DNA of 64,000 nt from Lytechinus pictus (Eukaryota): contig NC_087250.1 of the NCBI RefSeq assembly GCF_037042905.1, forward strand, positions 4,962,001-5,026,000. Direction: 5' to 3'. Below the pieces are notes generated by a model. The model saw nothing but the letters and a program-made list of their open reading frames with translations. It had not been told where the DNA came from and did no database searches. Both the position numbers and the translations under genes were made by a program. This document shows, in pieces, positions 1-64,000 of the stretch; within the stretch, counting starts at the first letter, position 1, and each line of letters starts with the position of its first letter.

Positions 1-1082
1 TCAAATGGTCTTTATTGACTACAGTAATTCAGTTAACTTTCAGTCCAGTGGGTGCTCAATCTATACTCTGTTATGTTTATTATCTGCTGTACTACACTGT
101 ACCAATTTCTTATACTTTTCATTGCCGAAATAAATAATGATAATAATAATAATAGGATAACATCATAACAGATATCTGCGCAACTTTTGAGACAAAACTC
201 AACATAGATGTAGACGACGTAAATATTTGTGTTTTTGTCTGCTTGTCTTGTTGTTGTTTTTTGTGCATCTATAATAAGCCTATATGTATAAGGATCTGGA
301 AAATACTTCAATTTTGAAAGAGAATTATCCAACTCACAAAAGGTTGAGTGATGCAGACTATTGTGTATGTCAAGGGTACCGTAATGTTATTCCTGTCTGA
401 TTCTCATTATACAGGATAATGCATTGAAGTCCTGGACTAACTTTATTCAAGGATTAACTATCAATATGAACAAGGCCATTCAATGACATAATAGTGCAAG
501 ACTAACCCCTCTTTAGCTGACAGCTGAAGTATGATTGATGTGTTCATACAAGAAATAATCTCTAATAAAGCAAATTACAGATTATTATTACATGAACAAG
601 GCAAGGTCCCCTCTTTTGAAATTCTGACTAATATGCCGTGGGAATAAAAAATAATGTGAAATTATTAAGGTTTATATGAAATCCTGAAGATATTTGGCCC
701 TTAAACTGTTTCAAACCTACTGAGAAAACTTTATAATTGCAGTTATATTGTAAAAAATAAGATGGAGAGAATATTTTTTGTTTTCTTGACTCGAAGATAA
801 GCCTAATATTTTGATGACCATGATACCCCCAACACCCCGCCCCCCCTCCATTCACATTTCAAACAAGGGTCAATGATCTTGTTTTACAAACATATGCTCT
901 CTCCCAATTTATATTTGATAGCTGATGCATAATAATGATAACATGCAAATTCAAAACAAGAAAGTGATAATTATTCAATTAAAGCAACAAAGAGAAAGGT
1001 CATTGAATTTCTTCTAAAAAACAAAAACTCATCATTCACACTTAATTTAAAAATATTTCTAAATATAAAAAAAAACTTTTAA

Positions 1083-1699
1083 AGGTCAAGTCCACCCCAG
1101 TAAAATACTGACTTGAATATATATATTAATAGAGAAAAATCAAACTAGCATAGTGCTGAAAATTTCATCAAAATCGGATGTAAAATAAAGAAAGTTATGA
1201 CATTTTAAAGTTTTGCTTATTTTTCACAAAAACAGTGAATGCACAACTTGGTGAGTCAGTCGATGATGACCATCACTCACTATTTCTTTTGTTTTTTATT
1301 GTTTGAATTATACAATATTTCATTTTTATAGATTTGACAATAAGGACCTACATGTACATGTACTAAACTGAACCATATAGTATTAAACAATGCTAATTCC
1401 ACATGTACAGGGAGGAATTAATCGTTGTATCACTTGACAATGAGGAGAAAATTAGAACATTTCATATTTCATACAATGAAATACAAAAGAAACAGCGAGT
1501 GGATGACGTCATCAGTCTCCTCATTTGCATACCGACCAGAATGTGCATATCACTGTTTTTTTTTATTATTAAAGCCAAACTTTAAAATGTCATAACTTTC
1601 TTATTTTACATCCGATTTTGATGAAATTTTCTATGTTATGCTTGTTGGATTTTTTTCTTTTTATTCAAATCTACTTTTTGTTAGGTTGGACTTGTCCTT
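1083..1699. mobile_element. non-autonomous DNA transposon, TTAA-flanked (Kolobok-like), family A copy 1
   Basis: TIR aggtcaagtccacc ... ttggacttgtcct with TTAA flanks. Homologous to 51405-52107. Confidence 0.8.
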
Positions 1700-1744
1700 T
1701 TAAAGCAGCATGGCACATGACAGGGTTTATGGGAACAGGGTAAC

Positions 1745-2516
1745 ATTTTATACATAAGCGGATTAAGCACTTACTGTCCTTTGATATTATGAAGAAGCTG
1801 TACTTTTCTATGATTTTACCTTACATTGATTACTGTATTACATCTTGGGGAAGCAGTGCAAAAATACATTTAGATAAGATACAAAAACTTCAAAATAAAT
1901 ATGCCAGAATGCTTTTGAAAAAAAATTATAATACATCACAAATTTCTTTGTTGCAGTCACTGAAGTGGCAATCAGTAGATCAGCGTATAAAATATCAGTA
2001 TTGTGTTCTTCTATATAAAATAATGAATGATTTAGTTCCAAATTATTTAAAACCTTTAGTATGTAAACGGCCCGTGAAATACAGGACACGGTATTCTTTT
2101 ACGATGCCCCCTTCAGCTTCCCAAAGCTAGAATTGAACATAAAAGAAAATCTTTCGCATATGTCGGACCCAAATTATTTAATGCACTTCCTTCAAATTTA
2201 CAAGTTTGTACCTCCTTGTTAGTTTTTAAAAAATTATGCAAAGCCTTTCATACGAATTGATAAAGAGCGAAATGATATTCCATTGATTTACAATGCTATG
2301 TATGTTTAAATTGTCACTTCCCACTCTATATTTTGCTGTTAATTGTTTCTGATGTTAGATATTTTGTATTTTTGATGTTGTTTGTTGTTGTTGTTCATAG
2401 TTATCTTGACATGTATTTTAAACTGCAGGGCGCCTTTGTAAAGCAGTTTTAAGAACTGAACAGGCCTACCCTGCAGTATAAAATAAATAAAACAAAATAA
2501 ATAAATAAATAAATAA
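1745..2516 (+). mobile_element. 5'-truncated LINE (CR1/L2/Crack group): ORF2 C-terminus, 3'UTR and (AAAT)n tail
   Basis: KKLYFSMILPYIDYCITSWG...KIQKLQNKYARMLL...LKW is the typical post-RT region. A frameshift near 2110 continues to KKSFAYVGPKLFNALPSNL. The AAAT tail lies at 2480-2516. Confidence 0.85.
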
Positions 2517-3844
2517 GCCTGCCCATTATCTATAGCAATACCGCACACTGAAACACAAATAGCATGCTAATGTGAACAAGGTTTACATACTGTACGCACA
2601 ATGGGGTATTCACACTTTAATACAACCAGAGACAAACAATACCAAATATGAACAAGGCCAATGCATGAAGCCTTTATTGACGAAAAGGCCAATAAATGTG
2701 GCTTTGAATGAGGCCACCTCACTCTGCAAATATGCAAGGTAAACACAACATGCTACAATGCACACAAAACGCAAATAGTCATGTTTTACACCGATGGAAT
2801 ATAAACCGCTCACAGGTGTATAATTGGTGCATCATTTGAATGGGAAGGTGAGGTCATGAAAGCGGATAATTTGCGAATATCTGTTTTGTGGGGTTTCGTT
2901 CCAAATTTGAATGGGGGAAGGTTGTTTGAAAGGTCAAGCAGTTTCCAAACAGTTTATTATATGCAGAAAAACAAGACTGCAATGCATATACACATGTAGA
3001 TGCTGATATACATGTAGTCTTTTCCCATTTCACACACAAAGAGCTTTTAAAAACAAAACATTCTATCCCCCCCCCCCCCATTATTCATTGTTCCCACAAT
3101 TGATCAGTTACAGCATCTTCTTTATTATGCAATTGCTCTTCCTGTTTATTTTTCTTTCTAAATCTACTTGCTCTTCTGTTTCGTTTTCTCTTTGTCCTTT
3201 TTCTCCTTGCTTTTGGGGTGTCTACAAAACAAAGACCTAAGACCCCCAAGACCCCATATATATACTACCAAAAAACAACTACAAAACTAAGTCCAAACCA
3301 ACTACAAAACTTTTTAAGACCTTGTGTAATATTCATTGGTGTGCATCTCTTGTGTATTCTTTTTCAATTTACCATAGTCTTTAATTGCACACAATCTGGT
3401 CATTTTTAGTTCATTTATTTTGCATAATTTGTATGCCTTATCTTTTTTTACTCATACTGATTCTATAACTTTGTATTTTTTTCTTTAGTTCTGTGATTCT
3501 TGTCAGACGTTAATGTTGGATTGAACATATTTTGTCTTGTGATAATTTTCGTTTATCTTTATGTTATGTATTATCTTGTTGCTTTGTTGTATTGCGTTTT
3601 GTTGTGTTATATTGTGCACTACATGTACGCTATTTCCTTTTAATATGATTTCAATCTTTTATATCATTTTATTTCATATTTGTGAAGCAAGCAATGAAGC
3701 AATGTACACATACATGTACATGAATGGCATGCAAACACAAGTCATTGAAACTGAAAGCGAAACCCAACCTACAAAACATGTATGTAATAATGACTGTTCA
3801 AACAAAGGTTGTTACAAGTGCATGCTGAAAAAAATGTCACACAA

Positions 3845-4105
3845 CACAGTAAACAAAAAATAGCACGTTGTTTAAGCCTGTCACTCTAACAACAAGTTGT
3901 TTAAACTTTTTGGAATTGCTTAAACTTTTTAAACATGTTTAAAAAGATTAAACAGTTGTTTAAAAAGATTAAACAGTTGTTTAAAAAGTTTTAACAGTTG
4001 TTTAAAAAGTTGTTTAAACAGTTGTTTAAAAAGTGTAAATAATAGTTGTAATAGAGTGATGGGCATATTAATGTGCTTAAAATTTTAAACAGCATTTCTA
4101 CAGTG
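3845..4105. mobile_element. CACTA/EnSpm-like MITE
   Basis: cacagtaaa...tctacagtg termini, AA 2-bp TSD, internal ~21-bp tandem gtttaaaaagattaaacagtt. Confidence 0.65.
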
Positions 4106-4206
4106 AAGCTTTATACAAAGAGTTAATGGACTATACTAAGTATTAGAAAGAATTCCAAAGAATGAAAATGAAATTATCAAGTAACCATGACAACCACACC
4201 ACTTAC

Positions 4207-4323
4207 AAACAAGAATCAAGCAGATTAGTGGAAGGCACGTCCACCACGAAGCTACTGCCTTCGTCCATGTGAGACTCCGTCTGGCCGGCAGAGCGCCGCC
4301 AGGAGAACGAATCGTTTGTCTCG
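4207..4323 (-). CDS. CTNND2: delta-catenin-like coding exon 3
   Basis: 117 bp between an actacag acceptor and a TT|gtaagt donor. Reads ETNDSFSWRRSAGQTESHMDEGSSFVVDVPSTNLLDSC, and LLDSC recalls LVDSCI of delta-catenin. The gene continues beyond the left edge, so the armadillo repeats are not in this window. Confidence 0.85.
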
Positions 4324-4443
4324 CTGTAGTGATTGAAGCATCATGGGAAGGTTGTGACCCGGGGGGGAGGGGGGAGGGGAGGGCAAGGTAATAGGAAAGA
4401 GGTTATATAGAGCAAAGCATGCAGGTAAATAATAGTGGTTTAA

Positions 4444-4902
4444 AGAGGAAGTTCACCCTGAAGAAAAGTTAGTTGTAAAAAAGCAGAGAGATAATAATAT
4501 TGGTGAAGGTTTTGAGGAAAATCCATTAAAGATTATAAAGAACGTTATTAGAATTTGACGTTTTGATTTGTGACATCATAAATGAGCAGCTGCCCCATAT
4601 GTTATGTATAAATATAAAATCCATAAATTTCAATTTTTTTATGTTTCATGATGACTTTATGTTTTCTTTTACGAACGGGTGCGAAATGATTTGTCTATTG
4701 TTGTACTCAAGGTACAGTAAAAACTATTTTTAATTTTCTGAGAAAATGACATTTCATTGATTTTTTTACCATTCTGACCTCACAAATCAAGTAATTAAAA
4801 ATCTAAAAACTTTTTTATCTTTGATGGATTTTTCTCAAACCTTCTGAAATATTTTTTTTTCTGCAATTTGTACAATAAACTTTGTCAGGGTGAACTTCCC
4901 CT
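4444..4902. mobile_element. Kolobok-like MITE (TTAA TSD)
   Basis: ttaa|agaggaagttcaccctga ... tcagggtgaacttcccct|ttaa. Confidence 0.8.
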
Positions 4903-5959
4903 TTAAAAGGCCCATAGTGAAATAAAGGGTTAAATTATACAAGTCCATGTAGACCGTCATCAGTACACAAAATGAAACATTGTCCTGTATGCTAATAGAA
5001 AGTAGCTTTAGCCCGCTTTTGCTCAATTATATCACAACTTCTAGAACCAGTACAAATATCAAGAAAAAAGGAAAATAATATCAAGTATCAAGGATACCAT
5101 TTAGAATAGAAAAAAAGACCCATGTAAATATCAAGAATGGGACTTTTTCTACACAGAAAATTGGTTTTCTGTGGTAAAAAAACATTTGAAAAGTCTGAAT
5201 TGTTTTCCTCCTTGACATAGAAAAGAAAATACATGTAGTGTGGTCAAAAGACTTGGTCAGAAGTTTTGCAAAGAAGAAAATTGAAAGCTTCAATAATAAG
5301 TTCTTTTCTTTTCATTATTTTGTTCTATTTTTTTTTTTTTTTTTTTTGGGGGGGGGCTATTTTCTTCTTCCAGAAGAAGTGCTGCATCAAGGTCTATTTT
5401 CTAACAACTAATTTGCCGCCAGTTTGAAGGAATGCCGACTTGATAACGAGGAGAGTGTAGAATTAGTCTTCCTTGCATACCCCAGTAATCAATTATTTAT
5501 CCATTTATGTACATACAATTTCACTGATTGTTAGATCGATGTTAACATTAGAGTTTCCTTTGCTGATATTAAAGCAAGTATGAATATATATATATAGGAA
5601 TTTGAAATTAAAATACACCTTTTTTTAGTATATTGTAAAAGGGCCTGTTACACCATGAAACACATACAAATTCCGTCCAAATTTTTTAGGGTTAAATGAA
5701 TAATCCTTACAAATACCAGTTCATGCAGTACACATTCCATTCCTTTCATGCTTACGAACGAACGAACGTGCAAGACTGAAATACATTCATGAACTTATAT
5801 GCAAAGGGTCATATACAAGTCACAGAATAAAGCAAATAATAAAAGAATACATGCCATGATAAACTGAGGTATTATAAAAGCAAGCAAACAATAGCAAAGG
5901 CATTACAACAAAACATATTGGAAGTTCTAATACTAGTAATCGTACATTAAATACATATA

Positions 5960-6253
5960 CAGTTGTGCTCAAAAGTTTAATAGTGAACCCGATAACAAAT
6001 TGCACTCCTCCATTCTGAGTGTTGAATGTAGACAACAACACTGATGGTTGGAGAGCCCAGAGAAATAAACTTTATTGAATGTAATAGTTTATCACCTTGA
6101 CTTCACAATTATCTATAAAATATATTATCTATATCTATCTATATATATTATCTATAATTATCTATATCTCTAAAAAACACAGTATGGCAGAACTTGAACA
6201 CTTTCAAATATGTTCATTTTCTGGTGGGGCTCACTAACTTTTGAGCACCACTG
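5960..6253. mobile_element. Tc1/mariner-like MITE
   Basis: ta|cagttgtgctcaaaagtt ... aacttttgagcaccactg inverted termini. Confidence 0.7.
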
Positions 6254-6888
6254 AATGTCTATTATTAATTCTGATTAAATACAGGTATAATCTGCTGATT
6301 AATCGTCCAAACTAGTTTTTATGAATGGAACTTGACTCTGAGCTATCTATTCCTTCTCAGTACCGGTTGGGCTGATAAAAAATCAATTATAAAATAAATC
6401 CTTCTATTTGGACAACCAACTGTAGCACAATTTCGTGTAAAAATAGTAGAATAGCTTGGTCAGTAAAATTAAGCACTGTTGCCATTTAAAACAGCTCATA
6501 TACTGATTCCTCCTAAAAGTTAGGAACCAGGCCAATAATACATTGACTTCAATTTGGCTAATTATGTATTCATCAGGTCATATCTTGGGGCCCCATGGAC
6601 TGATTCCCACCAAATTTGGGTTGTGGGGATTTTTCATCATGTCCTACCAAATAATGGTATAAAAAGCGATGAAATGCAAAAAGTGAAAATCTATGACGTC
6701 ACACTTAGGTGTGGTAAAATTGATTGAAATATATTAAATTAAACACCACTACTATTTGAAACAGCTCATATATTGATTCCTGCTATTCTGGCATTTAATC
6801 AGTTGTGTGGCAAACTCTGATTGGTCTAACGGGATCTTATTGCAATTTAAGCGAATGAAACGGTTCACCTGATTGGTCAATACCTTAC

Positions 6889-7001
6889 CTGATACTATTC
6901 AGAGTAGCAGTGTCCGAGTCGACTCTGCTACGGTTAATCTGGTTGGCCGCAATTAACTTGTCAGCCTCAAATTCTCTGGTGAGCTGGGCAAACTGGGCTT
7001 C
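6889..7001 (-). CDS. CTNND2: delta-catenin-like coding exon 2 (N-terminal coiled coil)
   Basis: 113 bp between a ttctag acceptor and an AG|gtaagg donor. Reads EAQFAQLTREFEADKLIAANQINRSRVDSDTATLNSIS, resembling [38 protein letters not shown] of vertebrate delta-catenin. Phase is compatible with both neighbouring exons. Confidence 0.92.
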
Positions 7002-7432
7002 CTAGAATATGTTGAAAATTTTATGAAAGGAGATAAAGAGGTGATTGATTGCATGCAAATAATACTTTAAAATTCATAACAAATTTTAGTACTTTTTTTT
7101 TTGGGGGGGGGGGGAATCTCAATGGCAAACCCCACATCTTGTCATTTATTAATTATAAATTTTGTGATTATCCTAAGCTGTAGCTATAAACAAATAAACA
7201 AATAATTTTGTTATCCTTTATTATATCTTTTAATACTATTTCTTTTATAATGTTATGCAAAATGTATGATGTATTATGTAATTTGTATTGATTTGATTTG
7301 TTTAGCCCATTATTAAGAAACAAAATGAGAATTTTTTAAACCAGAACAAAGTGAAATGATCACTTTAAACTTGGCGGAGTGTGGCAAATGCAAATTAAAA
7401 AAAGAAAAAAAAATGTAAAAATTAATTCCTAC

Positions 7433-7543
7433 CTGTTCTTTGACCGATTTCAGAATGGTATTTGGGTAGTCCGAGCTATAATCGTGGCCTTTCTGCGACG
7501 AGTAAGTCAGAGTTTGGTCGTTCCCATCGTCCCACCCGGGCAT
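7433..7543 (-). CDS. CTNND2: delta-catenin/p120-family (CTNND2/PKP4-like) first coding exon; the exon spans 7588-7433 including 5'UTR
   Basis: Reads MPGWDDGNDQTLTYSSQKGHDYSSDYPNTILKSVKEQ and ends at a CAG|gtagg donor. ILKSVKEQ matches the delta-catenin/p0071 N-terminal ILASVKEQ motif. Acceptor ttctcttcag precedes 7588, and an in-frame TGA upstream of the ATG supports it as the start codon. Confidence 0.88.
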
Positions 7544-8018
7544 TATAGAATTGTGTCGAAATCAGAGTACAGTTCTGGGAGCAGCAAACTGAAGAGAAGA
7601 TATATAAAGATATAATAAATAATTATTATATAAAAATATGTAGAAAGTGATAAAGATGGTAAAACATGACTAAAGATCAGGCAGCAGTTTCACAGCATAT
7701 GATTTTAAATTGCAAAAAAGAAGTTAAAAGATATATAAATATAAAAGAAACAAATACATGTACTATGTAGTACATGTATGACCAAATGGATGAACGAATA
7801 CACTTTTGAAAAAAATAATTGAATAAATGAATGAATGAACAAATGAATAATCAAATTATCAATTATAGATTGATTTAATAATCAATTAATTTACCGAATA
7901 AAATGATAAAATAAATTTATGAATGAATAAATTTTCATACATGAAAGCACATTAATGAATTTATATGAATGAATTATTAAATAAATGAATGGATGAATTA
8001 ATAAATGGTTAATTAATA

Positions 8019-8724
8019 AATGGATGGATGGATGGATGGATGGATGGATGGATGGATGGATGGATGGATGGATGGATGGATGGATGGATGGATGGATGGA
8101 TGGATGGATGGATGGATGGATGGATGGATGGATGGATGGATGGATGGATGGATGGATGGATGGATGGATGGATGGATGGATGGATGGATGGATGGATGGA
8201 TGGATGGATGGATGGATGGATGGATGGATGGATGGATGGATGGATGGATGGATGGATGGATGGATGGATGGATGGATGGATGGATGGATGGATGGATGGA
8301 TGGATGGATGGATGGATGGATGGATGGATGGATGGATGGATGGATGGATGGATGGATGGATGGATGGATGGATGGATGGATGGATGGATGGATGGATGGA
8401 TGGATGGATGGATGGATGGATGGATGGATGGATGGATGGATGGATGGATGGATGGATGGATGGATGGATGGATGGATGGATGGATGGATGGATGAGTGAG
8501 TGAGTGAGTGAGTGAGTGAGTGAGTGAGTGAGTGAGTGAGTGAGTGAGTGAGTGAGTGAGTGAGTGAGTGAGTGAGTGAGTGAGTGAGTGAGTGAGTGAG
8601 TGAGTGAATGAATGAATGAATGAATGAATGAATGAATGAATGAACGAACGAACGAACGAACGAACGAACGAACGAACGAACGAACGAACGAACGAGTGAG
8701 TGAATGAATGAATGAATGAATGAA
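8019..8724. repeat. compound tetranucleotide microsatellite (GGAT)n-(GAGT)n-(GAAT)n-(GAAC)n-(GAGT)-(GAAT)n
   Basis: Read directly: about 475 bp of pure ATGG followed by blocks of related motifs. Confidence 0.98.
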
Positions 8725-9859
8725 AGTGATAATGAACAAAACAATTATGAATTAGTAAATGAGTGAATTAATATCATGATCGAATAGAATTACTAACTCT
8801 AAATGAATAAAAAAAAATATCTCTATATCATGAGTGGAATGTGGTGAAATTTATGAATTTACATGAATGAATTTATGAATGGATGAATGAATGAATGAAT
8901 GGATGAATGAATGGATGAATGTTTGGAAGATGAATGAATGTGAAAATGAACAAAATAATTATAAATTAGTATTAAAATGAGTGAATTAACATTATGATAT
9001 GTAGTAGAATTACTGAATAAATGAAAAAAAATATTTTCTTATCTCAATATCACGAGTGGAATGTGGTGACTTTGTGCATAATTAATAATATAATGTGACA
9101 CTACACAGACTATTTCATCACATTCTGACCAAATGTCATTCGGCTACCAAACCTGCAATGTGCTTTACCCTCCCAGCAACCTTCCAATAATGTTATTCCC
9201 GAACCCCAATGAATTTCATTTGTTTATATGTTCACTGTCAAACGTGTATAAGCACTGGTCGAGATGGATGACTGTCAGGGATAGGACGAAACATCTGTTA
9301 CCCCTGGATCAACCCATCTCCCGTCAAATAAGATAACTCAATCAAGCAATTATTGCCTGGTTCATACTGCACCAATACAAATGAATCATGTAGTTTTGTT
9401 GCAGGATATTGTGCCATTTATGAATAAATGGGATGAGAATAAAAGCAAGCCGCTAAGGCCGGCAAATTGTACCCATGAGGAAGATCTAGAGTTCTAGACT
9501 CCACCCCTGGTCCGGGGAGTATTGGTGGTACGGGGACATGCCGCTTTGATGACCCCCTTTTTCAGACCTAATTTGCAGTTCTCTAGATATTCCGAATGAC
9601 AAGAGTTCAGTTCAGAAGCCGCCAGCCCCGCTCGCAAGACCCCTGTCCCCCCCCCCCCCCTCCCGACCTCCTGCCCATTTTACTATCACTGCGTTTACAA
9701 TTACCCTGACTGTAGCTTTTTAAAGAAAATGGTATGAACACAGATCTGACAAGATAATTCAATCAGCCAATTTATGTTCACGCTTGGGAGTTCATTGGGC
9801 TAACATCCTGCATTCCAAAAGAATTCACTGTCTCAGTGTTGCATACTGTATAGTGTGCA

Positions 9860-10377
9860 GGGCGACACGACATTTGCTCCGGCGACAATTGTTCCAGGCT
9901 TTATTTTGTCTAAGATATAGGCCTGTATTCTGAGGTAAGGTTTAACTTAAACCTTGGTCTTACTCTGTGCTAAAATTATGGGCAGCCAAAAGTGTCAAAA
10001 TTTTGTATTAAGTTGTATGTTTCTTTATGTTTACTGTGCTCTTTCCCGATTCATCGATTGTGAAGACAATCATCTATTAATATACTTCCTATACAATTAT
10101 GAATGATTTAAGAGCCAAATGAGTTGAAATATGATATCTCTACCGTTAGTGATTTATGTAACAATTGGCTGTCCATACTTAAACCACAACTTTAAACCTG
10201 AGTTTAAGTTACACCTAACTTCAGAATTTGGGTTGCAATAGGGTTTTAAATGTATGTTTAACAGGTAATTTAGGTTTAGGGTTTAATAGGTTAAAGATAG
10301 GGTTGAAGCTGGTCATACTTTTTGTGAGTGGAATTTATGGCAGAGCAATTGTCGCCAGATCAAATGTCACGGAACCG
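9860..10377. mobile_element. MITE with a second MITE (~9920-10233) nested inside
   Basis: Outer TIR catttgctccggcgacaattg / caattgtcgccagatcaaatg. Inner TIR ggcctgtattctgag / cttcagaatttggg. Confidence 0.6.
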
Positions 10378-11317
10378 TCTACAGGGGCCGGTTGCAGAAA
10401 AGTTACCATTATACGGTAACTTTGCCATCCAATGGTAACTTGCATTGAATCCTTGATTTTGATTGGCTGTTGATCAGCGAGATATCATGGTAGTTACCAT
10501 TGGATACCATAATGGTCAATTTTATGCAATGGGGCTCAGTACATGTAGCTGAACTTCTTTCAAAATTTGGAGTATGAAAAGAGGATGGATATGTAGAAAA
10601 ATATGTGAAAGTGAGAGCAAAAGGATTAGTGTATTGATTTTTGTCATCTTGCAATGTAAAACATAGTTCCCAAGGATATGTGAAATCCTTTTTTTTTTAA
10701 AACTTAATTGAATGTTACAGGCATATTTTTCTGTTATATTTTTATTTGATAATTCATTATAAAGTAGTGAGTGTGCGACATGTACAGTGTATGTGTATGA
10801 AGTTGAATGGGATATTCCTTTGTTCAGAATGACAGATGAAATATCAATCAGCAGCGCCTTGTTCATTCATTAATTAATCAGCCTTGTCTTGACAAAGACA
10901 TAGGCCATTATTAACATGCCAAGATGATTGGGTGACATCAAGTTCGAGATAAATACCAGTTGTGGTAAAACGATCTTGAAATGACTTCCAAACAGAATCC
11001 AATGAAATTACCCCAAGGTAAACTAGTGCAACACCTACTTTTGTCACCAAACTTTTCAAAAACACCAGATTTCAATGCCGACCATAAGATCATCCACTGG
11101 TTTGGTGCAGAAATATATAAGCCTAATGAACTTATCATGGGTGAGAACTTGCACTTGACCACTGCTATGATAGGGATATCATGGATGTTGATCTGTTATT
11201 GTAAAGGATATCTCTGTATAGGTCAATTGGTCTGGACACCACATGTTATAACAGACATATCATGAAATGTCCATTAGAGGTCAGTCCCATTCCCACTGTC
11301 GAGAAAAGGTATACCGG

Positions 11318-11742
11318 CAGGGTGCTACATAAGCACTTGCCTGATTCCCCGGGGCAAGTAAAAGATAGAGTCGGGCTAGTGTTTTGAAGTAAAGACCAAA
11401 ACTACTTGCCCGAATTGGGCAAGCAAAATTCTCACAGTAAAATGACAAAAACTAGGGTCGATTTGATATGATATTGACCCTCATTTTGGTCATGGCAAGC
11501 AAGATGAAATCACTTTTGAAAAAGAAATGCAATAACAAGGTAGATCAGTTCATGTCAAAAGAGAGAAAAAGGTCAATGGTTTATAAAACCACAATACTTG
11601 TACTTTCTTTTGAAGAGGTACATATTTTTTCAGGATTTTTTTCGGGCAAGTGAAATAGATTTTCGGGCAAGTATATCACAACTATTTAAAAATTTACTTG
11701 CCCGACTGGGCAAGTGCTTCTAAAAAGTTATGTAGCACCCTG
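11318..11742. mobile_element. MITE with CAGGG...CCCTG ends (hAT/P-like)
   Basis: TIR cagggtgctacataa / ttatgtagcaccctg, flanked by the direct repeat ATACCGG. Confidence 0.8.
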
Positions 11743-14104
11743 ATACCGGTACTACAAAACGTACAGTAGACATGCATTGCCCTGCTGTAGTGTGAATGTG
11801 GTCCTTGATGATGTCATAATGGAGATGGAGGTACATTATGTACATTCATGTATGTAAAGGTTATTCATCACTTGACTCTCAGTAAAACCAAGGGTTGAGG
11901 GCAGGCAAAAAAATGTATATATATTTCTTTATGGGAGGGGGGTGGGTACTTCTCACAACTAACTGCCTACATCTGCAACATTAGAAAGCTTTCACTTTGC
12001 AATGAATGGGGATTGTCCAAGGCTACATGTACTTGTTTAGTTCCTAGGCCCCTTTTGAGCATTTAGGGTATTTTTTTAAATTTATTTAATTCTTTTTTTT
12101 TGAGGGGGGGTTGAAATTTCCGAGACCATGAGCGATTTTTTTCCCCTGCACCCCTCCCTCAATCCAAAAAGGAATGATGTCCATACTCATACTAGACATC
12201 AACAAGCTATTAACTACTCCTCAGCTTATATGTCACATGTAATGGCATTACGCCTCAAGAACACGATGATATGAACGTTTCAACAGCACTCCGCAATAAC
12301 ACACCATGATTGCCTCTTTATGAGTGCTACTATTCACGATCCCCTTGGCTTGACTAGAAGCTGTTCACATTGACATTTCTTTGGCGTAGCCCCTTCCTTT
12401 GAACTTGACCCGAGTACATTAATTTTCAGTTGTACTTTTCATTTTTGTTCTCTCAGTTTCCTCTAGCTCTTTGCCAAATAAATGTTCTGAATGAATATGC
12501 CCTAATCTACATGTATGTGTTGGCTCTTGCTTGAACAAATACTTTTAGTGCCCCCTCCCGCGTTTTTTTATTTCAATAATCAACATGTTAGAACGTATTG
12601 GCCTACTTCACAAGTGGACCTTCATTTTTCACACTGACCTGATTGTTCAGTCATGAAATACAATGAAATGAAGAGGGCTGAAATATCTTTGTTAGCTTTA
12701 TCCTACTTCCGCTGACAAAGTAAAAGACATGGCCCCTTGCAAAGCATTAATTAGCAAATTGCTTTGAAAGTGCTTTTGTTCATCTTTGGATCCCCCTCCA
12801 CCCTAGGCCCGTTTTGAAAGTCATTTTTTTTATGCACGTGTACACGGCGTGTTTTTCGGAGTCCATCCCACCCCTGCCCCCCCCCCCCCCGCCCCTCGTT
12901 TAATGCCACCATCACAACATCAGTTGCAATGCTCTGAACTCTGAAGAGAAATTCATCTACAGTATAGGCCTGTATTCATGCATACAAATAGCTTTACCCC
13001 CATATCCCCCCCCCCCACCATTACCTCCCACCTACAATATACAAACATCTTCAGGAGACACTTGGCAATGTGAACAGACCCATCATCTTGGTGTAAGTTA
13101 AACATTCATGAGTTAAGATGTTTTGAGAGGCCCGCCTATCATATTGCTATGTAAGGAGATGCTATTTGGCCCCCAATGAAAGGATGCAAGCAGGCTACAA
13201 CGCTTCATCTCCACATATATCTCACAGGAATTATCATCACCCCAATCGACAGAGTCACATCTCAAGGCACAAAAGTCATGTCGGTGCAGGAAGGCCCTTA
13301 GCAACCACACTTTCGCAAACCTCACCGGTTGCCCTTATGCAATGCCCTAATGTGCACTACTAATGCGCGTAAGTGTGGTGATAAGTTCGTTTCTGCACCG
13401 ACAGACGAAACATTTTAGGTGTGTCGACTGTGCTCAATTCACATAAAACCAACATTGATCTAACAATATCTGTACATGTACATGTAGGTCATACATTATC
13501 AAGAGAAAGTGTAAATTTTACCAAAAATAAAAGAAATGCTGATTTTGCATGACACTGTGGCAGACCGCTCTTTCTGAGGAATTTCCATTGAAATAGTGTC
13601 ATCCACAAGTTTATAAATATAAAGTCCCTGTAGTCTATAAAATTCTTGTCTTTTTTTTTTTTTACTCACGAACAGATTTTAATATGAAACACCCACAGGC
13701 TCTATTTTCAAGACTACATGTACAGTAAAATCCTATTTTTTCTTTAAAAACATAGCCATAATCATCACTCTTAAAGTCTTTAATAAATAAAAGTTAAAAA
13801 AATCCTATGTTTGTGGGTGGGAAAATTCTACTTTGTGGGAACTTTCAAAAGTTTCAACTTAAATCTCGTACGGGTAAATAGGATAAAATTCTAATTGGCA
13901 GCTCTGTACATCAACCCCATTAAAATGCAAGTTAAATTGACCTAAAAAAAAAGTCTGAATCTACCCGCATTTCTCCACCATGGGACCGCACCTTGTCTAC
14001 ACCTGTTCTTGATGTATTCGTTCCATGAGCCAGCACTGCATGATGGGACACTAATCAATACCACTAATGTAACCCACATACATGTACTATATCTGTTTTA
14101 CATT

Positions 14105-14950
14105 ATTGACAGTTCTGTGGGTCCGTTTCATAAAGCTGTTCGTATAGTTAAGAGCAACTTTAAGAACGACTCACTGGTGATCCTTTCTTGTGGTAAAATG
14201 ATATTCACCATTAAATGTTTATTGGTGATGGTTTTAATAGTGCAAAAGAAAGGTTGACCAGTCGTTCTTAAAGTCGTTCTTGACCCTTATTGACAGTTTT
14301 GGGGCCATACATAAAGTGAAGAGCGACTTTAAGAACAACTGGTGATCCTTTCTTTTTGTACATGTAGTAAATGGTATACACCAAAATGTTCATTGGCAAT
14401 GGTTTAGTGCAAAAGAAAGGTTTACCAGTCGTTCTTGACACTTATTGACCATTCTGGGAGCTATTTCGTAAAGCTGTTCAAAAGTTTAGAGGACTTTAAG
14501 AACTACTGGTGATCCTTTCTGGTAGTAAATGGTATACACCAAAATGTTCATTGGCGATGGTTTAGTGCAAAAGAAAGGTTTACCAGTCGTTCTTATATAA
14601 AGGCGTTCTTGACATTTGACAGTTCTGGAGGACAGTTCATAAAGCTGTTCATATAGTTAATAAGACCAACTTTAAGAACGACCGGTGATCCTTTCTTGTG
14701 GTAAATTATTATTTTCCTTTTCATCTTGAATATTGTGGTTAGTATTGCAATTTATGTTTAAACATTTTCATACATTGTACGCGCTATGGTACTTTTTGTT
14801 TTTAGCGCCTCTAAATATCCATTATTATATTGAAATTAATGATATTCACCATTAAATGTTCATTGATGATGGTTTACTTTTATAGCGCATACCACTCGTT
14901 CTTAAAGTCACTCTTAACTTTATAATACGAACAGCTTTATTAAAAACCCA
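14105..14950. repeat. degenerate tandem array (4-5 units of about 165-190 bp) derived from a MITE
   Basis: Recurring cataaagctgttc...actttaagaacgactggtgatcctttct...ccagtcgttctt. An intact single MITE lies at 15236-15416. Confidence 0.8.
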
Positions 14951-15235
14951 ACACAATCAGATAGAATGAATGTCCAGAGTAGGTCTGATTTGGGGGTGGG
15001 GTGGACTGAGGCAGAAACTGGGCCGACTATAAACATTCAATTGTTTTGATCTACCCTCTTTTCAATAAAGTCTGATTTGAGTGCAGAGAATGTCGTGAAA
15101 CAGAAACTGGGCCAACTGCATGTATGTAGGCCTTATAATCAATTTGTTATGCTCATCTTCCCTTATAATGGCGGGTTCCTCCCGTTTCATTTTATCCCTC
15201 TTTGGAGGTTATTTTCAACAAATCAAAAATAGCCC

Positions 15236-15416
15236 AGGTGGGTGTTTCATAAAGCTGTTCGTAAGTTAAGAGCGACTTTAAGAACGACTGGTGATCCTAT
15301 CTTGTGGTATTAATGGTATATTCATTGGCGATGGTTTAGCGTGTAAGAAATGATCACCAGTCGTCCTTAAAGTCGCTCTTATCTTTATACAAACAGCTTT
15401 ATGAAACGGCCCCCAG
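15236..15416. mobile_element. short palindromic MITE
   Basis: gggtgtttcataaagctgttcgtaag ... acagctttatgaaacggcccc. Confidence 0.8.
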
Positions 15417-15492
15417 GACCTATGAAATAGCATCCCTTATCCTAAATTTCCACAAGTTTTTTCCTTCATTATCCTTCCTGTTTTCCATTTAA

Positions 15493-15916
15493 TAGTCTGC
15501 AGGACAGACCCTTGGTTTTCACGATTCGCATAGTGCATAATGCAGAGTCTGAATTAGTGAGACTAGATTCACTATGTACATGTATGTAACTGTGGCTGGC
15601 TCAACAGACAGGGTCTTTGAGTCTAGTCTTCACTCAAGATCTTTTACTGGTTGAAGTGTCAAATGTGAGTCTGTGCTTGCAGACTACTCTTCACCTGTTG
15701 GGACCTAGTCTGCATGCACAGACTCAAATTTGACACATGAGAAAATTATGCCATGTCGAGAGTGAAGACTTGAATCCAAACTCTGTCTTTGAAGCTCATT
15801 TCATGGTAAAAATATCTTCAGTACTTACATGTATGAGTGAATCTAGTCTCACTACTTCAGACTCTGCATTTATGCAGCATAACATGTGAAACTTAAAGGT
15901 CTGTGCCTGCAGACTA
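15493..15916. mobile_element. foldback-type MITE; related copy at 25439-25620
   Basis: tagtctgcaggacagacc ... ggtctgtgcctgcagacta, with long internal inverted symmetry (gtgagactagattcac / gtgaatctagtctcac). Confidence 0.7.
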
Positions 15917-15954
15917 CATGTACTTTGGACTCATCACCCTTGCTCCTACCTTAC

Positions 15955-16370
15955 TCTCCTACAAGTTCATTTTCAAACAAACCAGAATAGCCTTGAAGAT
16001 CGCATCCCCCTCTTCCAAATTGCCTTGAGATGTTTTTCTCTTTCATCCCCTTCTCAGCACGGATATAGGTTAACAAGCTCCAGGCGTTGCTGCTGGTACT
16101 ACTTCTGTCTGTCTTGCGACTCTTGAAACACAATACCGCAGACGTTCTTGTCTGTCACTCACGCTCAAATGGTCGATTGCCGTTGTCTCTGCCCGTTCCT
16201 CCTTCATCCGATTCGCAATCAATTCTTCTCTCATGATATTCAGTAGGTCCAATCATCCTCGTCTTCTCATCATCTTTATGACCTTTCCCATGGAGGCTTT
16301 ATAATCCTTCCTCCTCAACCCGACATATGAATATTATTTTTTCATACATGAAGGGCTATCATCCTATCAG
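15955..16370 (-). other. possible alternative 5' exon of the catenin gene
   Basis: Non-repetitive segment, purine-rich on the minus strand, ending in a gtaagg donor-like motif near 15955. A GC-rich patch lies upstream at about 17220-17345. Confidence 0.3.
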
Positions 16371-16650
16371 GACCCCGTCTAACAAAGAGTTGTGATTGAT
16401 CTGATCATCCACAGCTATGGAAAGCCAGCAACGTCAATATCTAAAATGCACGTTTGTTCAAAATATTTTCTACATATGATGTACATGTATATTCATGCAT
16501 CCATCATTTTCCTGAAAATTCAGTGTGCTTCTCTTTGCTTACAAATGACAATTTCCAGTGGAAAAATTCTGACATTGATGGATTTCCATACAGTTGAGAA
16601 CTTGAGATTGATTGGATCAATCGCCACTCTCTGTGAGATGGGGCCCCAGG
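16369..16650. mobile_element. ~280-bp MITE family; other copies at ~46510-46833 and 58829-59102, shorter relative at 17853-17987
   Basis: TIR gacccc...acaaagagtt..gattgatc / gatcaatc...actct...ggggcccc, with a shared interior across copies. Confidence 0.78.
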
Positions 16651-19342
16651 TCACCTTCCATTAGGTGAATTCCTTCTACCTCAAGGAGGCCTTCAGCCGC
16701 CTTCTTTTGTTTTTATCCTTCACCATCACTTTTCTCATCTTTGACCATTCCTTCTCTACCTCCTCCTCTTGGATCAACCATGGAGGTGAGAGCAGGGAGC
16801 TGAGAGCGGGACTGCGAGAGGGAGACCTGGATCAACCATAGTCCATGCAGGGACATGAGAGGGATCCATGGTTCAACACACAATATCCCAATAATAAATC
16901 ATGCACTCTTGCACACCATCATCCTCCCTGAGGCTATACATCCACTTATGCCTCATTTTCTTAATTTATTTCCATTTCTTATTTAATAAACTTGTCCTTC
17001 TTTCATTCCACCCTTCCCTCCCCCTCCTCCTCTAGTCTCCTTACACTGTACACATATCTCCTCTCCTATCTCCTTTGATCTACACGTAGTGCTGAATTAC
17101 ATGTACATGTATCTGGAAACTCTGTCTTTAATAACTCTATCTCTCCAAAATGACATTTCTCCAACTCTCCCTTTTCTAACATCACCTACATCATCCATCT
17201 CTCACTAATGTCCCCTCCTCACCTTTCCTCCCCCTCCCCTCCCCTCCCCCCCCCCCCGTCCCCATTCCAATATGCCCCCTGGCCCAGCCCAGCGCCAGAC
17301 ACACTGCTACTGGTTCTAAATCGGTCCCGTCCCCCCGCCGGTTTTGAAGTCTAATGTCAAGCCACAGTCATGCCATGAGCATGAATAATGCCAAGAACCC
17401 AAGACCGCATGTTGCGCTGATGTCAAACATTCTGATTCTGAAATCAGTACGTGACCATGAACAGCAGTCGAGACAAAACCTATATGTGCCACAAACTTCC
17501 AGTCGATCCAGTATGAATTATGTAGAGCTGTACATGCACTGTTAAAGTCACGCTCCCAAATGACAAAGCCATTTGTCTATCGTCAATTGTTTCATTATCC
17601 TCACTTGGTAATGGTAATGACTTGGGCTACATGTAATTGCAATTTTCCGGTCTACGTGTATATGTAATACATTTATTATTTATATCACTAGTATTAAAGT
17701 CCAATACAATTTTTTTCTCTCTCATTATTTTAATAACTAAACCAGGAAGTTCTGTATCATTTTTGGCCTTCAAGTGAATGCATTATGAACTTTATAGAAA
17801 CTCTTGCTGGCCATCAATATTACGTGAAATATACCTGCTGACAGATATGATCAGGGTCCCGTACACAAAGTTTAGCGATTGATCGTACACTTGATTTTCA
17901 CGGTTGATTGTACATTGTAGTCAATGGAATCAATCGTAAAAAAAATGTTCTACGATCAATCGCTAACCTTTGTGTTACCGGACCCTGGAATTCTAGATAA
18001 ATGAATATGGTTGCGATTCATTTGCCCCTTTTTTTTTACTGTGTCTGGACAAAACATAGGATATCCATAATTATCCTTGATTATACTTGCCCAAATAATG
18101 TCTCATACTGTTGTGACATCAAACATTCATAATGGCTCATACTTTAATGACATCGAACATGTTACATGAATACAATGTACAGTATCACAGTCAAAGTCAC
18201 TGCATGTAGCTGACATTTGAGTGTTTTTCCCACGCTCTCCCCTTCCATAAACACATTTGGTCTGAGGACGTTTGTTTGTGGGCTCTTGGAAGGAATGCAA
18301 ACAAGATGTTCCTCACCTGCCAAGCTTCTAGTCTAGCATCAAGGATAAATTAAGGTTTTTAATTAAATTTCATCAAAAGAAAAATTCAATTAAATTCTAT
18401 TCCATTTGATTTTGATTACTACCACGTACTGTCGCGTAGACAATAAAAATGCAGTGTTTACATAATTCAGAAATTAAACCTTCAAGCCCTTTCGGCCTAC
18501 ATTGTACACTTTTATAATAAAATCATTCCCCCAAAAGTATTGTATTGAACCATGGAATCACTAAAAATGTTGATATGGATACATTATATAGGCCCACTTG
18601 TGGACATTATCCAACAGAATAGGCCACCCCCCCCCCCATCCCCCTCATGAATAATACATGCTGTTCACTATTCAAATCCACATCTAGAGGAAACATACCG
18701 ATGAAAAATGACACAATGGAGGCCTACATAAAATAATATTTCAGCTGAGATAATGTTGAAAACTTTTTTCTATGTTTTGCGGTTGTAATTCTGGTGTACA
18801 TGCAATACAATTTTGAATGACGAGGCCAATTATTAAATAGAGGTCTATTATACCACTATCAAGAAACCAAAAACCATTAGTTTGTGGTCAGACCTCCTAA
18901 CAATGTGTAACAAATACAGAGTTCTAAATTCTTGAAAATTCAATGCAAACGAAGAATCGTGGAAGAGTAGCAGAGAGAGAGAGAATGGCAACGTTACATG
19001 GATGACTTGGTTTGAAACGAAGAAGACGTGTGCAGAACATGTATTCTATCTGATGTTAATGCATGCATAGCTATTAAACGTTGAAATAATGGAGAGATTT
19101 TGAAGTGAAAAGGGACAAAATGAAAGGCACAATTGTATACATTGGATATTAAAATTGATTGATACATAGAAGGTTGTAAATTGTAAAGTATGTCAAATGT
19201 ATTGTTCATAACAGAATACTGAAGAGCTGACGATTCTAAAGCCTTGAAAAAAATGGTAGGACCAATGCTGGAAGTATATCCTGGCCTATGGACTACACAG
19301 TATGTTTTATCATCATCTACATACATACATGTACAGTGTATA

Positions 19343-19743
19343 AGGGTCGTCTGCACCAGCCCGAGTTTTCAAATTAGCGCGCTATTTCTGATCCGGCAAA
19401 TTATCCCGATCTGAACAATCTCGAGATTATTTGTAATGGAGACGCAATTATCACGCTAGTTCGTAGGATTAATCTCGAGATTGCAATCTTAAGTCAACTT
19501 GGGATTATTTGCAAAAAAGCGTGCTATTTTACGAATTATCCCACTAATTCGCAGGTGCAGACGCACTCGGGATTATTTACTCACGGCGTCAGACCATAAT
19601 GCATCAATGCCTCGCTTGAGCAGGAATCGCTCTTCTTGCGATGGTGGAGACGGGGTTTCTTGAATCTCGAAATTAATCGCAAAGAGGGCCGATTGAGCTA
19701 AAATCTCGAGATTGAACAAACTCGGGCTGGTGCAGCACCGCCT
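19343..19743. mobile_element. PIF/Harbinger-like MITE (3-bp TSD ATA), internal-deletion relative of 32926-33799
   Basis: ata|agggtcgtctgcacc ... ggtgcagcaccgcct|ata. Confidence 0.85.
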
Positions 19744-21015
19744 ATAGAGCGTTTTAGCGATGCATTATTTTGGTCTGAAATCCGATGAATAGCTCCTGTA
19801 CAAAATTTGCCATTGAAATTTATAAGACTTTTTCAAAGGTGTAGTGCGCATGCGCGAATGCGTGAAATATACAATGGGTATAACAAAGAAAGCAATGTGA
19901 TGCGCAGTATAGAGCGCAATGACGTCATAATCAACTACCGGTACACGTAAGTCGCATGTCAACGACAAGCTTGATCCTAATGAAGTGATGATGCCATATC
20001 AAATTATATGACTTGTTCAACCAAATTTCTCCCTCTTTTTTTTGGGGGGGGGGTTGGGATAGATGATTATATTGGATGGCTTTATTTCATGGAATTCCAG
20101 AAATATTCCACTCGTTAGGGCCAATACTCCACTCACCTGCGATTCGTGGAATATTTGCCCAAACACTTGGAATATTTCTGGTATTCCATTCTGAGCCACC
20201 CAATATTTTATCATAAATATTCAAAACTGCATCCCATTCATCAACAAGTTTTATTATGGGTGGCAGCAATAGGAAGCTCCTTGGTAATACCAAATCAGCA
20301 AATGCATCAATAACACTGACTTTGGCAAGGCTTGTCATAACGATCATCAATCATTCCTACATGCGCATGTATAAACAGGGAAAATTCATGTACAATGTAC
20401 ACATATATGCCAACATTCTGAGAGAAACAAATAATTCTTCCAGTTTATTTGACTTTTATATGTAGTTTCATTATTTTCTCTCTCTCTCTCTCGAGTCTTT
20501 TTGCCAAAGTTTAATAGCGTTTTGACAAAAATATGTATTAGAAAACAAAAAGATTTTTATTCAGAAAGAGAAAAGGACTCTTTATTTTGTTAAAGGTTTT
20601 TTTTAATATATATATATAGTGCCTGTTCCAGTGGTTTTTTTTTTCATATGACATCCTGCAATGTGACTTGTGAGATTTTGAGATCAAAGGACCATTTCAT
20701 GCAAGTTATCAGCTATGACAATTTTCATGTCATTATTCAACAGTTATAAAACCAGACACCTGTAGGCCTACTTCGAAGCCATTCAAAACTGAACTGTCCG
20801 ATTTGAACTCATCAAACGGCAAACGTTGATTTAATAATAAACACCCAATTGGGCACTGTACATGTATTAAGCTTTGTCGTGACTGATCATGGTAGGCCCT
20901 ACTACTGACATGATTAATTGCATTGATTATTACAAATGCATGATCAGTTGTTAAATTCAGCCAAACGATCAATCGCTATGCATTATCAGATTAAACATGG
21001 CTTTTGCCTTTTATA

Positions 21016-21583
21016 CAGTGCGTCCCAGAAAAAAGGAAACCGGGATTCCCATGTCTTTTTTTCTTCAAAGGCAAATGAAATATGATATCTAATTCTATTT
21101 AATCATATACATGTAGTTTAATTATTCCTCTTTATGTTGATACCTTCATGTAATATGTGACAAACACTTCAGGCATTAATGAGCAAAGTGAGTTTGAAAT
21201 TTTAATGTCAAAACTAGGTTGCGCAGAAAAATTTGACAAGATTGGTTCGTCATACAACGAACATGCTTATATGACGATTGTATTTCTTTTGTATTTCTTT
21301 GTTTTGTATTCTTTATTGTTTCTCTCACTGATCCCTCAAATGAGAGTGGATTCAGATTCACACACGAGTTTCTGCGCAAATCGTTTCTGATACTAGTATA
21401 TATACCTGTATGCATCAGTATTTATTGTTTGTAATCTGTCATGCCTGAACGATTTGCTATTTTGGTTTCAAATCAGAGATGAGATTCCACTCTTGCCATG
21501 AGTATCAAATTTATAGTAAAAACACATCTAATAATTCTGAAATCTTTCTCTGAAAACGTGCTTCCTTTTTGTGGGACGCCCTG
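21016..21583. mobile_element. Tc1/mariner-like MITE (CAGTG ends); a right-end fragment of the family ends at 26091
   Basis: ta|cagtgcgtcccagaaaaaa ... ttttgtgggacgccctg. Also tttttctgggacgcactg|ta at 26073-26093. Confidence 0.75.
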
Positions 21584-24500
21584 TTCTTATGGGCCATGAG
21601 GTTCATGAATCGACATGAAAGCATGTACATGTACATGTACAGTCTTTACTCTTTACAATGTGTTGAGTCTAGTGAATCAATTTGATTTTCAGACACTGTA
21701 AAACTGTTGTGTAATGGAGTATAAATCAATAATCCATACAGGGGATATTAAATGACTACAATTGTATGTGATTCAGTCAGGACCATTCAGACAAGCAAAA
21801 CGTGACAGAATAATTTGCAAAACTATCAAAAAATAACTACACTATTAAAAGAAGGCCTATAATAATACTTGAGCAACAGCTTTACATGTAAAATCATTTT
21901 TTCATTATAGGGTCCACGCATCTACATGTAGGCCAACATGATGCACTTCCTCATACATGTACAATAGTCTATATGGTAAGAGCGAAATTGTGTGGAATAT
22001 TATTGGACTGTGGATACATGTACATGTATGAATGAATTAAAGTCATGCTCCGGTATTAAAAAATCAGACCCCCCCTCCCCCTATTGTACCCATGCAAAAA
22101 TCCGATTGTTGAACAAATATAGAAAACTTTTAAAGTAGTCACAAGTGTGAGCAATCTCCACACACACTGCAGCGGAATTGCGGAGAGGAGCTATCAATGG
22201 CATGATTGTCAAGCTTAAATATAGATCTAAATGCACCTTGGCAAAAAGCACAAAATGATCAATAATTTGTCAGGGACACTGCTATTAAATGTGGGTGATA
22301 CAAATAACATGCAAGCTGTGAATGTTGTCACAATGTAGAGTCATATTCATGTGCAGACTCTTGTCAATTGACAGCTCAAATGCCTATTAAACAAAAGTGA
22401 TAGGCCTGTATGTAGGCTAATGTATGTACATAAAATGTAATATGTATGTATGCTACCCAAGAACTTGGGGGGAGGCGCTGAAGGCTAGTACATGTACGCT
22501 ACCCAAGAACTGGGGGGGTTACAAGGAGTTCGGAGCAATTTCACCCCTCGAAATGCCAAAAAGAGACTTGGAATATCCCCATGCATTGCCATGTCTGAGC
22601 TTATCCAATGAGAATTTGGCAGTTAGTGGAAAAGTAGCCCCCAAAATTATAATATTATATTTTGCCTGCCATAAACGTACTAATAGATTTTCAATGTTTT
22701 TGTTTTATTTTTACAATATTGGATGAGGTTTTATTATGTCTGAATGGCTACGTGTATCAATCATGAAATTGCTGTTAAAAAGATAGTAGACCTTCTTCTA
22801 TGCCATTGGCAGATTAAAAAGCCAAATGTTAAATATTAGTTTGTTGACACAAAACTTGGCTTGTCAACAGAGACATAATACAGAAATTTGTTCATGTTTA
22901 TGTATAGTACATACAGTATAATGGCTCAATCGAGTGTTAAGATGTGCCTCCCCACCCAAGGAAAACAACAAAAACTATACAAATAAGAACATGATATTGA
23001 TACTTACTGTCAGTCAAAAAATATTTGTTTCTTACTTTCCCTGGCTACATGCAGTAAATGTCCTTTTCACAACATACATTACAGCCTATTAAAACTTTGA
23101 TACATTGCAGTGAATTTTTTTTTTTTTTGAGGGGGGGGGGCCTTTTGAATGATTCAGTGGCAAAAGGGGAACCATTGATATATCTTCTTCTTGCACTCAC
23201 TGACAAAATTGAAGCAAATGAACAAATGAAAATTGACATTTCTGAAAGAATTTGTTTTTTGAGTACATGTAGCTACATGTACACATACTGGCCTCTTCAC
23301 TACTAATGGTACCATGAATGATGACTTTATATCAGGTCTTTGATTTCTTCAAGGCTGGACCTCAAAATTTGAAAGAAAAATAAAATGAATACCCTACCCA
23401 TCTTTGGGATTCAATCCGACAATTCATTGTAATTATTATTAAATTGACTTCACCTCATAAAATGCTGAGGAACCCTTTTAGGCATCAAGCTTTATTCAAA
23501 TTACCAGTATGATACAAAATAGTGAAAACAAGTCAGACTGCATGACATTCTAGTGGCTGAACAAGTGTCTTTTACATGTAATACTGAGCTTTCATGCAGA
23601 TCTAATTTTCAAATGGCTGGGATATTTGAACCAAAACAAATTTGCCTAAACAGTCACATGAACCTTGTACACCTGAGCCTCTGTCTTAGTCTCAACACCA
23701 GGACAAAGGGACTTTTAAAAATACGTGTGTATGTACATGTACATTGTACAGACGTTGAATATGTATAGAAGTGGAAATTGTATTAATGGGATGTACAATA
23801 TATACAAGCCTTCATATACATGTACATGAACATACTGTGCATGTGCTGTAGGCCAAAATAAAATGTTGACATAAATTTTTGGTTTTCCAACTATTTTAAT
23901 ATGAAACCTGTACTGTGCACCACCAGTTTATGTAAACTGTAAATAGTGAATTACAAGATCATGTAATGTACAAAGTGCAATTTTATTTTTGACACAAATA
24001 GAAGATGTTACAATGTGTAGGCTGATAGTGTGAAAATGTACATGTACATGAACAGTACTTGGGTACTTCAATGCCAGGTTTTAATTACACACACATTCTG
24101 CACAAACCAACACCCCCCCCCCCCCACCCCTCTTCTCCCGTCTCTGAAAAATGAGCTTTTTTATACTTTGTACTTTGTAGGTAAAAAAGGTAACATTCAT
24201 CTTCATCAAGTTGAAAAGCCTCTCCACCAATCTCAATCAAAATAGATTGCAAAGGTAATTCAAACAGTCAGTCCGCAAGCCCTGAAAAAGTAGCTTCTTT
24301 TATCCAAGTGATATTCATGACAAGAGGGTTTTTGCATAGTTAATGAGCTTGGTGCGAACCAAAACACCTCTTTTTATTCGGCCATTGCTGCTCTAAATAT
24401 TGACCAAATTTCATGTTTTTGGTATCTTTGTAAAGAAGAAGAATTAATATTTTAGGTCATGTGTTTGGATTTTTAAAAGAATGTTGTAATATAGGAAAAA

Positions 24501-27500
24501 CTTTTGATCTAAAACATGAAACAAAATATTTTTTTTCATGCAACAAAAGTTGTTGTTTTCACACTTAATTTCTGTTTAGGCACAAATGATTTTTAAATCA
24601 TGATAAAGCTGAAGATCTAAGCTTTAATATGATATAATTTTTATAAGAAGATGTATTTTAGATGGGTCAGCAGCCAGCTTTTCATAGGCCAAGTACATTT
24701 TGCAGCTCAAAAACAAGAATACTGCGCTCTGATTGGTCATAGACCACACACCCACGCAAATTCCAATGTTCCCCACACTGGGCCTCTGCAAGGTCACACT
24801 CACCATGTGGTAATCTCTTCGAATTACCCGCGCCTGTTTGTTTTGAAAACAGTATTCAGCCAATCAGAACTCTGGATTTTATGTTACTCAGAAATTTCAG
24901 AAATCTCGTCTTGCATCTTGATGGATATAACTGGCTGCTGACCCATCTAAAAGATGCCACATATCAAGAGTGACATTGTAAGAAAGTATAGAGTTTGAGC
25001 TTTCTGATGATATAAATAATGTTGGTGCCTAAAACACAAAATGTTGCACAATTTGCAAGTGAAAACAGGGGAAGAAAATTCTGTTTGATGCATCTTTTCA
25101 GGTAAAAAATTCACTTATTTATCAAAATATTTCATTCAAAAGAAATGACCAATATAAAAGGGTAACATTTACTCTTGCCCATGGTACAAAAATAATCAAT
25201 ATTACTGAAGGAGAAAGTGGTTAAATTCTTTGAGAAAGAAAGTCTCACAATTCACGAGATTTTGCAGGGACATGAATTCAGCCACGAGAGGACTTGGATA
25301 AATCTTGCTCATTTGCTCATTAACACAGGGGCTTGCGGACTGACTGCAAACACATTATGACAATCCATACAAATTGGCTTCCCATTCAAAAGAAATCTGG
25401 CAAAATGTTTCTGAGTTTACAGTCAATTCAGCACTCAGCTAGTCTGCAGGCACAGACCCTGATTGAAACTTTGATCAACAAGTGTGTCTCCACGCAAAGA
25501 CTAGCACATACAAAACTTGCTGTTTCAATTCAGAGCGAGAGGGCCTTCAGTACACAAGGCATGAGTAGGCTGCAATTCAGACCCTTGATACTGGAGTGAA
25601 GGGTTTGCACAGCAGACTAGCACTCAGCAGCTATCAGCAACCTGTATGCAGCCACAGGGGTGAGCGCTGCGGCTGTGACTGGTGAATTGAAAATGCATAT
25701 GATGGTGGGCCGGCCATATTGGAAACGCATCTGACTCCCCAACGCCATTCAATAAATTGCGAACAACGTAAAGAATCAGCATGAGTACAATACAAGATGG
25801 ATGGAAGGTGTATTTGGATTGAAGTTCACTGCTGAGTGATGGATGGATAGTCTGATATCCAGACCTCTCTATTGATAATTTGCATACAATGTATTTTGAT
25901 ATGGGACCTACATGTATGTAGGCTACATGTACGGTTTGTGCACACTCACAGCCAAGGATATTGAAAATGTATCTCACATCAATTATATCATCTTCATCAA
26001 AATTATGGTATATGTACAGAACGAAACATAAATGTCGGAAATGGACATAAGTATCGCTAAATCTCGGTTTCGTTTTTTCTGGGACGCACTGTATGGAGGA
26101 TTGACGAATGACTTGGGTATGGTCTGTACAATAAAGTATGAATACAACATGTAGCAAACCAAATGGGCTTCACAAACACAATCACTTTTTTGATAAAATC
26201 AAGTACCTGTAATCAACTACAATTCAGTATTAAAGCCTACAGTGTATTGGCTAGTAATGGCAAAAGCCGAAAATAGACAAATGAATGCATGCACATGTGT
26301 AGAGGCTAATATACAGATGAATTTAAAAAAGAATTGAAAATGTGCAATAGTTCGGTTGTAATGGCAAAATTAAAGGAGATGAATAAAAAATGTTGATGGA
26401 AAGTATTGATGTGGAATAATTTGGAGCAAGACTTACTTTGTTTTTTGGCTACTGAAAGTAGCGGAGGATGTTTTACGGCAAAATTTGGAGCAGGGTCGAG
26501 AGCGGCCGTGGCTCTTTCGCAAGCTTTGATAAAGACCAAGGTGCTGTTCAATAAACAGTATACATGTATATGAAAAGTACATGCAAATCAAAAGTTTATA
26601 ATGTCATGCACGCACAAAAAATAAACACAACAAAACAAGACTTAAAAAGTACAAGTAAATGTACATGCAAATCACATTTTTTCAAGCATTAAGTTAATAA
26701 CACACACACAAATCAAACACAACAAAACAAAGTGTTGATTGATAAAACTTGAAATGAAAATTTCAATTAAAAAAAATTCCCCTATTGAATTGTAGGCCTA
26801 AAATGTACAAGTACATCAAAACCTGAGCTCCATTTACACTGCACAATTTATATAAGGAGACCACCAAAAGCCTATGGAAATTAAACCAAATCCTAGTATT
26901 CATCATGCTCTGTAGCAGTATGCTGCAGGTCAATGCACAATTCAATTCAATCTTTATTCATAATTATTCTCAAAATGGTATTAAGAAACTTGTATTACAA
27001 GCATATTAAAACTGCATCATCTGCCAAAAAGGTGGAAGAAAATACTTTGAAAATTTATATAAAGAAGAAAAATGTCCAATGAATCACTCAATATTTTGTA
27101 ATATCAAACTTGATAACTAAAGCTTTTGACAAGTGACAAGTAATGGATGTCTGTGGCTTTTGTTACAACCCATTGACCCGATGAGGTCAGGGGTCATCAG
27201 AGGTCAGTGGGGATGACTGTATTGAGTTTATCCTAGTTTACTGGGTAAATAATGCCTTTGGTCGTTCAACACCTGTTACAGACAGGCACACACCATTTTA
27301 GAACAAACCATGGAGCTATGCATGGAACCATGTGTAGTAGGTCCATGATGGAACTAACAGTTCTTGAAGGAAACCTCTCACCAATGAGCACTTTTAGAAA
27401 CGTACGTCGACATATAGACGACTGGTACGAGCCGTGTCATGACCCGCTGGTTATTGCGCTGTTTCACGTGGACGTACTGTACGTACACGTACAAGTGGAG

Positions 27501-28345
27501 AGAAATCTAAAGTATTCGCATCTGCAGTGAACAAGGGCAGACGACGACGCTGACTCGAACGATCAGACGACTGCTACGCAGTTCTCGTTCACTGCTCCTA
27601 AAAGTCTCTATTTTATAGCTCCATGCTCTCACTCCACAATTAGTTTTAGGGGAGAATCAAGTTCATTATAGACTAACATATAAAGCTACATGTATCATTC
27701 ACCCATTGCGAGCATATTGTATCTAGCCTTTTGGCAAAATAACATCAGTTGTATCAGGGACATGAGAGGGCACGTCCCTGGTTGTATCCAGTATTTTTTA
27801 ATGCACATTGGGATGCACCAAGGAGCTTTGTTGTTACACATATCAGCCTACATACACGGTATGATACAGAAATAGCATTATTGGAGCCAAAGTTTGCACC
27901 ATTTCCTTCTCATACAAAACCTCAATTTGCCTTTTAAATTAAAGTGAACCATGATTGTACAGTTCTTTTAAAGTCAAATTTTCAGGTATTTTTTTCTTTT
28001 TAATAGTGTGCATTACCAAATCCTTCTTTCATTTTCATGCACTTGTAAAGAATAATTTGTGCATGTGTGAATAATTTGTACTATATACAATACTGTACAT
28101 TTTGTAATCAAACAGAAGAGAGGAATGTACACCGTATTCACACAATACAGCTTTGCATTATTCAGCCCAGCATGAAGGGAAATTCTTTCAGGAATTAGCA
28201 GGATTTACCGCTTTGTAGGCCCCACATCTTATGAACAATAACATGTAGGGTATAAAGTCTTCACATAAAATTCTTTGAGGGCTTTGTAGATTTTATTTGA
28301 TTCAGAATTTCAGATCGAAGGATTCAGGAAGGAATAAAATACACT

Positions 28346-28823
28346 AGGTGGTTTCAGACCGCCTCGAAGTTCGTCAGTTCCAGGTATTCTCTGATCGGGA
28401 AATTTACCCCGATCAGAAAATACCAGGTATTTTGGCGGTCTGAAAGCAAACTACGCGTAATATCCCCGAAAGAAAATACCCGATAAATAGTAGGTACTTG
28501 GCGAAATTACGAGAACTTTCGCGGGGATTTTTCCAAGGTCGTGGGTATTTTGGCGGTCTGAAAGCAAATTACGGGAACTTTTAGCCCAGCGTGTCGTTGG
28601 GTGCGGCGCCGTGCATGGGTTGCTGCTGGGCTAGTGATTTTGAATTTCGCGCCTTGCTGCTTATCAGACCATACTGCGCATGCTCGTAACTTCAGGAACT
28701 TATCCCGAAGGGTATGTTTCAGGGCGGTGTGAATGCAGGAATAATTAATGGGTATTTTTCAGCCTAAAAAAGTTCTCGTAATTTAACGGGGATTCTTGTG
28801 ATCGAGGCGGTTTGAAACCACCT
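28346..28823 (+). mobile_element. 478-bp Harbinger-like MITE, copy 1 (TSD ACT)
   Basis: act|aggtggtttcagaccgcctcga ... tcgaggcggtttgaaaccacct|act. Confidence 0.9.
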
Positions 28824-30016
28824 ACTGTCATTGTACACAATGGGCTTTTCGCACGTGAATCTTGAATCATCATAGTATAAAATGAGAATTGCTATTGTAA
28901 TCGTGACTGTGATTAGCATTCGTGATTCCAATCATGTTCTACATGTAGTTTGGTTTCACACGTGCTACATGTAAATATTCGTTATTAAAAAAAATATTAG
29001 CCTTGTTTTTCACTGGAATCATCATTCAAATTTTATAATACAATTTTTTTTTACTGTGTGAAAGGGCGGCATGTCCAATGCAAAGTAATATACATGTACA
29101 CATCTACACATGTACATGTACAGGCCTATAGATACATGTACAGTAATGTTATGTACATGTACATGTACAATGTAGCTGTACAAGGAATGCCATTGTCACC
29201 TTTGGTTGGTACAAATTTACAGTAGGCTACCTGTACAGTATGCCTTCATGTACATGTACATGCCTTTCACCCCTTGATTTGGGACACAGAATGCAAAGTG
29301 CAAAAAGGCCTCGGTATTGTTTACTTTTCAGGTAGGCCTACATGTACATGTACATGTTATGTACATCTTGTCAATCATGGCCCTTATTGGGCTTTGCAAA
29401 CAGACAAAGGTTGTTTATTTATAAACGCTAGCAATGATACTCAATACATGGATAGCATACTCCCCCCCTTCACACATTTTCAGACAATCAGAAGCAAAAT
29501 TCATAATCAGTCTGAGTGTGTATGACCCTTGGAAGTTTGACATGGCTGAGCGCATCTATTGAAATGCATTGTAAAGGGGAGAAAAGAGTGAATAGTGACA
29601 CTTCACCTCATGCATATAAAAAGCGTTTCTCATTCACTCAAAAAAAGAGTGCTGTATACAACAACATCATATGCAGACCAGCATCACTGCCTGCCTACAC
29701 TGAGGTCTGGCCTACAACTACAGTGTACATATTTTATGTAGGCTGTAGTAGTTGGCTTTAATAATAATACATGCGTTGTTGTTCACCATTTGACTTTATA
29801 TTTGTGAGATACCATGTTGCTTTCTATGTGGGTCGTATAAAAAAAAAAAACATATTGGCCTACATGTACATGCAGGCTAGGCCTCTCTCCTTGTACTACA
29901 TAATTGTCTCCAATGTTATTGTTGATTTTTTAGTTTGATCTACATCCATGGTTTAATGTTGGTCTATGCACAGTTTGTATGTACATGTATGTGGGCCTGT
30001 AGGGCTGTATACATGT

Positions 30017-30590
30017 CCCGGGGGGGGGCCACTTCCATTGACGAGTGGATACCATGCGCGACCATGGGGTCTCGAAAAGCACCCTAAACACGTATTTTCC
30101 ATATTCTGAAAATGCACCCCCTTAACAAGTATTGGCGTCTGCAACCCTACCCTTAACGAGTATTGGAAACAAAACGATATTCTTGGCAAGTATTCCCTGA
30201 AATGAACCCCTAAACAGTACAGCAATATTTTATTGTTGTATCACGAGTCCTTCGTTCGTCGGTTTCACCTTTACATACCATTTGGTTTAGTACGACCCCA
30301 CCTTCCTCACCTCGCCCAAATTGGACTCTAAACACGTAGTGTTGGGGCAAAAAGGACATGTATCCTTAAAATATTTTAATTTAGTTTTATCATCTCCGCA
30401 AATTTAACCCTAAACACATATTTTTCCTAGCGAAATAGATACCCTTTTTTCCTTATTTTTGTGTTTTTGACACCCTTATCACGTTACGTACATGTACGTA
30501 ACGTGTCCTATCTTGAAAAAGACATCCTTTTTACATGTTTTTTTTTGGTCGCGCATGGTATCCACTCGTCAACGTAAGTGGCCCCCCGGG
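30017..30590. mobile_element. MITE with CCCGGG-G-run termini
   Basis: TIR cccggggg..ccactt.cattgacgagtggataccatgcgcgacca / tggtcgcgcatggtatccactcgtcaacg..agtggccccccggg. Both flanks carry ATACATG. Confidence 0.85.
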
Positions 30591-30833
30591 ATACATGAAG
30601 GCCTGCATAATGTACATGTTCATTAATACATGAAGATGATTGACAGAAACTGTCATCATGTTAACATTCAACATGACTACTACGTATACATGTACGTGTA
30701 CATGTAAAATAGGACAATACAAAAGCCCCTCTGAAAGTGAAACTCTGTTATTACCCCCAACTCTAACTGTAGTCTTAAATACTCTTCATTATTTTGTAGT
30801 TCCTGAATAGGAATTCTTCTATCATGACACAAA

Positions 30834-31311
30834 AGGTGGTTTCAAACCGCCTCGATCACAAGAATCCCCGTTAAATTACGAGAACTTTTTTAGGCTGAAA
30901 AATACCCATTAATTATTCCTGCATTCACACCGCCCTGAAACATACCCTTCGGGATAAGTTCCTGAAGTTACGAGCATGCGCAGTATGGTCTGATAAGCAG
31001 CAAGGCGCGAAATTCAAAATCAAAAGCCCAGCAGCAACCCATGCACGGCGCCGCACCCAACGACACGCTGGGCTAAAAGTTCCCGTAATTTGCTTTCAGA
31101 CCGCCAAAATACCCACGACCTTGGAAAAATCCCCGCGAAAGTTCTCGTAATTTCGCCAAGTACCTACTATTTATCGGGTATTTTCTTTCGGGGATATTAC
31201 GCGTAGTTTGCTTTCAGACCGCCAAAATACCTGGTATTTTCTGATCGGGGTAAATTTCCCGATCAGAGAATACCTGGAACTGGCGAACTTCGAGGCGGTC
31301 TGAAACCACCT
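30834..31311 (-). mobile_element. 478-bp Harbinger-like MITE, copy 2 in inverted orientation (TSD AAA)
   Basis: Near-exact reverse complement of 28346-28823, flanked aaa|aggtgg...ccacct|aaa. Confidence 0.9.
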
Positions 31312-32370
31312 AAAGAGATGATCATCCCACCCCCCCCTCACTCCCAAGTCAGGACATAAAAAAACACTGAACTCTAGTGTCTCGCCGCCCACAATGGGAG
31401 AATTCTTCTGCCATGACAGTTCAACCTGTCATCTCAATAAACAAAGCCTTGCAGGATTCATGCTTGTTCAAGCTCACGCCCACACAACATGAAGTGTAAA
31501 TTTCACAATTTTGGTTTATTAAAGAAGTGCTGTAGCCTTCATACTTGTACATGACTTGAAACAAATGTAAATTTCAGAATGTACATGTACATGTACATGT
31601 ACAGGTATATTGTAGTTTACACAAACATGTAATGTAAACGACAAATGTACATGTAGGCCTAAACATGCACTCAGGTACAGTACGTGTAAGTACTGTGAGT
31701 GTGCAGAGCATACCTGTAGGGACTCTCAGAAAATTGTGCTCATCTCTCCTGATAATTGAAATTTTCATTTAAAAATACGAAATCGGAGGAATTCACAACA
31801 ATAAACAGAAAAATATCAACTCTCAGCGTGGTGTTTAGGGGGAATGAAAACTGAAAGTTCTACTAGGCTTGGCACAGTAGGCAATAAATCCGTCAAAGAG
31901 AAAGAGGCCTGTTTACTTTTTGTCCTCAAAAAGGAGGAATTATTCATTAATTTTCCCCCCATGCTGTGTAAAGGTCAGTGAACAATATTCTGGATTAGGA
32001 ATCTGACCACAGCATTCTTTTTACTGTACACATTTAATTCATTTGGGACTCAATGTCATACATATTGTGATACTGAGGTCCTTTTTTCTCTAAATAGTAG
32101 AGAAATGCGCATATTAAAATGTTTGGAAAAAATAGAAATAAATGTAGGCCTACATTGTACATGTACATGTATGATGTATTTCATTACTTCAAAGAGAACC
32201 AACTGATTCAGGATTTGCAGTGTACTGCATGTACAGTACATGTATGTATTACTTATTAAAGATCCATCAAAATCATCAGGCCCTAGATGTAGCCAGGTTC
32301 ATGTTGTTTTAACTTTTAAATATGAAATTTCCCCTCTAATTCCCCTCCAGCCTACAGTAGGGCTATACAT

Positions 32371-32769
32371 GAAGAGCTTGATTCCAAAAGGTGCTAAATC
32401 CACTTTTGACCCAAATTGATTTTCTGACAGAAATATATATATGTATCTTAGACGTTGGAATCAAATGCAACATATCGCATTTGAAAAAAAATTGGAAAGG
32501 TTGGTATTAAAAATTGATTGCAAATTTGAGTTCTGCTCCAAAAGGAGCTAAATCCATGAAAAATAACATTTCAAAAATTCTTTACAAATTGATAATGAAT
32601 GCTAGATTTTTGAAATCATGATTTAAATATAATCTAAGATGATAGTACTATCATATTAATAGAACAGCAGTGGCTATTAAAAGGGAAAGTGGTGAATTAA
32701 GAAACCTGGATTTACAGAAAAACACCAAAAGTGGATCTACATGTAGCTCCTTTTGGAACAAAACTCTTC
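32371..32769. mobile_element. MITE with ~38-bp TIRs
   Basis: gaagagcttgattccaaaaggtgctaaatccacttttg / caaaagtggatc[tacatg]tagctccttttggaacaaaactcttc. Confidence 0.75.
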
Positions 32770-32925
32770 ACGTGTACACTATAGTGTACTTTCCCTCTGC
32801 AATAATGGCAATAAACATGTGAGGGACTTGCAGTCGTGCACGCTACCTTGCCTTTTTCTCTGATGACATTTTAAGTCCCATCTAGTTCCTTAATAGGAAA
32901 GGCCATTAGGCACAAACAACCCTTT

Positions 32926-33799
32926 AGGCGGTGCTGCACCATCCCGAGTTTGCTCAATCTCGAGATTTTAGCCCGATCAGCCCTCTTCGCGATTAATCTC
33001 GAGATTCAAGAAACCCCGTCTGCACCATCCCACGAAGAGCGATTCCTGCTCGAGCGAGGCAACAAGCCCGATATTACGAGCATGCGCACTTTCGGATCTT
33101 GGAGTTTCAACGGCCCGCGCTTTTGAATAACTTCCCGCGATATGCAAGCAATGTACTCCTTTCACTAGCACTTTCGCCGAATTCAACCGGTGTTATGCAA
33201 CAATCCTCTCAGCTCAGCGAGTGAAGAAGTGGTGTATTCTTCGTTAAATATGATGGCGGAGTAGGAGGCAACGACAGAGAGAGAGAGGGGGAGAGAAGGA
33301 GGAAAGAAATGCTATTTGCTCACATTTTGCGAAGGAAGACAACACTGCTGTCAGTGTTGTTATTGAATATGACCATCGTCGATGAGCGCCTCCCCCTTCG
33401 GTATGGTCTCTCCCAAAATCCATTCACTGGTGGGACACCATCGTTGCTTATGAACGCTATTCGCATGTATAAAGTTGACTTCCGCACGTGTTTATGTTTT
33501 GACCAAGGCGGAAGTGGAACGCGAATTGCATTATGGACTGACGTCATGAATAAATTACCCCGAGTCCAATCTCGAGTGCGTCTGCACCGACGAATTAGCG
33601 GGATAATTCGTAAAATAGCGCGCTATTTTGCAAATAAACCCGAGTTGACTTGGGATTGCAATCTCGAGATTAATCCTACGAACTAGCGCGATAATTGCGT
33701 CTGCACCGCCAACTATCTCGAGATTTTTCAGATCGGGATAATTTGCCGGATCAGAAATAGCGCGCTAATTTGAAAACTCGGGATGGTGCAGACGGCCCT
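32926..33799. mobile_element. 874-bp Harbinger-like non-autonomous element (TSD TTT)
   Basis: ttt|aggcggtgctgcacc ... ggtgcagacggccct|ttt. CpG-rich, which suggests a young insertion. Confidence 0.85.
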
Positions 33800-34145
33800 T
33801 TTTTCAGCAGAGACACAAACAACAAGATTAAGGCTTTAAGGGTACGAAAAATCAATAGGACCACAGGTTTCTCACTGACTCAATGGGGTCAATAAAAAAA
33901 AAGAAAGAAAGAAACAAGATTGTCTGTTTTCAAAAAAATGCTATCCTTGACTGAGCCCAATATCTGTGCACACAATAAAATGCATTTATTGCAGGCCTAC
34001 TGGTATCCATGTACATGTATATATGTAATGTCTGTAAAAAGGCACTTTATTGTGTACACATGTAGGTCTGTGTACATTATATGTAACATTATATGTAGGC
34101 CTACGTGTAGGCAAACAATATTACCAATTCATACAAAATTAGTGT

Positions 34146-34925
34146 AGGGACAGTGATTTTCCGTTTCTAAAAATTGCCTTTTCCGTTTCAGAAAATCTCC
34201 AATTCCGTTTCAGCATGTCTGAAAACGGAAATTCCGTTTCCCCATAGACTTTGTGTACATGAAAAAGTGACAATTCCGTTTACATAGAAAACCAATACGC
34301 AATGAGTAGCGCGATGTCAAAATGCTAGCGCTGGTCAAAATTTGCAGCCACCGATGTACTAAAATCGCTTTAAAATCCATTTTAATCGAAGAGATTCGAG
34401 CTAAAAAACTATTTAGAGAAACATAATCAACATTAATACATCCTCACCTTTCATATTATTAGCATTATTTTATGGTTACATGGGATTTTATTGCTGATTT
34501 GGGGACTTTTCGGACATCGTTTTGAGCAGTCGACGACTTCCGCTTATCCGCCATGTTGGATATGTTGAATCACCGTGATCATTGTATTATGACCGAACGC
34601 AGGGGGCAGCAACACACGGCCGTATTCTGCCTTATATGCGGACGTCAGTGTAAACTAATTTAGATACGATCGAGTGATGGAGGGGCTCGAGTGTAGTTAC
34701 GATGTGTTGATTGTCATGATTGTTGTTGCAAAGTGAGATCGTGTTTTTTTCAATTGATATTCGTATTTTGTTGAGGATTTGGGATTAATTTTTGTTGATA
34801 TTTTGTGCATTTTGAGAAAAAACAAGTTTTCCGTGATTTTCCGTTTGAAAAGCCATTTTCCGTTTCAAAAGGCCGATTCCGTGAATTCCGTCCGTTTTCC
34901 GCGATCGCGGAAAATCACTGTCCCT
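34146..34925. mobile_element. 780-bp hAT-like non-autonomous element (8-bp TSD ATTAGTGT)
   Basis: Perfect TIR agggacagtgattttccg, subterminal ttccgttt repeats, exact 8-bp TSD. Confidence 0.9.
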
Positions 34926-35292
34926 ATTAGTGTGTACCATACATGTAGATGTACATGTATATAATTTAGACCTTCATCAGGCCCAGATGTATTAAACTCA
35001 AAAGAGAAACAAAGATTAATAATGTAGGCCCATACATGCATAGCACATGTACATGTATGTACATGTACATACAGGCCTGTATGTACATGTACATGAGGCC
35101 TACATATTAATAACAGTCACATGCACGACTCTTTTTTATACCAAACCATACTACTGTACATTGTATAGGCCGATGTAGATCTGCATTCCTCATCCTGCAA
35201 CCGAAATACGAATCTACATGTACATATATATCCGACTACATCATACATGTAGACTTTCGTGATTTGAATTTTGAAGGATTGAGAAAACTTAC

Positions 35293-35427
35293 CTCACAGG
35301 CTAAAAAGAAATCTTCAAGATGTTTGCCGTCCTTTGGTAGAATGATCCTTCGATTGAAAATGTGGGAAAGAATCAAACAGGCAGTCTCCTTGCTGAAATT
35401 TCCAATTGAATCTTCAGTAGTGAAAGT
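35293..35427 (-). other. putative 5'UTR exon of the delta-catenin-like gene
   Basis: 135 bp with a strong acceptor (ttttttttccccttcactttgtaatacag), a consensus donor (GAG|gtaagt) and no ATG inside. Confidence 0.6.
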
Positions 35428-35959
35428 CTGTATTACAAAGTGAAGGGGAAAAAAAATGCTTTACATAACAATGCACGTGTACATCAAGTTGCTCTAATTT
35501 TAGGCCTTTTTTCTCAGACAAAGTGAAAATTTAAATTAACTTTTAATAGTTAAGCAACCTGATTATTGACCAATTACAATAGTGTGTACACCAATCTGAC
35601 ATCATCGGAATTCAACTTGTAAAAAGATGCACTTGTATGTCCCTTTCAATTCATGACAAAAATCAGAATTTATGAGGCATGGAATTTCAGAAGGCAGTGC
35701 AAGGTCAGAGGTCAAATTCACTTGACCCATATTCTTAAAGATATTGGGGCGATCTTTTGACACGATACTTCAAGGTATTTTGGCAGCCAGTTTGTTGGGC
35801 TCAAACCCCTCAGTTCTATAAACATACAGCTATTTGTAGAAGAGGACTGTATTTTGTGTAATTGAATCCCTTGACCTGCAAAATATCTATAGGCTACTGA
35901 AGGTGGAATCTCAACGCTTTCATAAGTACCTGATCCGTCACGAAAAAGCTGGCATTTAA

Positions 35960-36896
35960 GGACGTTCCACAGTTAAAGTGAAATCCATGTCATTTTCACC
36001 AAACTTTGCACATAGATAATTTAGAACCTTAATATTTGAAATATGCAAAAATTAACATAGGTCCATGTGCTTGATTTTTTGCTATAGAGCTTCAAAGTTC
36101 ACCCAAATTTATGTTCTTAGGAATTGCGCATTCAAAAGAATTTGGCATTTTTAGACCGCCCAAGATTACTACATTGAGTTTAAACCTGTATTACTCAGTC
36201 AAAATACATGAAAAAGTCATCAAATTTCGCGAGAGAGTTAATAATTGTATCGTTAGAATGGAGAATCTATTAATAGTGCTATTTGTTTGCAATTTTAAGT
36301 TTAACAGCACTGTCAGTTCTTAAAAATGGCGTAAAAGATAACAAAATCCCAATCTGAAAAATGTAAAATTTCAGTAACAAACTACAAACGTACAATAAAT
36401 GCTGCACTTTATTCAAAATCCATGTCATTTTCACCAAAATGTGCAGAGTTGTAGAGAAAGGTATATCTAAAAGGTACAAACATTAAAAAATAGGGGTTCA
36501 TGTGCTTGTTTTTAAACTATCAGCATTTTTATTAGAGCAAATGTGCTTTTTAAAAAACACCAAAAATGGGCCGAATGCTTAGTATCTATGTGAAGAAAAA
36601 ATCAAAACCACTCTACCATTTATTCAAACTCGGGCTAATATTCGTGATTCTTGGCAGCACTGCAGAGTAAAGTATTTTGAAATTGTAGAGAATATTTTTT
36701 TGAATGGTCCATGGAATAATTCAATTTTTTAGCTTCATGAAATAACGCATCGGATCTGCAGTTAAAGTGCAGAAGATGAGAAAAATCAGCTAATACCCGC
36801 AGCTAATTAATACCTGTTCATCCATTGTGACGTCAGCGCGCAGAGTGTAAACTATGCGCAGATCATAATGCGCACAAATATAACTGTGGAACGTCC
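35960..36896. mobile_element. 937-bp Kolobok-like element; a second TTAA-type fragment starts at 36901
   Basis: ttaa|ggacgttccacagtta ... taactgtggaacgtcc|ttaa, a perfect 16-bp TIR. Confidence 0.88.
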
Positions 36897-38337
36897 TTAA
36901 AGGGAAGTCTACCCTGACAAAATTTTTATTGTACAAATACATGTAGCAGAAAAGTAATACAAATCAGTCAAAGAATATGAAACTTTTTTTAATTATTTAA
37001 AAAGAAAGTCAAAGAGCTTTCTTTAGGTATGGGGACTTGAGGATTTCACTCTTGCTTCAGGAGTCACTTTAATCATATTAATGGACCCTATTATAAAAGT
37101 TATCAGTTCTAGTAGGATCCATAGTTTAATGTTTCAACTGTATGAAGGTGAAGATTGAATTCAACCAAGGGGTTATCATTCATTCAACCAATTGCAAGTT
37201 TGCTTCTTCTTTTTTTTTCTCAAAGAAATAACAGCAAATTCTAATAGGGAAGATTGGTGACAGTCTGAAAAAAATATACACACCACCCGCCTAAAAAAAA
37301 CAATACAAAAATAAACACATCATGTACATACTCATGTACATGTACTGTATGTACGTGTACATACAGTACATTTGTAAATGAAATACAAAGAAAAGACAAT
37401 TATGAAAGTTGTACTAGTAATTGAAATCAAAGAGACGTTTTGTAGGCTTTGCGAGTATGCCTATGGACATTTAAATGTTTACGTATAATGTCTATTAAAG
37501 CTATTTCAGTCCATTTCTACAGTATGTACATGTATGTTGTAGACTGTACATGTAGGCCTACTATCACTTCAGTTTTTAAACTGAAAATCTCAAACAGACG
37601 GGTCTGACAGCAGCTCAATTTCATTCTCCTCAAGACAGTGTTCTACAGGCTACTAGAGTGTCACCCAAAAATGTAGAGAATGTTTACTGCCTTTGTCAGT
37701 CATGGTTCATTCTCGTTTCAAAATGTCATGAGAATAACTGCAGACAACTTGAACAAATACATAGTGTATGAGAGAAAGACTCTTCCTATGTAGGTCTACA
37801 TTTACATGATGTACAATGCAGACATTACATGTGTAGGCCTATGATTTATACATGTGAAAAAAAAGAAGACGGGCTACATGTACATGTACATGTATGTATA
37901 AAGGGCAAGCGATAAGTCCCTAAATTTTTTTAAAAGCCTACATATAAATGAGAAATGAGCCACTGTCAAATAATATTTCTGCCCACACGTCATAGTGCAT
38001 TAAAATATCTGAACACAATAGACGGATTCAAAATGAATTCAATTTTTACACTGAAAATGTAGACTACATTGTACACTGTATGTACATGTACAATGTACCA
38101 GTAGATATCTACATGTACATGTGCAGGGTAGGACCCTACATGTACATGTACATGTAGGGTGTAGATTTAATACACAAACTTGCCCAGATTTGTCAAGAAA
38201 TTAGATTTCTTGAACTTGAAAGGAGACTAATTGAGACATTCCTGAGGCATGATCAATATGAAATGTAATCTACCCCATGGGACGTTTGAATTTATAGGCT
38301 TTGATTTAAGAGGTGTTTCAGAGAGCTAGACTAGATA

Positions 38338-39156
38338 TAGGGTGCATTTATCCGCCACTTTTTCACCCTAGAATCATGATCTGAATCATGATTCAAATCA
38401 TGATTCTGCAGAATCACGATTGCGTTTAGTCGAAATTGAATATAATCATGATTAGAATCACAAACATGAAACACGAAAAAAGGGGCGTTTGGAAAGACGT
38501 TTCTGCAGAATCACGTACGAAAATGTTCGAATAAACGATATCGTGATTTGAATCATGATTATATGACCTCACTGTGTCGGGCTACTTTCGGTTTGACTCT
38601 TGCCAAGCTCAAGTCTCTCTATATGCTCATTGTATGTACATGCTTACTCTGCATGCATTACTTGTCATGTTCAAGTTCTGTGTTGGTCATCGCATCGTCC
38701 ACTACTTTTAATTTTTTGGTCATGTCTTCAACTTCAAGTTCTAGTAAATGAATCAACTGGACAGACAATGATCTCAGTTGTTGTTGAGTATAGAGTGTCA
38801 ATATTAAATTGGATCTACGCTGAAATTCACTTCCGAACACCATTTTGGATAAACTAACAAGATGAATAGAAGCATATGGACCCTATATGATAGAAGTACA
38901 CAAAATTAGGTATAGACTGAATTCTGGAAGCAAAAGATTTTTCGAGAGCCGAAACACGTGCGAAAAACTTCCTCTGTCAAACTGCGCACTAGTGATGCGC
39001 ACTGGATTGGCCCGAATCTGAGGAGAAACAGCATTGGAATGAAGGTCGTCTAAACGCTGATTCTGTGATATCGTGATTCATGTTTGTGTTTTGAATCATG
39101 ATTCAAATCATGATTCAAATCATGATTCTGACTTGAGGTCGCATAAACGCAGCCAT
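38338..39156. mobile_element. probable non-autonomous DNA transposon with AATCATGATT subterminal repeats
   Basis: Imperfect TIR tagggtgcatttatccgcc / ggtcgcataaacgcagccata, with mirrored aatcatgattc clusters at both ends. Confidence 0.6.
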
Positions 39157-39689
39157 AGTCTACCCATGCAGACTCATTGTAAAACAAAATTTTATTAAAT
39201 AATAAAATTTGAATATTGATTGTAAATTATTATTTTATAATAACTACATGTATTTACAATCAATATTCAAATTTCAATATATAATTTTAATATATGAAAT
39301 GTTCTTCAATACGGCACTTCGTAACATAGCTCATCGAAGCTACGTCATATCGAAGCGGTTCAAGGGTCAAGCCTATTGTATTTGTGGTGTTTACGAATGG
39401 ATCGAGGGATCTACATGAGATTGGTCTGGTAAGAAACCTCTCATTTTTCATATTCATACTAACATATTTTTTACCCCTTCATTAGCATTAGGCGTATAAA
39501 AGTTTACAGATAAATAAAATCAAGAGAAACAAACCGATTTCACCCTCTAAATATGGATTCGTTAGGGAAATCCATCTGTGTTTTATACAAGTCTTGCTTA
39601 TTATTAAAAGCAATGTATGGGGACCATTTCAAGGCTCTGTGTTGTTAAAGTATATTAAAGTAAAAATATTCTAAAATACAGGGTGCATT

Positions 39690-41780
39690 ACATGTACATG
39701 CCGCCGTGTACAGGAAAATCGCAGGTACAGCACATGCAACACTTGCACTGGATCGCGCAAATTTAAAGAATATATTTCTTAGATTTTAACTAGAATAACA
39801 TTATTCTACAAAACTTACTGAACGATATGAATCAAATTTCTGCTTATTTTCTTGAAATACTACATTTAAGTGCTTATTTCTCTTCTCGTTGACGAATTAT
39901 GGAGTTAACTCGCATTTCCCGATTTTTTCATCTAAAGTAAAGAGGGCGCGAGATTCATGTTCATATCAAACACACTACAAGGGAAAGACTACGCACTTCA
40001 AGTATTTCATGTACACGCGTAAATCGATGCAAAGCAATACGCGAAGTCTGCAAAGTGTCCAATCTGTTTATTGTATAGACTTTGGTGGAACGTTTGTTGA
40101 CAAACGAACGGGGGGGGGTCTTTTTTTTTGGCAACAAGTCAATATGACTATTTTCGCCGTAACAGTTGCTCGCACTGTTGGCTTCGTTCAAGGCACATAT
40201 AATTTTTTTGTTTCATGTGTCATCATTTTGAATGTTTTCCAATAAGTTTTAACATTAGCAAAAATAATCTAAAAGTATTTTTTTAAAGTTTGGTGTCCAT
40301 ATTTCATCAATCATAGGAATTGCGCATACAATGAATTTAGATAAAGTACTGACGAGCTGAATTAAGGTTGTGAAATGTATTAGCGCCACCAATGACCTTC
40401 CTTTTATTTCTGTGGAAGAGACATGCGAAGCCGCTTTCCATGCCGAGGTAAGCGTTTATTATCAACAAATAATTTAAAAATTGAAAATGGATAGCCAGTC
40501 GCCGGAAAAAGCCCTGGTGAACATAGACCAAGGCAAAAGCTTTGGTCTCTGTTATGTTGGTTGTTCAGCTGAACTCCGTTGGCTTCACTCACCAAATACA
40601 GAGACCGAAGTTCTCGCGCGATCTGTACAGGGGACTCAATGGCCATATATGTTTATGTATATAAGTTCGGATAAAACAGGGATGTGAAGTTGCGCGACAG
40701 CCGAGGTAAGTCACTGTTTTTGTTCCTTTTAACTTGATTTTTCCCCGTTCTTTGGCAATTAATGCCAAGAGGGAATATTAATTTGCATTTCGGACGCGTT
40801 AATTTTAAAAAGTTTCATTCATTAAAGACAAAAATTGAAGAGCCCCGACGGGGGGATTTTGCACTGTAAGTCCCCTAATGGTGGCTGCACGATAGCGAGC
40901 CGTCTGTGTACGAGGAGAAATTAAAAAAATAAAAATAAATAAAAAAACTCCTCGAAACAGACGGCTGCCAGGCTCTATGTTGAACAGTGAACTGAATAGC
41001 AGAACGAGTTTCGGCAAACATGAATCCTGTTATAAAGTGATGTTAAGTGACAACTCAAAAATCAATTGACATTGTGTAATCACGTTCGTAATGCAAGGTG
41101 AGTTTAATATTACTAACCTCGCAATACGTGTGAGTGGCTAGGCCAAACATAGACACCAATTAAATGCAATAACTTAAAAAACGTACCGGCGGTAGGACTA
41201 GGATCTACTTATTTTTGCTGACGATACTGTTTGGAAAACATTCAAAGCGATGACAAATTTAACATTAAATTTAAAAATAGAAAATTCTTCGGGCCTTGAA
41301 ATGAATAACATAAAAATCAATCGGCATCAATCATCAATCAAATAACACACAAACAAACACATATTGGATTAGGAGCTGCCGAGCCTGCTAACTCGCCACC
41401 GCACCAAAATAAATTACAAATTGTATGGTTTCCCGAACCCGGATCTAGTACTAGTAGTAACGGTCACCTAACGGTACCCCGGCGCTGCCGCTCCGCAGCA
41501 CTCCACGACCACGGGCAACGCCAACCTCTCGCTCTCAAAATCGGTCAATAATCCCGCCTTCTTTGCAAGATAGACACACAAAATCAACCATCAAAACTCA
41601 AATCAAACGTTCTTTATATATTATTTAAGGGAATGAGGGTTACAACTCACCAAAAAAAAATATCAAAGGGTAGAAATCCGAGTTATTATTCCACTGACAG
41701 GTGAGTGACTAGCTGTCCAAATTCACTATAGACGTTCGCATAATCGACACTCAACAGGAGAGGGCGATAGACCACAGTGT
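39690..41780. promoter_or_regulatory. CpG-retaining, promoter-like region
   Basis: CpG dinucleotides are visibly common here (e.g. 41380-41560), in contrast with the CpG-poor, CATG-rich intronic DNA to the left. Judged by eye. Confidence 0.45.
41651..41770 (-). other. putative first (non-coding) exon / TSS region of the delta-catenin-like gene
   Basis: Minus-strand donor TTG|gtgagt at 41651 inside a CpG-retaining region. The upstream boundary is approximate. Confidence 0.45.
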
Positions 41781-42351
41781 GAAAACATACATAAGACAGG
41801 ATTTTGTATCATGACTTACTTTATACTCATAAAAAAAAAAAATAATAATAATTTGTTAGGCCTATAGCTTTTTCGCGAACGGGTATGTAGGCATAATTAT
41901 GACAATGCAATGCCCTGTATTTTTTGCTTACTTGTTAAATGTTCGGCTATGCATTGTCGACAAATTTTACGCTGATTGATTGATTGATTGATTCACTCAT
42001 TCATTCATTCATTCACTCATTCATTCATAAAGAATTTTGGCCTATACAAAAAAATTACAAAGTAAAGTGAAATTTAATCCGGCCTAGATGATAAGGCCTA
42101 ATGGAGTAAAAAAAAATTAATAAGCAAAGTAAAAATTATGGTGGAAATTCCAATGCTGGTCGACCGTTTAAAATGAAGGAGATGGGGGATGATGTAAGGC
42201 CCCAAGACCCCTCCGTCTGTACGCCGGTGCAGATAATACTTTATGAGGAAGCGATGAGAGACAACGTGATAGAATTTTCCAATACAAGCTACGAGTGTAA
42301 CAAAATACAAATTTATAACATGCTGTAGCCATACAAAAGGATGCTTATGAC

Positions 42352-43580
42352 GGCATTTGTTTCCTAATACTACAAGTAGCCTCACTATATGTTTTCATAT
42401 AATTTTCAAAACCGGGGGAGGGGGGGCTAATGCTCACACCCCTTCCCTATACTCCTGTTGCCACCTACAACCTTAGTCAAAACCATTTCTCTCTGGAGAT
42501 AAACCCTATAATATCGTTTTTAAATTGGAAAGGCTTTCATTTTTGTTTCTTCTGGCATTTGTTTCCTAATACTATACAAGTAGCCTCACTATATGTTTTC
42601 ATATAATTTTCAAAACCGGGGGAGGGGGGGCTAATGCTCACACCCCTTCCCTATACTCCTGTTGCCACCTACAACCTTAGTCAAAACCATTTCTCTCTGG
42701 AGATAAACCCTATAATATCGTTTTTAAATTGGAAAGGCTTTCATTTTTGTTTCTTCTGGCATTTGTTTCCTAATACTATACAAGTAGCCTCACTATATGT
42801 TTTCATATAATTTTCAAAACCGGGGGAGGGGGGGCTAATGCTCACACCCCTTCCCTATACTCCTGTTGCCACCTACAACCTTAGTCAAAACCATTTCTCT
42901 CTGGAGATAAACCCTATAATATCGTTTTTAAATTGGAAAGGCTTTCATTTTTGTTTCTTCTGGCATTTGTTTCCTAATACTATACAAGTAGCCTCACTAT
43001 ATGTTTTCATATAATTTTCAAAACCGGGGGAGGGGGGGCTAATGCTCACACCCCTTCCCTATACTCCTGTTGCCACCTACAACCTTAGTCAAAACCATTT
43101 CTCTCTGGAGATAAACCCTATAATATCGTTTTTAAATTGGAAAGGCTTTCATTTTTGTTTCTTCTGGCATTTGTTTCCTAATACTATACAAGTAGCCTCA
43201 CTATATGTTTTCATATAATTTTCAAAACCGGGGGAGGGGGGGGGGGGCTAATGCTCACACCCCTTCCCTATACTCCTGTTGCCACCTACAACCTTAGTCA
43301 AAACCATTTCTCTCTGGAGATAAACCCTATAATATCGTTTTTAAATTGGAAAGGCTTTCATTTTTGTTTCTTCTGGCATTTGTTTCCTAATACTATACAA
43401 GTAGCCTCACTATATGTTTTCATATAATTTTCAAAACCGGGGGAGGGGGGGCTAATGCTCACACCCCTTCCCTATACTCATGTTGCCACCTAAACCCCCG
43501 CCTAAACCTTAGTCAAAACCATTTTCACCTCTCTGGAGATAAACCTCTAATCGTTTTTAAATTGGAAAGGCTTTCATTTT
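42352..43580. repeat. tandem array of six ~204-bp units
   Basis: ggcatttgtttcctaatact starts at 42352, 42554, 42758, 42962, 43166 and 43375. Internal units are essentially identical. Confidence 0.97.
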
Positions 43581-43654
43581 TCTTCTTTTGAACGTGTTGT
43601 CCTGTTTGATTTTAAGAAAAAAAGTCGTTTTGGTGGATTTTTCTTCATAACGTA

Positions 43655-44478
43655 CACTGTAAAAAAAATTAGTAGAAATTACTTAATAAAATTGTGGCAA
43701 AAATTTGCCATAATTTTTTCAAGTATTTATGACTTTGGCAGTTTTAAGTAAAATTTACTTATTTTCTTTGCTTCCATTTTACTCAAAAGATTTAGTTACA
43801 ATAACTTAATTCAATTAAGTAAAACAATCACTAAAATATTTGAAAATATCAAATGGGGGAGTGGATGAACTTTCGTGATTCGAAAGTCCGCTCCCCCATC
43901 GTCCCACTTTTGGTGGCATCATTTTCATTTTATACATGTTTTATCCAAATATTAGACTTTGTGAATTGTCACTTACCTGTACATGTATAGGTACTGACAT
44001 TGATATTTATACGCGATCGTTTCATTCTTACAAATAAAACAGTGAGAATAATTTTCTGCTAAATGACTATTTAATGTTGCCTTTTCTTTGATTCAACAAA
44101 AGAATACAATAGTTAGCACACCCTTATCCAAAACAATTTCAAACACAAATAGAAATGACAGTTATAAAAAAAAAACACATTTACTTGCTCTAATGAATAT
44201 TCATGCATTATTTAAATATGGCGTTAATTTAAAATATAAGTACATTCAACATGATTTTATAAGTAATAATCATCTTTGCCTAATTGAGTTAGATTTACTC
44301 AATCAAAGCAAGCTATCAATACGTGAATTTTCTTAAATGTATATTGAACCCAAATAAATCAAGTAAATTAAAAGACAAGTTGAAACTACTTAAAAACAAC
44401 GAAAAATAATTACAAATTGTAAATTCTACTTAAATACATTAAGTGTTAACTACTGATTCATTTTTTTTTTTTACAGTG
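43655..44478. mobile_element. CACTA/EnSpm-like non-autonomous element
   Basis: ta|cactgtaaaaaaaa ... ttttttttacagtg|ta. Confidence 0.75.
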
Positions 44479-45275
44479 TAGGCCCAATATAATTTAATAA
44501 TGGTAATAATATTAATCCGGACGGCGTTGTTACTTAATAAATATATTGGATATTTTGGTTGGATCCGTAGGTTTTATTAAAATCTATATGTACTTTTTTC
44601 TCTCGGGGGGGGGGGGGGGATCTCATGACCCTGAAAATCAGCTTTTTTTTTTGCTTGCTTGTCATTTTTTTTCGAAACCATCACCCCTATTCAAAACAAA
44701 GGGCCTTGGGAGATCGAGGGGCAAAATTTACGCTGGCTGCATGTACCCCCCCCCCCCCCACCCGCTCCATTCCCTACATCCCCCTTTAATTATTCGTCCA
44801 TCTCTATACTACTATATTAATTTTCCCCTTCTTAATCGGTATCATAGAGAGGTGGAGAGATATAATATTAACATGCAGAGGATGTACCAATGCTAATTCT
44901 GGAGATTATATGATTTCTAATGGTAGAGGGCGGTAGACCTGATCGAGAGAAGGTAGAAAGTAAGGAGGTAGATCCAAGTGGTTGACACAAGCATAAGTAA
45001 CGTAATGATTATTTATTTAAAAAAAAAAGATATGGGAGGGCGACACATCATGGCGTAAGACATATTTCTTCCCGAGGAAAAAAAAAAGAAAGTAAATTCT
45101 AATGATATATATATAAAAGAAATTAATGATATTCCAAAAATAGCATCATAATTATTTAACCCTCTCCCTTTCCTTTTCTTTCTTTTTCTCCTATTTTCTC
45201 TCTCTTTTTCTTGGTCGTTGAACTTTTGGGGGCCCTGGCCCCCAATCTTTAAGTGTCAAGCAAGGTATGCCCATA

Positions 45276-46257
45276 GGGGAGCGTTTCATCAAAAATTTCA
45301 TCCGACAAGTTGTCATATCTGACAACTTTCCTCAAAGGGATAGTCCGGGCTGAAAATATTCATATCTAAACAAATAGAGTAGAATTCACATAGCAAAATG
45401 CTGAAAATTTCATCAAAATCGGATAACAAATAACGAAGTTATTGAATTTTAAATTTCATCAATATTTTGTAAAAACAGTTATATGTACATCGTCATGAAT
45501 ATTCATTAGGTGGGCTGATGATGTCACATAACCACTTTCCTTTTTCTTATTATGTTATTACATGAATCATAATTGTTTCATTTTTTTCATACATGTATAA
45601 ATGATGTGTTCAAGTTCAAGTTCAAGTTTTATTTCATTTCTCAACTCAATACAAGATAAGGAATAATTACACAGATATAAAATGATAACCGTACAAATCA
45701 ATACAAATGAATATACATTGCAAGCAATATGACTAAAGAAGAAAGTAAATAAATGTTTATGGTAAACACTAAATAACGTGATAATCATATTAACCAATAA
45801 CAATATATACAATGGAAATCCATTATGATGAAATAAGCTGTGGCAATAAATAATTAATGCACTTAATCAGTTTTCAATCCAATTGTTTTAGCTCTCGATA
45901 GATTTTTTTTTGAATAAACCTAATTTCATATAATAAAATACAAAAGATCAAGTGGGGATATGACATCATCAGCCCACGTACCTATAAAACCTAAATGAAC
46001 ATTCATGAAGACATGCCTATAGAACTGTTTCACCGGAACAATGCAAATCTTTAAAATGCAATAACTTCATTATTTGTTATCCAATTTTGATCAAATTTTC
46101 AGCATTTTTCTCTGTGAGTTTTACTATATTTATTGAGATATAAATATTTCCAGCCTGGACCATCCCTTTAATTTTGATTGGCTGAGAAGCACTGTTACTA
46201 TGACAATTCTCGGATAAAGCGTCAGACAAGTAATTTCAATTTCATGAAACACTCCCC
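45276..46257. mobile_element. nested insertions: MITE > Kolobok-like element (45336-46167) > retroelement 3' tail (~45609-45820, minus strand)
   Basis: Outer ggggagcgtttcat / atgaaacactcccc. Middle agggatagtccgggctg / cagcctggaccatccct|ttaa. Inner minus-strand AATAAA followed by a (CTTGAA)3 tail. Confidence 0.7.
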
Positions 46258-46263
46258 ATGCAC

Positions 46264-46504
46264 CACTAGCGTACCTACGGGGGGGTGGGGAGGGGGACAG
46301 GGGGGGGGGCACTCTGCCCCCCCTCCCTGACGAGCCACAACCCATACAAAATACATATCCCTGCCCCCCCTGACGAGCTTGAAGACCTTTATTGCCCCCC
46401 TGACGAGCTTGAAGACCTTTTTTTTTTTTTTTTTTTTTTTTGCTTGTCAATTTTTTTGGCGGCCGATTTTGCCCCCCCTGTGGAAATTCCTAGGTACGCC
46501 ACTG
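46264..46504. mobile_element. hAT-like MITE (8-bp TSD CCATGCAC)
   Basis: ccatgcac|cactagcgtaccta ... taggtacgccactg|ccatgcac. Confidence 0.85.
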
Positions 46505-47163
46505 CCATGCACGATTGATCCAATCAACCACAACTATGGAAAGCCAGCGACGTCAACATCTAAAACAAAATAACGTTTGTTTAAAATGTTCTCTAGATAT
46601 ATAAATGCAACGCATTATTACTGTTATTATCATTAGTAGTAGTAGTAGTAGAAGCAGTAGTCTATCATGTATATGATGTATATGCATGTACATTCATAGT
46701 TTTCTTGAAAATTTAGCGTGCTTCTTTTTGTTTTGAAAATGAATTGTGCAAATTTTCTGAAGAAAAATATGACGTTGATGGATTTCCATATACTTGAGGT
46801 TGATCAGATCAATCATAACTCTTTGTAAGACAAGACACAATAACAACAACAACAACACACACACAAACACCACACTCACAAAAAAACTTCCACAAATGGA
46901 TATGATGACATTTTTATGTATGCATTTATTTTTATGATTTCGTTAATTCATATACTCAGATGTATTCTTTTCACAATAATCCAGTTTCCTCCAATTCATT
47001 TCAAATTTTCCACGATTTTCCAACGGAAGAGTAAAGGTAAAAACTATAACACCAACAACAAAAAACGGCTCTATGACAATCATCTATATGTTCAAATATA
47101 TCATATATATATATGTGTTCAAATATATATTATATATATATAATATGATGCTGAATTATTTAC

Positions 47164-47205
<42 letters not shown>

Positions 47206-47651
47206 TAAAGTCCTTACGACACAAATCATGGTTTGGAATCCCAATTATTCCGGCTAATAGGTCTCCCAGTACAGACCTTCGATTAACACCCTCTTTTGTA
47301 AAGTAAAAATCTGTTCACCAGATTAATAGGCCTTTGCAAGTAAGTTATATTAGGCTTTAGGCCTATAGTGGCCTTATAGATTCCATTATAAGCACAAAAT
47401 TATAATCTCCGTCGAATAATGTCGATCCACCATGCTACTTGGTCCAGGCGCAGATCCAAGATCTTCGATCTGGCCAACACCATCAATAAAAAAGGGATGG
47501 GCTCTCACCCCCACCATGAAGCAAATTACTTTTTATGAGGAAATATGACAAGAAATAACTAAGAGAGAGGTTATCTCTTAAGAATGTGGTGACACCATGC
47601 CTATCATAAGCAAGGCGGTAACTTGCCACTATCCTAGCTCTTTACCCCTCT

Positions 47652-48075
47652 AAGCCCCCATCACACGTCTTATTCGGAATCAGCAGGAATCAAGCAGAAG
47701 CTGGAACGAAAAAAATATTTTAAAAAATCTAGAAATTCTTGAGAGGAACTTGTGAATTCACCAAACTGGAGTTGAAATTCAGTAAATTGACCAGGTGAAT
47801 CATCATACACTTGTCAAAATGAACCGCAATTGAGTCAGATTGATCGTGCTACACATTTGGACATTTTAGGCGCATTCTAAATATTCTGACTGCATTCGAA
47901 ATATTTTTTTCCCTTTCTTTTGGCCGTCCCGAAGGTTTTGGTCATGTTCAAAACATTCGAGGGGTATTCTCGAACGGTGTTTGAAGTAGATTCAAATGAC
48001 CAACTGGTGGTCGAACAATAGACCTTTCATTTCGGCCAATTCTGCTTGATTCGTAATAAGTGCGATGGGGGCTTA
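47652..48075. mobile_element. Harbinger-like MITE just 3' of the short ankyrin gene
   Basis: aagcccccatcacac..cttatt / aataagtgcgatgggggctt. Confidence 0.7.
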
Positions 48076-48157
48076 TCATCAATGACTACTACATTATCTA
48101 CGCCTCATCAGGTTTCGTTCCTTAGCTGACAAGGAACTTTTAAGACACAAGTCATCT

Positions 48158-48556
48158 TTATGCAGGCTTCGCTCCTTTGCTCAGAAGGAACTCTTCGACA
48201 TCCTGGTGCCCACCGGGCGAAGCGATCTGCACCGGTGTCTTTCCGAGCCAGTCGATCTTCTCAACCAACGCTCCCTGACCGGCAAGGTACTCCACGACAT
48301 CAAGATGACCTCCGTAGGCTGCGTGATGCAACGGTGAATTACCCCGACGGTCCTTGTCCTCGATCTCGACGCCGTGGCGGACCAGGTACTTCACGATGTC
48401 GAGGTGACCTCCTTGGGAGGAGATGTGGATCAGCTTCTCGCCGTCGGGGTCGGGGAGGCTGAGACATACTTCACGTGGGTCGGCGCCCTTCCCGCAGAAG
48501 AGGTCATTCAGTCGCTTGAGATCACCTTCCCTTGTGGCTTGAAAAACCAGGTTCAT
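48158..48556 (-). CDS. short ankyrin-repeat protein with an intronless ORF (N-cap + 3 ANK repeats, 132 aa)
   Basis: Clean GC-rich ORF with canonical ANK motifs LIHISSQGGHLDIVKYLV, SPLHHAAYGGHLDVVEYL and TPVQIASPGGHQDVEEFLL. Confidence 0.88.
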   Translation of the reverse strand: MNLVFQATREGDLKRLNDLFCGKGADPREVCLSLPDPDGEKLIHISSQGGHLDIVKYLVRHGVEIEDKDRRGNSPLHHAAYGGHLDVVEYLAGQGALVEKIDWLGKTPVQIASPGGHQDVEEFLLSKGAKPA

Positions 48557-48618
48557 GGTTCGATCGATAAAACAGTGTTAGTCACGTGTAAATTCAAAAG
48601 AAACCCCCAAAGAACGTG

Positions 48619-50160
48619 CCCAGGACCAAAATCCAGTTGAAACCAATTAGAGCAAAACCAATTGAAACCAGTTGGCCAACTGGTTTCAATAGGGAAATTG
48701 GAACAACTGGAACCAATTGGAAACCAGTTGCCAACTGGTTCCAGTTAAAACCAATTGGGCAACTGGAACCAGTTGGCAACTGGTTTCAATTGGTTCCAGT
48801 TCCAATTTCCCTATTAAAACCAGTTGAATCCAATTGGAGGTAACTGGTTTCAATTGGTTCCAGTTGAAACCAATTGGAGGCAACTGGTTTCAATTGGAAC
48901 CAGTTGAAACTAATTGGTTTCCAACTGGTTCCAATTGGAACTTCCAGTTGGAATGACTTAATTAGTAACAAATTAATTAGATTTTGCACTAACTATTGCT
49001 CATGCCAACAAAGAAGCAGTGCTATATGTTTATAATACTATTGTAAAGTGCATTGATAAAATAGACTTTCATAATATATATATATTAACATGAAAGATCT
49101 TCAAATATATGTATTTGTATTTGATGTAATTTGGTAACAGTTAGTGGTGTACTAATTATCTTATAATCTGTTTTAATTATAATCTATAACATTTATGAAC
49201 ATGGTTTTCACTGCTAAGCATTCTAAACACTTATCTGAAACAAGTATGGTACTTGAAATAGAGAAAAGAATTAAATAGATACATTTTAAATGATGATGAA
49301 TCACATAAAATATTAATCTGTGCACACTGGCAGATAATATGCAAATTAACTGGTTTCAATTGGAACCAGTTGGGTAACTGGAAAATTTCCAATTGGAAAC
49401 CAATTGGAAGTCATTTCCAGTTACCTAACTGGATCCAGTTAGGATTTCCAGTTACCCAACTGGTTCCAGTTAGGATTTCCAGATACCCAACTGGTTCCAG
49501 TTAGAAATCATTTCCAGTTGGAAGTCATTTCCAGTTACCCAACTGGTTCCAATTAGGATTTCCAGTTACCCAACTTGTTCCAGTTAGGATTTCCAGTTAC
49601 CCAACTGGTTCCAGTTAGGATTTCCAGTTACTCAACTGGTTCCAGTTAGAAATCATTTCCAGTTGGAAGTCATTTCCAGTTAACTGGTTCCAGTTAGGAT
49701 TTCCAGTTACCCAACTGGTTCCAGTTAGGATTTCCAGTTACTCAACTGGTTCCAGTTAGAAATCATTTCCAGTTGGAAGTCATTTCCAGTTACCCAACTG
49801 GTTCCAGTTAGGATTTCCAGTTACCCAACTGGTTCCAGTTAGAAATCATTTCCAGTTGGAAGTCATGTCCAGTTACCCAACTGGTTCCAGTTAGGATTTC
49901 CAGTTACCCAACTGGTTCCAGTTAGAAATCATTTCCAGTTGGAAGTCATTTCCAGTTACCCAACTGGTTCCAGTTAGGATTTCCAGTTGCCCAACGGGTT
50001 CCAGTTAGGATTTCCAGTTGCCCAACTGGTTTCAATTGGTTTCAACTGGAAATTGTTATATTAATTCCAGTTAAAACCAATTGAAACCAGTTGAAACCAA
50101 TTGAAACCAATTGAAACCAGTTGGAAATCCAACTGGTTTCAATTGGATTTTGGTCCTGGG
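48619..50160. mobile_element. 1542-bp CMC/EnSpm-like or foldback element with repetitive arms (2-bp TSD TG)
   Basis: tg|cccaggaccaaaatccagttgaaacca ... tggtttcaattggattttggtcctggg|tg. Arms are built from CCAGTT/AACTGG/CCAATTGG motifs. Confidence 0.88.
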
Positions 50161-51404
50161 TGGAGTTGTGGTGTTCAGTACATTAAACACTTGCGAATTA
50201 AAAGAGCCCTTTTTTAATTCACAGATTATACAAATTCTCTGATTAAGGACAGTATAATCATTAGTATCTAGATGGCCATCCTACTCTTCTTCGTTGAATA
50301 ACGAATGAGTGAAATGGCAGTTGGCGTAGTCCTTCACCGACTCGATAGCACAGCCTACGAAGAAAACAGAAAAGAAATTTTAAGGGTAAAGGAAAGTGGT
50401 TGAAACTTATCCGGTATGTGAAAATGATTCTTTATAAAATTAGAACTGTGCCTATATAGTTACTTTAATTCATTCACGAATCGGACTGTTGTTAGTATAC
50501 TGACAATTTCAGTATCAACACTAAAATGTAAGACTCGATCCATCCGGATTTGAAAGGTGACTTTCAGAGTACTGTGAACTTGGTGCAATAAGAAACCACG
50601 ACTTCACAGGGCCTCGTTGGCCTATCAGGGACAGTTCTAGACAAATGCACTCTGCCAAAGATTGGTAGGACTATTTGGTACCATTACAAGTACCACTCTG
50701 TCAAATTAGTTGCATTATCCTTGCTCAAGATTTTCCAGAAAAAAAATCTTTGAATAAATGGAATGTCCTAAACATACCAATATAATCAATTAAAGACCGA
50801 TCGAGGCTGATTCAGTGTTGCTGATATTAGATTGCCAGCACTATTCCCTATTCATGACGATACTATCGCAGAATGACGTATGGTCTTGTGAGGTAGAAGT
50901 TGTCGTGCGAGATGATTTTAGAATTCTACTCTGTTCACCGTATATTTGCATCTGTTATTTCGATCCCTGAACTCCATGTGGTGTCGCGGAGTAAATACAC
51001 AGCGGGTCGATACCACACAAAGCTCAACATGTAATATGACAAACCTAATATGATTATCAATTCATACCAGGGAAATTGTTCCCATTATTGTAATTTGCAT
51101 ATTCACCTTTGAACTTCATATACAGCTCAACAATAAGTTTCGTATTTACTTAATGATTATTATGTTTGCACACTGTATTGATTCTAAAAATGGCAAACAT
51201 GATGGGGGGGGGGGGGGGGGGGTCAAATATTAGCCTTTAGAGACCGGCTAGGTTAGAGGAGAGATGGATGTGCATTGCCTCTTGAATGTGTTTCTTTTCT
51301 CTCTTTCTTACTCTCTCCCTCTCTCTAATATAACTGTTCTATATCGTTAGTACTCTGTTTATCATGCTTCTCTTTCTTAATGTCTTACTCCCTTCTTTTC
51401 TTAA

Positions 51405-52107
51405 AGGTCAAGTCCACCCCAGAAAATGTTGATTTGAATAAATCAAACTGGCATAACGCTGAAAATTTCATCAAAATCGGATGTAAAATTAGAAAATTAT
51501 GACATTTTAAAGTTTCGCTTATTTGTCACAAAACAGTGATATGCACAACTCTGTGACATGCAAATGAGACAGTCGATGATGTCCCTCACTCACTATTTCT
51601 TTCATTTTTTTTTTATTGTTTGAATTAAAAAATATTTAATTTTTTTTAAGTTTCGCTTATTTTTCACAAAACAGTGATACACACAACTCAGTGACTTGCA
51701 AATGAGACAGTCGATGATGTCCCTCACTTACTATTTCTTTCATTTTTTTTTATTGTTTGAATTAAAACATATTTCATTTTTTTACACATTTGACAATAAG
51801 GACCAACTTGACTGAACCATAAAACATCAAACAATGCTACTTCCACATGTTCAGGGAGGAACTAATCGTTGTTTCACTTGACAATGAGGAGAAAATTGGA
51901 ATATTTCATATTTCATTTAATTAAAATACAAAACGAATAGTGAGTGGATGATGTCATCAGTCTCCTCATTTGTATACCGACCACGAAACTTTTAAATGTC
52001 ATACGGTATCTTTCTTATTTTACATTTGATTTAGATGAAATTTTCAGTGTTATGCTTGTTGGATTTTTCTCTTTTTATTCAATTCAAATTTTTGTTGGGG
52101 TGGATTT
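51405..52107. mobile_element. Kolobok-like family A copy 2 with an internal tandem duplication of about 140 bp
   Basis: Starts ttaa|aggtcaagtccacccc and is collinear with 1083-1699. Segment ~51510-51650 is repeated at ~51650-51780. Confidence 0.8.
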
Positions 52108-53284
52108 TTAATAATCACCAACGCATTTTGAACAATATCTCTGAAGAAGGTTGAAATGGCGCCCCTGATAAATGCGTTGCCCCCGGCCCATTTTCGGAGA
52201 CTGGCGGGGGGGGGGGGGGTCATATGCAGTTCATCGAAGTGTTCATTTTCTTTTACAATGTCAATAAGTACTGTCATGTTGGGGGTGGAGCCCCTGAATA
52301 TGTATTTTCCCCCTTTTTGTGGGGGGGGGGGGGGGCGGGAGGCGGAGGTGTCAAATAACTGAAGTGTTCATTTTCTACCATATACAATGTCAGTATTTCT
52401 AAGACCCCCCACCCAACTCCCCTATGAGTTGTGTGACACAAATGCACTTCTATATGCCTATTCATGTATATAGTGATAAACTTGTAGTAATACAAATACT
52501 AAATGACACTGCATAAACTGCATGTCTTCCAGGTTATTTGTCTAGTGCAAATGTGTAGAAAACGCAATATAGTGTCTATTGACTCAATTGTTTTGTGCGA
52601 CGGATTTGAACAATATTTTAAAACTTAAACATTTTGTACGGAGGAAAGTGTCATGGATAATTTTGGCTGGAGCTTTGTGTCAACAGAAAGTCGAATTTGC
52701 CCTGTTGGTTCTTGGTATGAAAGAGACCATGGGCGGAAAACCAAGAGGGGGACGCGTCCCCCTTACCCAAAATAGTAGTGGGGACACACCCCCCTAATAC
52801 TTTTGTTGGAAAGAAATACATCATTCAAAATCGAAATAAAACAGGTATTTTGTACGAGATGACGTTACTTTTTGTGTGATTACTCTTTTTTTTTTGCTTG
52901 CTTGTAAAATTAATTTGGTCGAAATGAGCTTACTTTTTGGGTGATTACTTTTTTTTGTGCTTGACAAATTTTCCAGCCCCTGGTCCCCCCTACCTTTCCG
53001 CCCTTGAACTGTTGAAAGTGACAGCGTAGTGCCTGATCAAATATTCAAACATCGATCACCACTGTATTGTATATTTTCAATGGCACTCTGGCACCGTCGT
53101 GCACTGTTGTGCACACTGTCTATATGAAGGAATAAGCTTGCCAAAACAAAACGTCTGGATAACTCATCTATACCACTTGATACATGTCGGTTAAAATTTC
53201 GTAGAGCTGAGTCGGCACAGTTTAACATCCATGGGTTTTTCGTCTTCTTTTTAATGTGCTGTAAAGGTATTGAAACAGTATAAA

Positions 53285-54892
53285 ATGGATCGTATCTTTC
53301 GTGCAGCGAGCTCTGGCAAGCTGGACAATCTGAAAGCCATCTTCGAAGGCAGAGCCGGTATTGACACTAGAGAAATCAGCATACATCTACCAAATGAAGA
53401 AGGTCAATTCCTTATCCACGTTGCTTCGCAGGATGGCCATACCGAAATTGTGAAGTTCCTTGTCAATCGAGGAGCTGACTTGGACCAAGGAGACAGGTAC
53501 GGCAATACAGCTCTACATTATGCTTCGTCGTGTGGCCAATTGGATGTGGTGCAGTATCTCTTAAGCAAGGGCGCGGATATTGAAAAGTGTGATGTGAATC
53601 GCGTGAGGGCGCTTCACTGCGCTGCATCTAAAGGTCATCTAGATGTTGCTCGTTACCTTATCAGCGAAGGAGCTGAGATTGAGGCTGCACAAAAGGACGG
53701 GAGGACGCCTCTTCACTACGCATCTTGCTATGGTCGCGGTGCTGTGGTTTGGTATCTTATCAGTCAGAGGGCACAGCTAGATGTAGCAGATAATCATGGT
53801 CGGACTCCTCTCCTAGAGGCTTCGTCCAATGGTCACGTAAACACTGTTCAGTATCTCATGACGAAAGGAGCAGAGGTGGAGAAAATGGATGACAAAGGAC
53901 GAACGGCATTGCTAGAAGCATCCATCAATGGTCACCTGAAAGTTGTCGAGTATCTCCTTGACAAAGAGGCACAGCTGGAGATAGAGGATAAAGATGGCCG
54001 AACACCTCTCTACTATGCATCACTCAATGCCCACCTGGACACCGTTCAGTGTCTTCTTGACAAGGGAGCAACGCTTGAGAAACCTAAAAGGGATGGTGTA
54101 ACCCCTCTCATTAAGGCAACATGCAGCGGTGATCTTCCTGTGATAAAGTACCTGGTAGATAATGGAGCCAACCTCGATGCAGTCAATATCAAAGACATGT
54201 CACCACTGCATTTTGCTTCATCCAAAGGGTACCTTGACGTGGTTCAATATCTCGTTAGTAAAGGGTCACAGCCTGATAAGGTGGACAAAGATGGTTTGAC
54301 GCCGCTTCATTATGCATCAGCCAATGGCAATACCGAAGTTACCAGGTTTCTTGTAGACACAGGAGCAGAGACCGAGAAAGGAAGCACGACTGGTGTGACC
54401 CCTCTTCACTTTGCAGCTGCAGAAGGTCGTCTCGATGTCGTTAGGTATTTCATTGGTGAAGGACTTGACCTTGAACGAGTGGATGATGCTGGTGAAACAG
54501 CTCTTCACAAAGCCGCATCCAATGGCCATCTTGGTGTTGTCCGCCTACTCATCCTAAAAGGAGCACAAAAGGATGAAGGTGATAAAGACGGCATCACACC
54601 TCTGCAGAAGGCATCTTTCAATGGCCACCTGGACATTGTCGTACTTCTCGTGTGTCAACAAGCGCAACTTGACAAAGGTGACAGTAAAGGACTAACTGCC
54701 CTTCACTGCGCATCCGCCAGAGGTCATCTCAAAGTTGTCCAGTATCTCGTAAGCAAGGGAGCCAAATTTGAAAATGTTGACCACAATGATGTCCCTAGCC
54801 CATTACATTGCGCTTCCAAGCTTGGGCACCTGGATGTTGTCAGGTTTCTCGAAAGTCAAGGTGCACTTCTTGAGAAGGGTGATAGCACCTAG
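53285..54892 (+). CDS. ankyrin-repeat protein with an intronless ORF (N-cap + 15 ANK repeats, 535 aa from ATG 53285)
   Basis: Uninterrupted ORF of about 33-aa repeats with TPLHxAxxxGHLDVVxYL consensus. An acceptor-like tttttcgtcttctttttaatgtgctgtaaag lies just upstream, suggesting a separate 5'UTR exon. Confidence 0.93.
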   Translation: MDRIFRAASSGKLDNLKAIFEGRAGIDTREISIHLPNEEGQFLIHVASQDGHTEIVKFLVNRGADLDQGDRYGNTALHYASSCGQLDVVQYLLSKGADIEKCDVNRVRALHCAASKGHLDVARYLISEGAEIEAAQKDGRTPLHYASCYGRGAVVWYLISQRAQLDVADNHGRTPLLEASSNGHVNTVQYLMTKGAEVEKMDDKGRTALLEASINGHLKVVEYLLDKEAQLEIEDKDGRTPLYYASLNAHLDTVQCLLDKGATLEKPKRDGVTPLIKATCSGDLPVIKYLVDNGANLDAVNIKDMSPLHFASSKGYLDVVQYLVSKGSQPDKVDKDGLTPLHYASANGNTEVTRFLVDTGAETEKGSTTGVTPLHFAAAEGRLDVVRYFIGEGLDLERVDDAGETALHKAASNGHLGVVRLLILKGAQKDEGDKDGITPLQKASFNGHLDIVVLLVCQQAQLDKGDSKGLTALHCASARGHLKVVQYLVSKGAKFENVDHNDVPSPLHCASKLGHLDVVRFLESQGALLEKGDST

Positions 54893-55345
54893 ATGACGCC
54901 TCTCCATGTCGCATCATGTTGGATATCTCCTAGATAAAGGGCACCGCCTGGTAAGATCGACGAATGCGGTACGACAGCGGCACTCGTGGCATGCAATGAG
55001 TTCACCTAGAAATAGTTCGCCAACTGGTCAACAGAGGGGCCAAACTTCTCAGCAAAGATGATGACGGACTGACGCCACTTCTCCATGCAGCAATCAACAG
55101 CCATCTAGATATTGGCCAGCATCTGGTAAATGGGTGTGTAGGTCCTATCCATATAGTAACAACAGCGGAAATATTCTCTTCGCATCATTTCGGTGGCCAT
55201 CTTGACCTACTGCGGTACCTTTCTAGTCAAGAAGCCTACATCGAGACTGGCAATGACGATGTCAACACCCCTGTACATTTCGCAGCGGCTAATTGCCATA
55301 CGGGAGTTGTAAAATATCTTCTCAGTCGAGGTGACTGTGCAGCTG
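54893..55345 (+). pseudogene. decayed continuation of the ankyrin array (about 5 frameshifted repeats)
   Basis: After the TAG, shifting frames read MTPLHVAS, YLLDKG, HLEIVRQLVNRGAKLLSKDDDGLTPLLHAAINSHLDIGQHLV and GHLDLLRYLSSQEAYIETGNDDVNTPVHFAAANCHTGVVKYLLSRG. Confidence 0.85.
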
Positions 55346-55798
55346 GAAGCGATTGATAAATCCCAAATCAATTTCATGAGCCGCATTTTTTTTCAATAAC
55401 AACAATTAAAGCACGTTTTTATTACACATTTTACCATATATAATGTTTAGCATGTATACATGTAATTAGACACGAAATGGACAAGTGATTTGCATTACTG
55501 TTGGAGGATTCAATAAATCTTCAAACAGACGCCAAATTAGTTGTTTGTCATTTAATATAAGTTCATTACTTTGCAACTTCTGAAGGTTCCCATGGCGAAG
55601 AAGAATAGTGTAATAGGTTTCACGGTACATGTATTTTTCTTGATCAAGAGTTTGGGTGGTCCTTTTCGGGACCAACACTTGCCCAAGAAAGATACATGGT
55701 GTACCGTGAAATCTGCTACACTAGTTCATTTACTTTCTTGTTAATTTACTCACAATTACTTCTCAGTATTTTACTCCTCTACAATTAGGCTATTAGTG

Positions 55799-56312
55799 TT
55801 AATTCTTTATATTGTGCTTTTTAAACCCCGACTCCATGACGTCATACACCTGCTTCATGATAGTAGTGGTTGGCTCGATCAGCTCCAGCGCCTGCGCAGT
55901 GTCCTGTTTCAGATAACTATCAATGAACTCCTTCCGGGTCGGCAACCACCTCATGGCCAGACGCGCCGCCTGGCGCACGGCGAAGTTCACGTTATTGCTT
56001 AGCGTTTTGTCAAAGGCCTGGCGGGACAGCTCGGAGCATTTGCTCTCGTCGTTGCCCGCTGCCAAGGTGATGAACATCTCGATGAAGAACTCGATGTCAA
56101 AGTGCATCTCGTGGAGGGCGCGGTTACCGGACAAGCCGCCGCGTTTGGACTTCCGTTTGATGCCGTTCGCAGTTTCGTAGTCGAGGACGGCTTGGACGGT
56201 TTGGTAGTTGGCGGAGAGAGTGTCATCGGAGCGGTGGGTCTCCAAGGCTTTGAGGCGATAACGCATGTCCTTCGATACGAAGGTGAATAGGGAACCCATC
56301 ATGTCGTAGAGT
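55799..56312 (-). CDS. GLTP-fold lipid transfer protein (CPTP/GLTPD-like), exon 2; total protein about 208 aa
   Basis: tttttgcag acceptor, then (R)LYDMMGSLFTFVSKDM...SGNRALHEMH...AVRQAARLAMRWLPTRKEF. This matches the CPTP pattern LGTIFSFISKDV...SGCRTVLRLH...VVRRAVTVAFCTLPTREVF. Confidence 0.88.
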
Positions 56313-57723
56313 CTGCAAAAAGATAAAAAAATGAAAACGTTTCACTAAGCCATGATCACAACTCTTTAAGCGTTTTAAGGACGCAACAGCATCGCAGCTG
56401 CGACACTATGCGTCAAAAGACAAATTCGTAGTTCATTCATGGGCAATTTTGGTCAAATGACCTTTCATTTCGTTCATTATGATAGGCAGATTTTAAAGCA
56501 AGATATATGTAACCATGCCAAACATAGCAGGATGAAGAAATTGAATAGATCAGGTGACTAGAACAGCACAATATAAAAGAATATATGAATAATCAAGACA
56601 TCAAAGTTGGTGCTTATCTCATTAAATATTAAACCACCATGTAACTTTAGTACCAATGACCTTCATATGATCATGCGCAGAATGGAACTACGAAATGGCT
56701 TATACATCCGATACGTCGTACGTCTGTCTGCATCTGGCATGTCTTGGACCTACATATATCGCCCTACTTGTTAGCATGCATGTACCATTTTGCATTTGAA
56801 ATATCTTGGAGTGAACATAGAGCGCCACACTTGGAAGGGACACTACCATCAGGGATGGCGCCAGGGAATGTTGCCACAACAGGGGCCGCATAATTGTTTT
56901 AAACGCGGTTGGGACTGACCATGAAAACTCTTTCTGATGTTGATTTTAAGGGTTTTTCCCCCAATCCTCAATGCCACGGTCCTTGAATAGAGGGGGAGGG
57001 GGGCGAAAACAACATAAAGTTGATGTCATTTTTCCCTCTATAAACATTTAAGGGTAACATAGAATTAACCGACCCAATACTAGATTTTAACCATAGATAT
57101 TCAATTAATATTTAAGGGTTACATAAAGTTAAACGACCCCAAAACCAGGTTTTTATGTTTTTTCCCCAATTTTGTCAGTTTTCTCCCCCCTTTGCTTCCA
57201 CTAACTTCGAGTGTTGACCTAAAACTGCAATGGTAAGGGGCAATAAAGGTTACGGTTACATTGTAGTTTGAGTGTCTTCGTTTATTTTTCTCAAAGGAAA
57301 GAGAATATTTCTCTTTTTGATACTTATCTTTCTTCTCCACTTATCTCTTGTTAATTTTCAATCACTTTAATGATACAGTTGAGGGGATGGGGGCAATCCC
57401 ATGGCACCACTAAGGCATCTGCCACCTCTACAAATAATTATTCCGCCCATAAGATTTCTACAACCACAACCACTAGGCCTACAGTCCTATTTAAACTTCG
57501 GCAATACATCATTTAAATTTCGCTAATCGTAAATAATTATGCAAAAGCTAATTAATACAATGATATAATCATTACAGCAACACTGCGGAGTTTTCCACGA
57601 AACAAATGATGATTTTCACTTGATTTATTCTGAGCCAATCAGATGCAGCGATTTGAGTAGCTTATAACAGACAGAGAAAAATTACTGACCAATTGTTTCG
57701 TGGAAAGATCCCCTTATTTTTAC

Positions 57724-57836
57724 CTTGCAATCTCTTCGTATCCCCTCATGATGTCTTCAATATTGATGGTCCCATCCTCCTTCTTGGCTGCCTTGAAGCA
57801 GTCTCTCACAATCACTATATCCATCTTCTCCGTCAT
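57724..57836 (-). CDS. GLTP-fold lipid transfer protein (CPTP/GLTPD-like), exon 1
   Basis: Reads MTEKMDIVIVRDCFKAAKKEDGTINIEDIMRGYEEIA + AG|gtaaaa. The phase-2 junction joins exon 2 in frame. Confidence 0.85.
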
Positions 57837-59904
57837 CTTCAGGAACGTCTCCCAAACCCTTCACCTCCTGTGAAACACTCGACCGCGTGATAAACCAATG
57901 TAGACGCAAGAACGACGAAGACACAAGGTTGAACTGTTCTCTCTGGCAGTGCTGCGCTATGATTCTAGGTCGCGGTTACGTTCAGATTCACATCCAAATT
58001 CGATACTGCATACAGTAGCCTTATGTTTTTTTTTCGCATGAACGCTGAGATCTATCTCACAGATCAAAGCTCATATCGAGGTGATCAACAAATTTCAAAC
58101 GTTATCTCTTTTGGCTACACTCGACGTGCATACATAAAAATTTTGCCGATGTCAGTATAATGTCCTTGTTTTCTCAAGAGTCGAGATTCCTGCAATGGAA
58201 ACCAAAAGACGACGATTGGTATTCACTTTATCTCTTTTTTTTTTGTTTTACTTGGCAGATTTCAGTTTTGTCTACGCCAGGATAGTCTGCCTTAGTTGGA
58301 TTATGGTTTTCGATAAGCCTGCACTAAACACAAAAAGTTATACCAAAGTTCAAAATGTATATAGATGTAGGCGATCGTCTCCAGAATTCAAACTTGATCC
58401 CCTTAGCCCTATCGCGCGTACACAGGACACTTGTCGATACTAGAGAACTAGTTGTCTCAGTGGTTGTGATTAATGCTAACTCGTTCCACTATTATGTGTA
58501 CTTGTAGCTACATCGAAGCTAAAGTGTTGACAATTATATTATCTGAAGCGTTGATACTGTATCTCTTTTGTATTTGCTAGCTTCCTTTGCCAAGCTCACG
58601 GAGGGCAATTCTGTCGATGTCTGAATGTCTAGTTATCTCGATATCGTATATTGTTCGATAACCTTGTTCCAAACTTGAGTAAGGTCAACCATACAACTAG
58701 GTACCTCTTAAATAGAGATCAAACGCTGTGATTATCAACTTTAAACTCGATTTAATCTACTCACGAGGCTACGATTGTTATATATCTAATTACCAGGTGA
58801 ATACATGCTTACAATCACTTTAGGATCTGGGCCCCATCTACAAAGAGTTACAATTGATCCGATCAATCACAACTATGGACGGCCAGCAATGTCAACATTT
58901 ATCATGCATGTTTGTTCAAAATATTTTCTAACTATGATGTCTATTCATGCATTCATTGTTTTCTTGAAAATTCACTGTGCTTCTCCTGGTTTACAAAGGA
59001 CTCTGTGCAAATGTCCTGCAGAAAAAAATTATGACACTGGTGGATTTCCATAGAGTTACAATTGATTTGATCAATCGTAACTCTTTGTAAGAAGGGGCCC
59101 TGGTATAATTAAGATCAACCGGATACTTGTATTCATTTTCAATCTGGTATAGGACATGAAGGATATGTGCTCGGGTCTACCTGATTATATATATCTTAAA
59201 AACGGAAATATCAAATATGGGCAGCGTTACATAGGGGTGAACGTCCCTATATATCTTTGTCGTATCGGGCGAAATCTATAAAAGAAAAGAAGTTGTGAGG
59301 GTGAGGGAGCGAAGCGAGCGAACCACAATTTCAACACTTTTTATTACAAAAATCAAATTTTGTGATATATTTTGACATATAAAAAGTAATATATTTTCAC
59401 CATTTTGGTCATGAGAAATTGTTGGGGTGAGTGCCCTCAAGCCCCACCCCCATCTGTACACCATTGCATTAAACTTTTTTTCATTCAGTCCGTCTTTCCT
59501 TAATTCCTTTATTCTTGAATGAATTAGTTGTACTGATTGATTAACTGAATTCATTCTAACATGATTTCAATCCTATTTACATCTGATTGATTTGACTGAT
59601 TGATTCGCTCGATCGCTCTAAATATATGAAATCGTGTATATCAGTCTGAATGATCCCACTTCAAATTTAGTCACTGTAAATGGTGATCCAAGGCATTGGT
59701 TATCATAGTAATATGGATCTGAGGCACTTGACATTGTTTAAATATTTGTTTGTCTTATCCAAAGCCTGGAAGCGAGTCTACTAATTACTACTAAATAGTT
59801 CTTTATCGATAGATAACAATTGAGATGCGTGTCCGCTCAAGATGTGATCTTTGACCCCCTCCACACACAATTAATTTACACGATGTCATGAGAAGGGATT
59901 TGGA

Positions 59905-60450
59905 GGGTAAATTGCCAAGTCGTCCACTCATCACATGGTCTACTTTAATTTGGTCTAATGCCATTTCTCCCATCAGTATTTCGTCTAACAATCATTTGGT
60001 CCAATCATCACTTCGTCTAATCACCATTTCGTCTATGACCAATTCGTCTCATAACCAGTTGGTCTAATATCCATTTCATTTTCATTCATTTTGCAGATTT
60101 AACACTTAGTCCAATTAGACCAAATGGTATATGGACTAAATGGCTATTGGGCCAACTGGTTATTAGACGAATTAGTGGACAAAATTGGCAATTAGACCAT
60201 GTGGATAGTGGACGAACCGATGGTAGACCAAATGATGGTAGACGAATCGGCATTGGACGATATAGGGGAAGATGAAAGAATGTTATTGTTATATTTCAAA
60301 ACATAACTGGTTATTAGACGAATTAGTGTGCAAAATTGGCAATTAGACCATGTGGATAGTGGACGAACCGATGGTAGACCAAATGATGGTAGACGAATTG
60401 GCATTGGACGATATAGGGGAAGATGAAGGAATGTATTTGTTATCTTTCAA
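59905..60450. repeat. MITE-like element with a terminal tandem duplication of about 153 bp
   Basis: aactggttattagacgaattagtg...gatgaa is repeated at ~60154 and ~60306. Mirrored tcgtcta/tagacga motifs. Confidence 0.7.
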
Positions 60451-60921
60451 AATATATTCTTAATTGGAGAATATGGCACCCTGAAAGTTTCAGTTGCCTA
60501 TAGTTTGATTAATGAGATGCTGTCAATGGATATTGCCCATTATTGACGCGGAAATCAAATTGAAATTAACTTGGTCAAGTGCCTTCATGCCTTCTTTGTT
60601 TTGTTTTTTGTAAAAAGAAACCGACATACACTCTTCCGTCAATTTCAAGGATTTGAAATAAAGACCGGCTGTATCAAGGTATCAGTCGAAAATCGAATTT
60701 CGATTTAATAAACTTATCAGTGTTTAAAAAGAAGGTGATTAACATGATTAGCGAAACACCACGTCTTCACACCACGGATTCAAGTATATGAGGATCATAC
60801 ATATACAAGAAAATAGAATTTCCTTAATTATTACCATAATGTCAATATCATAACAATGCAGTACCGGCCACTTTCGATAATTAATAACGTGTCTGGAATG
60901 TCGGCACATCATGACCTATGA

Positions 60922-61582
60922 TACCCTTTTTACACAGGATTTTCTTAGCCCCGGACGGACAATCGATAACCCCGTACTATCCTTAACCCCGTACTATTTT
61001 TTTTCCTTTTCACACATGCCAAATTGTTATTGCTAACCCCGGATAAGGAATGCTTGCTTTTCACACACGAAACTCGCTAACCCCGGACTAGTGGTAGCTC
61101 ATGAATATTCACGAGCGCACTGAGGGGTCATACATTTGTCGATCATTCGTAGTACAAGTACTTCACTCGGAATTGTTTACCGGCTATACGATAGACCTAA
61201 TTACGTTATTTGCTTGATTCTCATCGCCGTGTTCGCTGTTCATGAATATTTATTATGCTTACCTCTGATTGGACAACAGGGCCGGCACTGTTGCGGGGCA
61301 TGAATGGGAGCGCTTAGCCCACTTTCGTTTTACACTAGCGATCTTAACCCCGTACTATCGCTCTTCGCGCCGCAATTGCTGGGATAACCCTGCTTTTTTG
61401 CAGGGCCAAATAATCCCGTACTAAAGGTGGGGTTAGCCCACTTTGCAAAAATGCTGTGTAAAAAGAAAGTGGGCTAAGCTTAACCCCGTACTATAGGTGG
61501 GGCCAAATGGTGGGGCTAAATGGCAATTTAGCCCCACCTATAGTACGGGGTTAAGGAAATTTTAGCGTGTGTAAAAAGGGTA
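60922..61582. mobile_element. Harbinger-like MITE with AACCCCGTACTA repeats (TSD TGA)
   Basis: TIR taccctttttacac / gtgtaaaaagggta. Left flank is TGA; the right TGA is displaced to 61824 by a later insertion. Confidence 0.8.
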
Positions 61583-61821
61583 CACTGTAAAAACTGGGGT
61601 GTTAAAACTGACACCAGTTGGTGTTAATAGAGGACCACACCCCGAGGTGTTAAAATTACACCCTAGAGATTGAACATAACACCAAAGAGTGTAAATGTAA
61701 CAACCAAAGGTGTTGTAATAACACCTATAGGTGTTAAACTAACACCATCAATTTAAAACTGGAGTAAAATAACTGGTGTGGTCCTCTATGTACACCGGTT
61801 AACACCACAGTTTTTGCTGTG
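61583..61821. mobile_element. CACTA/EnSpm-like MITE inserted in the terminal TA of the preceding element
   Basis: ta|cactgtaaaaactg ... cagtttttgctgtg|ta. Confidence 0.8.
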
Positions 61822-63099
61822 TATGAGTGTCCCAGGGTATTGGGTCAAAACTGAGGAAGAAGTTCGCCCAAGTTTTCTTGAATTATTGCCATATCAGTTT
61901 GTTACCAAGGGAACGTGATAACCCATACATTCAAAAGAATAAAAAAAAACGTGACTTACACGCCTGCAGTCTAAAAGCAATGTATGTGCCATCTCCAGAG
62001 CATTGGGCTGAAACTGAGGAAGTTGTTCGATCCTCAAGATTTGCAAATTCCCGGATTCCCTCTTTCGATCGTCTTAAGTTGGTGACATAACAATGACTGA
62101 GGATGTCACATTATGTGCTATTTTGGTTTCTTTATCTTATTTTAAAGAAGTCACGAAAATTTAGCAAAATGTTAACCAATATATTCTTGTTCAGGATCAT
62201 GATGATTATGATGCCGGGTAACATGACCAAAACTATAATGTATCATTACAAATATTAAACAAACAAAAGCCAAATGACAAGTATAATTTTGTTTATAATG
62301 GTTTAATTTTATTGAAAAGATTCGCTGATTTAGTATATATAAATCAACCTAATACAAAATATTCATCTATATATAGATTGCACTTTGCAAACATGGTAGA
62401 TCTTCTATCTCGAGACAAGAATAATTGCAGAAGCATTACCAAACAGTCACGATAACAAGAGGTGTCCTCTTAGCCAATCAGATATAGGTATTTCAGTAGT
62501 TTATAACAAATAATCAGTGAAAATCACGTTTCATGAAATGCTCTCAGGAGCTTTTAATAAAACATTTTTTTTCTTTAAAGACACTGTCGGATGATTTAGC
62601 CATCGAGATTTAAAAATAAATGGAAAGAGGAACAACGCGCTCTTTTGAGACCACCGGAAGCACTTAAAAGTACTCCAAAGGGTCAAGTGCACACAAAGAT
62701 TTACACCACACACGTGTCACGATCCAGAAGCCGTGAGCCAACTCGGTCCCGGGTCCGCGGATAATTCGGTTTATAACTCATGTCACGGATATGCGTTAAG
62801 ATATCCTTGTTTAAAATTGTACCATTGTTCACCGGAAGGCGATGAATGCTACGACGCCCATTAGCAATGTTTATATCACGTAACACTATCGTGCTCTATA
62901 TAACAACTGAGTTCGAGTCTTGGAAAAAAAGAGACAATATTTGCCATAGTTCTGTGTTTTCGTTTGAATATCGAAAAGTAATCAATATGCCTTCAAAGTT
63001 TTTATCTTTGTGTTTGGGCGGTTCTTGCAGATATTGGAACATAATTTGAATGTTTAATTAACAGTTTCGGTTCAGCTTGCCGGTCGACTTTGAAATGAC

Positions 63100-63294
63100 T
63101 TAATATTCTCTCACAAAAGCATCCCACATTGCATTAGTCTCATTGACAGCCGTTTTGTTGGTGCTGTAATCCAGATTATCCGCATGGTACACAGACACGC
63201 CATAGAGCTGCTTTTCAGCTGCCAATTGGTACCGTAGAGCGAGACTAGTCGGGTCATCGTACCATAACTGGTGGGTCTCGCCAGAACCCATATC
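63100..63294 (-). CDS. CTBS: di-N-acetylchitobiase (GH18)-like, last exon
   Basis: ctttttttcag-type acceptor, then DMGSGETHQLWYDDPTSLALRYQLAAEKQLYGVSVYHADNLDYS...AMWDAF*. This resembles the CTBS C-terminus HQVWYDNPQSISLK...GIGMWNANCLDYS...EMW. Confidence 0.88.
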   Translation of the reverse strand, partial: DMGSGETHQLWYDDPTSLALRYQLAAEKQLYGVSVYHADNLDYSTNKTAVNETNAMWDAFVREY

Positions 63295-64000
63295 CTGAAA
63301 AAAGAGAAAGAGATGAAAAGGTGATAAACAGCTCATTTTACAGTCATACTGCGGCAAAACACACTCCCTACAGGCAAAATCTATTAGGCCTATAGGTTTT
63401 TTAATATTCTTATATATTTTGTTTCAATCACGTGCACATGTTGATGTGAATGATGCTTAAAGCATCCTCGCTTATGAATAAATGATAAAAGAGCGATGTG
63501 CCTTCCACAAAACGCCGTGTATTCATTATAGAGAGAATTTTCACTCAGCGAAAATAAAACATAGAAAATATTTTGTCGAATGCCCGTCATGACAATAAAC
63601 AACAAATAAGTCTTCGTATAAAATTGGTGAATATAAAGCAGCAGTTAAATCCTTGGTTCTGAACAAACGACATGATTATTTGTCATTTTTCGTCAGCTGT
63701 AGCTGATAATTAGGACAAAACTGCCCCCCCCCCCCGAATTTTGGCAAACTTATATTTTTTCACTGAAAATTTTCACAAAATTCACCAAAAGAGTGCACAC
63801 AGTCCTTTAACTTAACCTTACATAAACCTAAAGCAAAAAAAAAACAAAAAAAACAAAGACAAAAACAAGCTACATGCTTACTCGTTCCCTCGCTTTTTCG
63901 CACCCCCCCCCCCCCGAAGAAGAACAAAAATGCGCAACGCCATGCTTCTATATTTACCTTATAATCAAAATACGGCGACTCGTATTCCTTGCTCCACTTC

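Follow-up and report, generated by a model that had tools for sequence, protein, structure and literature searches.

Excision scars of DNA transposons are familiar from individual loci and assay systems; as far as the open-access literature reaches, they are not known to make up a sizeable part of any genome. The usual scar of Tc1 and Tc3 in Caenorhabditis elegans is a gain of four letters (+4, giving TACATA or TATGTA), and that of Minos is made of Minos's own four terminal letters. PMC6943129 describes the canonical Tc1/mariner scar as 2-4 letters from one terminus of the element or the other, lying between two TAs, and the footprint of Sleeping Beauty as TACAGTA or TACTGTA, formed from the CA...TG terminal letters via 3' overhangs and end joining. 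For Minos, a member of the Tc1 family, an excision footprint of six bp is given in PMC3386967. Both excision and integration of this element have been reported for sea-urchin embryos and for the germ line of Lytechinus pictus (as cited in PMC11361634).

The motif described here, the eight-letter perfect palindrome TACATGTA, was analyzed in a stretch of 64,000 nucleotides of L. pictus DNA, referred to in full as the window. It resembles the Minos footprint of PMC3386967 in that the net gain at a TA is six letters, a duplicated TA plus four. By contrast, the inner letters here form the palindrome CATG, and the window yielded no TA-flanked element whose ends read CATG, the matches starting with CATG being the arrays of the motif themselves. 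The footprint of Sleeping Beauty is likewise bounded by TA, and a similar derivation from CA...TG terminal letters may apply, but it is +5, holds the letters of one end and has a central mismatch, whereas the motif here is +6 and would need both two-letter overhangs. Tc1 and Tc3 share with this locus the TA target, the CAGTG-type ends present at 21014 and 26093, and a two-letter stagger. The arrays of period 6, which reach 25 nt, and the degenerate clusters also recall hexanucleotide microsatellites and cryptic simplicity; unlike these, most copies here are lone units, bounded by TA, with a de novo origin. No paper in the open-access literature, to which the search was limited, was found to interpret TACATGTA or (ACATGT)n as an excision scar or to list either among urchin repeats.

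Ninety-three exact TACATGTA sites were counted in the window, compared with a mean of 1.72 and a maximum of 5 in 100 dinucleotide-preserving shuffles. The segment from 11.7 to 39.7 kb alone contained 80, with 0.8 expected, and the motif was the top over-represented 8-mer of the whole window once homopolymers and the phases of ordinary microsatellites were set aside. The sites collapsed to 79 independent TA(CATGTA)n runs, of which 68 had one unit, 8 had two and 3 had three; 31 of the 68 single-unit runs had no related 5-mer within 25 bp. The very high density that the preliminary description had reported for 11740..39700 was therefore borne out, and the arrays it had named were all recovered as TRF rows (29092-29183, 31579-31607, 35045-35095, 37875-37894 and 38079-38156). 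The features are collected in the table.

Table. Coordinates of the motif-bearing features, derived gains and TA-flanked elements in the window.
Feature	Position	Strand	Observation
Motif-rich non-coding domain	11740..39700		67 of 79 TA(CATGTA)n runs, 2.4 per kb
Two-unit run, 12-nt gain relative to the ~51.8-kb copy	1349..1362		Partner reads AACTTG, no clean TA site
Derived +6 at a TA	14359..14366		One copy of a ~158-bp repeat family; other copies GG-TA-GTAAATGG or GG-TA-AAAT
Derived +6	16482..16489		46.67-kb copy ATGATG-TA-TAT; 58.94-kb copy ATGATG-TC-TAT
Derived +6 between GGAT(T/C) and TAGCTCC	32738..32745		Two other unit copies read GGATT-TAGC
Seven extra letters (TACATGT)	36938..36945		Relative to copies at ~4478 and ~4866 (reverse strand), neither with TA there
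Tc1-like terminal inverted repeat TA-CAGTGCGTCCCAGAAAAAA...	21014..21050	+	CAGTG-type end
Matching Tc1-like terminal inverted repeat ...-TA	26057..26093	-	First 21 letters identical to the 21014 repeat
476-bp MITE, GG...CC ends, flanks TA/TA	28345..28824	+	High copy number in other sequencing runs
Second copy of the GG...CC MITE, flanks AA/TA	30832..31312	-	476 of 480 letters identical to the first copy
Densest cluster	29091..29366		8 runs in kb 29, intermixed with TGTACA, TACAG and AGGCCT units
TAGGCCTA site	29333..29340		TA in common with a TACATG array
(ATGTAC)4.8 array	31579..31607		Longest perfect period-6 run, 25 nt
Run cluster around the palindrome TACAGGCCTGTA (35070)	35045..35101		TRF row at 35045-35095
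TA-delimited mosaic TA-CAG-TA-TG-TA-CATG-TA-...-TA-CATG-TA-GGCC-TA	37518..37560		Direct reading of the letters
Perfect (TACATG)3.3 array, TA to TA	37875..37894		TRF and period-6 run listing
Three-run cluster, the last a perfect three-unit array (38137-38156)	38080..38156		TRF and letters

The distribution of the runs did not follow that of their apparent target. Run density was 0.68 per kb in 1-11.7 kb, 2.4 in 11.7-39.7 kb and 0.16 in 39.7-64 kb, a 15-fold fall at about 40 kb despite equal TA density, which was nearly even over the same three intervals (82, 75 and 74 per kb). Local hopping by itself would not be expected to produce so sharp a fall. The suggestion that introns are being reshaped by the process had no basis, since neither a gene model nor a Pfam domain (ORFs of at least 70 aa) was found in 12-40 kb, and the ORFs there looked non-coding by eye. 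The boundaries of the units were locked to TA: 21 of the 33 maximal period-6 runs of exactly 8 nt were TACATGTA, with six phases possible, and among the 98 period-6 runs of at least 8 nt, 46 began and 45 finished on TA. Variants with one mismatch were also in excess (123 against about 40 expected) and were spread across all eight positions, which fits an exact birth followed by neutral decay.

The comparison of paired repeat copies indicated that the motif is a derived gain. Five such pairs had been put forward previously as showing extra sequence at a TA. Three of them, at 14359, 16482 and 32738, are clean gains of six letters in which the paralogues have no prior TACATG unit, so that insertion is not confined to the neighborhood of existing units; the other two agree only roughly with what had been claimed, the net gain being +12 at 1349 and +7 at 36938. 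A TA was present at the motif site of the paralogues in three of the five comparisons. For the unit at 32738, the comparison copies lie at 32382-32408 and 32528-32556 (opposite strand); MAFFT placed the gap elsewhere, and the exact flanks were taken by eye. A gap census of 24 paralogue alignments (4,968 columns, 122 gaps) gave ATGTAC as the sole 6-nt gap, and TACATG-type events accounted for 3 of the 15 distinct gaps of 6-12 nt under our own row grouping, in a region where such sequence makes up a few per cent. Of the 79 runs, only 19 fall within a paralogous alignment of any kind, and the alignments concerned are mostly low-complexity self-matches. The +6 rule is not universal among the copies: at ~46.69 kb a motif-like 9-mer was produced by the gain of the two letters TA, and at 55626 the TACATGTA showed a 3-letter difference from its partner arm.

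These +6 gains, derived and located at a TA without a prior unit, rule out slippage alone, CpG decay and transport within transposons. Decay of TACGTGTA or TACACGTA to TACATGTA would leave the length unchanged, whereas the paralogues show a gain of six letters; moreover, these CpG forms numbered 6 and 3 against 93, like other one-step variants. As for carriage by a repeat family, no extended consensus emerged from the flanks of the 93 sites, and the young elements contain no copy: the transposon sequence that is demonstrably young, 4,033 bp in all, had 0 runs where 11.3 were expected (P about 1e-5).

Elements with CA...TG and GG...CC ends sit in the same region as the motif runs. The Tc1-like TA-CAGTG ends at 21014 and 26093 have CA as their first two letters and TG as their last two, and the two copies of the young GG...CC MITE have TA on three of their four flanks. 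A transposase domain was not detected in any of the 117 ORFs scanned in the window. The interpretation of the motif as an excision footprint, already proposed in the preliminary description, thus holds in part: the TA-bounded +6 gains, the absence from young copies and the CA...TG and GG...CC elements nearby agree with it, but no transposase domain was detected in 12-40 kb, a 2+2 scar departs from the canonical one described in PMC6943129, and an element occupying the same TA was seen neither among the in-window paralogues nor among the best-supported read joints listed, all of them within high-copy repeats.

Other TA-bounded words pointed in the same direction. A second TA-N4-TA palindrome, TAGGCCTA, was present at 12 sites in the window against 0.47 expected; its inner letters match the GG...CC ends of the young TA-flanked MITE, and at 31654 and 37553 one TA is common to it and TACATGTA. 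In each TA-N-TA size class, the top words were known scar types, namely TATGTA (2.2x), TACATA (1.7x), TACAGTA (5.4x) and, with four inner letters, CATG (95x) and GGCC (27x). The enrichment of TACATA and TATGTA in this domain is therefore slight, which separates the locus from the usual products of Tc1 and Tc3. Among the TA-N3-TA words of the domain, TACAGTA ranked first, with 10 sites against 1.85. The word TAGTACTA, predicted from a MITE with GT...AC ends, was not clearly enriched (2 against 0.66), and three further TA-N4-TA palindromes, with the inner letters CGCG, CCGG and CTAG, had 2-4 sites each, too weak to use. A general palindrome-making process was rejected, other 8-mer palindromes not being enriched outside satellites.

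The explanation that we prefer, and hold tentatively at somewhat less than an even chance, is a recurrent, sequence-specific mutation that turns TA into TA-CATG-TA, most likely the scar of excision of a TA-specific cut-and-paste element. Each step would add a net six letters, and its likeliest source would be the repair scar remaining after a Tc1/mariner-type element leaves its TA. Since the canonical scar contains the letters of one end only, TA+CATG+TA needs either an element with CATG ends or the retention of both 2-letter overhangs. Two routes may be envisaged: a CA...TG element could leave both of its 2-letter 3' overhangs in place to be filled in (TA+CA+TG+TA), or an element whose ends read CATG could be cut with a 4-letter stagger. 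We infer both the overhang chemistry and the making of the insert by transposase cutting and end joining. The TACATGTA gains would build up over time in unconstrained sea-urchin DNA and would then be eroded by ordinary substitution, with abutting units (two or more) probably also lengthening or shortening by slippage, and TAGGCCTA would be a scar of the same kind, from TA-flanked GG...CC elements. Scars of hAT, piggyBac and Harbinger elements were discarded, as none yields TA+4+TA under their target-site rules (8 bp, TTAA and TWA, respectively).

A transposon would not be required if a self-complementary (ACATGT)n microsatellite cycled by slippage or unequal exchange, the single units being collapsed arrays. 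Slippage-type growth predicts short-range clustering, and 15 of 66 gaps between runs were shorter than 30 bp where 4.6 were expected; two or three units were present in 11 of the 79 runs, several degenerate clusters exist, and variants such as TGTACA, TACAG and TATGTA are abundant around the runs. At the 31 isolated sites the flanks also carry on the repeat period weakly, with A at position -3 in 16, T at +3 in 17 and G at -1 in 12, a continuation that could be a target preference or a relic of old arrays. Nevertheless, the whole-unit head-to-tail growth that is the hallmark of slippage holds for the 11 multi-unit runs and not for the 68 singles, almost half of which stand without any related 5-mer nearby. 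Slippage does not predict boundaries phase-locked to TA, the paralogues at the three clean gains offer no TACATG-like sequence for it to act on, and the collapse of arrays still requires an initial insertion that it leaves unexplained. We consider this cycle a rather unlikely source of the motif. It is less probable still that, at TA steps, double-strand breaks are mended with letters copied from distant TACATG arrays, through microhomology-primed synthesis or ectopic conversion and without a transposase cut. The constancy of the inserted letters, which are not copied from the adjacent flanks, is consistent with such motif-specific templated repair, and the weak likeness of isolated-site flanks to the unit could provide microhomology. 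Templated insertions of the microhomology-repair kind, however, usually copy nearby sequence, whereas no template lies within 25 bp of any of the 31 isolated sites, and this repair would explain neither the enrichment of TAGGCCTA nor the units ending exactly on TA.

The perfect palindrome and its concentration in a single domain, whose edge near 40 kb is sharp, would also suit a site for a dimeric DNA-binding protein, the 28-kb domain being a selected homotypic cluster. This we regard as very improbable: the one-mismatch variants are as many as free decay predicts, and the sites were born as insertions within decaying transposon copies. In addition, the contigs of a run from another organism (X7) covered no single-copy bin at a likeness of at least 85%, giving no sign of conservation, and no such site of an animal factor was found in the titles and abstract openings of the open-access literature. 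The public reads, in which the contigs of four runs out of 21 listed, all with small word shares, were compared with the window, bear on whether the extra bases are an artefact of assembly or sequencing. A contig of run X15, which may not be independent of the assembly, spans 21495-22264 over 760 nt with 8 other letters and 14 gap letters, in an interval that holds 5 runs and 42 inserted letters. As 14 gap letters are set against 42 motif letters, most of the inserts of this interval are present in that run too. It is one example of the contigs from other public runs that cross single-copy stretches bearing the motif and whose gap letters are too few for the motifs to be absent. No point in favor of an artefact was found, and we give it almost no credence.

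The excision scar of a TA-specific element, if it is indeed the source of TACATGTA, would have wider consequences. The count of TA-N4-TA palindromes would be a gauge of past cut-and-paste element traffic through a region. One class of hexamer microsatellites would have a known origin, and some of the indel diversity of sea urchins, which is very high, would be traceable to a concrete mutational process. A broader proposal is possible, and on balance doubtful: visits of TA elements in the Lytechinus germ line may be so frequent that TA+CATG+TA scars from CA...TG elements and TA+GGCC+TA scars from GG...CC elements reach 2-3 per kb of old non-coding DNA. Such scars would then be one of the main classes of small insertion, mark the age and accessibility of a chromatin domain and seed self-complementary (TACATG)n microsatellites, and past transposon visits could be counted even in a genome that has lost the elements. 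Should the footprint reading fail, a highly specific process of insertion from TA to TACATGTA would still call for explanation.

Additionally, the number of runs per bin showed no significant relation to read depth (rho -0.22, p 0.24). Its relation to CpG o/e was weak over the window (rho -0.28, p 0.03) and not significant inside 12-40 kb. Rfam and tRNA scans of the window returned no matches. A search for the MITE terminus in metagenomes gave one match, dismissed as due to chance, in a bacterial-looking contig (L001). Within the window, the single pair of sites with shared flanks (15577 and 15826) corresponded to the two arms of one MITE.

The eight-letter palindrome TACATGTA (TA+CATG+TA) was found 93 times in the window, with a mean of 1.72 and a maximum of 5 in 100 shuffles, a striking excess that confirmed the preliminary description; all of the arrays listed there were also recovered by TRF. 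After merging, 79 independent TA(CATGTA)n runs were obtained (68 singles, 8 doubles and 3 triples), and 31 of the 68 single-unit runs had no related 5-mer within 25 bp. The density of runs was 0.68 per kb from 1 to 11.7 kb, 2.4 in the motif-rich domain (11.7–39.7 kb) and 0.16 from 39.7 to 64 kb, with 82, 75 and 74 TA per kb in the same three intervals; even the poorest interval was several-fold over chance (4 vs 0.5). All maximal stretches matching the period-6 sequence in any phase were tabulated. Among those of exactly 8 nt, 21 of 33 were TACATGTA, six phases being possible with similar chance expectations, and of the 98 stretches of at least 8 nt, 46 started and 45 ended with TA. Of the 140 TACATG occurrences, 93 continued into TA, and 93 of the 133 CATGTA occurrences had TA directly before them. 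The motif is a TA-bounded palindrome and not a hexamer that may be read in any register.

Within-window paralogous alignments, mostly low-complexity self-matches, contained just 19 of the 79 runs, and the informative sample was small and partly chosen by the preliminary description. Judging from these copies, the motif is usually a derived insertion, and the clean cases are gains of six letters at a TA with no unit there beforehand. The paired examples previously put forward at 14359, 16482 and 32738 were borne out as such six-letter gains; those at 1349 and 36938 stood as gains of other lengths, but their partners lacked a clean TA. Pure slippage, with insertions arising only beside existing units, is excluded because the clean gains lack a pre-existing unit. 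In a gap census (24 alignments, 4,968 columns, 122 gaps) the sole 6-nt gap was ATGTAC, and 3 of 15 distinct 6–12-nt events, with rows grouped by our own judgement, were of the TACATG type.

One-mismatch variants of TACATGTA numbered 123, against about 40 expected, with all eight positions represented, and the CpG forms TACGTGTA (n = 6) and TACACGTA (n = 3) were no commoner than other transitions. This pattern fits exact copies being made and then decaying freely, with a mean age of about 0.1 substitutions per site, as roughly judged from the proportion of exact to one-mismatch copies. CpG decay without change of length was rejected as the source of the motif, since the variant spectrum does not fit and the paralogues differ in length. 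Additionally, young transposon sequence was pooled from two 99%-identical MITE copies, a TTAA-flanked element missing from one contig of the public sequencing run X15, and segments matching contigs of X7, a run from another organism, at 94–100%. This pool (4,033 bp, 60 TA per kb) contained 0 runs, against the 11.3 that the remainder of the domain predicts (P ~1e-5). Therefore, the motif was not brought in by those elements; it builds up in resident DNA.

The preliminary description had proposed that TACATGTA is the scar of Tc1/mariner excision and that such scars pile up and seed (TACATG)n microsatellites. In the excerpted text of PMC6943129, the cut that Tc1/mariner transposases make in the non-transferred strand falls a few letters within the element, and after end joining two TAs enclose its first or last 2–4 letters; the Sleeping Beauty scar is TACAGTA or TACTGTA. 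Excerpts of other papers give footprints of 0–3 bp for ZB and 0–4 bp for Passer (PMC7913693 and PMC9976928), and a six-bp footprint often left by Minos (PMC3386967). TA+CATG+TA matches the Minos footprint in length. By one route, an element whose ends read CATG, cut with a stagger of four letters, would give TA+CATG+TA directly, because both overhangs would then be self-complementary. By another, elements with CA...TG ends would give the same product if both non-complementary two-letter overhangs were retained by fill-in, a step inferred from how end joining generally works; for a GG...CC MITE, the equivalent product would be TA+GG+CC+TA.

Of the 16 TA-NNNN-TA words whose centre is a palindrome, only three stood out, those centred on CATG (93), on GGCC (12 vs 0.47) and on TATA, the last being an ordinary microsatellite. 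The GGCC word, TAGGCCTA, had a TA in common with TACATGTA at 3 of its 12 sites. The 476-bp MITE family with GG...CC ends showed very high depth in other sequencing runs, and the two Tc1-like ends are separated by 5 kb of single-copy DNA. When runs were masked, the top words per size class were TATGTA (2.2x), TACATA (1.7x) and TACAGTA (5.4x), words known classically as +4 and +5 scars; this enrichment is weak evidence because the words are also one-step derivatives of TACATGTA.

Excision footprints are the best available explanation of the motif, unproven and in our estimate just short of an even chance. Several results count against them: no filled allele was found at a motif TA, no transposase among the window ORFs scanned and no CATG-ended element in the window; TAGTACTA, expected from the GT...AC MITE, was not clearly enriched; density falls at ~40 kb, a 15-fold regional change; neighbouring runs tend to lie close together (15 of 66 gaps below 30 bp vs 4.6 expected); and the sequence on either side of isolated sites weakly keeps to the period. 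Slippage or cryptic simplicity, pure slippage being excluded, is an unlikely source of the motif, templated repair without a transposase is more doubtful still, and a functional site is improbable. An artefact is hardly credible, since contigs of other sequencing runs cross single-copy stretches that carry the motif and show fewer gap letters there than missing motifs would require (14 gap letters vs 42 motif letters in X15 record 10, 21495–22264). If excision is indeed the source, footprints would constitute a bulk class of mutation, specific to one motif, from which a microsatellite is seeded. The open-access literature searched on TACATGTA (alone or with footprint or transposon), the (ACATGT)n microsatellite, the doubled unit and sea-urchin Tc1 footprints, in part represented by titles and the starts of abstracts, held nothing relevant.

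Features of the window and differences between paralogous copies
Position	Strand	Feature	Detail
Domain, two copies		476-bp MITE, GG...CC ends	476/480 identical; flanks TA/TA and AA/TA
1349		+12 letters	Partner site not a clean TA
1744–2130		ORF resembling, by eye, C-terminal part of non-LTR retrotransposon reverse transcriptase	No Pfam match at E <=0.01
8020–8494		Perfect (ATGG)119 microsatellite	TACATGTA absent
14359		+6 letters	Three other family copies read GG-TA-...
15493–15916		Palindromic MITE, GT...AC	Ends TA-GTCTGCAGG...; right end adjoins CATGTA (...CAGAC TA CATGTA)
15577 and 15826		Motif common to both arms of this MITE	Mirror positions, one TACATGTA per arm
16482		+6 letters	Copy at 46.67 kb ATGATG-TA-TAT; copy at 58.94 kb ATGATG-TC-TAT
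21014 and 26093		Tc1-like end pair, TA-CAGTGCGTCCCAGAAAAAA...	Identical over 21 letters
24627–25346, 33034–33799, 36129–36851, 38817–39103		Transposon segments	Match X7 contigs at 99–100%
32738		+6 letters between GGAT(T/C) and TAGC	Vs two other copies of short unit
34145–34926		782-bp element, TAGGGACAGTGATTTTCCG inverted ends	Internal 19–22-bp tandem repeats; direct repeat TTAGTG on each side
35955–36901		~938-bp element, 21-bp perfect terminal inverted repeats	TTAA both sides; one X15 contig joins 35955 directly to 36897, single TTAA remaining
36938		+7 letters	TA absent there in two other copies
42352–43584		204-bp x 6 tandem repeat, 96% matches	TACATGTA absent
46600–46676		~75 extra letters in third copy of 16.4-kb/58.9-kb repeat family	Include (TAG)n and (TATGATGTA)3; few bases upstream of copy 1's TACATG gain
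~46.69 kb		Motif-like CATGTACAT	Born by two-letter TA gain
48161–48577	minus	Ankyrin-repeat ORF	Pfam domain scan
48600–50200		Complex satellite, 10-, 17-, 31-, 83-bp units	Based on CCAGTT/AACTGG and CCAATTGG; adjoins ankyrin-repeat fragment 48161–48577
53255–54892, 55000–55356		Ankyrin-repeat ORFs	Pfam domain scan
55626		Motif copy with three-letter difference	From partner arm
55799–56341	minus	Exon-like ORF	99% identity to ceramide-1-phosphate transfer protein, Lytechinus pictus per its source

The ceramide-1-phosphate transfer protein and ankyrin-repeat ORFs mark the window as nuclear DNA of a sea urchin. Its G+C content was ~37% and its CpG o/e 0.65. No Pfam matches were obtained between 12 and 40 kb (ORFs of at least 70 aa; 117 scanned, namely 10 plus 107 of the 148 listed), and the ORFs there had a non-coding appearance by eye; the motif-rich region is non-coding. 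The element at 34145–34926 is presumably hAT-like by its ends, yet the duplication seen is 6 bp. The TTAA-flanked element, non-autonomous and TTAA-specific (piggyBac-like), is polymorphic for its presence or absence. X7 covered none of the single-copy bins of the window at 85% likeness or more, and the transposon families that it matches are either very young and common to both organisms or exchanged between species.

Follow-up and report, generated by a model that had tools for sequence, protein, structure and literature searches.

The eight-letter palindrome TACATGTA exceeds chance throughout the genome of Lytechinus pictus and, as aligned repeat copies indicate, arises in one piece, by an insertion in which a TA is duplicated. 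Most single copies of this octamer are probably excision scars of Tc1-type, TA-targeting cut-and-paste transposons, a reading based on sequence comparison. The unit insertion of +6 at TA, the presence of suitable elements and the likeness of flanks are observed. The octamer is most likely a known kind of scar, here at an unusual scale.

Results

Counts, phase and clustering of the octamer

The window, i.e., the whole stretch of 64,000 nucleotides analysed, contains 93 copies of TACATGTA against 1.72 expected (sd 1.39, max 5; 100 dinucleotide-preserving shuffles). The very high density that a preliminary description had reported for its central part was borne out:

11740..39700, no strand: octamer-rich stretch, 80 TACATGTA, 2.86 per kb

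The remaining window carries 13 copies (0.36 per kb). Genome-wide, 224,046 copies lie in 811.7 Mb (0.276 per kb), over all chromosomes; thus, the octamer-rich stretch has about ten times the genome mean. Three open reading frames of at least 110 aa occur in this stretch, none with a Pfam match.

The reversed word ATGTACAT, another phase of the same hexamer repeat and the mark of a joint between units, numbers 85,448 genome-wide (38% of the TACATGTA count), so the unit is an octamer with TA at either end rather than a microsatellite. The TA-bounded phase is 2.6 times as frequent as the reversed phase genome-wide and 3 to 4 times as frequent as the other phases in flank samples. The window copies form 79 clusters (68 single, 8 double, and 3 triple), and 46 of the 68 singles have no partial unit on either side. 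In 220 kb, CATG with TA on both sides occurs 175 times against 58 expected if the sides were independent; CATG with a one-sided TA shows no excess (22 vs 30.6 and 20 vs 26.1). All four TA-C-N-N'-G-TA palindromes are enriched (32x, 7.7x, 5.5x, and 5.1x), and other words of the form TA-XY-Y'X'-TA mostly are not. CA-N-TG pieces between TAs were counted 9, 10, 7, and 7 times, an excess over words of equal composition, which average about 1.2. Pieces consisting of TG or CA between TAs are raised only near octamers (4.3x and 2.4x, respectively). The shorter footprints that had been expected to be enriched behaved differently: the +4 words were not enriched in 156 kb (TACATA 82 vs 79.5; TATGTA 76 vs 79.1), and the +5 words were barely raised (TACAGTA 15 vs 12.3; TACTGTA 19 vs 12.6).

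Insertions of +6 at a lone TA

Insertions of +6 at a lone TA, with no adjoining unit, were polarised in a 565-bp MITE, individual copies of which were compared with a consensus built from 30. A net gain of +3 to +30 in a 143-nt stretch was present in 68 copies, 21 of which were read through to the insertion. TACATGTA was found in 5 of these 21, at three different sites, and TAGGCCTA in one, at GA-TA-CC. Relative to the consensus, GA-TA-CC became GA-TA-GGCC-TA-CC in copy L098, and CG-TA-GC became CG-TACATGTA in copy C10:3780159. A single TA was likewise duplicated by extra sequence at L014:3602. Further small palindromic insertions recurring in MITE copies were TTAA (three sites), CCGG, and CTAG. 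In a second stretch of this MITE (152 nt), either octamer was present in 0 of the 32 copies with net +3 to +30. In the young 484-bp family, a 101-nt stretch yielded no copy with a gain of +2 to +30; about 2 were expected, so this absence is uninformative. All-against-all BLAST of 220 kb gave 22 six-base indel events, of which 3 created the octamer.

In the window, the octamer is extra sequence relative to a related copy at the following positions (none with a strand):

30489..30496: octamer in a 565-bp MITE copy (~30020-30590, 8-bp target duplication); single TA in the 30-copy consensus, 25 partners without the octamer
32738..32745: small element whose right inverted repeat (32741-32776) carries the octamer and whose left one (32364-32399) carries a lone TA
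16482..16489: octamer as 6 extra bases relative to the paralogous copy at ~58937
14359..14366: octamer as extra sequence relative to the neighbouring 158-bp repeat unit at ~14521
1349..1362: double unit as 12 extra bases relative to the paralogous copy at ~51801
36938..36945: octamer in 7 extra bases relative to a weakly aligned old copy at ~4478

The last five had been put forward in the preliminary description as extra sequence at a TA. All five do align as extra sequence; however, 32738 alone has a partner with a clean single TA, 16482 comes close, and those at 1349, 14359, and 36938 are real indels whose partner lacks a clean TA. The site at 30489 is the commonest MITE site (shared by at least 4 other copies), and there a 6-base tandem duplication followed by a CpG to TpG change would give the same letters.

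The sequences beside TACATGTA are unrelated to one another. TACATGTAGGCC was considered as the end of a repeat family and rejected, the sequences after 30 such sites being unrelated. Reads from four runs compared with 20000-39999 gave tables of mostly high-copy repeats, with no TACATG indel among the rows listed; the same-organism read runs contain at most 0.18 of the sampled words from the stretch. No allele or paralogue carrying an element at a scarred TA was seen.

Elements with CA...TG ends inserted at TA

CA...TG elements that insert at TA are numerous in this genome and were active recently. A 1.9-kb Tc1-like element, TA|CACTAC...GTAGTG|TA, encodes a transposase of 342 aa that is intact and combines HTH_Tnp_Tc3_2 with DDE_3. 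Of 729 candidate matches, 150 were scored, all above the Pfam cut-off, and 440 exact ends were counted. Ends of the form TA|CACTGTAAAAA number 2,666, against 160 for the control, and belong to several MITE families. One such element lies in the window:

61581..61823, + strand: 243-bp Tc1-type MITE, TA-flanked, begins CACTGTAAAAACTG and ends ...TG; family of at least 2,548 candidates

Its family was scored in 39 further copies, which are 97-98% identical. The CATG between the two TAs of the octamer therefore corresponds to the terminal bases of TA-inserting elements in the same genome (CA...TG). The window holds no Tc1 transposase remnant. Octamer density beside Tc1 copies is not raised (0.42 per kb vs 0.36-0.82), and pogo-type transposases are few (94 candidates). 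The repeat at 16366/46513/58825 was rejected as a TA|CA MITE, its longer inverted repeats running past the TA, and a 13-base inverted match at ~19326/20866 was attributed to chance and an inserted copy of the 875-bp family.

Flanks of the octamer and of element insertions

The octamer flank set comprised 376 half-sites from two samples. At -1, the counts were A 139, C 101, G 81, and T 55 for octamer flanks and A 42, C 25, G 18, and T 15 for MITE ends. These sets did not differ (p=0.77 at -1, p=0.69 at -2), and each differed from all TA sites (p=4.5e-14 for octamer flanks, p=0.001 for MITE ends). The young autonomous Tc1 family was inserted at A-TA in 91 of the 100 ends listed, a target profile that octamer flanks do not fit (p=4.5e-20). 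The two samples of octamer flanks are themselves unlike at -1 (p=0.0075). On the target-site likeness that footprints of local elements should have, the picture is thus mixed, with a fit to CACTG-ended MITEs, none to the young Tc1 family, and disagreement between the two samples. Since the flanks resemble MITE sites rather than ordinary TA sites or young Tc1 targets, Tc1-type scars are the best explanation on this evidence.

Arrays of the unit

The five arrays named earlier are all present (none with a strand):

29091..29167: loose octamer cluster with a double unit at 29154-29167
31582..31601: (TACATG)3TA array with exact TA...TA borders
35050..35091: three-octamer cluster with TG and CA pieces between TAs
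37875..37894: array of the form (TACATG)3TA, bordered exactly by TA...TA
38083..38156: cluster whose last part is a (TACATG)3TA array (38137-38156)

Two or three head-to-tail units occur in 11 of the 79 window clusters, and such copies also appear as Tandem Repeats Finder rows. Growth of arrays by serial insertion and excision, as proposed earlier, fared poorly: the joint word reaches 38% of the octamer count, but CATG directly precedes only 1.66% of TA sites. Among the ends listed, 1 of 100 in the Tc1 family and 1 of 100 MITE ends sit behind CATG; hence, no re-targeting of scars was seen. Serial re-insertion would not make arrays this common, and slippage from a scar seed is both the simpler source and the better fit. 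The 2- or 3-unit (TACATG)n arrays act like a short microsatellite, one that probably grows by slippage.

A second octamer

TAGGCCTA is a second over-represented TA-NNNN-TA octamer, with 66,473 copies genome-wide, and it also arises as +6 at TA (L098). Its positions in the window are:

29333..29340, no strand: TAGGCCTA directly before a TACATG double unit
Starts at 20763, 26793, 31654, 32145, 34096, 37553, 37834, 41857, 47358, 57474, and 63385: other TAGGCCTA copies

Scans of 220 kb found no TA|GG...CC|TA element; an extinct or rare family is possible. Several candidates were rejected. AGG...CCT ends and a 3-bp duplication characterise both the 484-bp element (28342-28827; inverted at 30829-31312) and the 875-bp element (32925-33800). 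A 6-8-bp duplication accompanies the TAGGG...CCCTA ends of the element at 34145-34926, and the 565-bp MITE has an 8-bp duplication. A TA|GGGAAATTGG candidate with 15 copies and conserved flanks is low-copy, and its TA is internal.

Discussion

We infer that excision is the source of the insertions, with a 2-nucleotide stagger and retention of both overhangs. A CA...TG-ended element would enter a TA and duplicate it. On exit, each flank would be left with the TA and a 2-nucleotide 3' overhang from the element end, and end joining that retains both overhangs would give TA-CA-TG-TA, a net gain of 6 bases. The main producers would probably be small CACTG...CAGTG MITEs, whose families are abundant, and not the young autonomous Tc1-like family. 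The (TACATG)n arrays would then come mainly from slippage between the two TAs of a scar, not from repeated re-insertion. The preliminary description had likewise read the octamers as Tc1-type footprints; the TA-duplicating unit insertion, the CA...TG elements, and the fit of the flanks sustain that reading, and its serial array growth and +4 and +5 forms found no support.

Tc1/mariner excision is described as leaving 3' overhangs of 2 or 3 nt, and the scar as the overhang between target duplications (PMC3878927). The octamer resembles the Tc1 and Tc3 footprints of Caenorhabditis elegans in the TA duplication and in the terminal CA/TG kept after end joining (bioRxiv 10.1101/2022.08.01.502254; PMC3878927). 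In C. elegans, however, the usual Tc1 scar reported there is +4, TATGTA or TACATA, at 78% (bioRxiv 10.1101/2022.08.01.502254). Here, +6 with both overhangs dominates and is known from the genome sequence alone, and a scar spectrum matching the reported +4 words was not found in 156 kb. The footprint of Sleeping Beauty and Frog Prince, C(A/T)GTA, is similar in placing overhang sequence between two TAs (PMC3878927, Table 1); it differs in that 3-nt overhangs pair at two positions and give +5. A comparison of two rice species lists 94 excisions, heterogeneous with deletions and filler, of which only 8 are clean (Roffler and Wicker, 2015; PMC4423477). Like that study, the present analysis treats excision scars as a measurable genome-wide source of small indels. 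The rice study compares species, whereas the signal here is a k-mer excess in a single genome, one uniform octamer in 224,046 copies. Set against the heterogeneity of rice excision sites (PMC4423477), so uniform a scar would be unusual. No published report of this octamer excess was found in the open-access literature.

Other sources of the octamer have to be weighed against Tc1-type excision. The insertion of short palindromes at TA by a non-Tc1 process, e.g., a peculiar outcome of break repair or an unrecognised element class, might make both TACATGTA and TAGGCCTA. We consider it unlikely, and it has several points in its favour: TAGGCCTA is abundant and arises as +6 at TA, with no TA-duplicating GG...CC element to account for it in the 220 kb scanned; TTAA, CCGG, and CTAG insertions recur in MITE copies; the worm-type +4 Tc1 scars are not enriched; and the young Tc1 target profile is unlike the octamer flanks. 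Against this process, a duplicated TA is the signature of Tc1/mariner elements, CA and TG are the exact ends of abundant TA-inserting elements here, and the octamer flanks fit MITE insertion sites. To our knowledge, no repair process adds a constant CATG. Hairpin (P-nucleotide) models give TATA rather than TACATGTA, and, by reasoning, neither they nor 3-bp-duplication models reproduce the +6 events.

Still less probable is a palindromic hexanucleotide microsatellite, (TACATG)n, made and lost by replication slippage or hairpins, with the singles as decayed arrays. The multi-unit clusters and Tandem Repeats Finder rows are consistent with it, as are the enrichment of TG, CA, and CAG pieces between TAs within 30 bp of an octamer and the MITE site readable as a tandem duplication plus a CpG change. 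The arrays do resemble palindromic slippage microsatellites; however, they start from an insertion that is bounded by TA and favours one phase, and slippage by itself does not produce such a seed. Decay of arrays predicts six equal phases, not a prevailing TA-bounded one. Half-sites are not enriched, and the octamer flanks have no palindromic extension beyond that given by independence. New units were neither confined to the vicinity of existing ones nor indifferent to phase, and with +6 insertions at a lone TA, pure slippage does not explain the singles. We regard CpG decay of TACGTGTA, TACACGTA, or TACGCGTA at constant length, a dispersed repeat, or an assembly artefact as very improbable. 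In 11-40 kb, TACGTGTA (6 vs 0.46) and TACACGTA (3 vs 0.54) are in excess, as CpG decay would have it, but equal-probability products such as TATGCATA are not enriched (5 vs 6.4). The polarised events are length changes of +6, so decay at constant length does not account for the singles; one site may include a CpG change, only after duplication. The mutually unrelated adjoining sequences and the spread of the copies over all chromosomes also speak against this group of explanations.

If most single octamers are Tc1-type scars, a single k-mer count would sum up the excisions that a transposon class has undergone in a genome, a quantity that is otherwise very difficult to obtain, as an element that has been excised leaves no copy. 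Transposon-break repair would be unusually uniform in this lineage, and the scars would form a distinct class of the indel spectrum (3 of 22 six-base events in the sample). Scars could be the starting point of palindromic microsatellites. Regional contrasts in density, ten-fold between the octamer-rich stretch and the genome mean (2.86 vs 0.276 per kb), could map where transposons land and leave in the germ line, and CC...GG and CT...AG element families would be expected in proportion to TACCGGTA and TACTAGTA. More tentatively, the genome may be a readable ledger of past DNA-transposon traffic, with about 140,000-220,000 uniform TA-CATG-TA scars and about 66,000 TA-GGCC-TA scars from a not-yet-found TA-inserting GG...CC class. 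In such a genome, end joining would keep both overhangs with high fidelity, and the scars would give rise to palindromic microsatellites prone to hairpins and account for a considerable part of non-duplicative 6-base insertions.

Abundance and phase of the octamer

The 64-kb window contains 93 copies of the octamer TACATGTA (TA-CATG-TA), compared with 1.72 expected from shuffled sequences. The density is 2.86 per kb in 11740-39700, which holds 80 of the copies, and 0.36 per kb in the rest of the window, which holds 13. Of the 79 clusters, 68 consist of a single unit, 8 of two, and 3 of three; all arrays named in the preliminary description were found. The window is AT-rich (GC 0.32-0.44), has a eukaryotic appearance, and is located on contig 6 of the 812-Mb assembly. 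No transposase remnant was found in the window and octamer density beside Tc1 copies was ordinary, so neither accounts for the ten-fold excess of octamers in 11740-39700. The gene-bearing part of the window has few octamers.

53255-55356, + strand: open frame of 545 aa made of ankyrin repeats
55799-56341, - strand: open frame with a glycolipid transfer protein (GLTP) domain

The window also contains a long tetranucleotide array (7965-8724; 118 perfect ATGG copies at 8020-8494) and two repeat areas (42352-43581 and 48600-50150). These areas hold a 204-bp satellite (6 copies, 96% matches) and a complex in which 17-, 31-, 83-, and 114-bp repeats are assembled from words resembling CCAATTGG/CCAGTTGG. 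When the 31-letter words of a 10-kb stretch were looked for in other individuals sequenced under the same organism label, a fraction of at most 0.18 was present, which suggests either very high polymorphism or a largely repetitive stretch.

The six phases of a randomly decaying hexamer microsatellite are expected to be about equally frequent. In 11-40 kb, TACATGTA occurred 80 times versus 44-53 for each of the five other phases; in 56 kb of flanks from 19 unrelated loci, the counts were 45 versus 10-16. Genome-wide, 224,046 copies of TACATGTA were counted versus 85,448 of ATGTACAT, the reversed word that marks the joint between array units. The excess is confirmed and reaches genome-wide. In the 220-kb sample (the window plus flanks of other loci), CATG was bordered by TA on both sides 175 times versus 58 expected under independence of the sides; neither an excess of CATG with one-sided TA nor a paired palindromic excess in the bases just outside the octamer was detected there. 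The sequences adjoining TACATGTA are mutually unrelated; hence, no repeat family carries it. The unit is a TA-bounded octamer.

Related palindromes

Of 16 palindromes of the form TA-XY-Y'X'-TA, enrichment over expectation was observed for TACATGTA (175 vs 5.4), TAGGCCTA (TA-GGCC-TA; 34 vs 1.7), TACCGGTA (9 vs 1.2), TACGCGTA (3 vs 0.55), and TACTAGTA (12 vs 2.35). TATATATA was raised but is of low complexity (159 vs 7.65), and the other ten did not exceed 2.5 times expectation. The genome contains 66,473 copies of TAGGCCTA. CA-N-TG pieces (9, 10, 7, and 7) and GGGCC/GGCCC pieces (5 and 3) between two TAs were also raised and look like junction variation; TG, CA, and CAG pieces were raised near octamers. 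A TA-inserting element with GG...CC ends was searched for in the 220-kb sample and not found. Lookalikes with such ends beside TA were ruled out by their 3-bp or 8-bp duplications. Two of the elements listed below, both non-autonomous, very young, and very abundant, have AGG...CCT ends and 3-bp target duplications.

28342-28827 and 30829-31312 (inverted; 99% alike): 484-bp element, AGG...CCT ends; at least 2,138 candidates, 99-100% identity
32925-33800: 875-bp element, AGG...CCT ends; at least 1,841 candidates, ~99% identity
30020-30590: 565-bp MITE, CCCGGGGGGG ends, 8-bp duplication; at least 3,412 candidates, copies ~90% alike
34145-34926: 780-bp element, TAGGGACAGTG ends, 6-8-bp duplication; at least 1,235 candidates; looks hAT-like

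TA-inserting elements with CA...TG ends

A search with the Pfam domain DDE_3 gave 150 scored matches (from 729 candidates). Nearly all of these share one score, and most contain an open frame of ~364 aa. The Tc1-like element is 1.9 kb long, has CACTAC...GTAGTG ends bordered by TA (440 exact ends genome-wide), and codes for a 342-aa protein containing the domains HTH_Tnp_Tc3_2 and DDE_3. Many Tc1-like copies (loci L021, L024, L026, L027, L032, and many paired DDE_3 matches) lie 1-3 kb apart as inverted partial dimers in head-to-head arrangement, possibly generated by aberrant gap repair or by a hairpin-like rearrangement. TA followed by CACTGTAAAAA was found at 2,666 ends in the genome versus 160 for the reversed control. 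These ends belong to several small MITE families, with many of the listed matches paired ~150 bp apart.

61581-61823: CACTG-ended MITE; family of at least 2,548 candidates, scored copies 97-98% identical

Flanks of listed element ends were counted by eye; octamer flanks were folded, and array-internal sides were left out. The base before TA was A 91, T 4, G 4, and C 1 in the young Tc1 family (100 listed ends). Listed ends of CACTG-ended MITEs had A 42, C 25, G 18, and T 15 at -1 and A 25, C 25, G 17, and T 33 at -2. Octamer flanks at -1 were A 90, C 83, G 59, and T 33 in the 220-kb sample and A 49, C 18, G 22, and T 22 at 60 further sites on contig 1; the background of all TA sites was 0.34, 0.15, 0.19, and 0.31 (A, C, G, and T). 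At -1 and -2, the pooled octamer flanks were distinct from the background of all TA sites (p=4.5e-14 and 4.4e-12, respectively), and they were also distinct from the ends of the young Tc1 family (p=4.5e-20). They did not differ from MITE ends (p=0.77 at -1, 0.69 at -2), a match that is suggestive rather than sharp because the two octamer samples differ at -1 (p=0.0075). MITE ends departed from the background of all TA sites at -1 (p=0.001) but matched it at -2 (p=0.11).

Six-base insertions in repeat copies

Five paired repeat copies had been put forward in the preliminary description as showing the octamer's extra bases inserted at a TA. All five align as extra sequence; a clean single-TA partner exists only at 32738, and nearly so at 16482. 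When the 220 kb were aligned to themselves by all-against-all BLAST, 1,371 indel events were detected; 22 had a length of 6, and 3 of these 22 create TACATGTA. The 565-bp MITE copy at ~30020-30590 carries TACATGTA at 30489 versus one TA in the 30-copy consensus.

Further insertions in this MITE were sought by whole-genome pattern searches. Among the matches listed (100 of 1,420 copies), 99 had the reference length and one had the same +6 as window position 30489. In a 143-nt stretch, 68 copies had a net gain of +3 to +30; 20 were fetched, being main-family copies without an insertion in the visible 80 letters, and the other 48 were read over their first 80 letters. TACATGTA was present at the same CG-TA-CG site in 3 of the 20 fetched copies and at a different site, with an adjoining substitution, in one. 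One listed copy had TACATGTA at CG-TA-GC, and one fetched copy had TAGGCCTA at GA-TA-CC. The remaining gains were tandem duplications or insertions of other kinds. Three results speak against the footprint reading or are neutral for it. First, a 6-base tandem duplication with a later CpG change would equally account for the CG-TA-CG site, and on the short stretches available the copies sharing this site may or may not be independent. Second, in another stretch, of 152 nt, neither octamer occurred in any of 32 copies with net +3 to +30 (20 fetched, 12 partly seen). Third, no copy of the very young 484-bp family had +2 to +30 in 101 nt, which is within expectation.

Four-base palindromic insertions recur in copies of the 565-bp MITE (L113, L114, L119, L121, L094, L099, L112, L124, and L125). 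In 7 copies, TTAA precedes TT as an insertion, at three separate sites; an insertion of CCGG adjoining a TA was seen, and CTAG occurred too. At one CC-TA-GC site, TA became TATA and TATATA.

Origin of octamers and arrays

Tc1/mariner excision is described in a review as leaving 2- or 3-nt 3' overhangs, and the scar as the overhang between the target duplications (PMC3878927). Single octamers are probably scars from the excision of CA...TG elements that insert at TA, mainly MITEs; arrays would have formed secondarily by slippage. Departure of such an element from a TA would leave a single TACATGTA, and slippage between its two TAs would then generate arrays. The preliminary description derived arrays from serial re-insertion, for which they are too frequent if re-insertion is random: the ATGTACAT count is 38% of the octamer count, and CATG precedes only 1.66% of TA sites. 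CATG preceded 1 of 100 listed ends in the Tc1-like family and 1 of 100 in CACTG-ended MITEs. Slippage is the simpler source because it preserves the TA...TA borders that the arrays show.

The main rival, some other process inserting short palindromes at TA, is considered rather unlikely; the observations that still speak for it are TAGGCCTA and the absence of +4 scars. In Caenorhabditis elegans, the typical Tc1 scar is reported as +4 (78%; bioRxiv 10.1101/2022.08.01.502254). In 156 kb of this genome, none of the +4 Tc1-type or +5 Sleeping Beauty-type words that had been anticipated was enriched.

The mechanism of excision scars is itself already known. No report of this octamer excess was found in the open-access literature; the nearest, a rice comparison, describes 94 heterogeneous excisions (PMC4423477). 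If excision scars are the source of TACATGTA, their scale and uniformity would be new, as would the seeding of microsatellites by a scar.
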